Program-made: the position numbers and the translations under genes
Part shown: positions 1 to 64,000 of the stretch, piece after piece
Position numbering within the stretch: the first letter of the stretch is position 1
How the letters are laid out: the number at the start of each line of letters is the position of its first letter
Assembly (NCBI GenBank): GCA_951406725.2
Contig: OX597819.1
Coordinates: forward strand, 77,128,001 to 77,192,000
Source: Octopus vulgaris
Lineage: Eukaryota
Direction: 5' to 3'
DNA: 64,000 nt
Notes under the pieces: generated by a model
What the model was told of the DNA's origin: nothing
Database searches by the model: none
The model's input: only the letters and a program-made list of their open reading frames with translations

Positions 1-169
1 CAGTTTCCATTTGGATAACTCTTTCTCCAGTTGTCTGCATATGCTTATGTAGAACTGATTAGATTCTCATGTCACTTTGAATTATGTATAAAAAAATGTT
101 TGTATCACTCTGCCTGTTTTGCTTCTGTTTAGAAATAATCTTCATTACATAACAAATGACACTGTGTAA

Positions 170-455
170 TGAATGTTTTACAAAATGAAAGCTGTTGTTA
201 CCCAACAAAAACATTTTACAATGTGTAGAAAGTATGAAATTACACGTTACTCCATAAAAACAGCTTACAATGAGTAAGAGAGTATGAAATGATTTCTGTT
301 TAAAAAAAGAACAGTTTATAATATGCAGGAAGTATGAAATACCTTGTTACTCTGTAAAAAACCATTTTACAGTGTGTAAGGAGTATGAAGTTTGTGTTCC
401 TCCACAATGCGTTTTACAATGTGTAAAACATGTAATGCATTTTACAGTGTATTAC
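170..455. repeat. Degenerate tandem repeat, unit ~49 bp
   Basis: Recurring ttac-a-atgtgta-gg/aa-agtatgaaat...gttactc...aaaaa units, about 5 copies. Confidence 0.7.
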
Positions 456-462
456 ATTTGTG

Positions 463-620
463 AAGGCACTGGCTTAGTGGTTAGGTTCTTTGGCTCATGA
501 CAGTGAGTTCAATTCCTAGTGGTGTGTTGTATCCTTGGGCAAAATGCTTTATTTCACATTACTCCAGTTCATTCTACTGACAAAAATGGGTAGTACCTGT
601 AGTTCAAAAGGTGTGTTCAC
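463..620 (+). mobile_element. tRNA-derived SINE, family C (5' part)
   Basis: A-box-like tggcttagtggttagg, B-box-like gagttcaattcc, then gtatccttgggcaaaatgctttatttcac shared with the copies at 4947, 39420 and 56118. Confidence 0.7.
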
Positions 621-1914
621 ATCCCTGTAACTTAGCAATTCTAAAAAATAGACTGATAGAATAAGTACTTAGACTTAAAAAAAAAAGTCCGGTGGTCAAT
701 TTGTTTGACTAAAACCCATCAAGGCAGTGCCCTGGCATGACTGAAACAAATAAAAGATAAAGGGTTATTAATTCTGAATGTTTTCCATGTATTAGGCAGT
801 TAAACTATTGTTATATAAATCACCCTTCATACTGGGGCATGAGCATTTTTGTAAATTTATGTTGCTTTTTTCTTTTTAAAAGATATTTCAGGATAACATT
901 TGAGAGAGATTTGGTTGCTATTTCTAGCATAGATTCTACCTTGTTGTTTCACTATTGACAAGCGGTATTGCATTGAACTTTAGTTGATTAATAAATTGAT
1001 TTGTAGCTATTTCAGTCAAGGGTAACCTGTTCCAGTTCTGAACCTTGTTATCACTCAATCAGCTTAACACACCATATGTTTATCTATATTTTGGATAAAT
1101 TGAAGTGCTATCATCATATTTCTAATTCATTGGACATCATACTAATTCTTCAACTGTATGGACCAGCCATGCTGTCAGTTTAATATTTGGGTTATCAGAT
1201 ATAAAAAAAAAAATTTGATATATCTCTATGCATTTCATATAAATGTATTGTGATAATTACACATTAATTCACAAAGATGGCATTAGATACAGCTTTAAAT
1301 ATTGGAGTAAATAATCAGTGTTTCGGTCTGTAGAAGATTCATTATCAAAATTAATTTAATGGAAATGTTGTCTCTTTGAAGTCTGTTGTTTCTTCATCTT
1401 AAGGTAATTGTCAGATTGTTAAACCCATTGAAAGTGAGGCTGTCAGTTCTTGTTTTAACTCATCAATAAAATTAAGTTTTAATTGGAATCCACTATTTAA
1501 TCTGATATTCTGATGTCTGTGGAATAAACTTGGGCACAGAAATACTTTTGTAATTATTTACATTAGTTGATTGGGTGTTTTCACTCTTTTAATGTCTTGT
1601 GAAAGAAATCAAAATGAATTTACTAATAGATGATCAGAAAAAGGAAAAAACAAACAAACTAAAAAACAACAAACAAACTAAGGTAGATGTTGGGAAAATT
1701 AAGAGATGATATTATCTGGATGATGTCTAGCAAATCCAAAGACCCAAGTTTCAGCAACATAATCATGCCACTAATTCTTTAAACATTCTACTTTTTTTTA
1801 CTGGCTTCAGTCATCCAACTTTATTCATGCTGGTTCATCAAAGTTTTTAGTGGATTATATTGATTTTGGTACTCATTTTAGCGTTGTCCTCATTATTGAT
1901 CTCTATTTGAAGGA

Positions 1915-2260
1915 CCAAGATCTCTGGTGGTTTGTTGTGCTTGAGGAGACACATCAAGCTAAGTAAAATTGCGGTTGTCCTTGTATGTAGGCATGTCCCC
2001 AACATCCCTCATCCCTCTTCAGCTAAGCGATCTTAACCTTGCAGGCTTGTGGATGCTGGTGCCATGTAAAAAGCACCTGTGCCGGTGCCACATAAAAGCA
2101 CCCAATACACTGTAAAGTGGTTGGCATTAGGAAGGGCATCAGCTGTAGAAACCCTGCCTAAATAGATATGGAACCTGGGCAGCTCTTCAGCTGGCCATCT
2201 CCAGTCAAACTGTCCAACCTATGCCAGCATGGAAAACAGACATTAAATATGATGATGGTG
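1915..2260 (+). mobile_element. 3' end of an RTE-type LINE (ORF end, 3'UTR, (GAT)n tail)
   Basis: Reads FVVLEETHQAK-stop, then gtggttggcattaggaagggcatcagctgtagaaa...catgccagcatggaaaacagacattaaa and a gat tail. The 3'UTR motif recurs in more than 10 copies in the window. Confidence 0.7.
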
Positions 2261-2519
2261 ATTTGACAGATCTATTGAACTGCTTAAGTATGGGACATAA
2301 ACAGAGGTAGCATTCTCAACACTGACTTTTAAAAGTGTTTTTTAAAGATAGGTTCACATACAAATTATGAATGTTTGCATAGTTTTAGTCTATCAGATTC
2401 TAATTGCAGAGTCAACTTAAAATAGGAAAAATTTGGTCAAGGCACTATACTCTGGTATCCAACCTGAAATCACAGAATTGTAAAGTTATGCCTGTATCTG
2501 ATGAAAATTATAACAACAA

Positions 2520-3265
2520 TGATGTTTCAAATTTTTGCACTGGGCAAGCAATTTTTTTTGTGTGAGTAATTAGTTGATTATATCAACTTCAGTACTTGAC
2601 TAGTACTTTACTTCATTGACCCCCCAAAAGGGTGGAATGCAAATCTGAACTTGGTGGCATTTGAACAAACAATGTAAACAGCCAGAAGAAATGCCGCTAA
2701 GCAATTTGTCTGACACAGAAACAATTCTGCCAGCTAACAACCTTAATAACAGCAATAATAATAATTTCAGTAGTAGTACTAATGGTTTCAAATCTTGGCA
2801 CAAGGTTAGCAATTTTATGTATGGAGTAAGTTGATTTACATCAACTCCCAGTGTTCAACTTGCACTTATTTTCTCGACCTTGAAAGGATGAAAGACAAGG
2901 TCAACCTCAGCAGTGTTTGAAATCAGAACATAAAGACAAAATCACAATAAACATTTTGTTTGGCATGCTAATGATTTTGCCAGCTTGCCACCTTATTATT
3001 ACTATTATTAAATAATAATAATAATAATAATAATAATGATAATCCTTTCTACTATAAGCACAATGCCTGAAATTTTTTTTTTTGGGGGGGGGGCTAGTCG
3101 ATTATATTGGTCCCAGTATTTGACTGGTACTTATTTCATCAACCTTGAAAGGATAAAAGGCAAAGTCAACCTCAGTGGAATTTGAACTCAGAATGTAAAG
3201 ATGGGCAAAACACCGCCAAGCATTTTGCCCGGCATGTAATTGATTCTGCCAGCTTGCCACCCTAA
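2520..3265 (-). mobile_element. Three tandem copies of SINE family B separated by (AAT)n
   Basis: Reverse complement of ggcaagctggcagaatc...gttcaaattcc...gactttgcctttcatcctttc...gataaaataagtaccag at ~2520-2745, 2780-2995 and 3040-3265. Confidence 0.8.
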
Positions 3266-4946
3266 TAATATTATTATTATTATTATCATCATTATATATC
3301 CTTATTTGCATTACCTCTTACTTTATACACCATAATCTCTGAGTCCAGTTACCTGATTATGTAAACACCTTGTTATATATTAGTGTAATATGAAGATTTT
3401 ATCACTTTTAATACTCTATTTTTAATATGTCACCTTCTATGGCTTAATTAGCTGGTTTAGCGAAAAGAAAAAGAAAAGAATTTAAAACTTGCATGTATAT
3501 TGGAAATATTTTCCTCGCTGGGACTAATTACCAGAGATATTTCAGAGTATAAGTAATCTGTAACATTATTATTAGAAATCTGTAGCACTGTTTGAAGGAG
3601 TTGGCTTCCTACCAAACTGCTGTGCTATATAGAAGCATCACTAGTACAGTGTCTCTTTTTAGCTATGAGTTATGGGTATGAAGTAAGGTTTAATATCCCA
3701 TTTGCCTTGTGAGGAAAATTGCAAGTAGACGGGCTCTCACTAACGGCTTTCTTAGCATTCATCTTGACTTGGTACCAGAATATAATTAGCATCCTTTTAA
3801 CTATCACTCATATTCTTTAGTATAAAATGTTCTGGTGCACGCAGGTAGATTGCTACAAAAATAACAATTTCTGAAACCTTATAGGTTTTATACTTTTTGT
3901 TCAGCTTCTTCTAGATAAAAATATTGACAAACAACGTTGTGCACATGAAAAAGTTTGGTCTTTTTATTTGTAGCATAGATAAAGATTTATTTTTCCTGAT
4001 GTCCATCCAATGCCAAGTACTTGAGACATAAGAGGGTGGTCAGATTTCTGTATAAATTCCACTTCACTTGATAAAAACAGCAACAGCGCTTGCATTGCTA
4101 TTACTGTTGTTACGTCAGTTCCTTTGCCAACAGAGGTGCCTTAACAGTTCTAAATCTGTAATCTAATTATCTTTCCTCAGAACACTTATTCTTCTCTTAG
4201 CCATGAAGAGCAAGATTCTACATTCCCTGCTACATCAGAGTTTATGAAAACAGTCTTGTTTTTGTAACACTCCAGTCCCCATGGTTGCATAAACCCATGT
4301 GTTTGAACTTATCTAACTATCTATTTATATGTTTCAAGAAAGAGTTTCTTTATTTCTTACATTAGTACCAACCTGGTTAACTGGCTAGGACACTAGAATA
4401 CTACTGGCTCACACTGTTTGGTTTTAAATCCTTTCATATCCGTTGCTTATTTCAGCAGATAATCCAACTGGGTTTAGATAGCAATCTGTGCAAACATCTC
4501 TATATTTAGAACCATGTTTAATATTTCTGTCGAGAAAAGTGAGAAATATTACATAAAGTGTTCGGTACATACAGGTAGATTGCTACCAAAATAACAATTT
4601 TGAAACATTATAGGTTGCATTTTATTAGAAATATTACATAAAAATTCTCAAGGAGCTCTATCCGCTGTAATATTACAGAATTGTGTCACCCCACTACCTG
4701 GCTAGCATCCTACTCCCAAATATCTTTTAGCAATGCACAGCTGTTTGCTGGTATTTTTCTTTTCTTTTTTTGGTGGTGGGGGTTACCTCTTCATTTTTGT
4801 AATAGATATGAATAACTACTATCATTTGTCTTTTACTGGTTTCAGTCATTGGATTGCAGCCTTGCTGGGGTACCATATTGAAGGGTTTTAGTTGAACGAA
4901 TCAACCCCCAGCCCTTTCATTTTAAACCTGGTACTTATTCTATTGT

Positions 4947-5285
4947 GAAGTGGAATGGCCTAGTGGTTAGAGCATAAGGCTTGCAATCATGAGGTAGTGG
5001 ATTTAATTCCTAGACTGGATAGTGTGTTGTGTTCTTGAGCAAGACACTTTATTTCATGTTGCTCCAGTTCACTCAGCTGTAGAAATGAGTTGTGACATCA
5101 CTGGTGCCAAGCTGTATCAGCCTTTGCCTTTTCTTTGGACAACAACAATGGCAGCAGAAGAGAGGCTGGTATTCATGGGTGATTGCTGGTCTTCCATAAA
5201 CAACCTTTCCCAGACTTTTACCTCAGAGGGTAACTTTCTAGGTGCAATCCCATGATCATTCATGACCGAAGGGGATCTTTACCCT
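4947..5285 (+). mobile_element. SINE family C, near full length, nested in a minus-strand family A SINE
   Basis: tRNA-like head tggcctagtggttagagc; body matches 39420-39745. Family A sequence stops at ~4945 and resumes at ~5290. Confidence 0.8.
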
Positions 5286-5834
5286 TTGCCTATCCTATTT
5301 ATCTCTTATGCTCAGCTGTTAAGTCATGGACACATAATCAAGCCAGCACTGGCTGTTATGCAGTGGAGGGTGACAAGCACACACAGTATTATAATTTATA
5401 CACACATACACATAATATATAATTTCTACTGCCTAAGGCTCTTTTATAACCAAACAATACATCTTCTCATATTTTGCTCCAATAGTTTTTACCTTTCATT
5501 AGACAAACTCTTCTTGCAGTTCCTTCTGAGCAGCAACAAACTTTATTTTGTCAATTTTGTTTTTCAAATAATCATTATTATGAAGCAAATGAAAGCTACC
5601 TGTAGCATCCTAATATATTCAATAAAGTAAGCTCTATTAGAATTAACCCCTGTTTTTCCTCCTATTCAAGAACCGTTGTACTCCATAGTCCTTTTATCAA
5701 CATAACTGTACAAATTATCAAAACTATTTTCCCTATCAAATTGAAAAATGTTCGTCTTTTGCTATCTGCAATTAGTCTATTGTAATGAAAAGATTGGGAA
5801 ATAAAAAAAAACCCAGAAAACCAACAATTTTGTT

Positions 5835-5998
5835 GCTATCATTATCATCATCAATATCCTCATTACTGTCACCATTATCATTATTCCTAAGACCATTATA
5901 ATCATCTTCATCATCACTGCTATTACTACCTTCATCATTGTTTTCACCGTCAGTGTTGTTATTGTTAATATCATCATCATCATCACCATCATCATTTA
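5835..5998. repeat. Degenerate (ATC/ATT)n trinucleotide tract
   Basis: Visible directly; explains the D/N-rich and M/I-rich minus-strand ORFs. Confidence 0.85.
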
Positions 5999-8134
5999 TA
6001 AAATTATTCTGTGAGCTAATGAGCAATTTTTGAAATTGTATAGAATTACTTTGCTAACATGTCATAGCTCCTGACGTATAACTCTGCTAACTGGTTGTTT
6101 TTAACAATATTTCTAATTAACTGAATTATGTTACATAAAGAAAGAGAGAAATAGAAATAAAAAGGAAATAATATAAATATTTAAAGAGTGGCTGCTCAAT
6201 AACACATACATACATATATATAAATATATCTATATATATATGGATATATTTATATATATTTTACATTTATTTAGTATATGATTGATTTACGTTAAATTCC
6301 TAGCATGCAAGATGCAGAAAATATATTCAGTCTTTGTTGTTGTTGTTTGTTGTTTTTGTTTTTCTTGCATTAATTACAGACTTCAGCTATTAGATTGTTA
6401 ATTTTGTTTTGTATCTTTCTTTTGTTAATCACTGAAATGTATATTTTTTCAAAAGTTATGACTAGTTTAATTAAAGACTATTTGCATAAGCATCCATTAA
6501 ACTGGAGGACATCTGTAGCTTTAACTATCATATAACTTGTACAAATGTATATCTTTTTATTTTCTTTGTTTTTGTTTCTTCTTTTTTTAACTTTCGGTTC
6601 CAACTTTTAATGACATGCTAGGGAATTTTTGAAGGATTTTTAAACAGTTACCATCATCCTTAGCTGACAGATAATTTATACTTAGCTCTAAGAAAAGTCA
6701 CATATTACTCATATAAATGTATATATGCTCATATACAGGCTGCTTCTATTATCTGTCTGTCTGTCTTTCTGCAAGTATGTATGTGTGTGTGTGTGTGTCT
6801 TTCTTCCTTGAGTTGTTCAAAATATGGACATTAATAGTAATGGAAAACAAAGACTGAAGCAAGAAAATAAATAAGCAATATTTTCAATTCATGCAATCCC
6901 TAATCCCCATCTCTCTCTCTCTCTCTCTCCCTCCCTCTCTCTCTCTCCCTCTCTCTCTCTCTCTCACTCACTCACTCCTCCCAGTATCATTTATTCATTG
7001 CCATGTAATTTCTGTCATAAGATCCTCCTCTATTTTTTTCAAATCTCTTTGTACATAATCATATAGCAAAAGCTCTATCATTTATTCTCTCTCATGCCAA
7101 CCCAATACCTGAGTTCCACTCGCAAGAAGCGAATCTATATTGCAAAAAAAAAAAAAAAGAAAAAAGAAAGAAAGAAAGAAAGAAAGAATAAGACCTGAAA
7201 TAAGGGGATTGTAATTCTGAACAAACCTTTTTGCTTAGGTTTTAAATGTAGGTCGACACTGCAGTAATTTGGAAAAGGTATTCTGATACAAATTGAATTT
7301 CTTGCTTCTTCATCTTCAGCAGATTTTATTTTTTAATTGGCTCAAGATTTCAGATTTAAGAATTTGTATGAAATGGAAATATCGGATAGCAGTTATGATA
7401 TTAATGACTTTCTTATGAGCATTTATAGTTGGAATGTAGTTAGTTGAAATTATATCCTGTATATATCACTGATACTTGTTTTAAAGTCAAACCAATAATT
7501 GTAAAATGTGCTTCTGTAAGATGCATTAATATCAAAGGTAGGCATGTTACAAAAGCCTTGTAATCAGTGACACTACTTTCACACATTGTGATATAGAATA
7601 ACTATATAAATATGTAAAAGGCAATCTTTATGTCCAACTTAACGTGAATGAATGTCTTGTTAGAATGCTGAATATTGCAGTATTCACCTTGATGGGTCCT
7701 TTCATAGATGTGTGGTGCATAAAAGCATAGACATATATTATAGTAGGTGGGGGTCATCTGGTATGAGTACAGTAACTGCTAGATCATGTGATTTCAGCAT
7801 ACTGCACATTTTCAGTGACAGGCATCTGGTGACTGCATGCCAGCCAAATCTCACCACCACAACATATAGAATTTTTCTATTCTCCTATGCTTCTATACAC
7901 CATGCGTCTAAATAAGAAAACTTCTCAAAGCAAATGCTGCAGTATTCAGTGTTCTAACCAAACATCCATGTTAAGTTGGATATAAAGATTGCTTTTTGAT
8001 ACTAATACTGATTCTGTCACTAATAATTACTATTACATAAATATGTATTTTTCTGCATAAGTATATGAGTGTTTCTACATGTATGTATGTGTGTATATAT
8101 GTGTATATTTGCATGTGTATGTCTGCATGAGTCC

Positions 8135-8850
8135 AGTGTCGCATTGTGGCAAAACATGGGTATTGAATGAAAAAAGCTGTGTGAAAGCTGGAAAGAAATG
8201 AGGTGATTATGCTCTGCTCAATGTGTAATGTAAGTGGGCATGAATGACAGAGTCCAAATTATTTAAGAGAAAGACTGGGGCAAGAGATGATTGGGAATCA
8301 GTGTGCAAGAGAGAAGACTCTTCTTGTATTGACATGTTATGCATATAGAGCAAGGGTTCTCAGCCATTTTTTACCTATTGACCCCTTTGGTTTCTATTTT
8401 ACTTGGGTGAACTACCATAGCCTGTTGATGTTTAAAAGATCCTATTGTATTTTTATAATTAAATATTAATAGGACTTGTATGAAAAATGTTATAATATTT
8501 TGAGCATTGTAGACGTATAAAAAATTTGCTGCACATAAACTTTACTGGTCTGAAGCACAATTTTTTCATAGCCCCTGAAAAATTACTGTGGACCCCTAAT
8601 TTACTATATTGCATCTGTGGACACCCAAAAATCTTATATGAACCCCAGTTGAGAACCCCTGTTATAAAGGAAAAAAGACAGTCCTAGAAATTGCAAATGT
8701 GTGTGTGTGTGTGGTGGAGAAAACTATGGAAGAGGAAAACCAAGAATTGTATGAGAAGTTGTGAAAGTTGATATCAGAAGGTTGAACCACAGGAAATAAT
8801 GACAATGGCTGCAACATGTGAAAAGACACCATTCTGAAGAAGAAGGCCGA
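8135..8850 (+). mobile_element. Decayed RTE LINE ORF2 C-terminal fragment interrupted by a hAT-like MITE
   Basis: Fragments read KLERNEVIMLCSMCNVS..LRERLG..VQERRL..HVMHIE and, after the MITE, GRGKPR. This fits the RTE pattern RRLRW(F/Y)GHV.RM...GRGRPR. Contains stops and frameshifts. Confidence 0.7.
8351..8661. mobile_element. hAT-like MITE
   Basis: Terminal inverted repeats caagggttctcagc / gttgagaacccctg; imperfect 8-bp flanks atatagag / ttataaag. Oppositely oriented relative at 55558-55908. Confidence 0.75.
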
Positions 8851-9515
8851 AACAATCCATGCAAACGTTAAAAAAGAAAAATATCTTGTTAACAATGAAT
8901 TGCATATAAATATATACACACTTAGGTTGTCGCCCTCCCTCTTTCTTTCTCTCTCTCTCTCATATGGAACTGAGCATTGTTAACAAACTAAATGATTACT
9001 CGTACCATTCACATACAATAACCTGTACGATCAAGTTAACCCTCTTGAGATGAAGACAATTAATCATTTTTAATGATTTTGCTTTAATCTTTTCCTGTCC
9101 AACATTGTACTTTGGGGCTAATACATCAATTTTCTTGTCCAAAAACTCCAAAACTGGTTTTGTTACATGTTCACGTTTCCATCATCAATCTCCTTAATAA
9201 CACACATCATTATCACTTGAGTTTTGGTTTTATTTTATTATATTTCTAGTCCACTTTTTTTATATTTAATAAATTGGAAATGAATTACAGTAAAAGTGTT
9301 TGGACTAATATTTTTTTGACACAATATATATATATTGATGACAGATAGGTAGGTAGATAGATAAATAGATAACAGAAAATTAAATTAATGAGATCCATTG
9401 TTCAAAACCACTAGAATTGTTTCAAAACATTCTCGTGCCTGTTCTTCATAGATGAGATGTTGTGCAGCTTACATCCCATGTATATGTGTATATATGTGTG
9501 TTTGTGTGTGTGTGT

Positions 9516-9704
9516 GGTCTCAGTGATGAGCACAGTGTCATCTGTGAAATGGAGGTGGGTCAATGGCTCACCGCAGATGTTCAAGCCACCTCATCAGTCG
9601 ACTTTTCTGATGATCTGCTTGAGACATGTGCTGGAGAGTTTTGAAGAGATAGTGTCTCCTTGTTTGATTCCCTTCTCTTCCAGTACTCTTATGGGTGACA
9701 ACAG
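9516..9704 (-). mobile_element. Non-LTR (RTE-like) reverse transcriptase pseudo-fragment
   Basis: Minus frame reads LLSPIRVLEEKGIKQGDTISSKLSSTCLKQIIRKVD**GGLNICGEPLTHLHFTDDTVLITET: decayed QGD and FADD motifs, two in-frame stops. Confidence 0.85.
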
Positions 9705-11338
9705 CAGAGATATGTCAGTATGTACACACACACACACACACACATTAGTGTGTATTCATTGCACAATTTTGTAGTTGAGCTATATATGGATAGTATCTAA
9801 ATACAGAGACCCTGTTTCTGCACATGGGTTTTCTAATGCTCATAAGGAATAACTTAAGTGCAGTTCAGTTTCTTATGAACTCAAACTCTCAGAACATCGA
9901 CTACTCCAAACAGTCACACACACACACACACACACCATGTATTTTGTAATGGTTTCTTTGCTTCAGCTGAGTGAAATTAAGATTTTTGCATGTTTATGAA
10001 TAATTTAATAAATTCTGCTTCAGGTAGCTCTTATACAGATTTTTGTGAAAGAAACAACTGATTCTGTTTGTGTTATGGTTTTTATGTTTTGTTTTTCATC
10101 TGGTTTTTTTTGAGTGGGGTTGGTTTGTAATATATTAATGCCCTGGAGATGTTTTCATAATCTCTCAATATTATGATTGATACATGATTTAAAAACTACA
10201 CGTGTTTGTGTGTGTATACACACACAAATACACATTTATTTTCATATACTTAAATATATACACATATATAGATGAATAAATATGAAATATTCACTTTCAT
10301 ATATTATAATAAAAACACACAGATAGATACATAGATAGATAGATAGATACATACATACATACATACATATGCACATTGGTACATAGATAGACAGACAGAC
10401 AGATAGATAGATATATATATATATCCAAAGGCATGTATATGTATAAATCTGTTTTGAGCCTACAGGTCTGTTAGGCTGGAGCTTATCCAAGTCCTTGTAG
10501 CATCTAGATGTTAGAAAGTATGTGATTCTCCTCTGAATGAGGTAACAGTCCAGCATTAGACCTGAAATAGCACACCCCTGAAGTTGTATCACTATACATA
10601 CTAAGCAGATGGTAGATTTATGAGATAGTTTATTATTTACTGTTAGTCTTGTCTCAAAAACAAAACAAACAAAAAACTCCCTTCAGGCTTTTCACATTCC
10701 CCCTAACTAACTAGTCTCTTAATTTGCATATTATTTAAATTCATTCCTCACTCATTTTCCTTATTCTTTCTGTCTACATTCAGTTTTGTTTTTCTTTCTT
10801 ATTGGTTTTCACACTCCCCTTTAATAAGCATTATGTTTTCAAACTAAGACGCTGATATATTTATTCATTGAAAATTTACTAACTGAAGATAATTTTTCAT
10901 ATAATTCTGTTCTTGCAATATCATTATATGACTAATTTGTTTTTTGACATTGTTGTTGGTTTCTGATCATGCATTATCCAAAGTAGCCTAAATTTACATG
11001 TTTATTTTTGTGTAAAATTTATGCCAGACGAGAAGATTTAGCATGGTAGTTCAATATACAGTGGGATAATAACCAGTTTATGCAACACTGTATGTTATGT
11101 AGTGTTGCATTAGCTTTTTCATTGATAATTCAGTAATTAGACATCTTTCAGGCTTATATTTTATGGTTTCAAAGGAGTGTAATAATATAAAGAACAGTAA
11201 GTGACTCTATCTGTTAACCAAAATAAGGATGGTGTATATATTCAAACCCATACACCTCCCTTCCCCAGTCATAATTAGGAATCTAGTAGCCTGAGAATGC
11301 ACAAGGGTTTCTTATTTATCCTCTGAAGTGGGAGATTT

Positions 11339-11548
11339 TTAATCCTTTTGATACCAATGTGGCTGAAACTGCCTTTGGTTCTATAGTACAAATGCCTTCT
11401 TTTCGAAAGTTCTGAATTAAAATCTTTCACCAAACCTTAGTTCCTAACATTAGCTTAATCATAACTTATTTTGTTAAATTCTTTGTTATATTTAAAATTA
11501 ATTGAAAGAAACACAGTATCTCAACAGAAGTATGATAACAAAAGATTT
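11339..11548. mobile_element. piggyBac-like MITE, decayed, just upstream of the NCX exon
   Basis: Starts ttaatccttttgatacc; body is the reverse complement of the TTAA-flanked element at 54826-55052. Confidence 0.7.
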
Positions 11549-11611
11549 CTCTTTATTTCAATGAAGTTTTGATCATTTCATATCACTTATGTTCTATCTT
11601 CTTTCTTACAG

Positions 11612-11709
11612 AAAATTTCTTCGCGTACGGGTATTTGATGATGAAGAATATGAAAAGAATGAAACTTTTTTCATTTGGCTAGATGAACCTTTCCTTGTGA
11701 AGAAACCAG
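11612..11709 (+). CDS. NCX: Internal exon of a Na+/Ca2+ exchanger (SLC8/NCX), Calx-beta/CBD2 segment equivalent to vertebrate NCX1 exon A
   Basis: Pyrimidine tract and acceptor ttctatcttctttcttacag (AG 11610-11611); donor CAG|gttagt. 98 nt = 1 + 32 codons + 1 (phase 2 to 1). Translates KFLRVRVFDDEEYEKNETFFIWLDEPFLVKKP, matching the NCX CBD2 pattern K-x-I/L-x-V-x-V-x-DDEEYEKN-x-TFF-x-x-x-x-EP-x-LV. Confidence 0.95.
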
Positions 11710-11888
11710 GTTAGTAAAAAAATTTAACAAACTTTAAATGAATAATAATGAAGATGATAATCCTGGTAAATTTTCAAGTATTAGGTCAATATCTTCATTA
11801 TTATTCAACTTGAATTGTTTAATTCATTTTCAAAAGTATCAAGTATCATCATAGCTATCATTATATATCAACAATCTTTACTTGAATA

Positions 11889-11971
11889 TATACACTCACC
11901 CACCTTCACTTGAAACGTACAGGTTGCAGGTGAGGTTGTGTACGTTTCAAGTGAAGGTGGATGAGTGCATA
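11889..11971. repeat. Inverted repeat, 33-bp arms, 17-nt loop
   Basis: tatacactcacccaccttcacttgaaacgtaca pairs with tgtacgtttcaagtgaaggtggatgagtgcata, with two mismatches. Confidence 0.95.
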
Positions 11972-12350
11972 CTTTTAGGCGCATGTTGTGGGTATGCGGG
12001 CGCCCATGTGTAGGTATGAACATGCACACTTACGCGAATACTATGAACTTTTTTACCCCCCTTACTTTTACTCCCTCCCCTCACTTAGTGGTCATTCAAA
12101 TAGCTCTTTTGTCTTAATAATGGTCAATCACACAGTAATTTCCCTTTGTATAACGGTCGTTTTTCATGGCATTTTTTCCGATGGCCGGATAACTGAAGAC
12201 ATGGCAGCATGGATTTCCACCTCGGCATCCGAAACTCAGAGTTTAATCATGGCTACCGAATAATCGTCACATATTACATTTAGAGATAAATTCCTCTATT
12301 TACATAATATCGAGGTCTCTTTCATTCTTTTGTTGTCTTACCATTTTTAT

Positions 12351-12355
<5 letters not shown>
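11939..12355 (+). mobile_element. Probable Penelope-like element terminal-repeat fragment with a decayed hammerhead motif
   Basis: CpG-retaining segment ending at a (TA)n run; CTGAAGA at 12193-12199, GAAA at 12231-12234, then ctc-a-gag-tt. Confidence 0.45.
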
Positions 12356-12399
<44 letters not shown>

Positions 12400-12400
<1 letters not shown>

Positions 12401-13488
12401 CTACTACCTATGTGGAAAATCAATGTATGTTTGTTTGTGGTGTTGTTAGCTAACTCCTCCCACATCGTTTTATTGATTTTTAATGAAACTTGACATGTGA
12501 GTAGGACTCATATCTGGAAATCTCATGACATACTTAGATTGTTGAAAAAAAATCGATAATATGGCCCTGGAAGGGACTTTTATATCTACCTCATATAACT
12601 AATTTTTTTTAAATACCCAAGGGAAATAACCCATAGCACCTGCACAATATTTTTTTAAACACTCGGGAAATAACCCATTTCATTGTTTGTGTTCGATTAC
12701 TTTGAATATTGTTTTTTTGTGTGTTCAATTTCTAATTTTTGAAGACAATATCACTTTTTTACTTTATTTGACATGTGAGTAGAACTCATGTCTGGAAACC
12801 TCATGACATAGATTCTTGAAAAAAAATCAATTATAGGGCCTATCCAATGGATCCTCCTATCTACAACATATTACTAATATTTTATTTAAACAACCCAAGG
12901 GAAATAACCCATACTGCCAGCAGTTTTTAATGAAGTGATCAATATTTGATTCTCACAGTCAGCCAACCCAATTCTGCATTTCACTACTCAGTTTTGAACT
13001 GCTAATTATTAGTATTGCACTTCCTTAATTTGAATCTCTTCATTCATACATTTCTGTACATACTTGTTTGAATGCCTATCACTCCAATAATTCTGCATTT
13101 TTACAGTTACACTTTCTCCATGACAGTAGATAAATTTTTTTCCACCACATATTTGTAGTGGCTTCATGCAAGCAAAGCGTGGATTCAATCCTTGATTGCC
13201 AAATTTCACTTAACACTTCAATAGTGCTTTACTCATGGTAAAACAATAGTTTTTTCTGTGAACAACAACCTCTCTCACAAACCTCTGACAATCTTTTTCA
13301 CCAACCTCCGAAAACCTCTCTCACCAACCTCCAACAATCTCTCCTCCAGCTGACAGTTTTTGTACTTTTTCATGATGGAAAATACACCTTTTGTGGCAGT
13401 TATAACAAAATTGCATTTTTATATCAGAGTAATAAGTCATTTGAATGGAACATCTTTACCCCCAGAAATTACCAGGTACACCAGCTAG
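12400..13488 (+). mobile_element. Non-autonomous Helitron-like element with an internal duplication
   Basis: A|TC start, CTAG|T end preceded by a decayed GC hairpin. Internal direct repeat ~12490-12640 vs ~12768-12920. Shares ctaact-ctcccacat and gggaa-taac motifs with 27837-28196. Confidence 0.65.
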
Positions 13489-13716
13489 TATATATATATA
13501 TATATATTTATCTTCCTGCTGTTGAGTTGGTTCATCTGGGACACTTGACAGTAAGAGGTCGAGTTTCATTTTGAAGACACCTACATCCACCTCATGCAGA
13601 ATAAGTCCTGGGGTTGATTTGCTCAACTAAAGTCTGTGCTTCAGCATGGCCACAGTCAAATGACTGAAACAAATAAAAGAATAAAAAGAATACACACACA
13701 CACACATATATATATA

Positions 13717-14573
13717 CAAGTGAAAATCAAATCAAATCAAATCAAAATAGATGAACATCAATGGAATTTGTATCTTGTGGTACCAGTGCCGGTGGCACAC
13801 AAGAAAACCATCCGAACGTGGCCGTAGCCAGTACCGCATCGACTGGCCTCCGTACTGTGGGCACGCAACAAACACCATCCGATCGTGGCCGTTCGCCAGC
13901 CTCATCTGGCACCTGTGTCGGTGGCACATAAAAACTCCATCCGAAGACCCGGCAAGACTAGTCAGGCCATAACCCGTGGCCCCTACCTGGGACGTAGTCA
14001 GTCCACCTGTGCATACCTTCCTTCTTGTGACACTTGTGAAGACCTGTTGAGGCAAGTGAAAATCAAATCAAATCAAAACAAATCAAAATAGATGAACATC
14101 AATGGAATTTGTATCTTTGTGGACCAGTGCCGGTGGTACACAAGAAAATCATCCGAACGTGGCCGTAGCCAGTACCGCATAGACTGGCCTCCGTGCTTTG
14201 GGGACGTAACAAACACCATCCGATCGTGGCCGTCCGCCAGCCTCATCTGGCACCTGTGTCGGTGGCACATAAAAACACCATCCGAGCGTGGCCGTCTGCC
14301 AGCCTCGTCTGGCACCTGTGTCGGTGGCACATAAAAACACCATCCGAGCGTGGCCGTTCGCCAGCCTCGTCTGGCACCTGTGTCGGTGGCACATAAAATC
14401 ACCCACTACACTCTCGGAGTGGTTGGCGTTAGGAAGGGCATCCAGCTGTAGAAACACTGCCACATCTGACTGGCCTGGTGCAGCCTTCGGGCTCCCCAGA
14501 CCCCAGTTGAACCGTCCAACCCATGCTAGCATGGAAAACGGACGCTAAATGATGATGATGATGATGATGATGA
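13717..14573 (+). mobile_element. Young RTE-type 3' fragment with a duplicated segment and ~60-bp internal tandem units
   Basis: GC/CpG-rich. 13717-13943 is repeated from ~14054. Unit ccatccgagcgtggccgt-cgccagcctcgtctggcacctgtgtcggtggcacataaaa; (GAT)n tail. Confidence 0.8.
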
Positions 14574-14587
14574 TACACATTTATACT

Positions 14588-14740
14588 TTATTAAAAACCA
14601 TCAAAAATATCACAAAAGCTGTTACTCAGAGTTTCACTTTGCCATTTTCTTGGACAGTTTTGTTTAAAACTGTCCGACAATCAGGAACATGAAACTCTGA
14701 GTAACAGTTTTTATGATATTTTTGCTGCTTTTTGATGAAG
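14588..14740. repeat. Fold-back with ~75-bp arms, each containing a decayed minimal hammerhead ribozyme motif
   Basis: aaaaatatcacaaaagctgttactcagagtttca...ggacagtttt mirrors aaaactgtcc...tgaaactctgagtaacagtttttatgatattttt. Confidence 0.85.
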
Positions 14741-14864
14741 AATATTACTCTATCTCTGGTATTCAAGTACTATTTTTCCACCTTGTTTCACATTTATCTG
14801 CTTACTTTGGTATATACATTTATATGTATATAAATGTATATATATATATTTCACTTAGTTAAGA

Positions 14865-15065
14865 CAGTGAAATGGCAGAATCATTAGCACACCAGGCAAA
14901 ATGCCTAACAGCATCTTTACATTCTGTGTTCTAATTCTGCCAAGATTGACTTGCCTTTCATCTTTTCAGAGTCAATGAAATAAGTACCAGTTGAGCATTG
15001 GGGCTGATGTAATCTACTTAGCCCGTCCCCAGAAATTTCTGGCCTTGTACCAGCATTTTAAACCA
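14865..15065 (+). mobile_element. SINE family B
   Basis: tggcagaatcattagcac...gacttgcctttcatc...aaataagtaccagttgagc. Confidence 0.8.
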
Positions 15066-16969
15066 ATATTTCACTTAGGTATAGTGCTACCAGTTACCTG
15101 TTGTTAGAACTCAATACATGTATGCTTCAGGAGTAAAGCATTAGTTGAGAACAGAGCAAAATAAGAGTTTATGTAAATGATGAGTGAATAAGAAATTATG
15201 TAATGAATTTTAATAGCTTACATTTGTTTCTGTTAAAACTCTTCATTTTTGAAGCCCCAACAAAAGTATAAGGTGATATGCAAGCACTCATCTACGAGCA
15301 CATTGCGTCTTATAGTAGAAACAGATGTTGTCTAGCAATGTTCATTACCTAATTTCTTGTTCCCTTGTCCTTTATATCTCTCATATATATATATATATAT
15401 ATAGATATGGTTGTGTATGCTTGTGTGTTTGTTCTGTATGTATGTATGTGTGTGTGTCTGAGTGTATCAGTATATTTTAACTTAATATGATTCTCTTAAA
15501 TGACCTAAGTTTATAAATAGATTGAAAGCATCATTTAAAAAAAAATTTTAAAGAAATATTTGAGGCTTTCTTTCCTTTGTGTCTTATTTCCATCTCTTGA
15601 TCTTTTATTTCCTATATCTTCTTCATTCATCTCATTCTTTACTCCCTTTTCTTTTTAATCATATTTGAATTAATTAAAATATGAGAAAATAGTGTCTTCA
15701 TTTCTGCCTGTCCTCTTTCTTCTCTCTCTCCTTCTCTCTCCCTACCTCTACTTTCAACTTTGTTGAAATACCAGTTTCCTACATTATTTAATTCCCATTT
15801 TCATTATTGTTCCTCCTTTCTTCTACATCTTCTTTATGTTTCTTTCCTCTGTTTCCAAAATATTTGCCAAATATTTCTTCATAATATTTTTGTTTTTCCT
15901 CTTTGCAAACAATACTCTTCAAACTAACCAAATTAAGCTTTATCCCTTTACTAGTTTGTAAGAGTTAATAGTTTTTTAAAAATTCATTATTCAGTTAATG
16001 TTTTCTATGGAAAGGGGTTCCTTTATTAGCCTGAATAACTTATAAATTTGCAAATCTTTTATTTTTGTTTTAATTTTATTTTTTAATGGTACCTTAAAAA
16101 TAATATTTATCCTTGAGTGCGAATTCATTTTTATGATTCCTCTACCAAATCATTGTTTTATATATCTGTGTGTGTGTAACAAAATCTCCATAAATTTGGA
16201 ACCCTTAAACAAGCATTACACTTAAGAGAATTAGAATCTGTATGAAAGACTGAAGGACAATCATGCAATATCAGTGTATATTATAGTGTATACAGCAAAA
16301 TCACCATAAATAACCAAGAAAGCAATTACCCCTGTACAAGTTTAACACTATGAGGACTAAAATTTCAATGAAGAAGAACTTAAAACCTTGAGAACACAAG
16401 ACACAAAAGATAAGCTGTCAGCAAGCATATTAAATGTATATATCCATCATCAGCTGCCAAATGAATATCCTTATGATTTCAGCACCTGAGCAGTACTATT
16501 CAATCTGGTGATGCCAACAGTATTTAAAACATAGATGCTGCCAGTGAATTAATGAACATATTGCACTAACATTTTACTTCTACTTCTTTATTATGTCTAC
16601 ACCTACTTATTGTTTACAAACATCAAAGCTCAAACATAAATCATTTTTTGCAAAGAAATTAAGAAATTCTACATAGAAAGCAGAAACATCTTTAAAATGG
16701 ACTTTGCTACCCCAAGAATAATAGAACTTAAAATGCACCGGCAAACTAAATGTTTAGAACAAAAATCATTGAGCCTAGTTAAAAACACATTACCAATATT
16801 TCATTTATATAACTATAGTATTTTTCTAGCTTTTCTTGACTAAGAGATAAAAATTGTTGAATCTATACAGTTTATATTCATGTTTGAACTTGAAAATATG
16901 AGTGATTAGGGTTCAAATATATATGTAGGTGGAGTTTTTGAAGAAAGCATTTTGTGACAGAATGACTGG

Positions 16970-17215
16970 GCTGTGTGTTGTGTTCTTGGGCAAGACACTA
17001 TATAACATGTTGCTCCAGTTTACTCAGCTGTAGAAATGAACGTCACTATTGGCAAGCCTTTGCCTTTCCCAACATCAGTGGCATGGAAGAAGGAAGGCTA
17101 GTGTGCATGGGCAACTGCTAGTTTTCCATAAACAACTTTGCCCAGACTTGTGCCTTGGATGGGAACTTTCTAGGTGCAGTCCCGTGGTCGTTCATGATTG
17201 AAGGGGTTCATTACC
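16970..17215 (+). mobile_element. SINE family C, 5'-truncated
   Basis: gtgttgtgttcttgggcaagacact...ctttctaggtgca matches 39495-39745. Confidence 0.75.
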
Positions 17216-20200
17216 CTCTAAGTCTACTAAAATCTGGACACTAGTCATATCTTGTCTGCTGTAAGGATATAAATGGTCTTCTTGTTGATATAGTCTGGTT
17301 TACCGTTTGAAGTTTAGTATCTTCCACATTAGTCTGGCACTTGACATGCAGTTTTTTGGGGCTTTTAAAAAATTTTTTGGAAGTGAATAGTGAAATGAAC
17401 ACCATCATCATTATTGCATACATACACATACACACATGTTTCTATAAAAGAAATTTAAATTTAAAGCATTTTTACATTTGCTTACAGTTATCTTCTCACA
17501 TTGTTTAATATCTAAATTCCCCTACTTCACATCTTAGTTTTTAAACTGCCCCACCCCCAACACAATTATCCAATTTCTAAATTTACTTCATCAAAAACCC
17601 AATGAGAAAAATATTTACTTCTTGAGAAATACCAGAGAGAAATATCATCCTCTCAGCTGTAGCATTTAGAATTTCTATTTCAACACTAATAGGTTGTAAT
17701 CTTCATATCTATGTAATCACCTTTGAAACTTAAAACACTTCACTTTGAGATTTATAGAGAAGTCTGCTGTATCATATTGAGTAGTTTAGTTTTTTTAAAA
17801 AGTGGTGCCAAGAAAGTCTAAATAGGTTGTTTTCTGCTTTTTTCATAACATACCCCCTTTCTTGAATATGCAGAGACACTGAGCAGTACTACAGAATATA
17901 CAGTACACAGTTTAAACTTTGTTGTAAAAAAAAATCTTGGTTGCTCAGTAAAAAATGCACTCATATGATCTGTTTTCATAAAGATATTAAGTGGGTTGGC
18001 TTAACTTGGCTGGGGTCATTCCAAGTTAGTGGTCCCAGAAGCATCATCATACATAGAGCCAACCAGTGCTCTCCATCACTGGCATTCCCATGCCAGCCCC
18101 TCTGCATCTTCCAAGGTGATATCAAGACTTAGGGGATTATATTTATTTTCATTTAAAGTAACTATTGAAAAGACAAACCCCCCCCCAAAAAAATGCCTCT
18201 TAGTGGTAGATTTTAGAGAGATGAAATTGCATTCATTCATTATCTCAAACCTGCTATCTTATAGTATGAAAATGTGTAATCATATCAATTTAATTTCTGT
18301 TAATTTGCAAAGTGTATAATTAATTAGTAAAGAGAGACGCATAAGAAACTTAAATAGACAGTCGTTATTATATATATCATTTGAGTTACAGTTCCAGGTT
18401 CTACTATTTATCTTTGTATCTGTTACATAAGTATGATTACTCTTGCAATGTAGAGTGGGTTGTTCTGAAAGTAGAAATGTTCATAGAGAAGCTATTTCAG
18501 CTTAAGTACTAGTATGCCAACATTTCGAGAAATGTGGTGGTGAATCATTGCCAGCAGATCCTGTTACTATAATTGTTCCATTTTATATATTCCGATGTTC
18601 TCAGATATTTTTCACTTCTCATATATCATTGTAGTCAGTTAAGATCTGTTTTTGTGACATTGATGGTAACACTGGAAAAAAACTCAGAGTACTGGCGTTA
18701 TTTTGTAGTTTATTTAGCTTAATAAATTCCATTTTATGAGATGAGACTAAGTTGTGGATTGATTGAAGCTTTCAAGAAACAAGCCAAGTTGCTGCTAAAT
18801 AGCGTGTGTTTATAGTTTGAAATTTCACATGACTCTGATATAGATACAGGTGTGGCTGCATGGTTTCAGAAGTTTACTTCCCGACTATGTGGTCTTGGTT
18901 TCAGTTCCACTACATGGCACCTTGGACAAGTTTTCTACTCTTCTGTATAGCTATAGGGAAATATTACTACATTGCTTGGAAACAAGTGAGGATCTGATTG
19001 TAGAAAATTTACCTTAATAACTTCCATCTGACCCATGCAAGCACGCAAAAAGGGATGTTAAAACGATGATGATATACTCTTTTATTGGTTGGCTTCAGGA
19101 CCCTATCTACTAGGAATTTTAGTACATTATATCCACCTGAGTATTTAGTGTAGTATTTATTTTATCAATCTCTATCAAATGGATAAATTCACTTTGTTAT
19201 AAAGGGACATAACTCAAACAAGTTAAATACCACATTTTTGTTTGATGCACTAATCTATTAGCAGTCACTCATTGATATGCATACTCATATATCTATCTAT
19301 CTTTCTTTCTTTCCATCTGTGTGTGTGTATATAAATGATGGGTCACGGGTGTAGCTTCCATCTATCAAATTTCTTTCACAAAGCTCTGGTGAACCTAAAG
19401 CTGTGAATGAAGACACTTATCCCAGACCATGTGACTGCAAGGAGGAATTTTTAACTATACTCTTATGGCTGTACCTATTTATACATATTAATATATGTGT
19501 GTGCATGTGCAATGAGAATTTGGTTATCTAGGTGATCAATAACTGAACAACCAAACCATTTATAAGATGCCCTGTTCAGTCACTGGGACTGGAATTGTGT
19601 CAGTGACTAAAAAATAATTTCAGTACACTAGATCACTTTACCCAAAATAGATATTTTGGTGTGTTATAATGAATTCGAAGTTATAAGCAGTAACAGCAGT
19701 ATGAAATTGATGTGTGTTTGTTAGTTTGCAGTACTGAATTTGATTCTTTTTTTTATCAATAATAGAAAAAAAAAATGTGCCTTTCTTTTAAAAAAAACAT
19801 GTTGAGCATAGAAACAATAGCTTAGCACAATAAGGAAAGGATAGATTTTATGTGTAACAAAGATTTTGGAAGAGAGAAAAATATATAACTTTTGGGCAAC
19901 TATTTCTCTGTTGTGTGAAGAAACCAGTCTCAGTTAGTCTGCACATGGCACAGCTCTCTACATTCAACCTAGAGGTAATAAATAATAAAATAATTAAAAA
20001 AAAATACAATAAAACTTTTTGATGGAAACTTATTCCGAAATTTGCACTGAAGTTTGATGTCCTAAAATACCGCATTTGTAAATCAGATATAACCATATTT
20101 CCAATAGGCTTAATTAACACTATTTTATAGAGTAATGTGTATTCATGTTTTTGGTACAGCAGCAGACGTTTATGATTAGGTTAACTGTGACTTGTAAAGA

Positions 20201-22347
20201 ACAGGGTTGGTTGAAAACTTCATTGGTTTCCACAAACTCAGTGAACCAGGTTGATTAGCTTTTGTTTAATTATCTTTGTGTACTTGTACTGTTGTTGTTT
20301 AGCCCCAGGTTATCCTTGACCAAACAGACTTATGATCAAAGCATTCTAACTATGGTCATTCTATCTTGTTTGCAATTGTGATATATCTAAAAGTACAATG
20401 CCCCTAGAGACACTGCAGCCCTCCTAATATGTACATTCTCTACTTTTATCTCTTTTTATCAAGAGAGTATGTTTTGAAAGAAATTTGGCTGATTTTTTTT
20501 TCTCTCTGAATGGCTGCATCAAATTCTTTAGTTGGCCTTTAGTAATGAAGTGTTGATATAGTTCAACATATGTTATCTAAGGTAATTTGGTGAATGTAAG
20601 ATTATATATTTCAGTACTATTTCTTATTGAAATACTTGAAGCCTTGTTTATCACCATTCCATTCCATCCATCATTGATCTGGGATGACATGGTAGGCTCA
20701 GTTGTGAACCATGTTATACTTATTACAAATTGATCTGTGATAACACAGGTCAGTGATTTATCGAAGATTCTGCTTGAACTGCAGAAACACACCCAAGTGG
20801 CCACCCACAATGTTCAACTACCCAGAATGCATTTATTGTCGCTTGTTTTCATGACCATGCTAGGAGGTTGTGTAGTTTTTTTATACAAATTTATGTATGC
20901 ATACCATCAGTGTAGGACCAGTGAACAGAAAAAAATTACAAAAACATCTAATTCTAACAAGTGATGCAAACAAAATATATGCTCTGCAGGAAAAGGTAGA
21001 GATGATCGACAAAAAACATGACAGTAGAAGCTTCTCTGATGTGGCTTCCATGAGCTTTGTGTCAATGAATCTAGCATTTATTCTATTTACTAGGTGTATG
21101 AAGAGGATTTATTTAGCACCAAGTTTTTTTTTTGTTTTTTTTTTTCGAAACCACACTCCTGTGATAAGCTAGGATGATGTATTCCCTTTTCTTTCAGTCA
21201 TATGTAGTTGCATTGTTGTTTAATGCCTGGACAGATTGATCACACTGAATTATGATCAAAAATATTCCAGCTGTAATCATCCCAGTTTTGTTATTTAATC
21301 TGTCCTAACTTTTTAAATGACAGGGTGGGTTTTGCTAGATATTTGACTGCTATTTCTAGAAGTTTGGAAGGCTAAGCAAAGGTCCCCCCATTAGCTTGGT
21401 TTGTTTCTTTTCATTGCAGTTTTGTTCAATACCACTTTGAAATAGAAACATTGTTATAGTATTTTTATGTTTAAAATATCAAAATTCTATAAGTTTTTGC
21501 TTTTATGATTGGGGAACATTTGATTAATTGAATGGAATGGCTTGAATGATAATTGACACTTTGAGGTATATTCTAGATATTCTAGAAACCTTAGCCATAT
21601 TCTTTTATATTTTTAGCCATTTGAGTCTCAGTTGAGTGAAAAGTAGTAAAGATTTCTAAAATACCATTTAAGGGTGGCAAACACATTTATGCAGCGTAAA
21701 TTTAAAGTAAAAAAATTTTATGAAAATATCTAAAACCAGGGATTAATGCCAAAGAAATAGATTTATTGTGAAATGCTTTTAAGAGTGTTTCTGAATGAGA
21801 ATTATATTAATAAGCATTATGCTGCCTTGCACACGAAGCATTACAGCAGAGAAGGCTAGAGGCTAAATGAATTTTAAATAAAGTAGTTTATTTTGGAAAC
21901 TACTCATGAAAAATCTTTAAGAAATGTGCCTGATTTTGACATGAAGATTTATTCGCTTTTTATTATTTTCATGTAACTTGAAATTCTTGTGATGTTCGTG
22001 TATAAATATGTCTGTGAGAAATCATGTACTTTTGGACACAATTGTTTGATGTTAATATCTGTTTTTTCTATTTATTTATTTGTATACAAAGTTTCTCTCA
22101 TTTCTTCTTTCTCTTGATCACTTTGTATGTTGCTTACACCTGTTGTTTCTGCTCATTTTGTCCTTTGCCTTCTCCCTCTATTTTATTCATTCTCATTTTG
22201 TTCATTTCTTTCTTTTCTGTTTTTTTTTTTTTGTTGTTGTTGCCGTTACTAAACAAGTTCTAGTTTTGATAATAGCTTTACTACACCTCACTACAGTTGC
22301 ATGCACTGTAATGAAAAAAACGAAAAGAACAACCCTAAACAAGATGC

Positions 22348-22735
22348 AGGCATAGCTGCGTGGTAAGAAATTTGCTTCCCAGCAACTTGGTTCCAGGTTC
22401 AGTCCCACTGCATGGCAAAATTGGGCAAGTGTCTTCTACTATAGTCTCAGGCTGACCAAAGCCTTGCAAGTGGATTTGGTAGACGGAAACTGAAAGAAGC
22501 CCATCTTATGTGTTTGTGTGCATTGTTTTTCCCCCATCACTGCTTGATAACTGCTGTTGATGTGTTTACATCCCTATAACTTAGCAGTTTCACAAAAGTG
22601 TCCCATAGAAAAAGTGCCAGATTTAGAAGGAATAAGTATTGAGGTTGATTCATTCAACTAAAAATTCCTGAAGACAGTGCCTCCAGCATGGCCACAGTCT
22701 AATGACTGAAATAAGTAAAAGATAAAAGATAAAAA
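22348..22735 (+). mobile_element. tRNA-derived SINE family A, full length
   Basis: tagctgcgtggtaagaa...ggttcagtcccactg...ggatttggtagacggaaactgaaagaagcc...atgactgaaataag and a (TAAAAGA)n tail. Confidence 0.85.
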
Positions 22736-22902
22736 TGAAGATTTGATGGCTAAGATGTTGGCATTCCACCCAACAAAGAGATTATATTGGATTTAAACAG
22801 CGTTGAAGAGTATTAGATAATTTGGTGACCTCTTGATGTTTAATATAGACCAACTCATAGAAAGAGAGAACCTATTCTATGTTGTCTAGAACATATTGTT
22901 TG

Positions 22903-23297
22903 TCTTTTATCTTTTACTTGTTTCAGTCATTTGACTGTGGCCATGTTTGGGCATTGCCTTCAAGAGTTTTAGTCGGTCAAATCAAAAACAGGACTTTTTT
23001 AAAAAAAAAAACCTTGTACTTATTCTATCAGTCTCTTTTGCTGAACTGCTAAATTGCAGGGGATGTAAACATACCAACACCAGTTGTCAAGTGGTGGTGG
23101 AACACTCATATATATATATATAATACACACACACACATGATAGGCTTCTTTCAATTTCCGTCTACGAAATCCACTCACAGGCTTTAGTTAGCCTGTGGCT
23201 ATAGTAAAAAATAATTGTCCAAAGTGCCACACAGTGGGACAGAACCCAGAACCATGTGTTGTGAAGAAAGCTTTATTACCTCACAACCATGCCTGCA
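22903..23297 (-). mobile_element. SINE family A, full length, inverted relative to 22348-22735
   Basis: Starts tcttttatcttttacttgtttcagtcatt and runs through to the reverse complement of the tRNA-like head. Confidence 0.85.
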
Positions 23298-24463
23298 ACT
23301 ATAAAATGAAAATTTTAAGGGGAACATGTAATTAGTTTTCTTTATTTTTGGAAATATATCTACTTCATTGACATGGCTCATCTGGTTACTTATATTTTGA
23401 CAGAATCTGTTATTTAATGAAGAAATAAAAATTCTTTAAAATTTCTTCAGATTCTCCTCTGTGATATTCCTTTTATTCTTTCTTCCTTTCTTTTTTTCTT
23501 TCCTTCATTCTATCTGTTTTATATATTTTAGTCAGAAAGGGAAAGTTTCTTTACAGAACTTTTGTCACTGATGGGAGCAAAGCAAGCAGAGATTGTTCTC
23601 AGATTGGATGCCTAACTCCAATAAGTTGCCTGAGATTACTGTAGTAAAGGCACTCAAAGAAAAGATGAAGGTGTTAATAAATCAAACACCCAACAACAAC
23701 ATAAAAAGACAGGCCTCTACATATTTTCTGTCTTTCAAGTTTCACTCAAATGGCTTAGGTTAACTCCTTAGCAGTTAAACCAGCCATGCCCAGCCCAAAT
23801 ATTCTACCTGATTCATGTTAAAGCTGGCCATGTCTAACCTCTCACACCTACTGTAAAAATATTGTAAAAATAAACAATCTCATTTTCAAAATCATTTAGT
23901 TTCTATCTATTGTATTCATTCACAAGGCTTTAATGAGGCTGGAGTAATAGTAGAAGACACTAGCCCAAGGTACCATGCAGTAGGACTGAACCCAAAAATA
24001 TGTGATTGGGAAGCAGACTTCTTAACTGCACAGCCACACTGCAGATCATTCAATCTGGTTCTTCCCTGTTTCTACCATATCGTCTGTTCTTCAGTCAATT
24101 TTTAGGTGTTTGTAAGGGGAAATAACTCTATCAGTGTAGTTTACAAAGAAAAACGAAAAAAAGAGAAATAAAATGGTTGAAACTTTTGTGTATTGTAGAA
24201 ACACATACAGGAATATAATTGCTACTGACTTAAGTTGTTTCTTTATGAAGCAACAGTCAAGTTTATTTTCTCTTACTAGACATAAGTATTCATGATACTT
24301 CCAAATTTCACCCAGTGTTCCATTTTTTTTTTTGAAATGTTACTTTTATTGAAAGTGAAAATAGTGAAGTAAAACATTTATTTTCCATCCTTGAATTTTT
24401 TTTTTAGTTGTTCACACCAATACAGTCTTATGTATGTATCTATCTCTCTCCTTCTCCTTATGT

Positions 24464-24541
<78 letters not shown>

Positions 24542-24544
<3 letters not shown>

Positions 24545-24887
24545 GCTGTCGTGGCAAGAAGTTTGCTTCCCAACCTCATGACATTCAGTTCAGTCTTTCT
24601 GCGTAGCATCTTGGGCAAGTGTCTTCTACTATAGCTTTGGGCCAACCACAGCTTTGTGAGTGGATTTGGTAGATGGAAACTGAAGGAAGCCTGTCGTGTG
24701 TGTATCCCACCATCACTTGACAATCAGTGTTGGCGTGTTTATGTACAGTTCAGCAACAGAGACCAATAGAATAAGCACCAGTCTTAAAAAAAAAGTATTG
24801 GGGTTGATTTGTTCAGCTAAAAGTTCTTTAGGGTGTTATCCTAGCATGGCCAAAGTCTAATGACTAAACAAGTGAAAGATAAAAGAT
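24542..24887 (+). mobile_element. SINE family A
   Basis: Same head, body and tail motifs as 22348-22735. Confidence 0.8.
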
Positions 24888-25257
24888 ATATATAGATACA
24901 CAAGCATGTGTGTGTGTATAATGTCCCACCCATGCCAGCCTGGAAGGTAGCTGTTAAACAATGATGATATACACACACACACACACACACACATAAGTGT
25001 ATGAGTGTATCTATTTAGAGGTACATTTGTGTGTGTGTGAACACTGGATGACTGAATAGTTTGCAAGTCCTCTTTGTAATCACAAGATCCTGGGTTTGCT
25101 TCTATTGTATGGCATGGCGGACAAGTGACTCTTGCCAAAGACTTGGGTTAATCCAAACCTTCTGAATAAAAATGGATTAACAGAAATAGTGCAGATAAGT
25201 CAATGATACATAATTGTTACACACTGGGTCATGTTGATTTTTGCCTGAAGATTTACA

Positions 25258-25701
25258 TTAATCCTTTAGCATTCAGCTTACTTTCTCAAATGTAATGCTT
25301 ATTTATTCATGTTGTTTTGAATTAATCATGCATTATTTCATAACTTCCAGATTTCAACGATGTGATTGTTTATTTTTAGAATGACATCATTGGATAGTTC
25401 TATATTTGGGAGATGAGAAATTATGTACATCATTTACATTATTTACATTGACGGATATTTGTCCTCATCTTGTTTGTTGCTAACGTTTCAGCTGATATAC
25501 TCTCCAAGTATCCTGGGGGAATTTTGAACATCAGCCGAAATGTTGGGTTAACAACAAACAAGATGAGGACAAATGTCCATCAAATGTAAATAATGTAAAT
25601 AATTGTTGGGTGGGTGTTAGAAGCCAGATCTGGTCAGTTTGAATATAAGACAGGTAGAATAACAGGATTAAATATGGTTGATTTAAATGCAAAAGGGTTA
25701 A
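25258..25701. mobile_element. piggyBac-like MITE (TTAA flanks) carrying a nested fold-back
   Basis: ttaa-tcctttagcatt ... aatgcaaaaggg-ttaa; uninterrupted relative at ~61142-61370. Confidence 0.75.
25432..25600. repeat. Fold-back element with ~65-70-bp arms
   Basis: atttacattatttacattgacggatatttgtcctcatcttgtttgttg...gtttcagctgat mirrors atcagccgaaat...caacaaacaagatgaggacaaatgtccatcaaatgtaaataatgtaaat. Confidence 0.9.
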
Positions 25702-27836
25702 GGGTACACAACATGTCTGTGGAATACTAAGCCACTTACATGCTAATTTAATGTGCAGGTAGTTCAGTCAATGAAAAACTGAATACTCTGCATTGGAACT
25801 GGGATGCATTTTACACAGACTTGCATATGTGTATATGTGCATTTGTGTTTCAGAGAGGGAGAGATCATAATCATTTTTTACGCTTATTTTTCCATGCTGG
25901 CATTGGCCAGGCAAGACTTATTGAGGAAGATTGTCTGCAGCTAGATGCTTTTCCTGTTACCAACCTTTTTTTGTCTTTTTTTTTTTTTGTATTATTTTGG
26001 TTTAATTTAAGGTAGCAAGCTGGCAGAATTGTTTGCACATCAGACAAAATGCTTAGTGGCATTTAATTCATTGACTTTGCCTTTCATCCTATCGAAGTCG
26101 ATGAAATAAGTACCAGTTACATATTGGGGTCAATATAATCAATGTAATCAATGTAATCAACTAGCCCGCTTCCTAAAATTTTCAGGCCTTATGCCTGTAG
26201 CAGAAAGGATTAATATTGTTTAATTTAATATTTGTGGTATTTAGATCTTCCATTAGAATTTCTTATTGTGAACTTTGCTAATTACTTTCCCCATAGTTTC
26301 AAAATCACCTGCTTTTGTTCTTGGAAATTGGATTTCGTGCCTCACCCTGTCTTTCCTTACTCTGTTTTGTCTCACATATTCAGAGAGCCGAGTCATTTAG
26401 CTGTCAGAAACTTTAAAGAACAGTAATCACTTCAATTTAGTTACATTTAATGATGGCATAATGTATGTTCGAAGTTTTGATATTAGATATAGCTTTTAAA
26501 TTTTCAATTTTAGGTTTGTCTGTTGAGGAAAGAAAAAGAAATCTGGAAACCTACTAAGTAACTTTGTTGTAGTGTACAATTTGAAATATTATCCATTTAT
26601 GATATTTCTATTCGGAAGAACTATTTAAGTATGTGGCGTGGGGGGGGTAACATAGCTATTAGGCTATTAAAACATTTTATTACGTGAATGATGATGATGA
26701 TGAAGAAGAGGAGGAGAAGAATGATAATGAATGAGAAATTTCCTTTGAATTCTATCTACTTTTCTTTTGCATAAGTTTAAAATGTGAATAAATATGTGTA
26801 TGTATATATATAAATACATATATATATATGTAAATAGATAGATATGTGTGTGTATATATATATATGTAAATAGATAGATATGTGTGTGTATATATAAATA
26901 TATATATACATATATATAACAGTGTATCTGATATAGAGGAGATTGTTATCATGTGTGAAAATATTGCAATGCAGGGGCTATCAGTTTACTACTAATAGTA
27001 CTTGTGCACTTCTGCTCCTTCTCGCTTTCCCTTTCTCTATATTAGTATAAGAAATAGTTACGCCTGATGGACTAAATATGGCAGAGATGACAGGTAACAG
27101 ATATGTTGTAGTTCTCTACATCCTATTAGATTACAAGAAGAAAAATAAAAAGTGATGAAAATAAAAAGTAAAAAGAAAAAATCTAGGTAGGTTAGTAGCT
27201 AGCTTTTTATTGGTGCCACATATGGACATTTTGACAGAACCTTCCAAACCTCTTCATGATGATAATGATATATATATATATAGATCATTATTATCATGAT
27301 CTGTATATATATATATATATATAATGTACATATATATGTGTAGTATGTGTGTGAGTGTAAGTGTATGCATATAAATATATAAGTATGTATGCTTACACCC
27401 ACAATAGTGTATATGTATAAATAGATCCTAATGAATTTTGTTTCATAAGATAGGATGTCTGTATGTGGGGGGAGCTTTTGAAGAGATTCTGGGTTTTGAC
27501 AGTTATATTTGTATCTGTTTTTTTTTTTTCTTTCTACATTTGTTGTTAGGATTATGTAATGAACCAGCAGTCTTAGAGTTACTTCTTTTTAGTTTTATCA
27601 TCACACAGCTCTTGAAAGTTAATGTTTATGAAACTGAGGCAATAATTATAATTAAACTGGTGCTAAGAACAACATCTAGGTGTTAGTCAGTGACCAGAAT
27701 GCCCCTTTGTGACCAAAATCTTAAGTAACATAATTTACAAAAACGGTGAATATAGACTTATGATTTATTTGGTGTATGTCATTTCCAATTGTTAAATCTT
27801 TATTTTTATCCCAAATTATCTTTGGTGTTCTGTAAA

Positions 27837-28196
27837 TCTTTATATATAAAAGTGAAGTTGTATGTCTGTCTCCTACGATTTAGATTCCTAACTACTCCCA
27901 CATTTTGCAATGCAGTGTAGTCGTGATTCATATCGAGCCCTTCTACAATGAGTCTACGATTTTAAAAATAATTTACTATCATTTTTTTTCCATTTTAATG
28001 CATTTTTTCGCTATTATATAAGGGAAGTAACTCTCTAAAAATGTCTACGATGAGTCAACGATTTAAAAAAAAATTTGCCATCACTTTTTTTTCCATTTTT
28101 AATGCATTTTTTTGCTATTTTTTGGCTAAACTCTCTAAAAATGCTTATATAGTTATTTCCCTTACAAACCCGAGCAATGCCGGGCGATACTGCTAG
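27837..28196 (+). mobile_element. Non-autonomous Helitron-like element
   Basis: Inserted between A and T; 5' TC; subterminal hairpin cccgagcaatgccggg (28169-28184); 3' CTAG; internal ~100-bp duplication. Confidence 0.8.
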
Positions 28197-30224
28197 TTAT
28201 TTATAAATAGTGGTATCAAAGTGGAGGTGTATAGACATTGTTTTTAGGGTGTTGGACTCATGTTCTTAAGATTGTCGTTTCAATTCCTGGACCTGGCAAT
28301 GTGTTGCATTCTTGACCAAACCTCTCATTTCATATTGGTCCAGATCACTCAGGTTGGAAAAATGAAGCAAAGAATTCCCCACATTGGTCCTACTTCTGCC
28401 CACATGATCTTCCTCACTCCTCCTTTTCTGGTGGGGTCCCCTCAGCCATTGATATCACTGACCCTTTTCTCCCTGTTGGTTCACCTCATCCCCACACTTA
28501 CATTTTTCACCTGCTTATTTGTAACTCATTTCTTTCTATCTCTCATTTATACATATAACTATTCCTGTACTTCACAGTCATCTAAGCTATGTATATTTGA
28601 GCCAATGAAGGAGTCTCTACTTAGACTTGGGCCATATATGGTCAGTGGTTAGTTTAGATACTGAAGGACTAAACCTACTAGTAAAAGCAGCAAAATATAT
28701 GTAAAATTATACTTCACCATCTCTGAAACAATAAATAAAAAACATAAGTCAGTCAGATGGTCATGTTTGGAATGCCTTCCATCTTAAGTCTACTCACACT
28801 GGTCTGTCCTAGTGCGAAACAACAACTAGTGCAAAATTAGAATATCATATAAGTAGAATAACTGGACATTTTGTTCATGACATTGTTGAAATTATTGCAA
28901 AATAATCTGCTTGCTTCACCACTCTAGGCCAATGTGGAAATAGATTTAATTGCTATTTCCATGTTGAATGAATAGGAATAGTACCAACCATTTGACTAAC
29001 GGTGGTTCTTAACTTTTGGTATAAATACTTTGCCTTACAGAACAATTCTATCCCTTGCCCGTAAAATCTGTATAAATATCTTTTATCTTTTACTTGTTTC
29101 ACACATTTGATTGCAGCCATGCTGGAGCAGTGTCTTGAAGGGTTTAGTCAAACATCAAACAACTTGACTCTAGTAATTTTTTTTTTTTCTTAAATCCAGT
29201 ACTTATTTTATCGGCCACTTTTCCAAACTGCTATGTTATGGGGATGTAAACAAACCAACATCAGTTGTCAAATGAGGGTGGGGGCAAACATGAACATGAC
29301 GACAAACTAGTCTTCTATAAAAAAAAAAAAAACAGAAAATATTTGCCCAAGCTTGTCTTGAAAAGAAATTTTCCAAGTACAGATCTTGCAAAACATACCG
29401 AGGATCTGGATTTCAGCAATAAATTCTTTTACTAGGCAACGCTTCTTTATACTTTCTTTCTATGATATATTATAACTTGGCATTTAACCCCCAAGCAACT
29501 TGAATTAAATCAACTGTCTTGAATCCCAAAGTATTTTCCAAAAGAAATTTACAGCAATTCCATCTGTAGCAGTTGGCTATAAATAATTTGTTTCTGCTCC
29601 AGTGGAACAGGATTTGAGCAGTTGACTGTTTATGTTATGCTGCTAAATTTCCAGCTTATTTCCATAATTGCTGTTTAATGCAGTTCTTCCCCAAAGAAAC
29701 ATTCCTGCTGACTGGAAATTGCCATTGATATATTTATATATTTTTACTTGCTATTTTGGGTGGCCGAATAAGTGAAGCATCAAAGACAGTACCTTGTAGG
29801 ATATGGTTATGTTCTTTTACATTTTAGAATTCCAATCCTATCTCGGTTCACCTTGCTTTTCATCCTTCTGGGATCAATATAATCTGACTGTACCCTTGAA
29901 GTGTGTGTTCTAGCACAGTCACTGTTTAATGACTGAAACCACTAATGAATGGTGAGTAATCAGTTCAACAGATTTGTTTATATTTGCACAATACCATCCA
30001 CCTTCCATGCTGGTATGGGTGAGACGGTTTGACAGGAGCTGGCCAGGCAGAAGCCTGCACCAGACTTCTGTGTGAACATATTTTTTGAAAGATTAATAAC
30101 TAATTTAGTAAGAAAGTGGGATAGCTATTCTTAGGATAGTTTGACAGGGGTAGAAATATGGCAACCTTCTTTGCCTCAAAGGAACTTACATTTTGTTTGT
30201 GGAATTCAGTTCCTTTAAAGATAA

Positions 30225-30593
30225 TTCTTTTATTTGTTTTAGTCATATGACTGTGGCCACGCTGGAGCACTGCCTTCAGTCAAGCAAATCAACCCCAAGA
30301 CTTATTCTTTGTATGCCTAGTACTTATTCTATCTGTCTTTTGCTGAACCGCTAAGTTACAGGGGACATAAACACATTAGCATTGATTGTCAAGTGATGGT
30401 AGGGGCACAGACATATACATACATACATATATATACGACAGGCTTATTTCAGTTTCCGTCTGCCAAATCCAGTCACAAGGCTTTGGTCGGCCCAAGTCTA
30501 TAGTAGAAGATACTTGCCCAAGGTGCCACACAGTGGGACTGAACCCGGAACCATGTGGTAAGCAAGCTACTTACCACACAGCTACTCCTGCAC
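30225..30593 (-). mobile_element. SINE family A
   Basis: Reverse complement of the 39770-40140 copy. Confidence 0.85.
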
Positions 30594-32288
30594 CTATAAA
30601 TTCATAAAATATAACAATAACTGTGGTTATTGCTTAGTTTCCAAGTAGAGTATCGTTAAGTTGACCTATGATCAAAAGTATTCAAGTTATGACCATCACA
30701 CCTTTTTGTCAGCAAGAGTGTTACCAAGTCTATAGTATCCAATGTGATATTTTATTAGAGTCGTGGAAGATTTAGTGGCTTGCCATGTTAAGTGACCACT
30801 TGAAGATTTCTTCATTGGCTCATGTCACAGATAGTTAAGTTATATGAGTTCTCTGACAATTGGCCTACAAGTTGACAGTTCCTAATATCATTACCATAGT
30901 AAAGAAACTTGCCAGTTAAGGATGCTCACATCACCAAGTTACAAGTAAATAACTAGTAGATAGTTAATGAACTGGACAAGGGTGTGAGACATTTTGCAGC
31001 TTGTAAGTTGTCATTAAGAGTTGTATAGTGTGGCTCTCCACAACCCATGGCAGCCTGCTGTATGTACCATAAACTTCGCATGATTTTCTCTATGACTGTG
31101 ATGAGCAAGTGACAGCACTTTAGAATTACTTTGTTGGTGTCATACAGAGTTCAGAGTCTCTCATGAGAAATTTTGCATTTTACCAGTAATAAATTGGACT
31201 CTTGTGGATTGAGATTGACTTGGAGCCAGAATTAAGCACTAGCCCAGTGAATCTTGGGTGTCTATGAAAGATTTCACTTATTGAAGTTTTTATAGAGTGA
31301 AAGAAGTAGATAGAGGAAGTAAAATTTAGCTTACTACATGAAGTTCAAATTCTCTCATGAGTAATACCTACAACATATTAGTATGCTGTTCAACTATTGA
31401 CATGTATCACTGTTTCTATGGAAACTTATATAGGCTCTAGCACACTACATCTAGTAACATAAGTAGATGAAAAAACAAAATATTTGGAAATGAGTTCTGA
31501 CTGCACAAAATAGATTTGAGTTCCGTCTCTTCTTTTTCTGGTGTACTCCTTTGATTGTAATCACAAAGTACTTATATTTCCTCAAGTTTAGATTTTATAA
31601 AGCCTTCAAGAAGTTTTTAATGTAGACCTATGATCCTACATTATTTTTGATGTGTCCTTTCTCTGTGTTTAAGAAAAGGGTGTGATTTGTTGCATATTTG
31701 TCTGCTATTTCTAGCAGGTTACACAACCACACATTTACTCTTAATTCTCCTTTAAAAGCCTGTCAGATTCAAAATTTGGTTGGTTAGACCAAATTTTGAA
31801 GGGGGATAGTATGGCTGGCTGAATTGACCCAGTCATATCTGGTATTTATTGAACCTAGAGAGATAAATAGCAAAATAAACTCCGTCAGAACATGAATTCA
31901 GATTGGAGAGGACAAAAAGAAATACAGTAAAACATTCTATCTAGAACTCAACTTTTTTTTTTTATTAATTCATGTCCCACTAGCTCAACAATTCAATTAG
32001 ATTACATTCCAGGCAACCACTAGGGCTAACTACTCATTATATTCTGTAGTGAACTATGTATTATTTTAACACCTGTCTACATAAGTAAATTTAGCTTGGT
32101 GATATTTTAGACAGCTCTTTTGCTGGCACTCGTGTGTTCTTGCCAAACTTTACCTTATGCAATGAAATTTTTCTATTAGTTTTTGTATCTTTCTAATTTA
32201 CACCCGAATCTCTTCATAATGGATGTTATTCTCTTTTGCTCGGTTTCTTTTCTTTTCTTTTCCTAACACCCTTTTGGCTTTCTTCCAG

Positions 32289-32435
32289 CTATACTTGTCA
32301 TCATTACCATTTTTATCTGTGGAAGCTTCGTTCTCTTTCATATTTTTCTGTGTGTTGTTCCTCCATTGTTTTTCGGGCTGCTGTTTGTTTGCTTATTCAT
32401 CATAATTCAGCGTTCTAAATCTTGCATACATTCAG
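32289..32435 (+). CDS. Candidate 147-nt cassette exon, phase 1 to 1, very hydrophobic
   Basis: CTAAC branch-like motif at ~32263-32267, long pyrimidine tract, ttccag acceptor, weak donor CAG|gtgctt. Only the phase-1 frame stays open to the donor. Confidence 0.28.
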
Positions 32436-32904
32436 GTGCTTGCATTCTTAAATATTTATAATTTCTACAAACAATCATATCTGATTCTCTTTTTTTTTTT
32501 CTCTCTCTCTTTGCCTGACTACAACAATAAATGATAGTATAAAGACATATGGAGAAATTTAATGTTTTATGATTTTTATGATTATGTTCAACATTCTGTA
32601 TATAATACACAGATTAAACTAATTACTTTTTCGACTGTCTGTACAAATTAATGTTTGTAAATTTATTTAGCCAACACTCCTTAGTAGTACATCAAGTAAA
32701 CCTTCAGCATAGCAAAGAAGCCCTGACATACTTGTACCTCTTGTGTTTATAACTGAAATGGTGTCTAATATATTCAGATGATGCCAAGCCTATTTATATG
32801 TTTTTAAGTTGCAAAGCAATTTGTTATGAAATTAGAATTTTCTTATTGTTAAATAAAATTTCATCAAATTTTTTCTGTCATTTGTAACTTATATATGAAT
32901 AGAT

Positions 32905-33740
32905 GCAGGTGTGGCTGTGTGGTCAAGAAGCTCACTTTGCAACCTTATGGTTTCAGGTTCAGTCCCACTGCAGAGCACCTTGGACAAGTGTCTTCTACTT
33001 TAGGTCCTTATCATCCAATACTTAATGAGTGAATTTAGTTGATAGAAATTGAAAGCCCATAGTATATGTGTGTCTGTGTCTTGACATGACATGGTAGTTG
33101 TAAATGAATGTCACTATCAAAAAAGCAGTGTTCTTTATTTCCAGTCTTTTGTGAAAATATATCTGGTTATGGGGAAAATATTATCTTGCTTGGGAACAGT
33201 TGAAAGTTGGTAGCGGGAAGGGTATCCAACCATAGAAAATCTGCTTCAATAAATTTTGTCCAACCTATGCAAGCATGAAATATTGAACATTAAAATGATG
33301 ATAATATACATATACATACCAACATGCATACATACATATATATAGGCGCAGGTATGGGCAGGGTGAAGGTGTGACTATAGTATGAAGCGTGCTTCCCGAC
33401 CACATGGTTCCGGGGTCAGTTCCACTGTGTGGCAGCTTGGGTAAGTGTCTTCTGCTATAGAATTGGGCCAACCAAAGCCTTGTGGGTGGATCTGGTAGAC
33501 GGAAATTTAAAAATACCATATATACTGTTGTATATATATATGTGTGTGTTTGTCCCCCACTACTACTTGACAACCGGTGTTTACATCTCCAAAACGTAGT
33601 GGTTCAGCAAAAGAGATCAATAAAATAAGTACAAGGCTTTAAAAAAAAGTACTGGGGTTAATTCATTCAGTTATAAATTCTTTAAGACAGTGATCCAGTA
33701 TGGCCACAGTCTAATGACTGAAACAAGTAAAAGATAAAGA
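32905..33740 (+). mobile_element. Two adjacent family A-headed SINEs; the first ends in an RTE-like 3' tail
   Basis: Heads at ~32905 and ~33370. The first ends ggaagggtatcca...catgaaatattgaacattaaaatgatgat, the second ends atgactgaaacaagtaaaagataaa. Confidence 0.75.
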
Positions 33741-36360
33741 ATATATATGCCTGTTGGCATCTGAAATCAACTCCCACTTTGGACTGAATTCCAAATAGTC
33801 TTTGGTTTTTCTTTATTCTGTTACTGGCTTCAGTCTTGCAGCCATGCTGTTGTAAGGTTTTTATCCTACAATATTTACTCAGTCCTTTGCCTGATTCTTG
33901 TTTTCTTGCCTTCGTATGGTTAAGAAAGCTGAAGTCAACTTAACTAGACATAAAGAGAGGTAACCAAAACAGAACAAACTTTAAATAGATAGACAGCTAG
34001 CTAGCATGAGAAAGAGTCACATACAAAGGTCTTTCACATTGTTTCTATTTACCAAATTTCACCCACAAGCCATTAGTCCACCCAAGGCTACTGTTAAGGG
34101 CACTTCCCCTACATTGTAATTGAATTCAGGATCACGTGTCTGTTAATTGCTCTTAACCTCATCATTGTAAGCCCATTTTCATGAGCTGAAACTTTACCAG
34201 TGCCTTGTACTGAGTTCACCTGCTGGTCTGTTATCACCCTATCAACCTGTAATGGACTCCTAGATGTGCTTAGTTGTATCTCTCTCTGGTTTGAGTATTT
34301 GGAAGTAAGAATGGTATCTTGTCGTAAAATCAATTGTTCCAACTATTCATAAGTGAATGTCTAACTTTCTAAAATCTACTTTGTCAATTTAGCATAGGAA
34401 AATGGATATTGATCAAGACAAAAGGAAAAGTAAAATGAAAAAGCATTAGTATAAAGACATGTTAGTATGTTTCATATACATTATTTACATGATCTTTGCC
34501 ACATATATCTACTATTCTTCTTAGTGAAATATGTTTTCTAGCTATGTGTGTGTAGATAGACACATATATCTTACCGATTTTAGACTGTCTTTGTATTTGT
34601 AAACATATTTAATTTCACTTCTAGTCTTTCTATAAAACCATGCTGGCTGAAAGTATAGCTGAACTGGTCAATTCTTTGAGCAAAATCTTTGTATTTTATT
34701 TATTTATTAATTTATGTATTTATTTACTTATGTATTATTTTTTAATGTTTAGTATCACAATTTGTCGACCATAGTTATAGTTTTCCAACTGCTCCACTAG
34801 TTTGCTCTGTTTCAGTTTCTAACCAATGTTTATATCCCTGCCATCTCCAATATTAGGACAAAAAATAAAGCTCCTTCATGACTCATATAGACTCATAAAG
34901 CCAGTTTCCTCATTTCTGTGGTATATATATTCCCCTATTGGACAGGATGCCAGTCCATTACAGGATTACTCATTTTCGCAAACTGAGTGGACCATAGCAA
35001 CATGAAATGAAGTGCTTTCCTCAAGAATACAACTCATTGTCCAGTCTAGAAATTGAAACCACAATTTTAAGGTCATGAGTCTAACACCCTAACTACTAAG
35101 CCATATGCCTCCACCCTCTCCAAAATACATCACTAAAAAATATACATGTGTGTATGTGCACATACATGATGAGCTTCCATACAGTTTCTGACTATCAAAT
35201 TCAGCTGATAAAATATTGATCAATCTAAGACTGTGGCAGAAGATATCTTATCCAAGGTGCAAAGTGGTTGGATTGAACTTGGAACCATGTGGTTATGAAA
35301 CAGATATTTATAGTGCAACAATGTGATTTTATATTGTAAATCCTAATGGATGTAAAAGTCTGCTAGAGATAAAATGAGTGGTGGCAGAACTTCAAACATA
35401 TTTTCTACTGCTATCACTGATTGAGTTTAGTGAGATTAGAGGCTTTTTCACTACAACCCCCTCCATGAAATTGGATCTAAACTCTACAAGTTTGTAAAAT
35501 ATACACCAATTTTTCTTTACTTCCATTTATTACAAGTGAATGGTTTCCCCAAAGTCCTATTTACAGCGACATGGATTAAGTTATTTAGACTTAAATATCT
35601 TTGGTAGGGCCACATAATCACAATTCAGCCAACTGCAACTCTCAGAACTGATCACTAAATAAGTTTTGGGCTGGCTTTCTGACAGTCTTCGACAGTAGAA
35701 TAAATCTGTTAACTATTATCATATGTAAATTCATTCATTTATTTGTTCACTTCAGTGAAAGTGCTTTTATCATTGCCCATCCTTTTGAAAGATTTGAGCT
35801 CAATAATTGATCATTCAACAGGGCCCTTGTTCCTTCCGCTGATCAACTATGACTAGTTAGGGTACGTATTTACATCGTTATGGATTTTGTTAGAAAGAGT
35901 TAATTATTTTGATCATGGAGATAATCCAGCTATAAAAATGAGATTTAAGCTACAGTAGGCCTCCAATCAGCTACCTAACATCTCTTTTGCCTTGACTAGC
36001 AACAGTTAATGTCCTGAAAGTTTATGGATTATTTTTATATTTAATATTTATGGGGAGGCAAATGTCAGTGGAGAGGACTAAAACGGCAGAGCACCAAACT
36101 AACTCTCTCATTGCCATTAATCCTTTCACTGCAAAATTAATTTTCATGGTTATTCCAGCAATGATGTTAAATATCTACAAGAAAGAATAAAAAAAAATAG
36201 AATTGGTATTTTCTGTAAGTCACATTGTCTGAATAAACTTGACATATCACAACAAAAAAATGCTTTCAAACATCATATTCCTCAACAAAAGCTAGGTTGG
36301 TATATAAAACTGCTTTCCACAGTTAACAGTTCTAAACATTTTGAGTGGATATTTCTTCAG

Positions 36361-36735
36361 CATCATCATCATCGTTTAACGTCCGCTTTCCATGCTAGCA
36401 TGGGTTGGACAGTTCAACTGGGGTCTGGGAAGCCAGAAGGCTGCACCAAGCCCAGTCTGATCTGGCAGTGTTTCTACAGCTGGATGCCCTTCCTAACGCC
36501 AACCACTCCGTGAGTGTAGTGGGTGCTTTTTACATGCCACCGGCACAGGTGCCAGACGAGGCTGGCAAACGGCCATGATCGGATGGTGCTTTTTACGTGC
36601 CACCGGCATGGAGGCCAGTAGGGCGGCACTGGCTACGACCACTTTCGGATTGTTCTCTTACGTGCCACTGGCACTGGTATCACAGCTACAAATTCCATTG
36701 ATGTTGATCGATTACTATTTTGATTTCGATTTTAA
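36361..36735 (-). mobile_element. RTE-type 3'UTR fragment
   Basis: catcatcatcgtttaacgtccgctttccatgctagcatgggttggac...; reverse complement of 14070-14573. Confidence 0.85.
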
Positions 36736-39142
36736 AGGATTTAATTTGGTACTTAAGTTCAAATTCATTCAGAGTCAACATTTCTTTCATTTCATCTGGA
36801 GATTAAGGAGTAACATTTATTTACTGAGCTTTATTCAACTTTTCCATAAGATGATAATTTTCTTTTATTCCTAACTGAAACGAAATATCTATAAAAATGA
36901 ATAGGCATTACTAAGTTTTTTTTTTCTCATTTTTATCTTGATACATTTGTGTACTGTTTTTTTTTTTATTTAATTTTCAAATGTTGCACTTCAAAGTTAG
37001 TCTTTGGAAACAAAATTAGAACTTCAAATTAATTTTCTATAAATGAAAATAAATTAAAAGTAAGAACGTTTCTCACTTCTGATGCTTTCCTAGAATACAT
37101 TATCATATATACAGTATTAAGAATTTCTTTAAACTGTCCAACTGGGACAATTTACATATTAGCTTAATCAGATTCTTTTTTTTTTTTTTTTGTGATAAAT
37201 GATTTTTTTAAATTATGTTTTTGGCTTCTAATTATCAGTTGCAGCTTCCTTTTGAAGCAGGTGAGAAAATGAATTGAATTAGCAGTAATATCTTTTCACT
37301 TAATCACTTTGATTCCTATCTGTATCCTCCCATACATCATTCATTTCACTGTAGTTAGTTACTTATATTCGACTACGTATTGTTGCGCTTAGCATTGCAA
37401 CCAGTTATCTGCTCTTGTCTCTGTATCCTCCAATATGTTTTGGCCTTCTGCCTAGCTGTCTACACTCAAACAGATCTTGTTATACATATTCTCATTGGGT
37501 CAGCTCCGCTCACTTATCTAAATATTTTACTTGGCACGTTCATTAACATCAAAGTTCTTGCTTATTTCATATGTCTTAAAATATACTTCAAAACATTTGG
37601 GAATGTAAAAGGATGCAGTTATAGATGACTTACTGTGTGAAGATGAAAAGACAGTATCTTAATAAATCTTTACGATTGCTATTTATGAAATGCCCTGGAC
37701 TTGTTATTTGCATTGTGAAGAGGGAAGCTTAGCAGAAATGGTAGGGCAGAGTACCAAACTAAGTGACTTTACTGTATTTGGTTTGGTTCCTCTATGTTCT
37801 GAGTTCAAGTCCCTCTGGGGAGGGTCAGTAAAATAGACCCCCACACCCATAATACACTGCAAGTGGATTTAATGAGTTATACTATTCCTCGTTATTGTTC
37901 ACATTTAGTTTAATGTATGCGTTTCCATTTTTGTATCTGGGTCCCCCCTTCTTTTGTTTTAGATGTATAACTTAGAGGTGTATATATGTAGATCCCTCCC
38001 CACAAAGAGAGTGGTTGAACAACATCAGGGAATAAACAGGGGTAGTAAATAGTTAGTTAATTACAACAAAAGGTAAAGGATGGGGGGAGGCGTTACATCA
38101 CCCGATGTACCACCTACAGCCTCCTTCGGTTATGGGGCTATTGATTTGACTTAACTGATTGATTGATTTCCTGATTGATTGATCTGCGCATCTGAAGCAA
38201 GGCTTTCATTAATGAAATGTTTCTAACCATACGAATATTTCTTATTGATTAAAGCATGAAAATTCTCTGTATTAAATATTTTCCCCATGATTGAAATAGA
38301 TTGGTTGATTTTTTGATCATCTGGGTCCTTTGGAGATAAAAACAAATAATTGCCACTTTTTTTTTTCTTTCTTTCTTTATGAGATATAATTGTGTTTTTT
38401 TTTTTAACCTCAGTCACCTCTAATTAAGCCCACACAATCAAAAGTATTTCAACTGAAATGATACCATTTTCAGAATCAGACATTTTTCATTTTTGCTTTA
38501 GACATTGTTTTTATCACTACATTATCTGAAGTACCCTTCCTTGTATTTTTTTTTTTTTTTTTTTGTCAAAGGTGGCAGAGTGTGATTTGAGGAAAAGCTG
38601 AGTATTGCTGCTCAACCTAAGTAGGTTGAGCTAGCACACTCAAGCTCTCTTACTGGCTCATTTCTCGAGTTTGTTTGAAGATGGGTGGATGACTCTAGCA
38701 TTTCCAGAATCTGAAGGGGGAAGGGGAGTAATAGAAGTCAATAACTTTGGATTCTTGCTAATATGTGGTTGGGAAAAAAAATCTCTCTCTCTTCCTCCTC
38801 CTCCTTTCTCCCTCTCTCTCTCTCTCTCTCTCTCTGTTTTCCCCTCAAACACATTATATTGAAAACACAGCTGTTCAGTGTTTTTATGAATGATTTTTCA
38901 TAATTCCATATTCGTCCTTTATGTATAGTTTGGAGCAATAATGTCCCTATGCCCATTAATGTTCTCGACTATCTTCTGAGCAAGGTATGGAAAATAGTGA
39001 GTGGCATTTTTATTGCTGTATTTTTGTACTATCCAACAAGGATCATGGAAATGATGAAACTCATAAAATTACCACCATAATCATCATCATCATCATCATC
39101 TGTAATTTTTTGCTTTCCGGGTTGATTATAAAATCTTGCCTT

Positions 39143-39176
<34 letters not shown>

Positions 39177-39177
39177 G

Positions 39178-40340
39178 GCAGTGAGATAGCAGAATCGATA
39201 GCAAACCAAACAAAATGCTTAGAGATATTTCATCCAATTTTTACATTCTGAATTCAAATTCCACCAGGATCGAATTTGCCTTTCATAATTGAAAGGTTGA
39301 TAAGATAATTACGAGTTGAGCTCTGGAGTTCATGTAATTGACTAGTCCTCTTCTCCTTAAAATTTCAGGCTTTTTGCCTATAGTAGAGAAGATAATTATT
39401 ATTATTATTATTATTGTGGTGGCACATGGCTCACTGGTTAGAGCATCGAGCTTACGATCACGAGGTTGTGAGCTCAAATCCCGGACCGGGCTGCATGTTG
39501 TGTTCTTGAGCAAGACACTTTATTTCACGTTGCTCCAGTTCACTCAGCTATAGAAATGAATTGCGACGTCACAGGTGCCAAGATGTATCGGCCTTTGCCT
39601 TTCCCTTGGATAACACTGGTGGCGTGGAGAGGAGAGGCCAGTATGCATGGGCAACTGCTGCTCTTCCATAAACAAATTTGCCCGGACTTGTGCCTGGGAG
39701 GGTAACTTTCTAGGTGCAACCCCATGGTCTGTGTCATGACCGATGTGGGTCCCAGTATTATTATTATTAATGTGGTAAGTAGCTTACTAACCAACCACAT
39801 GGTTCCGGGTTCAGTCCCACTGCGTGGCATTTTGGGCAAGTGTCTTCTGCTATAGCCCCGGGCCGACCAATGCCTTGTGAGTGGATTTGGTAGACGGAAA
39901 CTGAAAGAAGCCTGTCGTATATATGTATATATATATGTGTATGTGTGTGTGTTTGTCCCCCTAGCATTGCTTGACAACCAATGCTGGTGTGTTAACGTCC
40001 CCGTCACTTAGCAGTTCGGCAAAAGAGACCGATAGAATAAGTACTGGGCTTACAAAGAATAAGTCCCAGGGTTGATTTGCTCGACTAAAGGCGGTGCTCC
40101 AGCATGGCCACAGTCAAATGACTGAAACAAGTGAAAGAGAGAGAGGCTGGCAGAATCATTAACATGTTGGACAAAATACTTAACAGAATTTCATCTGTCT
40201 TTATGAAATTCTCTCAAAATCAGCTTTGCCTTTCATCCTGTTGGGGGTCGATAAAATAAGTCCCAGCTAAATACTGGAGTCAATGTAATCAATGTACCCC
40301 CGTCCCCAAATTTGCTGGCCATGTGCCTAAATTTGAAATT
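39178..40340 (+). mobile_element. Head-to-tail cluster of four SINEs (B 39178-39390, C 39420-39745, A 39770-40140, B 40143-40340)
   Basis: Each carries its family motifs. The C and A copies retain CpGs and look young. Spacers are (ATT)n or short purine runs. Confidence 0.85.
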
Positions 40341-41445
40341 ATCATCATCATTTTCATTTCTTCTGTATTGAAATAACCATTTTTCATTTGTGTAGACACA
40401 ATGTCATCATTGAAGAATAAAAAGAAAATGTGCTTCACCATCAATGCTGATAATAATTTGAATATTTTGCTTTTATTCAGAAAAAACTTACATAAAAATC
40501 ATCTGCTTCTTTTGTCAATTCCATAATATATTTTATAATGTCTTAATATTATTGCTGAGCTATTAATTTTTATCTATAGTAATGCTTGCAATTATTCCTT
40601 ATTTCTTGTTTCCTTAGATTTTCAAAGATGCTTTTGTTTTTTAATATTCAAAATATATTTTTCTTTTTGATTTTTAATGTTTTTTTTTTTTTGTTATACA
40701 TACAAAGATAGCAGATAATCAGGAATGGGAATGGTGACCCTTTTCTTTCTTTTTTTTTTTTTTTCTACCTGGTTATATTTTCCTGGTTCCAAATTCCCAA
40801 TTGATAAATCTGCAGGTGACGAGGATGGGTTTTCACATATAATGAACAGTAATAGGAGCAGAAAAATCTTGAATCAAATGTCTTTAAAAAAAAAAAAAAA
40901 GATGCAAAAACAAATTTTTTAATCTAATTCAACTGAAATTTAACTTTTTAATCAATAAAAGAATTTTCAAGGTTACGTTATCTTTCTTTCATTGATTTTT
41001 TTTTTTAATTCAGTTTAGAGAACCAATTCCACATCCCTCTTTCCACAGCTTCTATTGCTACCCAACCACTATCACAGTTCACCAATTATCAACTTTATAA
41101 AGGGTACTTGAAACAAGATTCCGAAAACTAATATACGCATTAATATACACACACGTAAACACCTATACATGAGTGAATGAACAATCACAAGGAAGTAGCA
41201 CTCAACACACTTAGTTGCAGTTACATGTATTATGTATGTGTGTCTGTGTGCCTGTGTGTATGTATGCATATACATCTACACATATATACATGTGTGAATA
41301 TATATCTCTATAAATAGTTATGTATGTACCCATACATATGTCTCAGTCTGTCTATATATATATATTTGTAAGTATAAATACATAACATTTTATTTTATTT
41401 TACTTTTTTATTTCATTTTGAATTGTTTATGCTTTGTTTTTATAG

Positions 41446-41466
41446 ATACTGACTCTGCCCACTCAG
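41446..41466 (+). CDS. NCX: Candidate 21-nt NCX microexon (DTDSAHS), phase 1 to 1
   Basis: U-rich AG-free zone of ~70 nt, TGC at 41430-41432, tttttatag acceptor, ATACTGACTCTGCCCACTCAG, donor CAG|gtaaat. Frame-preserving with no stop. Confidence 0.72.
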
Positions 41467-42678
41467 GTAAATGTGTGAAAAGCAGCTAGTGCTTAGATTT
41501 TTAGGTGTTTTGATTGTTAGAAGCAATGAGGCTGTTGGCTGGCAATCTTTGTTTAATTTCTTTTTCTATATTTTTTTTTTGTTTACTTTATTAGTATAAA
41601 ACCATGTAGTTTTTTTATTAGTGTGTGGCTGCATTAAAGATGAATAGTTGCCCGGCTCTTTTCACTTTTATAAGCATGTTTATATACGTGAAAAAAAAAT
41701 CTTGGGGTTTGACAATGTGGAAAAGCCTCTGCCTGGATTTTTTTACCTGTATTTTTTCCTTCCACTCCTTAGAGATTTCATTTATTTATTTATTTTTTCC
41801 AAAATTTCTTTGCAGTACAGGAAATTATTAGACTACTTACAATTAAAATATTTCCTTGTTTAGATTGAGGAATGCTAACTACAGCCCTGCATGATTTCTC
41901 AGCCCTTTCTCTCTCCAGTCTCTATCTTTCTCTCTCTCTCTTTTTTACACACACACACACACACTCTCTCTCTCTCTCTCTCTAGCAGAAATGAAATATT
42001 CCAATAGATCTGACATTTTACTAGTAGCTCATAGGCCTTTGGTGCTAATTCACATCAACAATATTTATTTGGACTTTTTGGTCAAGTGCTTAATCATACT
42101 TTATCCCACCTAGTTGTCAAGAACAGATGCCAGATTTTGTGGCATTGTTATCTCAGTTAGACTGGCATCTCATCATCATCATCATCATCATCATTGTCAT
42201 CCTCATTTCAACATGTACTTTACCATATTTAGATTTTTCTATGGCTGGATGCCCTTCCCATGTCAGCTGTTGCTTATTTCAAGACAAAGTAATAAATCTG
42301 TCAATCTATCAAACAGTAAACTACCTGGACATACATTTTACAAATGACCCTGTTTATAGGAATGGGGAAGCTTTTGTTCACAAACAGCTTGCAACATGTG
42401 AAGATGAGAGTAAATACAAATTCACTCGCAAACACACTCATGCACATAATCATCATTATTTAACATCCGTTTTTCCTTGCTGGCATGGGTTGGATGGCTT
42501 GACAGGCCAGGGCCCACACCAGGCTCCAAAGTCAGTTTTGGCTTGGTTCCTACAGCTGGATGACCTTCCTAATGCCAACCGCTTTACAAAGTGTACTAGG
42601 TGCTTTTTACACTGCACCAGCACCAGTGTTTTTTTTTCTTGTGGTACCTTGGTTTTAGGATCTCAATTCTGTTGTGGT

Positions 42679-42680
<2 letters not shown>

Positions 42681-42726
<46 letters not shown>

Positions 42727-42839
42727 TTGTATGTATGCATATATATATATATGTATTTGTATGTATATATATATATATGTGTTTGTATGTATATATATAT
42801 ATATATGTATTTGTATGTATATATATATATATATGTATG

Positions 42840-42870
<31 letters not shown>

Positions 42871-43338
42871 ATATATATATATATGTATATGCATATATAT
42901 ATATATATGTATATGTATGTATATATATATATATATATGTATTTGTATGTATATATGTATATATATATATATATATGTATTGATGTATATATATATATAT
43001 GTATATGCATGTATATATATATATATGTATATGCATGTATATATATATATATGTATATGCATGTATATATATATATATGTATATGCATGTATATATATAT
43101 ATATGTATATGCATGTATATATATATATATGTATATGCATGTATATATATATATATGTATATGCATGTATATATATATATGTATGTATATGTATGTATAT
43201 GCATGTATATATATATATGTATGTATATGTATGTATATGTATGTATATATATGTATATATATATATATATGTATATGTATGTATATATATATATGTATAT
43301 GTATGTATATACATATATATATGTATATACATACATAT
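42681..43338. repeat. Compound (TA)n/TATG array of ~660 bp with a 26-bp higher-order unit
   Basis: Visible directly; TGCATG recurs at 43006, 43032, 43058, 43084, 43110, 43136, 43162 and 43200. Confidence 0.95.
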
Positions 43339-44809
43339 TTTCTTTAGTTTCTGTCTACCAATTTCAGTCAAGGTATTGATCAACCCACAGTTAAAGTAGA
43401 GAACACCAGTTTGTCAATGTCCATGCAGTTGCCTGAAGCCCAAGCAGATCTTGGGGCTCAATTATGGTCTATGTATTCTGTCAAATTAATAAACATTATG
43501 GGCCCAGTACATTGATTTACCTGGGGGCCTATAATAATGCATAGGAAAACCCTGCTGTAGACAGTGTCAACTTGGCTATATAATTTCAAAGTAAATTCTT
43601 AACAACACAGCTCATGCCAGGGGGTAAATTTTTCTTCTTTTGATTCCATAACACAAGAAAACAGGAGACAAGCGCACATAAATGCATGGAGGAACCTTTA
43701 TATGTAAAAGCCCTCCCAAAGTGGTTCGTTGACTCACTAGAAATAGCAGCCAACTTTCCTTCAAAGCATCCCAGACTGACTTTAAGAAAGGACAGGCACA
43801 CTGGATAATATGCCTTTTAGTGCTGTCTGAAATAAAACATAGAATGGTTGTAGCTTGAACACCTTTTGTTATACTTTATCTCTTCAATCAAGACTGGGAA
43901 GAAGTTAAGCAATACATGTATCATCCACAAGCATCCATACATACACAAATGTGCATACACTCGCACACATGCACCATATACATTCAAATATATATCTGTG
44001 TATGTATGTACACACATACACACTCACCCCCCCCCCCACACACACACACACATAAATACACATATGATAAAATAGCATTCAAGTACTTAAGTACTTAAAT
44101 CTATCTTAATGTGTTGGAGCACAGTTGTATACTGAAGATATTTTTATCAGATGATTTTAAGCAGGTGATTTGGGGAAAGAATATTTGTACGCAATCAGAA
44201 AAAAATAAAACCGTCTTACTTGCACTCCAAAATACTCAAGGTGTTTCAGTGTTAATATATATGTACACATGTGTGTGTATACACACACACATACACACAT
44301 ATATCTCATGAATATTTTACAACTAGTCAATGTCCAGTCTCATTGTGTAACCCCAGGTCAGCCAAAGTATAGCTTGACCCATGATGAAATATATTCTGGC
44401 TGTCTATCTTTTTAAGGATCTAAAGGACAACATACACAAGCTAGGAGCATTTATCCACTGAGGCCTTTGCTTTTGTAAAAATTACAAAGTGTGATTTGAG
44501 GGAAATTTGGCTGCAATTTTAACAATTTACATGAGTGCAAAGAAGTAAAATATCCATTAAAGAATTCTACGACAGTTAAGTTCTACTAAAGATTGAAAGG
44601 CATATGTGTGTATAAATGCTTTTCAACAACATTTATATTTAAAAGATATTTAATCTTGCAGTTATTTTAGAGTTAAAACTAAAAATAGATGAGGAAGAGC
44701 TGGCAATAAGAATTTAAGAATCTTGTCAAGATTTCTTCTATCAAGTCTCTTTAACCATAGTCAATTTTTCTCCAGGTTTGTTGTATATAACTAACCAGTG
44801 ATTCACTAT

Positions 44810-44975
44810 CAGGACCAGCCCTTGGGTTACTGGCGCCCTGGGCAAGCTGAACTTCAGTTCCCTTACTAGTATAATGTTTTAAAACTTTCACAGGGAGAAA
44901 AATTGAAAATGTAGACTAAAAAACACATGGCACCCCAGGTTACTGCCTGAGTTGTCGGTACCTTGAGTCAGCCCT
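44810..44975. mobile_element. Short hAT-like MITE, decayed
   Basis: Ends caggaccagccct / gagtcagccctg with GC-rich subterminal ggcgccctgggc / ggcaccccagg. Confidence 0.5.
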
Positions 44976-45019
44976 GTTCACAATCAGTAACCCACTTGTA
45001 AGAATATTTGTAATGAAAT

Positions 45020-45240
45020 AAGGTGGCAAGCTGGCAGAATCATTAGCATGCTGGGCAAAGTGCTTAACAGCATTTTGTCCATCTTTACATTCTCAGTTCA
45101 AATGCTGCCGAGGTCGACTTTGCCTTTCATCCTTTCAGGGTCAATAAAATAAGTACCAGTTGAGCTCGGGGGGTGAGGGGGTCGATGTAATTGATTTATC
45201 CCTTCCCCCAAAATTGCTGGCCTTGTGCTAAAATTTAAAA
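45020..45240 (+). mobile_element. SINE family B
   Basis: ggtggcaagctggcagaatc...gaggtcgactttgcctttcatcctttcagggtcaataaaataagtaccag. Confidence 0.85.
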
Positions 45241-46978
45241 CTAGAAGCAGGCCTCATGAGATATGACTTATTAAGTGGGCAGCACTACTAAAACAAATTC
45301 AAGGTAATATTTCATTAGGTATGCCATTCAGAAAGTCCCGTGGGCCACATGTTACCATGTGCTACATTTTGCCTTTGACTGGTTTATGGGTTACTGTAAA
45401 TAGGTTTTGAAAATATTCAAGAATTTGAATAGGGTCTTAGTCACTTAACTAACTTTTTATCATTTATAGAGAGTCATTGATGAGGTGACAGAATATGTGA
45501 CAAAACAGCTTTACACAAAGAAACTAAAATAATAATCATTATCATCACCATTATCATCATCGTTTAACATCTGTTTTTCATGCTGGCATGGGTTAGATAG
45601 TTGATAGGGAGCTGTCCAGATTCCAGCTGTGTGTTGAGGCATGGTTTCTACAACTGGATACCCTTCTAACACCAACCACTTAACAGAATAAGCTGTGAGA
45701 CTTTTATGTGCCACCAGCACAGGTGCTTTTTAGGTGACACCAACACCTGAAAGGTCAAGCCTGTATGTGTGGAAAACTGCAGTTTTACTTAGCTTGACAT
45801 GTCTTATCAAGTATAGCAAATCGCCACTAATAATAGAGCTGAAGTGAAGGCCAAATATATAGTGCAAGTGTTTAATTGGCAAAATATGACCATCCCCAAC
45901 TATAACAACTTTTTATCTTTTATTGCTTTATTAAGTTGGTGTTGGAGTATAACTTAAGAGAAGACTCCTGCATACAATTATGATAGGTGTTTTTTTAAAT
46001 ATGGATGATACAAAACAAGGGGTTGCCCAAAGTAATCAGTATTTGATGAGTAAGCTTGTTGTATCAGAAGAGTATATTAAGGGAGATTTGTAAAATGAAA
46101 GTATATAAACATTTCTTGATACTGCTTACCCTGCAGCATAATTGAATATGTTTCCACTTACAAAATTAAATAAAATAATTTTTCTACTTTAGGTTGTCTT
46201 TAAGCACCACAGAGACAAGTATAATCTCTTAACATACTATTAAGCATCTCTCACAAAGTGAAATTAACCTATTGATATTTATAAAGATAGAATTGAAGAG
46301 CAACGGAAATAGTTTTCAAATATTTCACACTATTCTGCTGTCATACACCACTTAAACAAACACATGCATATTAATTACATATAAATGTATATACACATAT
46401 GCATGCCTATATATTTTTATATTATTTTTATATATGTACATATATACATACACTGGCATGCTTATACATGGGCACACCTACACATTTATTGCTGATGTTT
46501 ATACTTAATTTCCCCATCAATGACTTTTGCTAACTAGTGTGCCATTTAAAGAAGGATATTAGTTCCAATGTTAGTAATTTAGAAATTTAGTAAATAGAAG
46601 ACTTCTCTTCTGACTCCAGTATGTTTTAATGATTTTGCTTTATTAATTTTAATTTTGCAGTTTCTTCTAATATTCTAACTGGTCACAAGACCTTTTGAAA
46701 TATGCAGTTTGCTGTATTAACTCATGTCCTAGGCTAGCATTTGAAAAAAAAATTGGCAATGCATGCCATTATCCCCTTGCATTAGCAAACTTTTAAGCAT
46801 TAGTGAATCTTGGCCATGTAGTTTGAGTGAAAATCTTTTTCAGGATTTTTTTCTTTTTCTTACTTTTGTATTCAATATTTTATTACAGTTAATTCTAGAA
46901 TGTGAATTGCTTCACTTAAGTCTATCTATATATGGATGATCTTATGTACTTGTGCATGTGCATACAAGTATGTGTGTG

Positions 46979-47022
<44 letters not shown>

Positions 47023-47430
47023 TATGTGTGTGTGTGTGTGTGTATTTTTATGGATGGGTATATATATAATAGGTGCCTACATGAACAAATATAAAGTACT
47101 CAGCACAAGTGTGGAGTAAAATATGTGTGGGTGTATTATATGTAAAGCTATAATCTATTAAAAGATAAAAGATTGTCACTTTAGATTTCATACAAGGTTA
47201 AACGAGGTAAGCTTCAGATGATAAGCAACCATTCTTGTAAAAAAAATTTTTTTTTAAATGGATATATTTCTTGATTTTTTTCTAAGAGAAAAATGGTTCA
47301 GTTTATCATTTGAAAATTATTCAGTTACTTAACTAAGTATGAAATTTGAAGTAATGATGTCTTTCCTTTACTGTGTGTGCGTATGTATATATATATATAT
47401 TTGAACACACACACACACAAACATATACAC

Positions 47431-47491
<61 letters not shown>

Positions 47492-47790
47492 GACATACAT
47501 GCACACAGACACACACACACACACACACATGTAGTGCAGCACCTCACATATCTATGCACCAAATGCTAAACGCTTTTGCTTTGAAAACATGAACAGTTTA
47601 TGGCTTTTTTTTTTTTCTGTTATACTTCCAAACATTTGTTTACCTTATCTATATATTTTCAAAGTAAATCTTGCATAGATAATTGAAAAAGGTTAATATT
47701 TATTTTACTTCGGATTTTTTTTTTTCTAATAATATTTATTTGCTTTTTTACCTTTCAATATTTGTATTTCTTCTACATATTTTGGTATAG

Positions 47791-47818
47791 ATATCGCACA
47801 CCTTCTAGGTGTAGTTAG
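47791..47818 (+). CDS. Candidate NCX microexon: 18 nt (to 47808, DIAHLL, phase 1 to 1) or 28 nt (to 47818, phase 1 to 2)
   Basis: ~95-nt U-rich AG-free zone, acceptor ggtatag at 47789-47790, two possible donors (TAG|gtgtag, TAG|gtatct), U-rich downstream flank. No stop in phase 1. Confidence 0.4.
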
Positions 47819-48106
47819 GTATCTTTCAATTTCTTTTTTCTTTTTTTTTTACCTTTTTTTTTTAATCAATATTTAAAATTTGCCTTCTCTTTAAAATGCA
47901 CGTCTGTTAAATTTGCAGATACTTCTTTATGCTATTTTAGTTTCACTTCTTGTCTGTGTCACATTAACCCTATTATTGTTGATGTTTTTGTAGCTGTAGT
48001 ATATTTACAGTTATTTTTGTTTGTTGTTTTCTCCTCTGTAAAAATGTATTTCATTCTTTTTTCTTCAGTTGATTTTAAAATTTGTGATCATCATCATCAT
48101 CATCAT

Positions 48107-48418
48107 GTATATATATATGTATGTATGTATATATATGTATGTATGTATATATGTATGTATGTATGTATATATGTATGTATGTATATATATATGTATGTAT
48201 GTATATATGTATGTATGTATGTATATATGTATGTATATATATATGTATGTATATATGTGTGTATGTATATGTATGTATGTATATATGTGTGTATGTATAT
48301 GTATGTATGTATATATGTATGTATATATATATGTATGTATATATGTGTGTATGTATATGTATGTATATATGTATGTATGTATATATGTATGTATGTATAT
48401 ATGTATGTATGTATAAAT

Positions 48419-48457
<39 letters not shown>

Positions 48458-48492
48458 AATATGTATATATATATATATGTATGTATATATAA

Positions 48493-48529
<37 letters not shown>

Positions 48530-48971
48530 TGTATATATATATGTGTATATATATATGTGTATATGTATATATATGTATATATATGTATATATATATATGT
48601 ATATATATGTATATATATGTATATATATATATATATGTATGTATATATGTATATATATATATATGTATGTATATATGTATATATATATATATATGTATGT
48701 ATATATGTATATATATATATATGTATGTATATATATATATATATGTATGTATATATGTATATATATATATATGTATGTATATATATATATATATGTATGT
48801 ATATATGTATATATATATATATATGTATGTATATATGTATATATATATATATATGTATGTATATATGTATATATATATATATGTATGTATATATGTATAT
48901 ATATATATATATGTATGTATATATGTATATATATATATATGTATGTATATATGTATATATATATATGTATG

Positions 48972-49004
<33 letters not shown>

Positions 49005-49079
49005 ATATGTATGTATATATGTATATATATATATATGTATGTATATATGTATATATATATATGTATGTATGTATATATG

Positions 49080-49110
<31 letters not shown>

Positions 49111-49143
49111 ATATATATGTATGTATATATGTATGTATATATG

Positions 49144-49176
<33 letters not shown>

Positions 49177-49641
49177 GTATGTATATATGTATATATATAT
49201 GTATATATATATGTATATATATATATATGTATGTATATATGTATATATATATGTATGTATATATGTATATATATATGTATGTATATATGTATATATATAT
49301 GTATGTATATATGTATATATATATGTATGTATATATGTATATATATATGTATGTATATATGTATGTATATATGTATGTATATATGTATGTATATATGTAT
49401 ATATATATGTATGTATATATGTATATATATATATGTATGTATATATGTATATATATATGTATGTATATATGTATATATATATGTATGTATATATATGTAT
49501 ATATATGTATGTATATATATGTATATATATGTATGTATATATATGTATATATATGTATGTATATATATGTATATATATGTATGTATATATGTATATATAT
49601 ATGTATGTATATATATGTATATATATGTATGTATATATATG

Positions 49642-49707
<66 letters not shown>

Positions 49708-49709
49708 TG

Positions 49710-49754
<45 letters not shown>

Positions 49755-49853
49755 GTATATATATATATGTATGTATATGTATATATATATATATGTATAT
49801 ATATGTATATATATGTATGTATATATATGTATATATATGTATGTATATATATG

Positions 49854-49890
<37 letters not shown>

Positions 49891-50013
49891 GTATATATAT
49901 GTATGTATATATATATATGTATGTATATGTATATATATATATATGTATATATATGTATATATATGTATGTATATATATATATGTATGTATATGTATATAT
50001 ATGTATGTATATG

Positions 50014-50050
<37 letters not shown>

Positions 50051-50337
50051 GTATATATATGTATGTATATATATGTATATATATATGTGTATATATGTGT
50101 ATATATATGTATGTATATATATATGTATATATATATGTATATATATATGTATATATATATGTATGTATATATATGTATATATATGTATATATATGTATAT
50201 ATATATGTATATATATGTATATATATATGTATATATATGTATATATATATGTATATATATGTGTATGTATATATATGTATATATATATGTATGTATATAT
50301 ATGTATATATATATATGTATATATATGTATATATATG

Positions 50338-50374
<37 letters not shown>

Positions 50375-50763
50375 GTATGTATGTATATATGTATGTATAT
50401 ATGTATGTATATATATATATATATGTATGTATATATGTATATATGTATGTATATATATATATATATGTATGTATATATATATATATATATGTATGTATAT
50501 ATATATATATATATATGTATGTATATATATATATATATGTATGTATATATATATATATATATATGTATGTATATATATATATATATGTATGTATATATAT
50601 ATATATATATGTATGTATATATATATATATATATATGTATGTATATATATATATATATGTATGTATATATATATATATGTATGTATGTATATATATATAT
50701 GTATGTATATATGTATATATATATATATGTATATATGTATATATATATATATGTATGTATATA

Positions 50764-50796
<33 letters not shown>

Positions 50797-50843
50797 ATAT
50801 ATATATATGTATGTATATATGTATATATATATATATGTATGTA

Positions 50844-50896
<53 letters not shown>

Positions 50897-50921
50897 ATAT
50901 ATATATATGTATGTATATATG

Positions 50922-50972
<51 letters not shown>

Positions 50973-51044
50973 GTATGTATATATGTATATATATATGTAT
51001 GTATATATGTATATATATATGTATGTATATATGTATATATATAT
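48107..51044. repeat. Giant compound (TA)n/(TATG)n array, ~2.9 kb
   Basis: Almost pure pyrimidine-purine alternation with essentially no C on the + strand. Source of the 850-1009 aa Y/I/M/V/C pseudo-ORFs. Confidence 0.98.
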
Positions 51045-51529
51045 GAATGGTAAAAACAGATACTTTGGTTTGTTTGTTTTTATCTGATTACGGTTAGTTA
51101 AATTTAATACATCCTCTTTGCTTTAATAGACATCTGATTCAAAATATTTTATGCATATTGTTTTGTTGGGATTTTCTACATTTTAAAAGGCTCTAAGCTA
51201 TAGGTCTATTTACAAACAAACATAGCTGAAGTCAAGGTTTTACGATATCTGAATCCTTAAAATAATGCATCCTACTTTTAAAATTCTATCATTAGTATTG
51301 CAAATCTACTTGTTCTTGTAACAGACAGTATTTTGATTTCCTCAGTTGTAAATTCAATGGTCACCTCAAAAAACTTAGTTTCCTGCATTAAAGCATATTC
51401 CTCTCTTAAATGGCACATCTGCCTTGCATATATTTTCCCCTCAGCAGTTGTTCCTCAAAAGTTCAAACCAGACATTACTTCAGTTCCTGACTCACTTTTG
51501 GCATCTGAGTGGTCATGGAGAACAACTTC

Positions 51530-51921
51530 ACCTTTCATCTTTTCAGTGGGGAAGCGGGTGTCAATAAAATAAATACCAGTTGAGCATTGGGGTTCAATGT
51601 AATCAACTAGCCCCTCCCCCAAAATTGCTGGCCTTGTGCCAATAGTAGTAAGGATTATTGTTATCATTATTATTATTATTATTATTTAAGGTGGTGAGCT
51701 GGCAGAATCATTAGCACGCCAGGCAAAAATGCTTAGCAGTATTTCATCTGCCGCTATGTTCTGTGTTCAAATTCTGCCACGGTCAACTTTGCCTTTCATC
51801 CTTTCGGGGTCGATAAATTAAGTACCAGTGAAACACTGGGGTCGATGTAATTGACTCATCCCCTCCTCCAAAATGGACACCCTTGTAGCAAAATTTGAAA
51901 CCATTATTATTTTTATTATTA

Positions 51922-51973
<52 letters not shown>

Positions 51974-52210
51974 CATTATTATTATCATCAAGGCAGTAAG
52001 CTAGCAGAATCATTAGCATGCTAAGCAAAAATACTTAGCTGCATTTCTCCATCTTTACATTCTGAGTTCAGATTCTGGCAAGGTTGACTTTGCCTTTCAT
52101 TCTTTCAGGGTTGATAAAATAAGTGCCAGTTGAGCAGTAGGGTCAATGCAATTGACTTGCCCCCTCCACCGAAATTGCTGGCCGTGAACCAAAATTTGGA
52201 ATTATTATTA

Positions 52211-52257
<47 letters not shown>

Positions 52258-52460
52258 GGGAGGGGGTAGTAGTAGTAGTAGTAATTTCACAGTCATTAGA
52301 ACTTCAAACAAAATACGTTGCAGTATTTGTTCTGGCTCTTTATTTTCTGAGTTCAATCCCAGCCAAAGTCACATTTATAAAGTATTAGTTAAGTGCGTTT
52401 GGCAATTTAATTTACTAACCCTCTCCTCCCCAATTTCTGGCCTTGTGTTCCATATCAGAA
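51530..52460 (+). mobile_element. Four tandem SINE family B copies separated by (ATT)n
   Basis: Copies at ~51530-51655, 51690-51903, 51990-52200 and 52290-52460. Confidence 0.8.
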
Positions 52461-52842
52461 ACTACTATCACTAAAAGTCAGTGAAGAGAGAAGAGAAATT
52501 GTACTAAGTAACCTTTGCAATCTCTCACATGATGTTGTCAAAACCCAGTCTAAAACCTGGTGTTTTGAAACTTGTTACTGTCATTGTTGTGTCTATTGCT
52601 AAGCTATTTAATGTTTGCTCAGTCCACTTAGCTGTAAATAGGCACAATGCGGAAGAAACAACTCACTACTCTCAGTTGCCACAGCCCTGTGTAATCAACA
52701 AGTATTTTGTAAACTTGTAGTGTTGAGTTCAGCTCTTTGTGTGATTATTACTTTGTGTTTTATGGACTCTACATTGCTGTCTACCCTTGTTTCTCAGATA
52801 ATCTACAAGGTGTAATGGGCAAAACCTTCATCTGTTTTCCAA

Positions 52843-53895
52843 GGGAAATGATGCTAGTATGTTCCACTGGATGTGCAATATCAATGTACAAGGAGGTGCT
52901 GAAAAGTTCCTGGCTGTGGGTAAAAGAAAATACAGGAGGATCAGTTAATCATGATTTTATTCAACATATTTTGTTTTTATTTAAAAAAAAAACATTTGAG
53001 CAAGGTTGTTGCCAGTGCCGCTGGACTGGCTCCTGTGCAGGTGGCACATTAAAAACACCATTTGAGCATGGCCGTTGCCAATACCATCTCACTGGCCCTC
53101 GTGCCAGTGGAACGTAAAAGCACCCACTACACACTTGGAGTGGTTGGCGTTAGGAAGGGCATCCAGCTGTAGAAACTCTGCCAAATCAAGATTGGAGCCC
53201 GGTGCAGCCATCTGGTTCGCCAGTCCTCAGTCAAATTGTCCAACCCATACTAGCATGGAAAGCGGACATTAAACAATGAACAATGATGATTCTCTTTTCA
53301 GATTCAAACATTTATTGCAGTGGTCCTTTAGTTTTTCTAAACCCTGTAAAAGAACTCTGAAGGTTGGGCCTCCAACTAGGCATTTTAAGATACCCTTAAA
53401 GCCAGGAACTTTTCATCATACCCTTGTACATGTGCACCAGAGTGCTGGTGTTTTGAGGGAAAAGTTGAGCATAAGAGGAATTAGATACAGTGTACAAGAG
53501 AGAAAACTGGGCTGGTTTAGTTAAGTGATGTGTATGGATGTAGATAGTTGCATACAGACGTGCCAATCATTTGAGGTGGATGGAACTTGTGGAAGAGGGA
53601 GACCACAAATTATTGAAGGCCAATCCCAAGACACTGAGCCTTATGAAGGGGATGACTAAGGACCAAAATATCTGGTACATTGCTGTGTTCAAGAAGGCCA
53701 ATCTGCCACAGCAGAATTAATAGTAGTTCACTCTGTGGAGCGGTTGGTATTAGGAAGGGCATCCAGCTGTAGAAACCATGTGAAAACAGACAATGGAACC
53801 TGGTGCAGCTCCTGGCTTTTACAAGCTCCAACCAAACTGTCCAACCCATGCCAGCACAGAAAATTAACGTTAAATGATGATGATGATGATGATGA
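52843..53895 (+). mobile_element. RTE LINE 3' remnant interrupted by a mariner MITE
   Basis: GNDASMFHWMCNINV | HVHQSAGVLREKLSIRGIRYSVQERKLGWFS*VMCMDVDSCIQTCQSFEVDGTCGRGRPQ, then the 3'UTR motif and (GAT)n tail. Confidence 0.85.
52889..53426 (-). mobile_element. mariner-derived MITE with TA target duplication, itself interrupted by an RTE-tail insertion (~52971-53290)
   Basis: 27-bp TIRs caaggaggtgctgaaaagttcctggct / agccaggaacttttcatcatacccttg (23/27 match); TA at 52887-52888 and 53427-53428. Minus strand reads LQGLEKLKDHCNKCLNLKRE|YVE-stop, a mariner transposase-like C-terminus. Confidence 0.85.
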
Positions 53896-54300
53896 AGACT
53901 AAAGTTCCCTCTATAATCTAATCAGTTCTGAGACTCATTACTAGTAACAGTAGAAAATATAATGTTATAGTTCACAACCCATGTCTTTCTGTACCATCAA
54001 AAAAATACTTTGATTGCCTATGTAAATTTAAAAGAGGATATTACAAAGTGTCTTCTTTATTGTCTACTGCCCCAAACAAGATTTGCTTTCAGAAATGTAA
54101 TTTAATGAAATTCGGATCAATTGTATTAAATTCAGTCTATGTACAGCAAACTATAGTTGCCAATACAGCTACTAGAAGATTTCCTGTTAAGTGAGTTTAC
54201 TAAGAATTTTGTTGCATTGTTAAGAAGCAATGTATCGATCTGTTGGCTCATAGCTTAGCACTTAGTCAAATTGCTCTGCTGCAACTCTTTTCTTGTCAAG

Positions 54301-54330
54301 TGATCATGATTTAGTCTTGTTATTTCATTG
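54301..54330 (+). CDS. Candidate 30-nt microexon, open only in phase 2 (DHDLVLLFH)
   Basis: Three TGC motifs at 54272-54282, acceptor ctcttttcttgtcaag, consensus donor TTG|gtaagt. Phase 0 and phase 1 readings contain stops. Confidence 0.33.
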
Positions 54331-54825
54331 GTAAGTGACTGACTGACAGTGTAGTTGGTTATTCAGAGGAGAAATAGATGGTAGTAGTTTCATATTGCTT
54401 TCTCAAGACCCATAGGTTGAGAGGAACTCTATACTGCAAGTTAATGAGACTTCCATCAGTTTTTACCATGCTGTTACATATAACACCTTTAACTCTTTTG
54501 TTACCTTATTTCTGTCACAATACACTATTTTCTTTCAATTCATTTAAAAAAATAAGGAAGAGTATAGTAAACTATGGAGATGTACTTGTATAGTAAGTGT
54601 TTTAATCTGACAATACGTGTTGAAACTAAAGTGATTACAGTATGGACAGTACAAAATTAGACATTAAGAAATATTTATTTGTGTCTTACTGAATGGCTAA
54701 CTTGTGTCTTCTTTGCTATGGTTACATGAGAGTTTAATTGAAAGTTTTTAACTTAGATCACTTTAAAATAGAAAGTGTTTGTGCCATAGAATCAGAAGGG
54801 CTAAATCTAAATGTGTCTGATTGTT

Positions 54826-55052
54826 TTAACCCTTTTGTTATTATATTTATTTTGAGATGCTCTGTTTCTAGCAATTACTTTAAATATAACAAAGAATTTA
54901 GTAAAATAACTTAGTTATCATTCAGCTAGTGTTAGGAACATAAATTGTGACTAAGGTTTGGTGGAAGATTCTAATTCAAAACTTATGAAAACAAAATATT
55001 TGTACTAAAGAGCCAGGGCCAGTTTCAGCTGGGCTGGTAATGAAAGGGTTAA
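54826..55052. mobile_element. piggyBac-like MITE
   Basis: TTAA-ccctttt...gaaaggg-TTAA. Confidence 0.8.
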
Positions 55053-55286
55053 AGTGGACTGTCTTGTTAAAGAAATGGTACAGTAGATATGACAAGATTT
55101 CAACTGCCAACCTCCCTGCTGTTAGCTAGTCTGATACACTCTATTTCTATTCTGTTTTCATGTAACATTGTTGAGGTACCTGAATTTCAGTTTAAAAATT
55201 CTTTTTTGTTTTTATCCACCTTTTTTACACCATTCAGTTCTGAGCTTTTTCTTATGCATTTAACCATCCTGGTATAGATTTAAATA

Positions 55287-55500
55287 TTGGTTTCAAATTT
55301 TGGCATGAGGCCAACAATTTCAGGAGATGGAGTAAGTCATTTACATCGACCCCAGTTCTCATCTGATACCTATTTTATCAACTCCAAAAGGTTGAAAGAC
55401 AGTCAACTTCAGTGGGATTTGAACTCAGAACGTAAAGACAAACAAAATGCTGCTAAGTATTTTACCCAGCATGCTAACGATTCTGCCAGCTTGCCTCCTT
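55287..55500 (-). mobile_element. SINE family B
   Basis: Ends gctaacgattctgccagcttgcctcc, the reverse complement of the family head. Confidence 0.8.
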
Positions 55501-55557
55501 GGCATAGAATTAAATGTTGGTGTAACTTTCCATTCAGATCTTGCTTTGGGTTTTGTA

Positions 55558-55908
55558 GAGTGGTTCTCAACTGGGGTCCATATGGCCCCTGAAGGTCTAT
55601 ATAAGATTTTTGAGGTTCTTACAGCAAAATAGTAAATTGGGGATCCATGATGATATTTTAAGGGCCCCTGAAAAAATTTTGCTTTAGATGTATCTATAGG
55701 TATGTATTGCAAGAAACAGCTAAGTTTCTTTCTCCAACATTTTACATAGTTTAGCTTACACAAATGAATGAGTGAAAAACAAAATAGGAATTTTGAAAGA
55801 ATTGTTTCTATAAAACTAGTTTTTAAACACTGAATGGCTACGGGAGACCCACCAAAATAAACTAGCGATCAAAAGGGACCATAGATGAAAAATGGTTGAG
55901 AGCTCCCG
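55558..55908. mobile_element. hAT-like MITE related to 8351-8661
   Basis: gagtggttctcaactggggtccatat ... aaaaatggttgagagctcccg. Confidence 0.7.
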
Positions 55909-56117
55909 TCCTAGTAGCACCCATCTCCTCTCTAGAATAAGGACGTTGTTGGTTCTCAGAATATTCATTTTCTTTCCACAGGTTTTGTTTCATAACCCTT
56001 TTGAGTGTCTATCCTTGTTCCTCACTGGGCAAGTTCAATAGGGGGCTGGTTTAGTCTCTGACCACTGCACCACAAAAAACCAATAGTATGGCAGTACATG
56101 ATTGCGTATGGCTTGTG

Positions 56118-56432
56118 AAGGCACATGGTTTAGTTGTTAGGGTATTCAGCACATGATTGTAGGGTCACGAGTTCAATTTCCGGTGGCGCATTGCGTCCTT
56201 GAGCAAGACACTTTATTTCATAGTGCTCCAGTCCACTCAGTTGGCAAAAAATGAGTAATACCTGTATTTCAAGGGGCCAGCCTTGTCACACACTGTGTCA
56301 TGCTGAATCTCCCTGAGAAGTATGTGAGTGTCTGTGGCATGCTCAGCCACTTGCACATTAATCTCACAAGCAAACTCTTCCATTGGTCAGATCAAATGGA
56401 GCCCTCGATGTCATAAATGACATAGTGCCAGT
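56118..56432 (+). mobile_element. SINE with a family C head and a different 3' half
   Basis: catggtttagttgttagg...gagttcaatttcc...gtccttgagcaagacactttatttca; the tail matches the fragment at 25703-25800. Confidence 0.7.
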
Positions 56433-56644
56433 TACATGGTTGCCAGTAGCAGGTTTCTATCAGCCTGTGGTTAAATTACTCTTGACCTGACATGGATGCA
56501 CACTGGGTGTTATTTCTTTTTTGATCAGTTTCTGTTATTTCCTGTCAAATATCAGTGGTCAGCTGTAACTGACAGTTGATATAACTGGAGCTTTTAGGTG
56601 CTGATTAAACACTTCATGGTGGCAAAATTGACCTTAGATATAGT

Positions 56645-57043
56645 TTATTCTTTTATTCTTTTACTTGTTTCAATCATTTGACTGCAGCCATGCTGGAGCA
56701 CCGCATTGAAGTGTTTTAGTCAAACAAATTGACCCAGGACTTTATTTTTTAAATTCTAGTATTTATTTTATCAGTCACTTTTGCTGAACCTTTAAAGGGA
56801 TGTAAACACACCAACAACGGTTGTCACACAGTGATAGCGGTACAAAACAGACACAAAGGCACACTCACATAGGCATATACAATGGGCTTCTTTCAGTGTC
56901 TGTCTACCAAATCCACTCACAATGCTTTGGTTAGCCCAAGGTTATAGTAGAAGTCACTTGCCCAAGATGTCATATGGTGGGACTGAACCCACAACCATGT
57001 GGTTGGGAAGCAAGCTTCTTACCACACAGTCACTCCTGTGCCT
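56645..57043 (-). mobile_element. SINE family A, full length
   Basis: Runs from tail ttcttttattcttttacttgtttc to head cttaccacacagtcactcctg. Confidence 0.85.
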
Positions 57044-58635
57044 ATCTTAGCACATCTGTACTTTTGTTATCACTTGTTCCTGTCTAAAACTGTCTCTTAT
57101 TCTATGAACTCTTCAGGAATGTGACTTTGGTAAGACTTGAATTCATAGCTACAAAATGATCAGTTGCTTGCCACTTATAACTTTTAATCCAGCATGATTA
57201 CAATACAATTACAGTAGTAGACTGGCAAAATCTGTTGAGCAGCAGAAGAGCTAAGTTCAAAAATATAGCTCCTTAAATTCAAGGTTCAAATGTTGTCAAG
57301 GTTGACTTTAACCGCTCATATATGAACAGGAAGTACTAGATTAGTATCTTGATGGATAGGAGTATAAATTTAGCTGTCAAAAATTCAAATTCCTCTTGTA
57401 ATGTCTACACTAAACACATTGGTAACACATGCCAACATTACTTCATCCTGAAGGGGAGACCAAGAGGGAATTAGAAATGTTGATAATGGATTTTGGAACT
57501 TCACCATTCGAAATATACTGGATGGAACTTGTACAATAATATGGAAAAAGAAATAAAATAAAACTTCTGAAAAACAGTAACACTTGAAAACAGCCATTGT
57601 TTACACACACACACACAAACGAGATAGAGAGAAATGAGTTTATTTAGACTCATATTTTTGTGAGAACAGGAACTTTTTATTGCTTCATTGTAGTTATAAT
57701 TGTAAGACATAATAAAGCTTCAGTGTTTATGAGTGTTAATCATAGAAATCTATTTACTCCTCTTGTTTATGGTGTATATATTTGCTCAATTCAGGTTTGT
57801 TCACTAAAAATTCTGATGTATTTAATGTATTAACCTCTTTATTAACCAGCTTAAACAAATATTAATATGAGACTAGTCATTTTATTACAATTGTTCATAG
57901 CATTATATTAATAATTCATAATACAGTTTTAATCATTTATAATATTAGTGCAATCATAATATAGTAATTGTATGGATGTATTCATATCTATATTATCTAA
58001 GGATATATTATTAAAGGTAAGGTTTGCTCTCGGCAAACTAAGTCCATTATAGAATTTCTCTTCCCCGCTTTAATAATTTCATTCTGTATATGTTTATTCA
58101 TGCCCTTAGGAAAAAGCATAATATCACATCTTTCTCTTTATAAATTTCTAATATTTTTCCTAATGATTGTCTGTTGATCAAAGGAAGTTGGTTCTGCAAT
58201 TTCTTGCCAAACGACCACACTCACAGATACACATAGGCTCACTCCCTGCATGTCAGATGTTGAAGAATACAGTGCACCACCCAGTCTGTCTGGGAATCAA
58301 ACTCATGGTCCCATGATTGTGAGTGCAACACCCTATCCACTATTTCATGCTCATATTTCTCCTACATATGTAATGAAGCACGAAGAAGTGTCTTTACTAG
58401 CTTTTAAGGTCTTATGATATTTAATTCATCAAGCTTCAAAAAATGTGTAAAGTTACATCACTGTATGAAGTAGATACCGATATACACTTCTACATTTTAT
58501 TATAAAGTAAGTACCGCTCAAGTTTTGGGTTCAATATTGCCAATCATACTTCTCTTCCCACAAAGTTATGGTCTTGTGCCTATGTTACCATTCTTATTTT
58601 CCCTCCATATTTCAGCTGTTGCATGCTATTTTTAG

Positions 58636-58806
58636 GTTCTATATCACACTATTTTGAAGAATGTGATGCCAGCTGTTTTCTGGATGAGACAAATGTCTCG
58701 GTACATTCTGGGACACCCTACTCAAATATGATTCCTCTTATCGAAAGACAGAATTTTGGCAGTTCTACATCTGCAAGCAATGAACCCATACGACACCGTA
58801 TGTCAG
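58636..58806 (+). CDS. NCX: Candidate 171-nt NCX cassette exon, phase 1 to 1 (alternative acceptor gives 58616-58806, phase 2 to 1)
   Basis: Acceptor tatttttag at 58634-58635, donor CAG|gtcagt. Open frame GSISHYFEECDASCFLDETNVSVHSGTPYSNMIPLIERQNFGSSTSASNEPIRHRMS. Non-repetitive, GC-richer than its flanks, and in the phase required after the 11612-11709 exon. Confidence 0.55.
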
Positions 58807-60096
58807 GTCAGTCATAACTGTCACAAAAGCAGTCACCAGTATTGTAGATTTTTAGGAATGAAACCTCCACCATTTTCGTGTGTTCCAAGCGTCTTGCACT
58901 ATTGAGAAGTAATGCGTTAGCCCAACAGGTTGAAAAAAAAAATATATATATAGCTTTTATAATAAAATGAATGAACAAATTATGTAGAACTTTATTGCTC
59001 CTTACTTAATTTGAAATGACTCGGCCTTATCTGTGTGTTTTGCTTAAGTGGGCCCCACATAGAAGTCAATTTTTCAGCACCTAGCAATATATGTGTGTTT
59101 CTATAATGTAAATGGTATGCATTTGAGAGCTCTTTATGCCCTCACCATCACCTGGCTTTTTAAATTTTTTTTGCTAGACTTGCGAGTGCCCTTCTAATTT
59201 ATACTACTAATACCCCCTCCAGTTCTGTTATTTAATACCGACCCTTTCAGCAAGATACTCCTATAGCATATGAGTGTCTAAATCTATAATCTTAGTAATA
59301 GTAAAGCTTTCAAGTAACCACTCCTTGCCTACTCTGCTGTGTACATAGTATAGTCAGTATGCAAATCAATTATATTCTGTTTCATGTAATATTTTATATA
59401 CTTGTATTTATATTTTAATTGATTACTCACCCCTTTTATAATTCTAGCTATCTTCTTCACTTAACCTAACTATCGTTCCCATATAAAAGCAAAGCTATCT
59501 CCTCTCATTAACGATGTTGATATCTGAAACTGCATCGTTTTTTTTTTTTGTTTTTTTTTTATGTCTAGCAAGTATTTTATTAACTTGGTTTATCAGTTTA
59601 TTTTACTGTGTTAGAAATAATTGTTTTACTTTGATATCCAGGTGTTGATACACTCTCACACACACACAAATTTAGGTTTAACTTAATGAAATATGATTAA
59701 ATAGTTTCTTTTATCTAAAAGGTTTATGAATATTTTTTTTAACTTAATGTAACTTAATATTTTATGTTTGTTACATACACACCATGACTCATGTCAGTCC
59801 TTCAAAATGCGTTTATACTGTTACACTCACTGTTCTTCTATTTTGTGATAGTACCAGGTTGTTCATGTATAATTGCTTTTAATCATCGTCATAGTCATCA
59901 TCATTATGAACATTGTCATCATCATTGACATCATCGTTGTCAGTCACTGGACATTAGTGATTCAGTCCTAGGACTCATAGAAACCTGCTATTTGGTTTCC
60001 ACTACATATAAGTGAGCTCAATCACAGTATTCACCTTGAATGGGATTCCAGTGTTTCACAGGGTTACTCATTAAGAGCAGAGTGGATTGCAGCACC

Positions 60097-60358
60097 ATCA
60101 TCATCATCATCATTGTTTAACGTCTGCTTTCCATGCTAGCATGGGTTGGACAATTTGACTGAGGTCTGGCTGCACCAGATTCCAATCTAATCTGGCAGAG
60201 TTTTTACAGCTGGATGCCCTTCCTAACGCCAACCACTCCGAGAGTGTAGTGGGTGCTTTCACGTGCCACCAGCACAAGGGCCAGTCAGGCGGTACTGGCA
60301 ACAGCCATGCTCAAATGGTGCTTTTTATGTGCCACCTGCACAGGAGCCAGTCCAGCGC
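60097..60358 (-). mobile_element. RTE-type 3'UTR fragment nested in a minus-strand SINE
   Basis: (CAT)n followed by gtttaacgtctgctttccatgctagc; host sequence resembling 34885-35110 lies on both sides. Confidence 0.75.
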
Positions 60359-61739
60359 ACCATGAAATGAAATGTTTTTTCTCCAAAACAAAATACACCA
60401 CCCTGTCTGGTAATTGAAACCACAACCTTGCTATTTTGAATGCAATACCCTAACCACTAGGTCATACACTTTCACTTATTCAGATAAACAAACTACAAAA
60501 TGGTTATCAGTTTATAAGGAACCATGAATACATAGTTTCTTTTAAATTGCATCTTTCTTGAAACATTTGATTTTTGAAATGGTGTAAGTTCCATGTAGAT
60601 AATACTGAAACTGCAGTCTTAGAAGACAGCATCGTTGAAAACTGCACTTTTTGTCATCTGCTTGATGTCTCATCTACCTTGGAAGCTCTTACCTATTATT
60701 TTTATCAACTATGTTGTGGAAGAACCACTTAATAACACAAAGCTATTAAATTTGCTTTAAATTTATCCCATGAGATATCAAACTTTTCATCACTTAATTG
60801 CTATGTCATCACTAACACAGTTCCTCTATCAATGTTGGAACTTTACCAGTGACCAGGTTGCAGTCGTGCAAGGAAAATAATTGAATAGATAAATTTGAAG
60901 TGAATTCAACAGCCTTATGTGTTAGTAAATGGCATCATTATTTCTTGGTTTGACACCTGGTTTCAGATCAAGTAACTTGTAAGACAAGCACAACTCTGAA
61001 ATTATTTTTATGTTTATGTCACGAAATGAAAGCGCTACTAAATCACTGAGAATTGTTCATGATAATCTATTGGTCCATTTTTATTTGAGTTATTCTTTCT
61101 GTTGAAAATGTATTGAAAGAATACCATATATAAGAAATGCTTTAACTCCTTAGCTTTCAGATTATTCTGTGCAGAGTAATACTTATTTATTCACATTGTT
61201 ATGAATTAATCATGCATTATATCTTAGTTTTAAGATTTCGATGAGGTAACTGTTAATTTTTAGAATAATATTATAGGGTTGGTGTTAGAAACCAGATCTG
61301 GCCTGTTTGAACATAAGCTAGGTAGAATATTTTGGCCAGATAAGGCAGGTTTAAATGCTAAAGAATTAGACAATGTAAGCAGGCACAGTATTCTCTTTGT
61401 AACATTATACGTTAATATTTTTAATCATTAGCAGGATAAAATATTTTCCTGAGATACCAGCATAAATAGAAAAAAAGTTATCAACTGGCACCCATGCCAG
61501 TGACACGTAAGAAGCACTCATTACACTCTTGGAGTGATTAGTGTTAGGAAGGGCATCCAGCCATAGAAACCATGCCAAATCAGACTGGAGTCCAGTACAA
61601 CTCCTCAGTCCTGGTCAAACCATCCAACCCATACCACTATGGACAACTGCCTTTAAATGATGATGATGATGGTGGTGATGATGAATGTTATTCTGCTTCA
61701 GTAGAACTATGATGATAACACTAAACAATTCCAAGCTAT

Positions 61740-62260
61740 CCATCTATTAGTTTTCTCTACCCACCATTCCTGGGAGAGTCATGAGAGTAGAATTCTCAGC
61801 GCTTCTTCCATTGGTCCTATCAGAATCAGCTGGATTCCCAAGTTTAACCAACAGAGACTATGAATATTATCCAACCATGTTATTTGTGGTCTACCCTAAG
61901 TCTCTTGTTAGTTGACTTGTCTTGAAGAATTCTTCTTGTGATTCTTTCTTGCAACATTCTGGTCACATGTCGTAATACTGGAGCTGTGACCTCTCAATGC
62001 ATAGAAGTAGTGGCTTAACCCAGAGAAACTCTCTGAGCTTTTCACTCCAAGAGAATCTCATGACTATACTTACTTAATCAATCCCCAATATTCATGAGGA
62101 TAAACATGAAACTGCTTTCCTTACCAACCTCTCTCTCTCTCTCCTCTTCTAAGAATTGGATGTTGAAGTTGGCACAGTACTGTGTCAGCACAATTGAGCT
62201 TCCTGCCACACATCACTTATGAATATGGCCCCAAGATATTTAAACTTCTCCGTGTGCCGC
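61740..62260 (-). mobile_element. Decayed RTE LINE ORF2 fragments (second family)
   Basis: Minus strand gives EKFKYLG, PLLLCIERSQLQY and GRPQITWLDNIHSL with frameshifts. Confidence 0.65.
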
Positions 62261-62937
62261 AAACAAGATGGGCAATGATTTAGATCTTAGTATTCTCATT
62301 TGAAATTGTATCATATTATGTTTAATTTTTAATATCTGAAATCTGATGGTGATTTTGCTGATATTTATTTCATGTCCAATATCTTAGGTACCACCCGTTT
62401 TGTAGCTGGTTTACATCTGTTAGCATATCAAGCAGCCAAATTAACTGCATAACACCTGAAATAACACGCGCTCTTGCATGACTGTAATCATACAGTTTAA
62501 ACTAATTGAAAATGCTAAAAGAATTAAGATAATGCAATGTAATTAAAATAAATGTTTTAACACCTTGAGTGAAGGATAACATGCTTCATTTGAATCTTAA
62601 CTTGGTTTATATATCAAACTGAGGTGGAAAATCACGATGACAACTATTACTATTGGAAAAGAAAACAACATCAAAAATTATATAAATAAAACTTATTCGT
62701 GAGTCAGATAAATCATTATCAAATGATACATGTCGTTGTACTGTATTTTTGTTAGATATCTCAGAGCTTCATTGCCAAAAGCATCTAGATCATGTGCATA
62801 GTTGTGCAATCAAACTTTGTCTTTTCTTTTTAATATTGAACAAAAGGTAAATCATTAGTATTGTGGGAAAAATGCTTAGCAGCATTTTGTCCATCTTTAC
62901 ATTTTGAGTTCAATGCACACACACACTCACACACTGC

Positions 62938-63335
62938 ATTGGGTAAGTATCTTCCACTATAGCCTTGGGGCAACCAAAGCCTTGTGTGTGGGTTTGGTAG
63001 ATGGAAATTGAAAGAAGCCTGTCATCATCATCATCATCATCATCATCGTTTAACGTCCGTTCTCCATGCTAGCATGGGTTGGACGGTTCGACTGGGGATC
63101 TGGGAAGCCAGAAGGCTGCACCAGGCTCCAGTCTTATCTGGCAATGTTTCTACAGCTGGATGCCCTTCCTAACGCCAACCACTCCGTGAGTGTAGTGGGT
63201 GCTTTTTACGTGCCACCTGCACAGGTGCCAGGCAAGGCTGGCAACGGCCACGGTCGGATTGGTGTATTTTATGTGCCACCGGCACGGAAGCCAGTCGAGG
63301 CGGTGCTGGCATCAGCCACGAGTCGGCCACGAGTC

Positions 63336-63373
<38 letters not shown>

Positions 63374-63605
63374 TTATGTGAGTGTGTCTTTATGCCTGTG
63401 TTTGTCCCCCCCACCATCACTTGATAACCAATGTTGGTGTATTTATGTCCCCATAACTTAGCAGTTTGGCAAAAGAGTCCAATAGAATAAGTACTAGGCT
63501 TACAAAGAATAAGTCTCGGGGTTGATTTCTTCGACTAAAGAAAAGACCCTATAAGATTGTGCTCCAGCATGGCTGCAGTCAAATGACTGAAACAACTAAA
63601 AGAGT
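62938..63605 (+). mobile_element. SINE family A interrupted by a minus-strand RTE 3'UTR fragment (63023-63330)
   Basis: Family A stops at gaaagaagcctgtc and resumes at its central microsatellite near 63335. Confidence 0.8.
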
Positions 63606-64000
63606 AAAAAAAATATGTATTTATGATGGGCTTCTTTCAGTTTTCATCTACCAAATCTACTCACAAAGCTTTGGTCAGCCCAGAGTTACTGTGGGATACA
63701 TTTACCCAACATGCCACTCAGTGGGGTTGAACCTGGAGCAATGCAGTTAGAAAGCAAACTTCTTAACCTCACACCCATGCCTAAATATATATAAATGTGT
63801 GTATTCACCAGAGAAATCGTCTTTCACACTGACAAAGTTTTGTCTGGTTAATATCAGACCAACGCTTGACATGCAAATGCCATGCAGATTTACAAATAAT
63901 TTAATACAACTATATTCTTTGTGGTCTGCTACATAATAAGTTTAAAATTTTAGTCTTCATTGTCGTCTCTTCAGAAGTACTTACTGGGTTTGCTTCCTCT

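Follow-up and report, generated by a model that had tools for sequence, protein, structure and literature searches.

The window analysed here, 64,000 nucleotides of Octopus vulgaris DNA, carries an exon of an exchanger gene followed by a very long intron, in which an initial annotation had placed eight putative cassette exons that may form a set of this lineage's own. Does this intron hold alternative cassettes, and what would their inclusion do to the exchanger? Quite probably, it contains a 21-nt cassette that is either used or skipped and a rarely used in-frame block of three large exons (L1-L3), inclusion of which would lengthen the FG loop of CBD2 and probably alter how Ca2+ regulates the exchanger. 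The short loop appears to be the common form.

The exchanger gene and its cassette-bearing intron

The octopus gene that includes the exon at 11612-11709 (plus strand, as are all features described here) encodes an NCX (SLC8). In a Pfam scan of both isoforms, two Na_Ca_ex membrane halves flank two Calx-beta domains, the arrangement of NCX / SLC8A proteins, and the octopus NCX matches human NCX1 over the full length. The 98-nt exon itself is the constant CBD2 exon, equivalent to exon A/B: its product and the annotated NCX proteins of octopus agree at 100%, and it is single-copy in the genome, has a good acceptor and ends, as initially annotated, in phase 1 with the donor CAG/GTTAGT. Contigs of 4/4 runs cover this anchor exon, their match to the genome stopping at 11709. 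The next constant exon lies outside the window, at G000:C6:77210809-77210930 (extended coordinates 82809-82930), and is joined to 11709 through a CAG in a contig of run X10. On the evidence of genome, proteins and this contig, the intron fills positions 11710-64000 of the window, continues beyond it and totals 71,099 nt, in agreement with the earlier estimate of more than 50 kb. There was no Rfam match in the window, and its open reading frames of at least 130 aa, judged by eye, look like chance frames or like repeats, either simple or dispersed.

The CAG found between 11709 and the constant exon in X10, the one run whose continuation past 11709 is among the matches listed, is rather likely to be a 3-nt microexon that adds one Ala, with its best site at 37258-37260. 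Of the 84 potential 3-nt islands upstream of 41446, this candidate ranks first, with ∼ 0.01 such islands expected by chance under a rough, post hoc null. Another 3-nt site is at 31715-31717. NAGNAG acceptors were rejected as a source of the extra Ala, there being no second AG at either downstream acceptor, and recursive splicing at 37260/37261 (4th of 197 AG/GT sites) was not convincing. Somewhat less probably, other animals have the extra codon within their anchor exon, and a CAG slippage deletion, perhaps a polymorphic one, removed it in the lineage of this genome. A residue occupies this spot in 20 of the 23 cephalopod proteins and nearly always in other molluscs, and vertebrate A/B exons have 34-35 codons (PMC2408596) versus 32 here; furthermore, the X10 contig reads EICF upstream, like O. 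bimaculoides, whereas this genome reads EVCF, so that the X10 DNA may differ at the donor. However, the O. sinensis models on contigs of one length include both forms, the top-scoring 3-nt island before 41446 is exactly CAG, and a clear 3-nt exon, AAG, with near-perfect signals occurs further on in this gene, all of which argue for a microexon.

The 21-nt cassette and the other islands

The initial annotation had cautioned that chance AG..GT pairs are common in such an intron, and this caution was well placed: of in-frame AG..GT islands, the sense strand of the intron has 3741 and its antisense strand 3587. Islands were ranked by a rough splice-site score based on generic, untrained frequencies. 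Among the 3741, the island at 41446 ranked 1st, 32289 2nd and 58636 4th (tied); the weaker ones ranked 149th (47791), 204th (46661), 302nd (62388) and 514th (40816). None of the eight candidates lies inside a repeat, as judged by local self-comparison. All eight had been said to fit the frame, which holds for seven of them, each of which has a GT that closes it in frame; the one at 54301 meets an in-frame stop at 54312 and was rejected as a coding cassette. The suggested comparison with deposited cephalopod sequences upheld two of the proposed cassettes. In 23 cephalopod NCX proteins, which are not independent of each other, the 41446 peptide DTDSAHS is present in 11 and the 58636 peptide in 3, whereas those of the other six islands are absent from all 23.

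The 21-nt microexon at 41446-41466 is a real cassette exon, since it is present in 11 of the 23 proteins, skipped in the remaining 12, and represented both ways in transcript-sized contigs. In one cluster of Logan proteins, 41 contigs have the 7-residue cassette and 42 are without it. The cassette is found in gene models of O. vulgaris, O. sinensis and O. bimaculoides and, as DTDSTHS or DSESTHS, in decapod-type Logan proteins; the latter come from 3-4 kb contigs, whose uninterrupted frames mean that these sequences must be spliced.

It is most improbable that the six other islands, 32289, 40816, 46661, 47791, 62388 and 54301, are further cassettes that lack annotation. The strongest of them, 32289-32435, owes its interest to its second rank, a 107-nt AG-free zone and its single copy in a genome search, and the donor of 54301 is strong, so that this island could be an exon that brings in a stop. 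Set against this are the lack of any protein carrying these peptides and the antisense strand, on which 2 islands match the score of 32289 and 92-416 do as well as each of 40816, 46661, 47791 and 62388, four islands that were rejected as scoring at chance level. Inclusion of 32289 would also put a long hydrophobic run within the cytosolic loop.

The large triplicated exons L1-L3

The island at 58636 belongs to a large cassette exon, L1 (58636-58806, 171 nt, 57 codons), which is included in the O. sinensis X1/X2 and O. bimaculoides X1 models and is homologous to two further exons outside the window, L2 (192 nt, G000:C6:77197201-77197392, extended 69201-69392) and L3 (183 nt, G000:C6:77202207-77202389, extended 74207-74389), each of them recognized by homology and in gene models and each encoding an RKIS motif. 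With all of L1-L3 included, the FG loop of CBD2 gains 182 residues, rich in Ser and containing two RKIS motifs. Their support consists of automatic gene models and sequence features; the three carriers among the 23 cephalopod proteins are all Octopus gene models, from two species. In this genome, the three exons have open frames, AG/GT ends, lengths divisible by 3 and nearly identical donors (TCAG/GTCAG), and their splice-site scores rank 3, 4 and 4 of 3741. They align pairwise from end to end with 106/167, 109/164 and 121/173 identical bases (63-70%), at scores reached by 0 of 500 intron pieces, whereas their 400-nt flanks give low local scores of 18-22 (a comparison made without a null). Thus, L1-L3, which are tandem homologous exons with the same phases, likely arose by tandem duplication, and the contrast between exons and flanks points to long selection since then. 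All three models with any L copy carry all three copies rather than one per transcript, as a mutually exclusive exon cluster would have, as far as models, not reads, can tell.

The run data covered 8 of the 24 runs returned by a run search, none listed as RNA, in the form of contigs without a tissue record. At 58590-58850 no contig was found in any of four further runs (X2, X8, X14 and X19), it being a property of contigs that they drop rare variants, and no Logan protein carrying L1-L3 was found. Searches for relatives of the insert returned, among proteins of 600-1911 aa, only the cluster of O. bimaculoides; among shorter proteins, 4 matches restricted to the constant flanks; and among 1.84 billion representatives, 2 matches, the second of which, a Ser/Thr-rich repeat protein, was dismissed as compositional. 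No vertebrate relative turned up in these searches, and there was no usable match in the Atlas. A genome search with L2 recovered L2 itself and one stop-ridden chance match.

These null results bear on an improbable alternative, in which only the 21-nt cassette works, while L1-L3 are decaying or hardly ever used, annotation pipelines having picked them up from rare reads. That no insert-bearing Logan proteins and no relatives outside Octopus were found would fit such decay, as would the lower conservation of the insert between Octopus species (93% versus 97% for the N-terminal part; the insert is identical to the Octopus models at 181/182 and 170/182 residues). Decaying exons, however, would hardly have kept three frames, lengths divisible by 3 and donors at 63-70% identity next to low-scoring flanks, and the block is modelled in two species. 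Even less probable is that L1-L3 serve mainly to make a truncated product, an exchanger without the C-terminal membrane half in which L3 is the last exon. The O. bimaculoides X1 model (808 aa) does run past the L3 donor to a stop, read-through of L3 in this genome stops within about 10 codons, and limpet and Aplysia models likewise end after this site. Yet the O. sinensis X1/X2 models are full length, with L3 spliced to the constant exon, and the L3 donor scores equal those of constant-exon donors; moreover, truncation is shared by every one of the three spliced models of O. bimaculoides and thus probably reflects a break in assembly or annotation. We retain L1-L3 as a block that is likely rarely used and spliced in frame.

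In a structure model, the insert falls between the 597-603 strand and the 816-837 helix/strand of CBD2, and it aligns with the NCX1 cassette site. The model is poor (mean pLDDT 49.9) and only 3 of the 41 alignment rows cover the insert, so that its low pLDDT is no evidence of disorder. The 182-residue block could, as an unlikely but conceivable option, be flexible and Ser-rich, with its two RKIS motifs acting as sites for basophilic kinases, RKIS being a motif of that type. Because all cassettes are phase 1-1, any combination of them stays in frame. A more speculative proposal, which we regard as doubtful, is that the triplicated exon yields a modular insert of up to ∼ 190 residues with repeated kinase-type RKIS sites, that five in-frame exons, including the 3-nt one, allow up to 32 loop combinations, and that the exchanger of one cell type might thereby come under direct phosphorylation control.

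Comparison with other exchangers

Since these isoforms are already in automatic annotations, their surprise is limited. At the level of search results, no published description of them was found in the literature; the exons may, however, already be listed in the supplements of a study based on O. bimaculoides tissue data (bioRxiv 10.64898/2026.09.05.749416).

The 21-nt cassette resembles eMIC/SRRM4 neural microexons in size (3-27 nt) and in two of their hallmarks, a long AG-free zone and a UGC near the acceptor (PMC8797185): upstream of 41446 there are a 71-nt AG-free zone and one TGC. It differs from them in that no CUAAY branch point occurs in the 60 nt upstream. For NCX regulation, the exchanger of squid has long served as a classic model. 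Squid NCX-SQ1, the orthologue, has the layout of the octopus short loop form and, as far as the account of He et al. (1998; PMC2217150) goes, showed no variant in 9 RT-PCR clones from optic lobe and stellate ganglion, a result that speaks against frequent inclusion in neural tissue, whereas decapod-type Logan proteins do show the 7-residue cassette.

The loop that is varied in vertebrates and flies is thus also varied in cephalopods, with exons of their own. In vertebrate NCX1 (SLC8A1), a member of the same family, the FG loop of CBD2 contains symmetric cassettes that directly follow the DDEEYEK exon, and the octopus cassettes occupy this C-F position, as the initial annotation had proposed. 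The 7-residue cassette is the size of NCX1 exon C. By eye, its peptide and those of L1-L3 have no visible likeness to the C-F sequences (PMC2408596, Table 2), in line with the initial annotation; the large octopus exons are instead homologous to each other. Exons C-F total 41 residues (same table) versus 182 for L1-L3. The mutually exclusive A/B pair of vertebrates was not found in octopus, where the anchor peptide had a single match in the genome and in the 124-kb region, a search that a very diverged copy could escape. For a frog NCX1 loop exon, no paper was found in the literature. In the passages of PMC9820601 on this loop, NCX1 C-F and the Drosophila CALX1.1/1.2 splice difference are both placed in the CBD2 FG loop, the latter amounting to five residues only with no large block reported there, and added NCX1 cassettes raise CBD1 Ca2+ affinity. 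By analogy, the 7-residue cassette would probably affect CBD1 Ca2+ binding in the manner of exons C-F.

A cassette set thus exists in octopus at the C-F site, but such sets are not special to cephalopods. Gene models of abalone, mussel, oyster, clam and nemertean (Haliotis, Mytilus, Magallana, Ostrea, Saccostrea, Dreissena, Mercenaria and Lineus) also have optional inserts at this junction, mostly acidic and ∼ 6-25 residues long. Exon-A DNA of relatives was sought in metagenomes as well, with a single weak match (45%) as the outcome. Given the cassettes of other molluscs and vertebrates, the octopus set extends a known type, and the triplicated block is its unusual part. Among 117 proteins with both anchors, the anchors are a median of 90 residues apart; the octopus long form reaches 273, and the next longest has 130. 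No other protein examined comes close to L1-L3 in the length of its insert at this site, and the block therefore offers a natural test of the capacity of the FG loop and of possible kinase control.

Gene layout and candidate exons

In a Pfam search of the octopus genome itself, same-strand Na_Ca_ex matches were placed ~200 kb upstream of the window and 50 kb downstream, and an upstream 585-codon frame agreed at 100% identity with NCX proteins annotated in Octopus vulgaris and O. sinensis. Octopus NCX proteins combine two Calx-beta with two Na_Ca_ex domains, and their full length aligns with human NCX1. The coding region spans ~318 kb, including ~214 kb, an intron according to the annotated proteins, between the large first coding exon (L005:3020, in another stretch) and the constant CBD2 exon (window 11612). 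A further stretch, L004 (G000:C4:171166266-171167414, minus strand), carries a 753-codon open frame with two Na_Ca_ex matches, unlike most family matches; it may be an exchanger gene that is poor in introns or was retroposed.

The constant CBD2 exon (11612-11709) is real, 98 nt long and, as described in the initial annotation, ends in phase 1. Each of the four runs compared with it, guessed to be either RNA or unlabelled, has contigs that span it with matches ending at 11709, and three long contigs contain it without its flanks. Just 5' of it lies a dispersed repeat (11400-11545) found in many contigs of all four runs with high summed depth. The following intron, expected to exceed 50 kb, measures 71,099 nt, with the next constitutive exon beginning at 82809 in window numbering extended downstream. 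Long degenerate AT/ATGT simple repeats occupy 48108-51044 (2.9 kb) and 42681-43338 (0.66 kb), and their open frames of up to 1075 codons are not genes; a GC-rich 62-nt unit is present in 3.1 tandem copies at 14211-14403 and a 301-nt unit in two copies at 51654-52257.

Chance AG..GT pairs are as common as had been cautioned (3741 in-frame islands in sense vs 3587 in antisense). On a rough splice-site score, built on generic frequencies and suited to ranking only, the four annotated cassettes rank 1, 3, 4 and 4 among sense islands. Of the eight islands originally put forward as cassettes, 41446 and 58636 encode peptides found in deposited proteins, and the other six occur in none of the 23 cephalopod proteins. 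The 54301 candidate reaches a stop after 11 nt, and 47791, 46661, 62388 and 40816 were rejected for weak sites, equalled or outscored by 92, 134, 199 and 416 antisense islands, respectively. Island 32289-32435, which encodes a hydrophobic run, has the second-highest score and two equally good antisense islands; as a cassette it is unproven.

The 21-nt cassette and optional single codons

The 21-nt cassette (41446-41466) encodes DTDSAHS and is included in 11 and skipped in 12 of the 23 cephalopod proteins carrying the anchor motif; these comprise isoforms and near duplicates and hence are non-independent. Both forms are modelled in O. sinensis and in O. bimaculoides and occur in Logan proteins clustering with cuttlefish (41 contigs for one form, 42 for the other). 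An AG-free zone of 71 nt and a TGC accompany the 41446 acceptor, and no CUAAY occurs within 60 nt upstream; an AG-free zone and UGC are among the features listed for eMIC-dependent exons in the available part of PMC8797185. Nine clones from squid neural tissue included no variant (He et al., 1998; PMC2217150, available part). Judging from sequence, the seven-residue cassette may be older than cephalopods. In the limpet and Aplysia models P0012 and P0029, the counterpart of the constant CBD2 exon is followed by peptides starting with DTDS or DSDS and then a stop, and the Logan protein P0044 has an internal insert beginning DTDSANS.

A contig of sequencing run X10 joins 11709 through an extra CAG to the next constitutive exon, skipping all larger cassettes, and the resulting Ala is both present and absent among O. 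sinensis models. The intron contains five AG-CAG-GT and two AG-CAG-GC sites, two of which (both GT) precede 41446. The top of the 84 possible 3-nt islands before 41446 is 37258-37260, where a rough, post hoc null gives ~0.01 such sites by chance. The extra CAG is a reasonably probable candidate for a 3-nt microexon. Against a microexon, X10 resembles O. bimaculoides upstream, and its source may therefore just have one more codon in the constant CBD2 exon; a residue occupies this position in 20 of the 23 cephalopod proteins, and the vertebrate exons are longer than the octopus one. Against such a longer exon, and in favour of a microexon, there is a clearer 3-nt exon at a second splice site of the same gene, AAG at L013:8496-8498 (G000:C6:77220496-77220498), with a near-perfect acceptor and donor. 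This exon, just 5' of the C-terminal membrane half, accounts for the Glu that is optional in ITVNA(E)GDD, both versions occurring among octopus models and among decapod-type Logan proteins; at this place, inserts of ~3-11 residues occur in other molluscs. Farther downstream, L014:8175-8240 (G000:C6:77230175 onward) is the last exon of the truncated O. bimaculoides models X2 and X3 (716 and 709 aa), and a similar peptide is internal in the cuttlefish model P0140; it is a possible further cassette or truncating exon.

The triplicated block and a proposed mechanism

Three large exons, L1 (58636-58806, 57 residues) and, beyond the window, L2 (extended positions 69201-69392, 64 residues) and L3 (74207-74389, 61 residues), are predicted from gene models and sequence features to be transcribed cassettes. 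They are carried, always all three together, by three of the 23 cephalopod proteins: the full-length O. sinensis models X1 (1092 aa) and X2 (1091 aa), and O. bimaculoides X1, in which the L3 donor is read through to a stop. The insert of the window's genome is identical to these models at 181/182 and 170/182 residues, respectively. Each exon has an open frame, a TCAG|GTCAG donor and a length that is a multiple of three; the three are mutually homologous over their whole length (63-70% of aligned bases identical, with alignment scores reached by 0 of 500 intron pieces), and their 400-nt flanks give low local alignment scores only. An old tandem duplication followed by selection would account for this pattern. 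Protein database searches found no relatives of the insert outside Octopus.

The 182 residues include 38 Ser and 14 Thr, and two RKIS motifs that we take to fit a basophilic kinase consensus. An AlphaFold model places the insert between a CBD2 strand (597-603) and a helix/strand (816-837) with pLDDT near 22; disorder is no more than likely, since the model is weak overall and 3 of 41 alignment rows cover the insert.

By default, the constant CBD2 exon would be spliced to the next constitutive exon, yielding a short loop as in squid NCX-SQ1, and cassette inclusion would lengthen the FG loop. According to the available part of PMC9820601, NCX1 cassettes C-F lie in the FG loop near the high-affinity sites of CBD1 and raise Ca2+ affinity, and CALX variants have a five-residue difference in that loop. 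By analogy, the seven-residue exon is likely to tune Ca2+ activation, and inclusion of the large block would provide a flexible arm open to phosphorylation. The end of the constant exon region reads RRGS, RKGS or KKGS in most of the other molluscan proteins examined, and Octopus lacks the Ser there; we speculate that the RKIS repeats might replace this site.

Comparison with other exchangers

The octopus long form has an inter-anchor span of 273 residues, the longest among 117 proteins (next 130, median 90). Section 9 of On et al. (2008), in the available part of PMC2408596, covers vertebrates only, and the available parts of PMC6987452 and bioRxiv 10.64898/2026.09.05.749416 make no mention of NCX splicing. 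We found no paper on octopus NCX isoforms in the literature searched, which largely excludes subscription journals; the isoforms already exist in automatic annotation. The initial annotation had proposed a lineage-specific cassette set at the NCX1 C-F site. The octopus exons do lie at the same junction, but models of eight other lophotrochozoan genera also have cassettes there, and therefore this junction is a recurrent hot spot. The octopus peptides, as first noted, have no likeness to C-F. The octopus cassettes would work like the NCX1 C-F system but are not members of it by homology, and NCX1 has an A/B exon pair, whereas no such pair was found in octopus.

Follow-up and report, generated by a model that had tools for sequence, protein, structure and literature searches.

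An optional 21-nt exon that follows exon A of an octopus NCX gene and extends the CBD2 F-G loop

The NCX gene of Octopus vulgaris contains a real, in-frame, alternatively included 21-nt exon directly after exon A, at positions 41446-41466 of the window. We favour, with some reserve, the reading that this optional exon likely tunes calcium regulation of the exchanger and is probably not restricted to neurons. The window is the whole stretch of DNA that was analysed, 64,000 nt of contig OX597819.1 (assembly GCA_951406725.2, positions 77,128,001 to 77,192,000 of the forward strand). The exon belongs to the known class of NCX F-G-loop cassettes and was already present in automatic gene models. The features on which the argument turns are these:

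11612-11709, forward strand: upstream NCX exon of 98 nt, homologous to vertebrate NCX1 exon A (CBD2 strands E-F), from PDB sequence matches to 3us9, 8sgi and 2fwu and coinciding contig boundaries.
41373-41445, forward strand: 3′ splice site with an AG-free, U-rich zone, a branch-like near-match TAAC at 41383-41386 and the acceptor AG at 41444-41445.
41430-41432, forward strand: TGC (UGC) motif, −16 to −14 from the exon, a candidate regulatory element.
41446-41466, forward strand: 21-nt cassette microexon, phase 1-1, encoding DTDSAHS, from spliced junctions in runs X2, X5 and X7, the peptide in proteins P0004, P0006 and P0007, and a frame check.
41467-41472, forward strand: 5′ splice site GTAAAT (donor G/GTAAAT), with downstream junctions in spliced contigs.

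Calx-beta and Na_Ca_ex domains (Pfam PF03160, PF01699 and PF16494) and PDB matches to NCX1 identify the host gene as an NCX (SLC8), and exon A matches octopus NCX proteins at 97-100%. A genome search with protein P0017 mapped the gene on G000:C6. Its 1.75-kb first coding exon lies ∼214 kb upstream and is followed in order by exon A, three optional exons and the constitutive 3′ exons. Three more NCX-like paralogues, with ∼50-59% identity, are found at G000:C4:33.38-33.44 Mb, C5:50.9-51.1 Mb and C12:35.0-35.15 Mb. Just 5′ of exon A, at window positions 11462-11544, sits a high-copy repeat fragment that was matched by many contigs in all four runs checked there.

Splice junctions were read from the assembled contigs of six of 24 runs, which come from six different studies and carry no tissue labels. 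There is one contig path per run across exon A; inclusion here denotes presence, not level, and contigs drop rare forms. By this measure the microexon is included in three of the six runs (X2, X5 and X7) and skipped in the other three (X1, X16 and X19). The contigs that cross exon A join exon 1 sequence upstream and are therefore spliced. Those of X5 and X7 run from exon A through the microexon to the constitutive exon, and the X2 contig runs from exon A through the microexon to a 171-nt cassette at 58636. The first-pass annotation had proposed a specific junction for this exon; a search recovered it in the contigs of X2, X5 and X7.

The sequence features described in that annotation were likewise borne out. 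The long U-rich, AG-free zone spans 71 nt (41373-41443), with a T fraction of 0.60 overall and 0.70 in the last 50 nt. The TGC placed ∼15 nt upstream of the acceptor occupies 41430-41432 (−16 to −14), and the frame-preserving 21-nt exon encoding DTDSAHS is in phase 1 and ends at a good donor (G/GTAAAT). When both strands of the window were scanned for microexons with loose criteria, two candidates appeared on the forward strand and none on the reverse, 41446-41466 being the stronger. A strict signature, with thresholds set after the microexon site had been seen and so tuned on 41446-41466, occurs once in the window; it is absent from the reverse strand and from 156 kb of other loci, and appears in none of 100 block-shuffled windows. 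A DNA search with the 103-nt stretch gave the self-match and one weak T-rich match only.

The same annotation had proposed a seven-residue insert in CBD2 encoded by an unannotated exon. The insert stands: it is frame-preserving and alternatively spliced, uses the predicted junction, and its peptide is kept across octopods and decapodiforms. The word ‘unannotated’ was wrong, as the microexon is present in XP_036359787.1, XP_029637256.1, CAI9724447.1, XP_052824690.1/691.1 and CAE1255968.1. Public models of three Octopus species and one cuttlefish carry it, with skip isoforms alongside. The octopus carriers are O. sinensis isoforms X1-X4, O. vulgaris CAI9724447.1 and, with the variant DTESAHS, O. 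bimaculoides. In S. pharaonis the peptide reads DTDSTHS, and in decapodiform clusters it is either DTDSTHS or DSESTHS. Include and skip isoforms are paired in O. sinensis, O. bimaculoides, S. pharaonis and two decapodiform clusters; in one decapodiform cluster the exact include protein is found on 41 contigs and the exact skip protein on 42. Positions 1, 4, 6 and 7 are invariant among the peptide variants DTDSAHS, DTESAHS, DTDSTHS and DSESTHS. The insert is absent from the single Argonauta protein and the single Doryteuthis protein found, and a search for shorter cephalopod proteins returned no loliginid isoform that carries it. Literature searches, with subscription journals mostly outside their scope, found no published description of this octopus NCX microexon. 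Neither NCX nor SLC8A is mentioned in the accessible main text of a study of tissue-specific exons in O. bimaculoides (10.64898/2026.09.05.749416), nor is the exchanger in the accessible portion of PMC10370119.

Outside the cephalopods, the exon A junction carries other small cassettes (4-15 residues) in scallops, mussels, oysters, clams and abalone, which often have further ones at a later point of the loop before the acidic stretch. One protein, P0038, which groups with caenogastropods (SH-aLRT 99 in a quick tree), has DTDSANS directly after exon A. It matches the octopus peptide at six of seven residues at the junction, where the next best among 105 distinct non-cephalopod loops matches at four of seven; a composition-only estimate puts the chance of such a match at 6 × 10−5 to 8 × 10−4. 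This single sequence, known as a protein alone, hints that the microexon may be older than cephalopods.

Structure prediction places the microexon residues at the start of a predicted disordered CBD2 F-G loop, after exon A. AlphaFold models P0004 with a mean pLDDT of 68.9; residues 611-636 have pLDDT < 50 and form a coil between a strand (597-609) and a helix (634-639). Alignments put the insert at the variable pentapeptide of CALX1.1/1.2 and at the junction between exon A and the cassettes of NCX1. The accessible part of PMC9820601 describes NCX1 cassettes C-F as lying in an unfolded F-G loop near the CBD1 sites, where they raise affinity and slow calcium release; it also reports that the five variable CALX residues alter regulation, and that the heart form of NCX1 is ACDEF and the brain form AD. 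We propose that the optional exon, by adding seven residues to the CBD2 F-G loop, likely tunes the response of the exchanger to regulatory calcium. By analogy with NCX1 cassettes C-F, lengthening the loop next to the interface between CBD1 and CBD2 would alter how tightly the CBD1 sensor binds calcium and how fast it releases it. The microexon would neither add nor remove a calcium site, because the exon A residues are unchanged. More tentatively, the heart and brain forms of NCX1 suggest by analogy that inclusion may be regulated by tissue or stage, either outside the nervous system or not limited to it. A literature search found no functional measurement on any cephalopod NCX isoform pair.

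Vertebrate NCX1 (SLC8A1) offers a close positional parallel. Its cassettes C-F occupy the same site, the CBD2 F-G loop after exon A, and are small, in-frame, optional exons used in combination (accessible part of PMC2217150). However, the octopus segment has no sequence identity to exons C-F in the alignments to 3us9 and 8jp0, and the 8sgi alignment breaks across it, although short disordered segments may lose such likeness. Exons C-F are also far smaller than the three 57-64-residue cassettes of the octopus loop. A tblastn search of the octopus window found no counterpart of NCX1 exon B, the 214-kb first intron being outside the detailed scan. In Drosophila, the five residues that vary between CALX1.1 and CALX1.2 align with the octopus insert site (3rb5/3rb7), but CALX swaps five residues for five whereas the octopus exon is present or absent. 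Moreover, CALX CBD2 binds no calcium according to the accessible part of PMC9820601, whereas the acidic motif of NCX1 exon A is retained in its octopus counterpart. The squid exchanger NCX-SQ1 (Doryteuthis opalescens) is an orthologue, 82% identical in alignment and with the same exon A; it lacks the insert, and according to the accessible part of PMC2217150 neither optic lobe nor stellate ganglion yielded splice variants.

Against this reading of a regulatory exon that is probably not confined to neurons stands a proposal already made in the first-pass annotation: in neurons, the eMIC domain of Srrm234 would act through the UGC at −16 to activate the microexon, which would give these cells an NCX isoform of their own. 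We judge it unlikely, though it deserves real weight. The exon resembles the microexons activated by eMIC proteins (SRRM3/4, Srrm234) in its length of 21 nt, its preserved frame, its 71-nt AG-free zone, the UGC at −16 near the acceptor and its good donor. The regulator is present in the genome, in that two in-frame exons of a Srrm234 gene on G000:C25 cover Pfam SRRM_C (PF15230; profile positions 14-55 and 57-67), which we take to be the eMIC domain. These 3′ exons, at L010:496-629 and L012 from about 4783 (G000:C25:37317.5-37341.8 kb), lie ∼24 kb apart. Long AG-free zones and UGC are among the eMIC features listed in the accessible part of PMC8797185, and UGC accompanies 74-79% of SRRM3/4 microexons in the available part of 10.1101/2024.09.17.613571, against a background of 19% here, a roughly fourfold likelihood ratio.

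The cis cues nevertheless discriminate poorly, because TGC occurs within −25 to −4 at 49 of 259 (19%) T-rich, AG-free YAG sites in the scanned DNA and long AG-free zones also precede constitutive exons. At six constitutive acceptors of the NCX gene the AG-free zone is 43-110 nt long, and two of the six have TGC within −25 to −4. No TCT or CTC occurs within 50 nt upstream of the TGC, where the tract is U/A only and not UCUC-rich, and the bipartite UCU/CUC-UGC enhancer is therefore absent. Likewise, no match to the [CT]T[AG]A[CT] branch pattern (CUAAY) is found within −90 to −10, just the near-match TAAC. The squid neural cDNAs also skip the insert: NCX-SQ1, cloned from stellate ganglion, lacks it, and no other isoform was among nine clones obtained by RT-PCR from that ganglion and the optic lobe (accessible part of PMC2217150), a comparison that uses another species and nine clones and presumes that the squid gene has the exon and that the RT-PCR primers flank its position. 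We regard neuron-enriched, eMIC-activated inclusion of the microexon as doubtful.

The exon could also be real but functionally neutral, with a disordered loop tolerating small exons and inclusion amounting to unregulated noise. The predicted disorder of the loop would allow this, and the unrelated 4-15-residue cassettes in the same intron of other molluscs point to fast turnover. However, six of the seven microexon residues are kept between octopods and cuttlefish despite the divergence of the flanking loop, and a run can have either the include or the skip form as its sole assembled path, a pattern not expected of low-level noise. We consider neutrality very improbable. Finally, a chance splice-like motif in an AT-rich intron would be unsurprising given that such introns are rich in T-rich, AG-free sites (259 in the scanned DNA), but junctions on both sides of the exon in three runs and the peptide in proteins of several species refute this.

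The preferred reading, an optional exon likely to tune calcium regulation, bears on the squid exchanger, a classic model for the regulation of NCX, for which the cloning paper found no splice variants according to its accessible part (PMC2217150). The regulatory loop that is spliced in vertebrates and flies is spliced in coleoids too, with exons of their own, and the coleoid isoform pairs could test the effect of loop length alone on calcium regulation. If inclusion were neural and eMIC-driven, the exon would be a concrete mollusc target of the eMIC program; if it were non-neural despite its UGC, it would be a caution that motifs by themselves do not suffice to call a neural microexon.

Further optional or candidate exons map to the same loop:

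58636-58806, forward strand: 171-nt optional exon, the first of three related cassettes, from P0017, P0018 and P0002, and joined to the microexon in run X2.
L003:5201-5392 (G000:C6:77197201-77197392) and L004:208-390 (G000:C6:77202207-77202389): second and third related cassettes, 192 and 183 nt.
31715-31717, forward strand: candidate 1 for a 3-nt (Ala) exon, with a TAG acceptor, two TGC upstream and a weak donor.
37258-37260, forward strand: candidate 2 for the 3-nt (Ala) exon, with an AAG acceptor, TGC at −18 and a good donor.

The F-G loop gains 182 Ser-rich residues when the three cassettes (57, 64 and 61 aa; 171, 192 and 183 nt) are all included. Each starts with G-[ST]-[IM]-S, all have a GTCAG donor, and among the proteins fetched they were found in Octopus proteins only. 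In pairwise comparisons of the three, 6, 21 and 0 of 1000 shuffles scored at least as high, and the resemblance is consistent with tandem duplication.

Isoforms of O. sinensis differ by one Ala after exon A, with or without the microexon next. Since this Ala precedes two different acceptors, a 3-nt exon is required. A NAGNAG acceptor or a shifted donor was rejected as its source, because the Ala precedes two different acceptors and no GT lies three bases beyond exon A. Both candidates are AG-CAG-GT sites in the 29.7-kb intron, and to judge from this arrangement either could also be a zero-length recursive splice point. The 3-nt Ala exon appeared in the contigs of none of the six runs, contigs being prone to drop rare forms. 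In decapodiforms the corresponding residue seems to be a Thr that is part of exon A itself, judging from the read-through protein P0005. Similarly, an optional Glu later in the loop, before the acidic stretch, has a candidate 3-nt exon at L005:8497-8499 (G000:C6:77220496-77220498) with a strong acceptor and donor. Squid NCX-SQ1 includes this Glu and skips the 21-nt insert.

A D-x-x-S-x-x-S-x-x-S spacing spans the microexon and the next exon. This spacing resembles that of a CK1 phosphorylation relay and is a putative one. One could go further and picture a splice dial in coleoid NCX of which the microexon is the most ancient part, older than the cephalopod-gastropod split (as the caenogastropod DTDSANS would suggest). 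The D-x-x-S-x-x-S-x-x-S phosphorylation relay, the 3-nt exons (AG-CAG-GT, possible recursive splice points) and the triplicated 182-residue block would then set the kinetics of calcium extrusion by tissue. We offer this composite as a long shot.

Several minor observations concern the surrounding DNA. An exon-like short frame at about L006:8177-8245 (near G000:C6:77230180) ends in a stop and matches the C-terminus of O. bimaculoides isoforms X2/X3; it would give an NCX without the last transmembrane half, or be an annotation artefact. Several window segments (13730-14550, 36380-36620 and 63050-63420), whose translations resemble each other on both strands, are copies of an interspersed repeat family, probably an octopus SINE-like element. 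In the intron 3′ of the microexon, long (TA/TG)n microsatellite tracts at 42600-43400 and 48100-51090 are a source of spurious long open frames.
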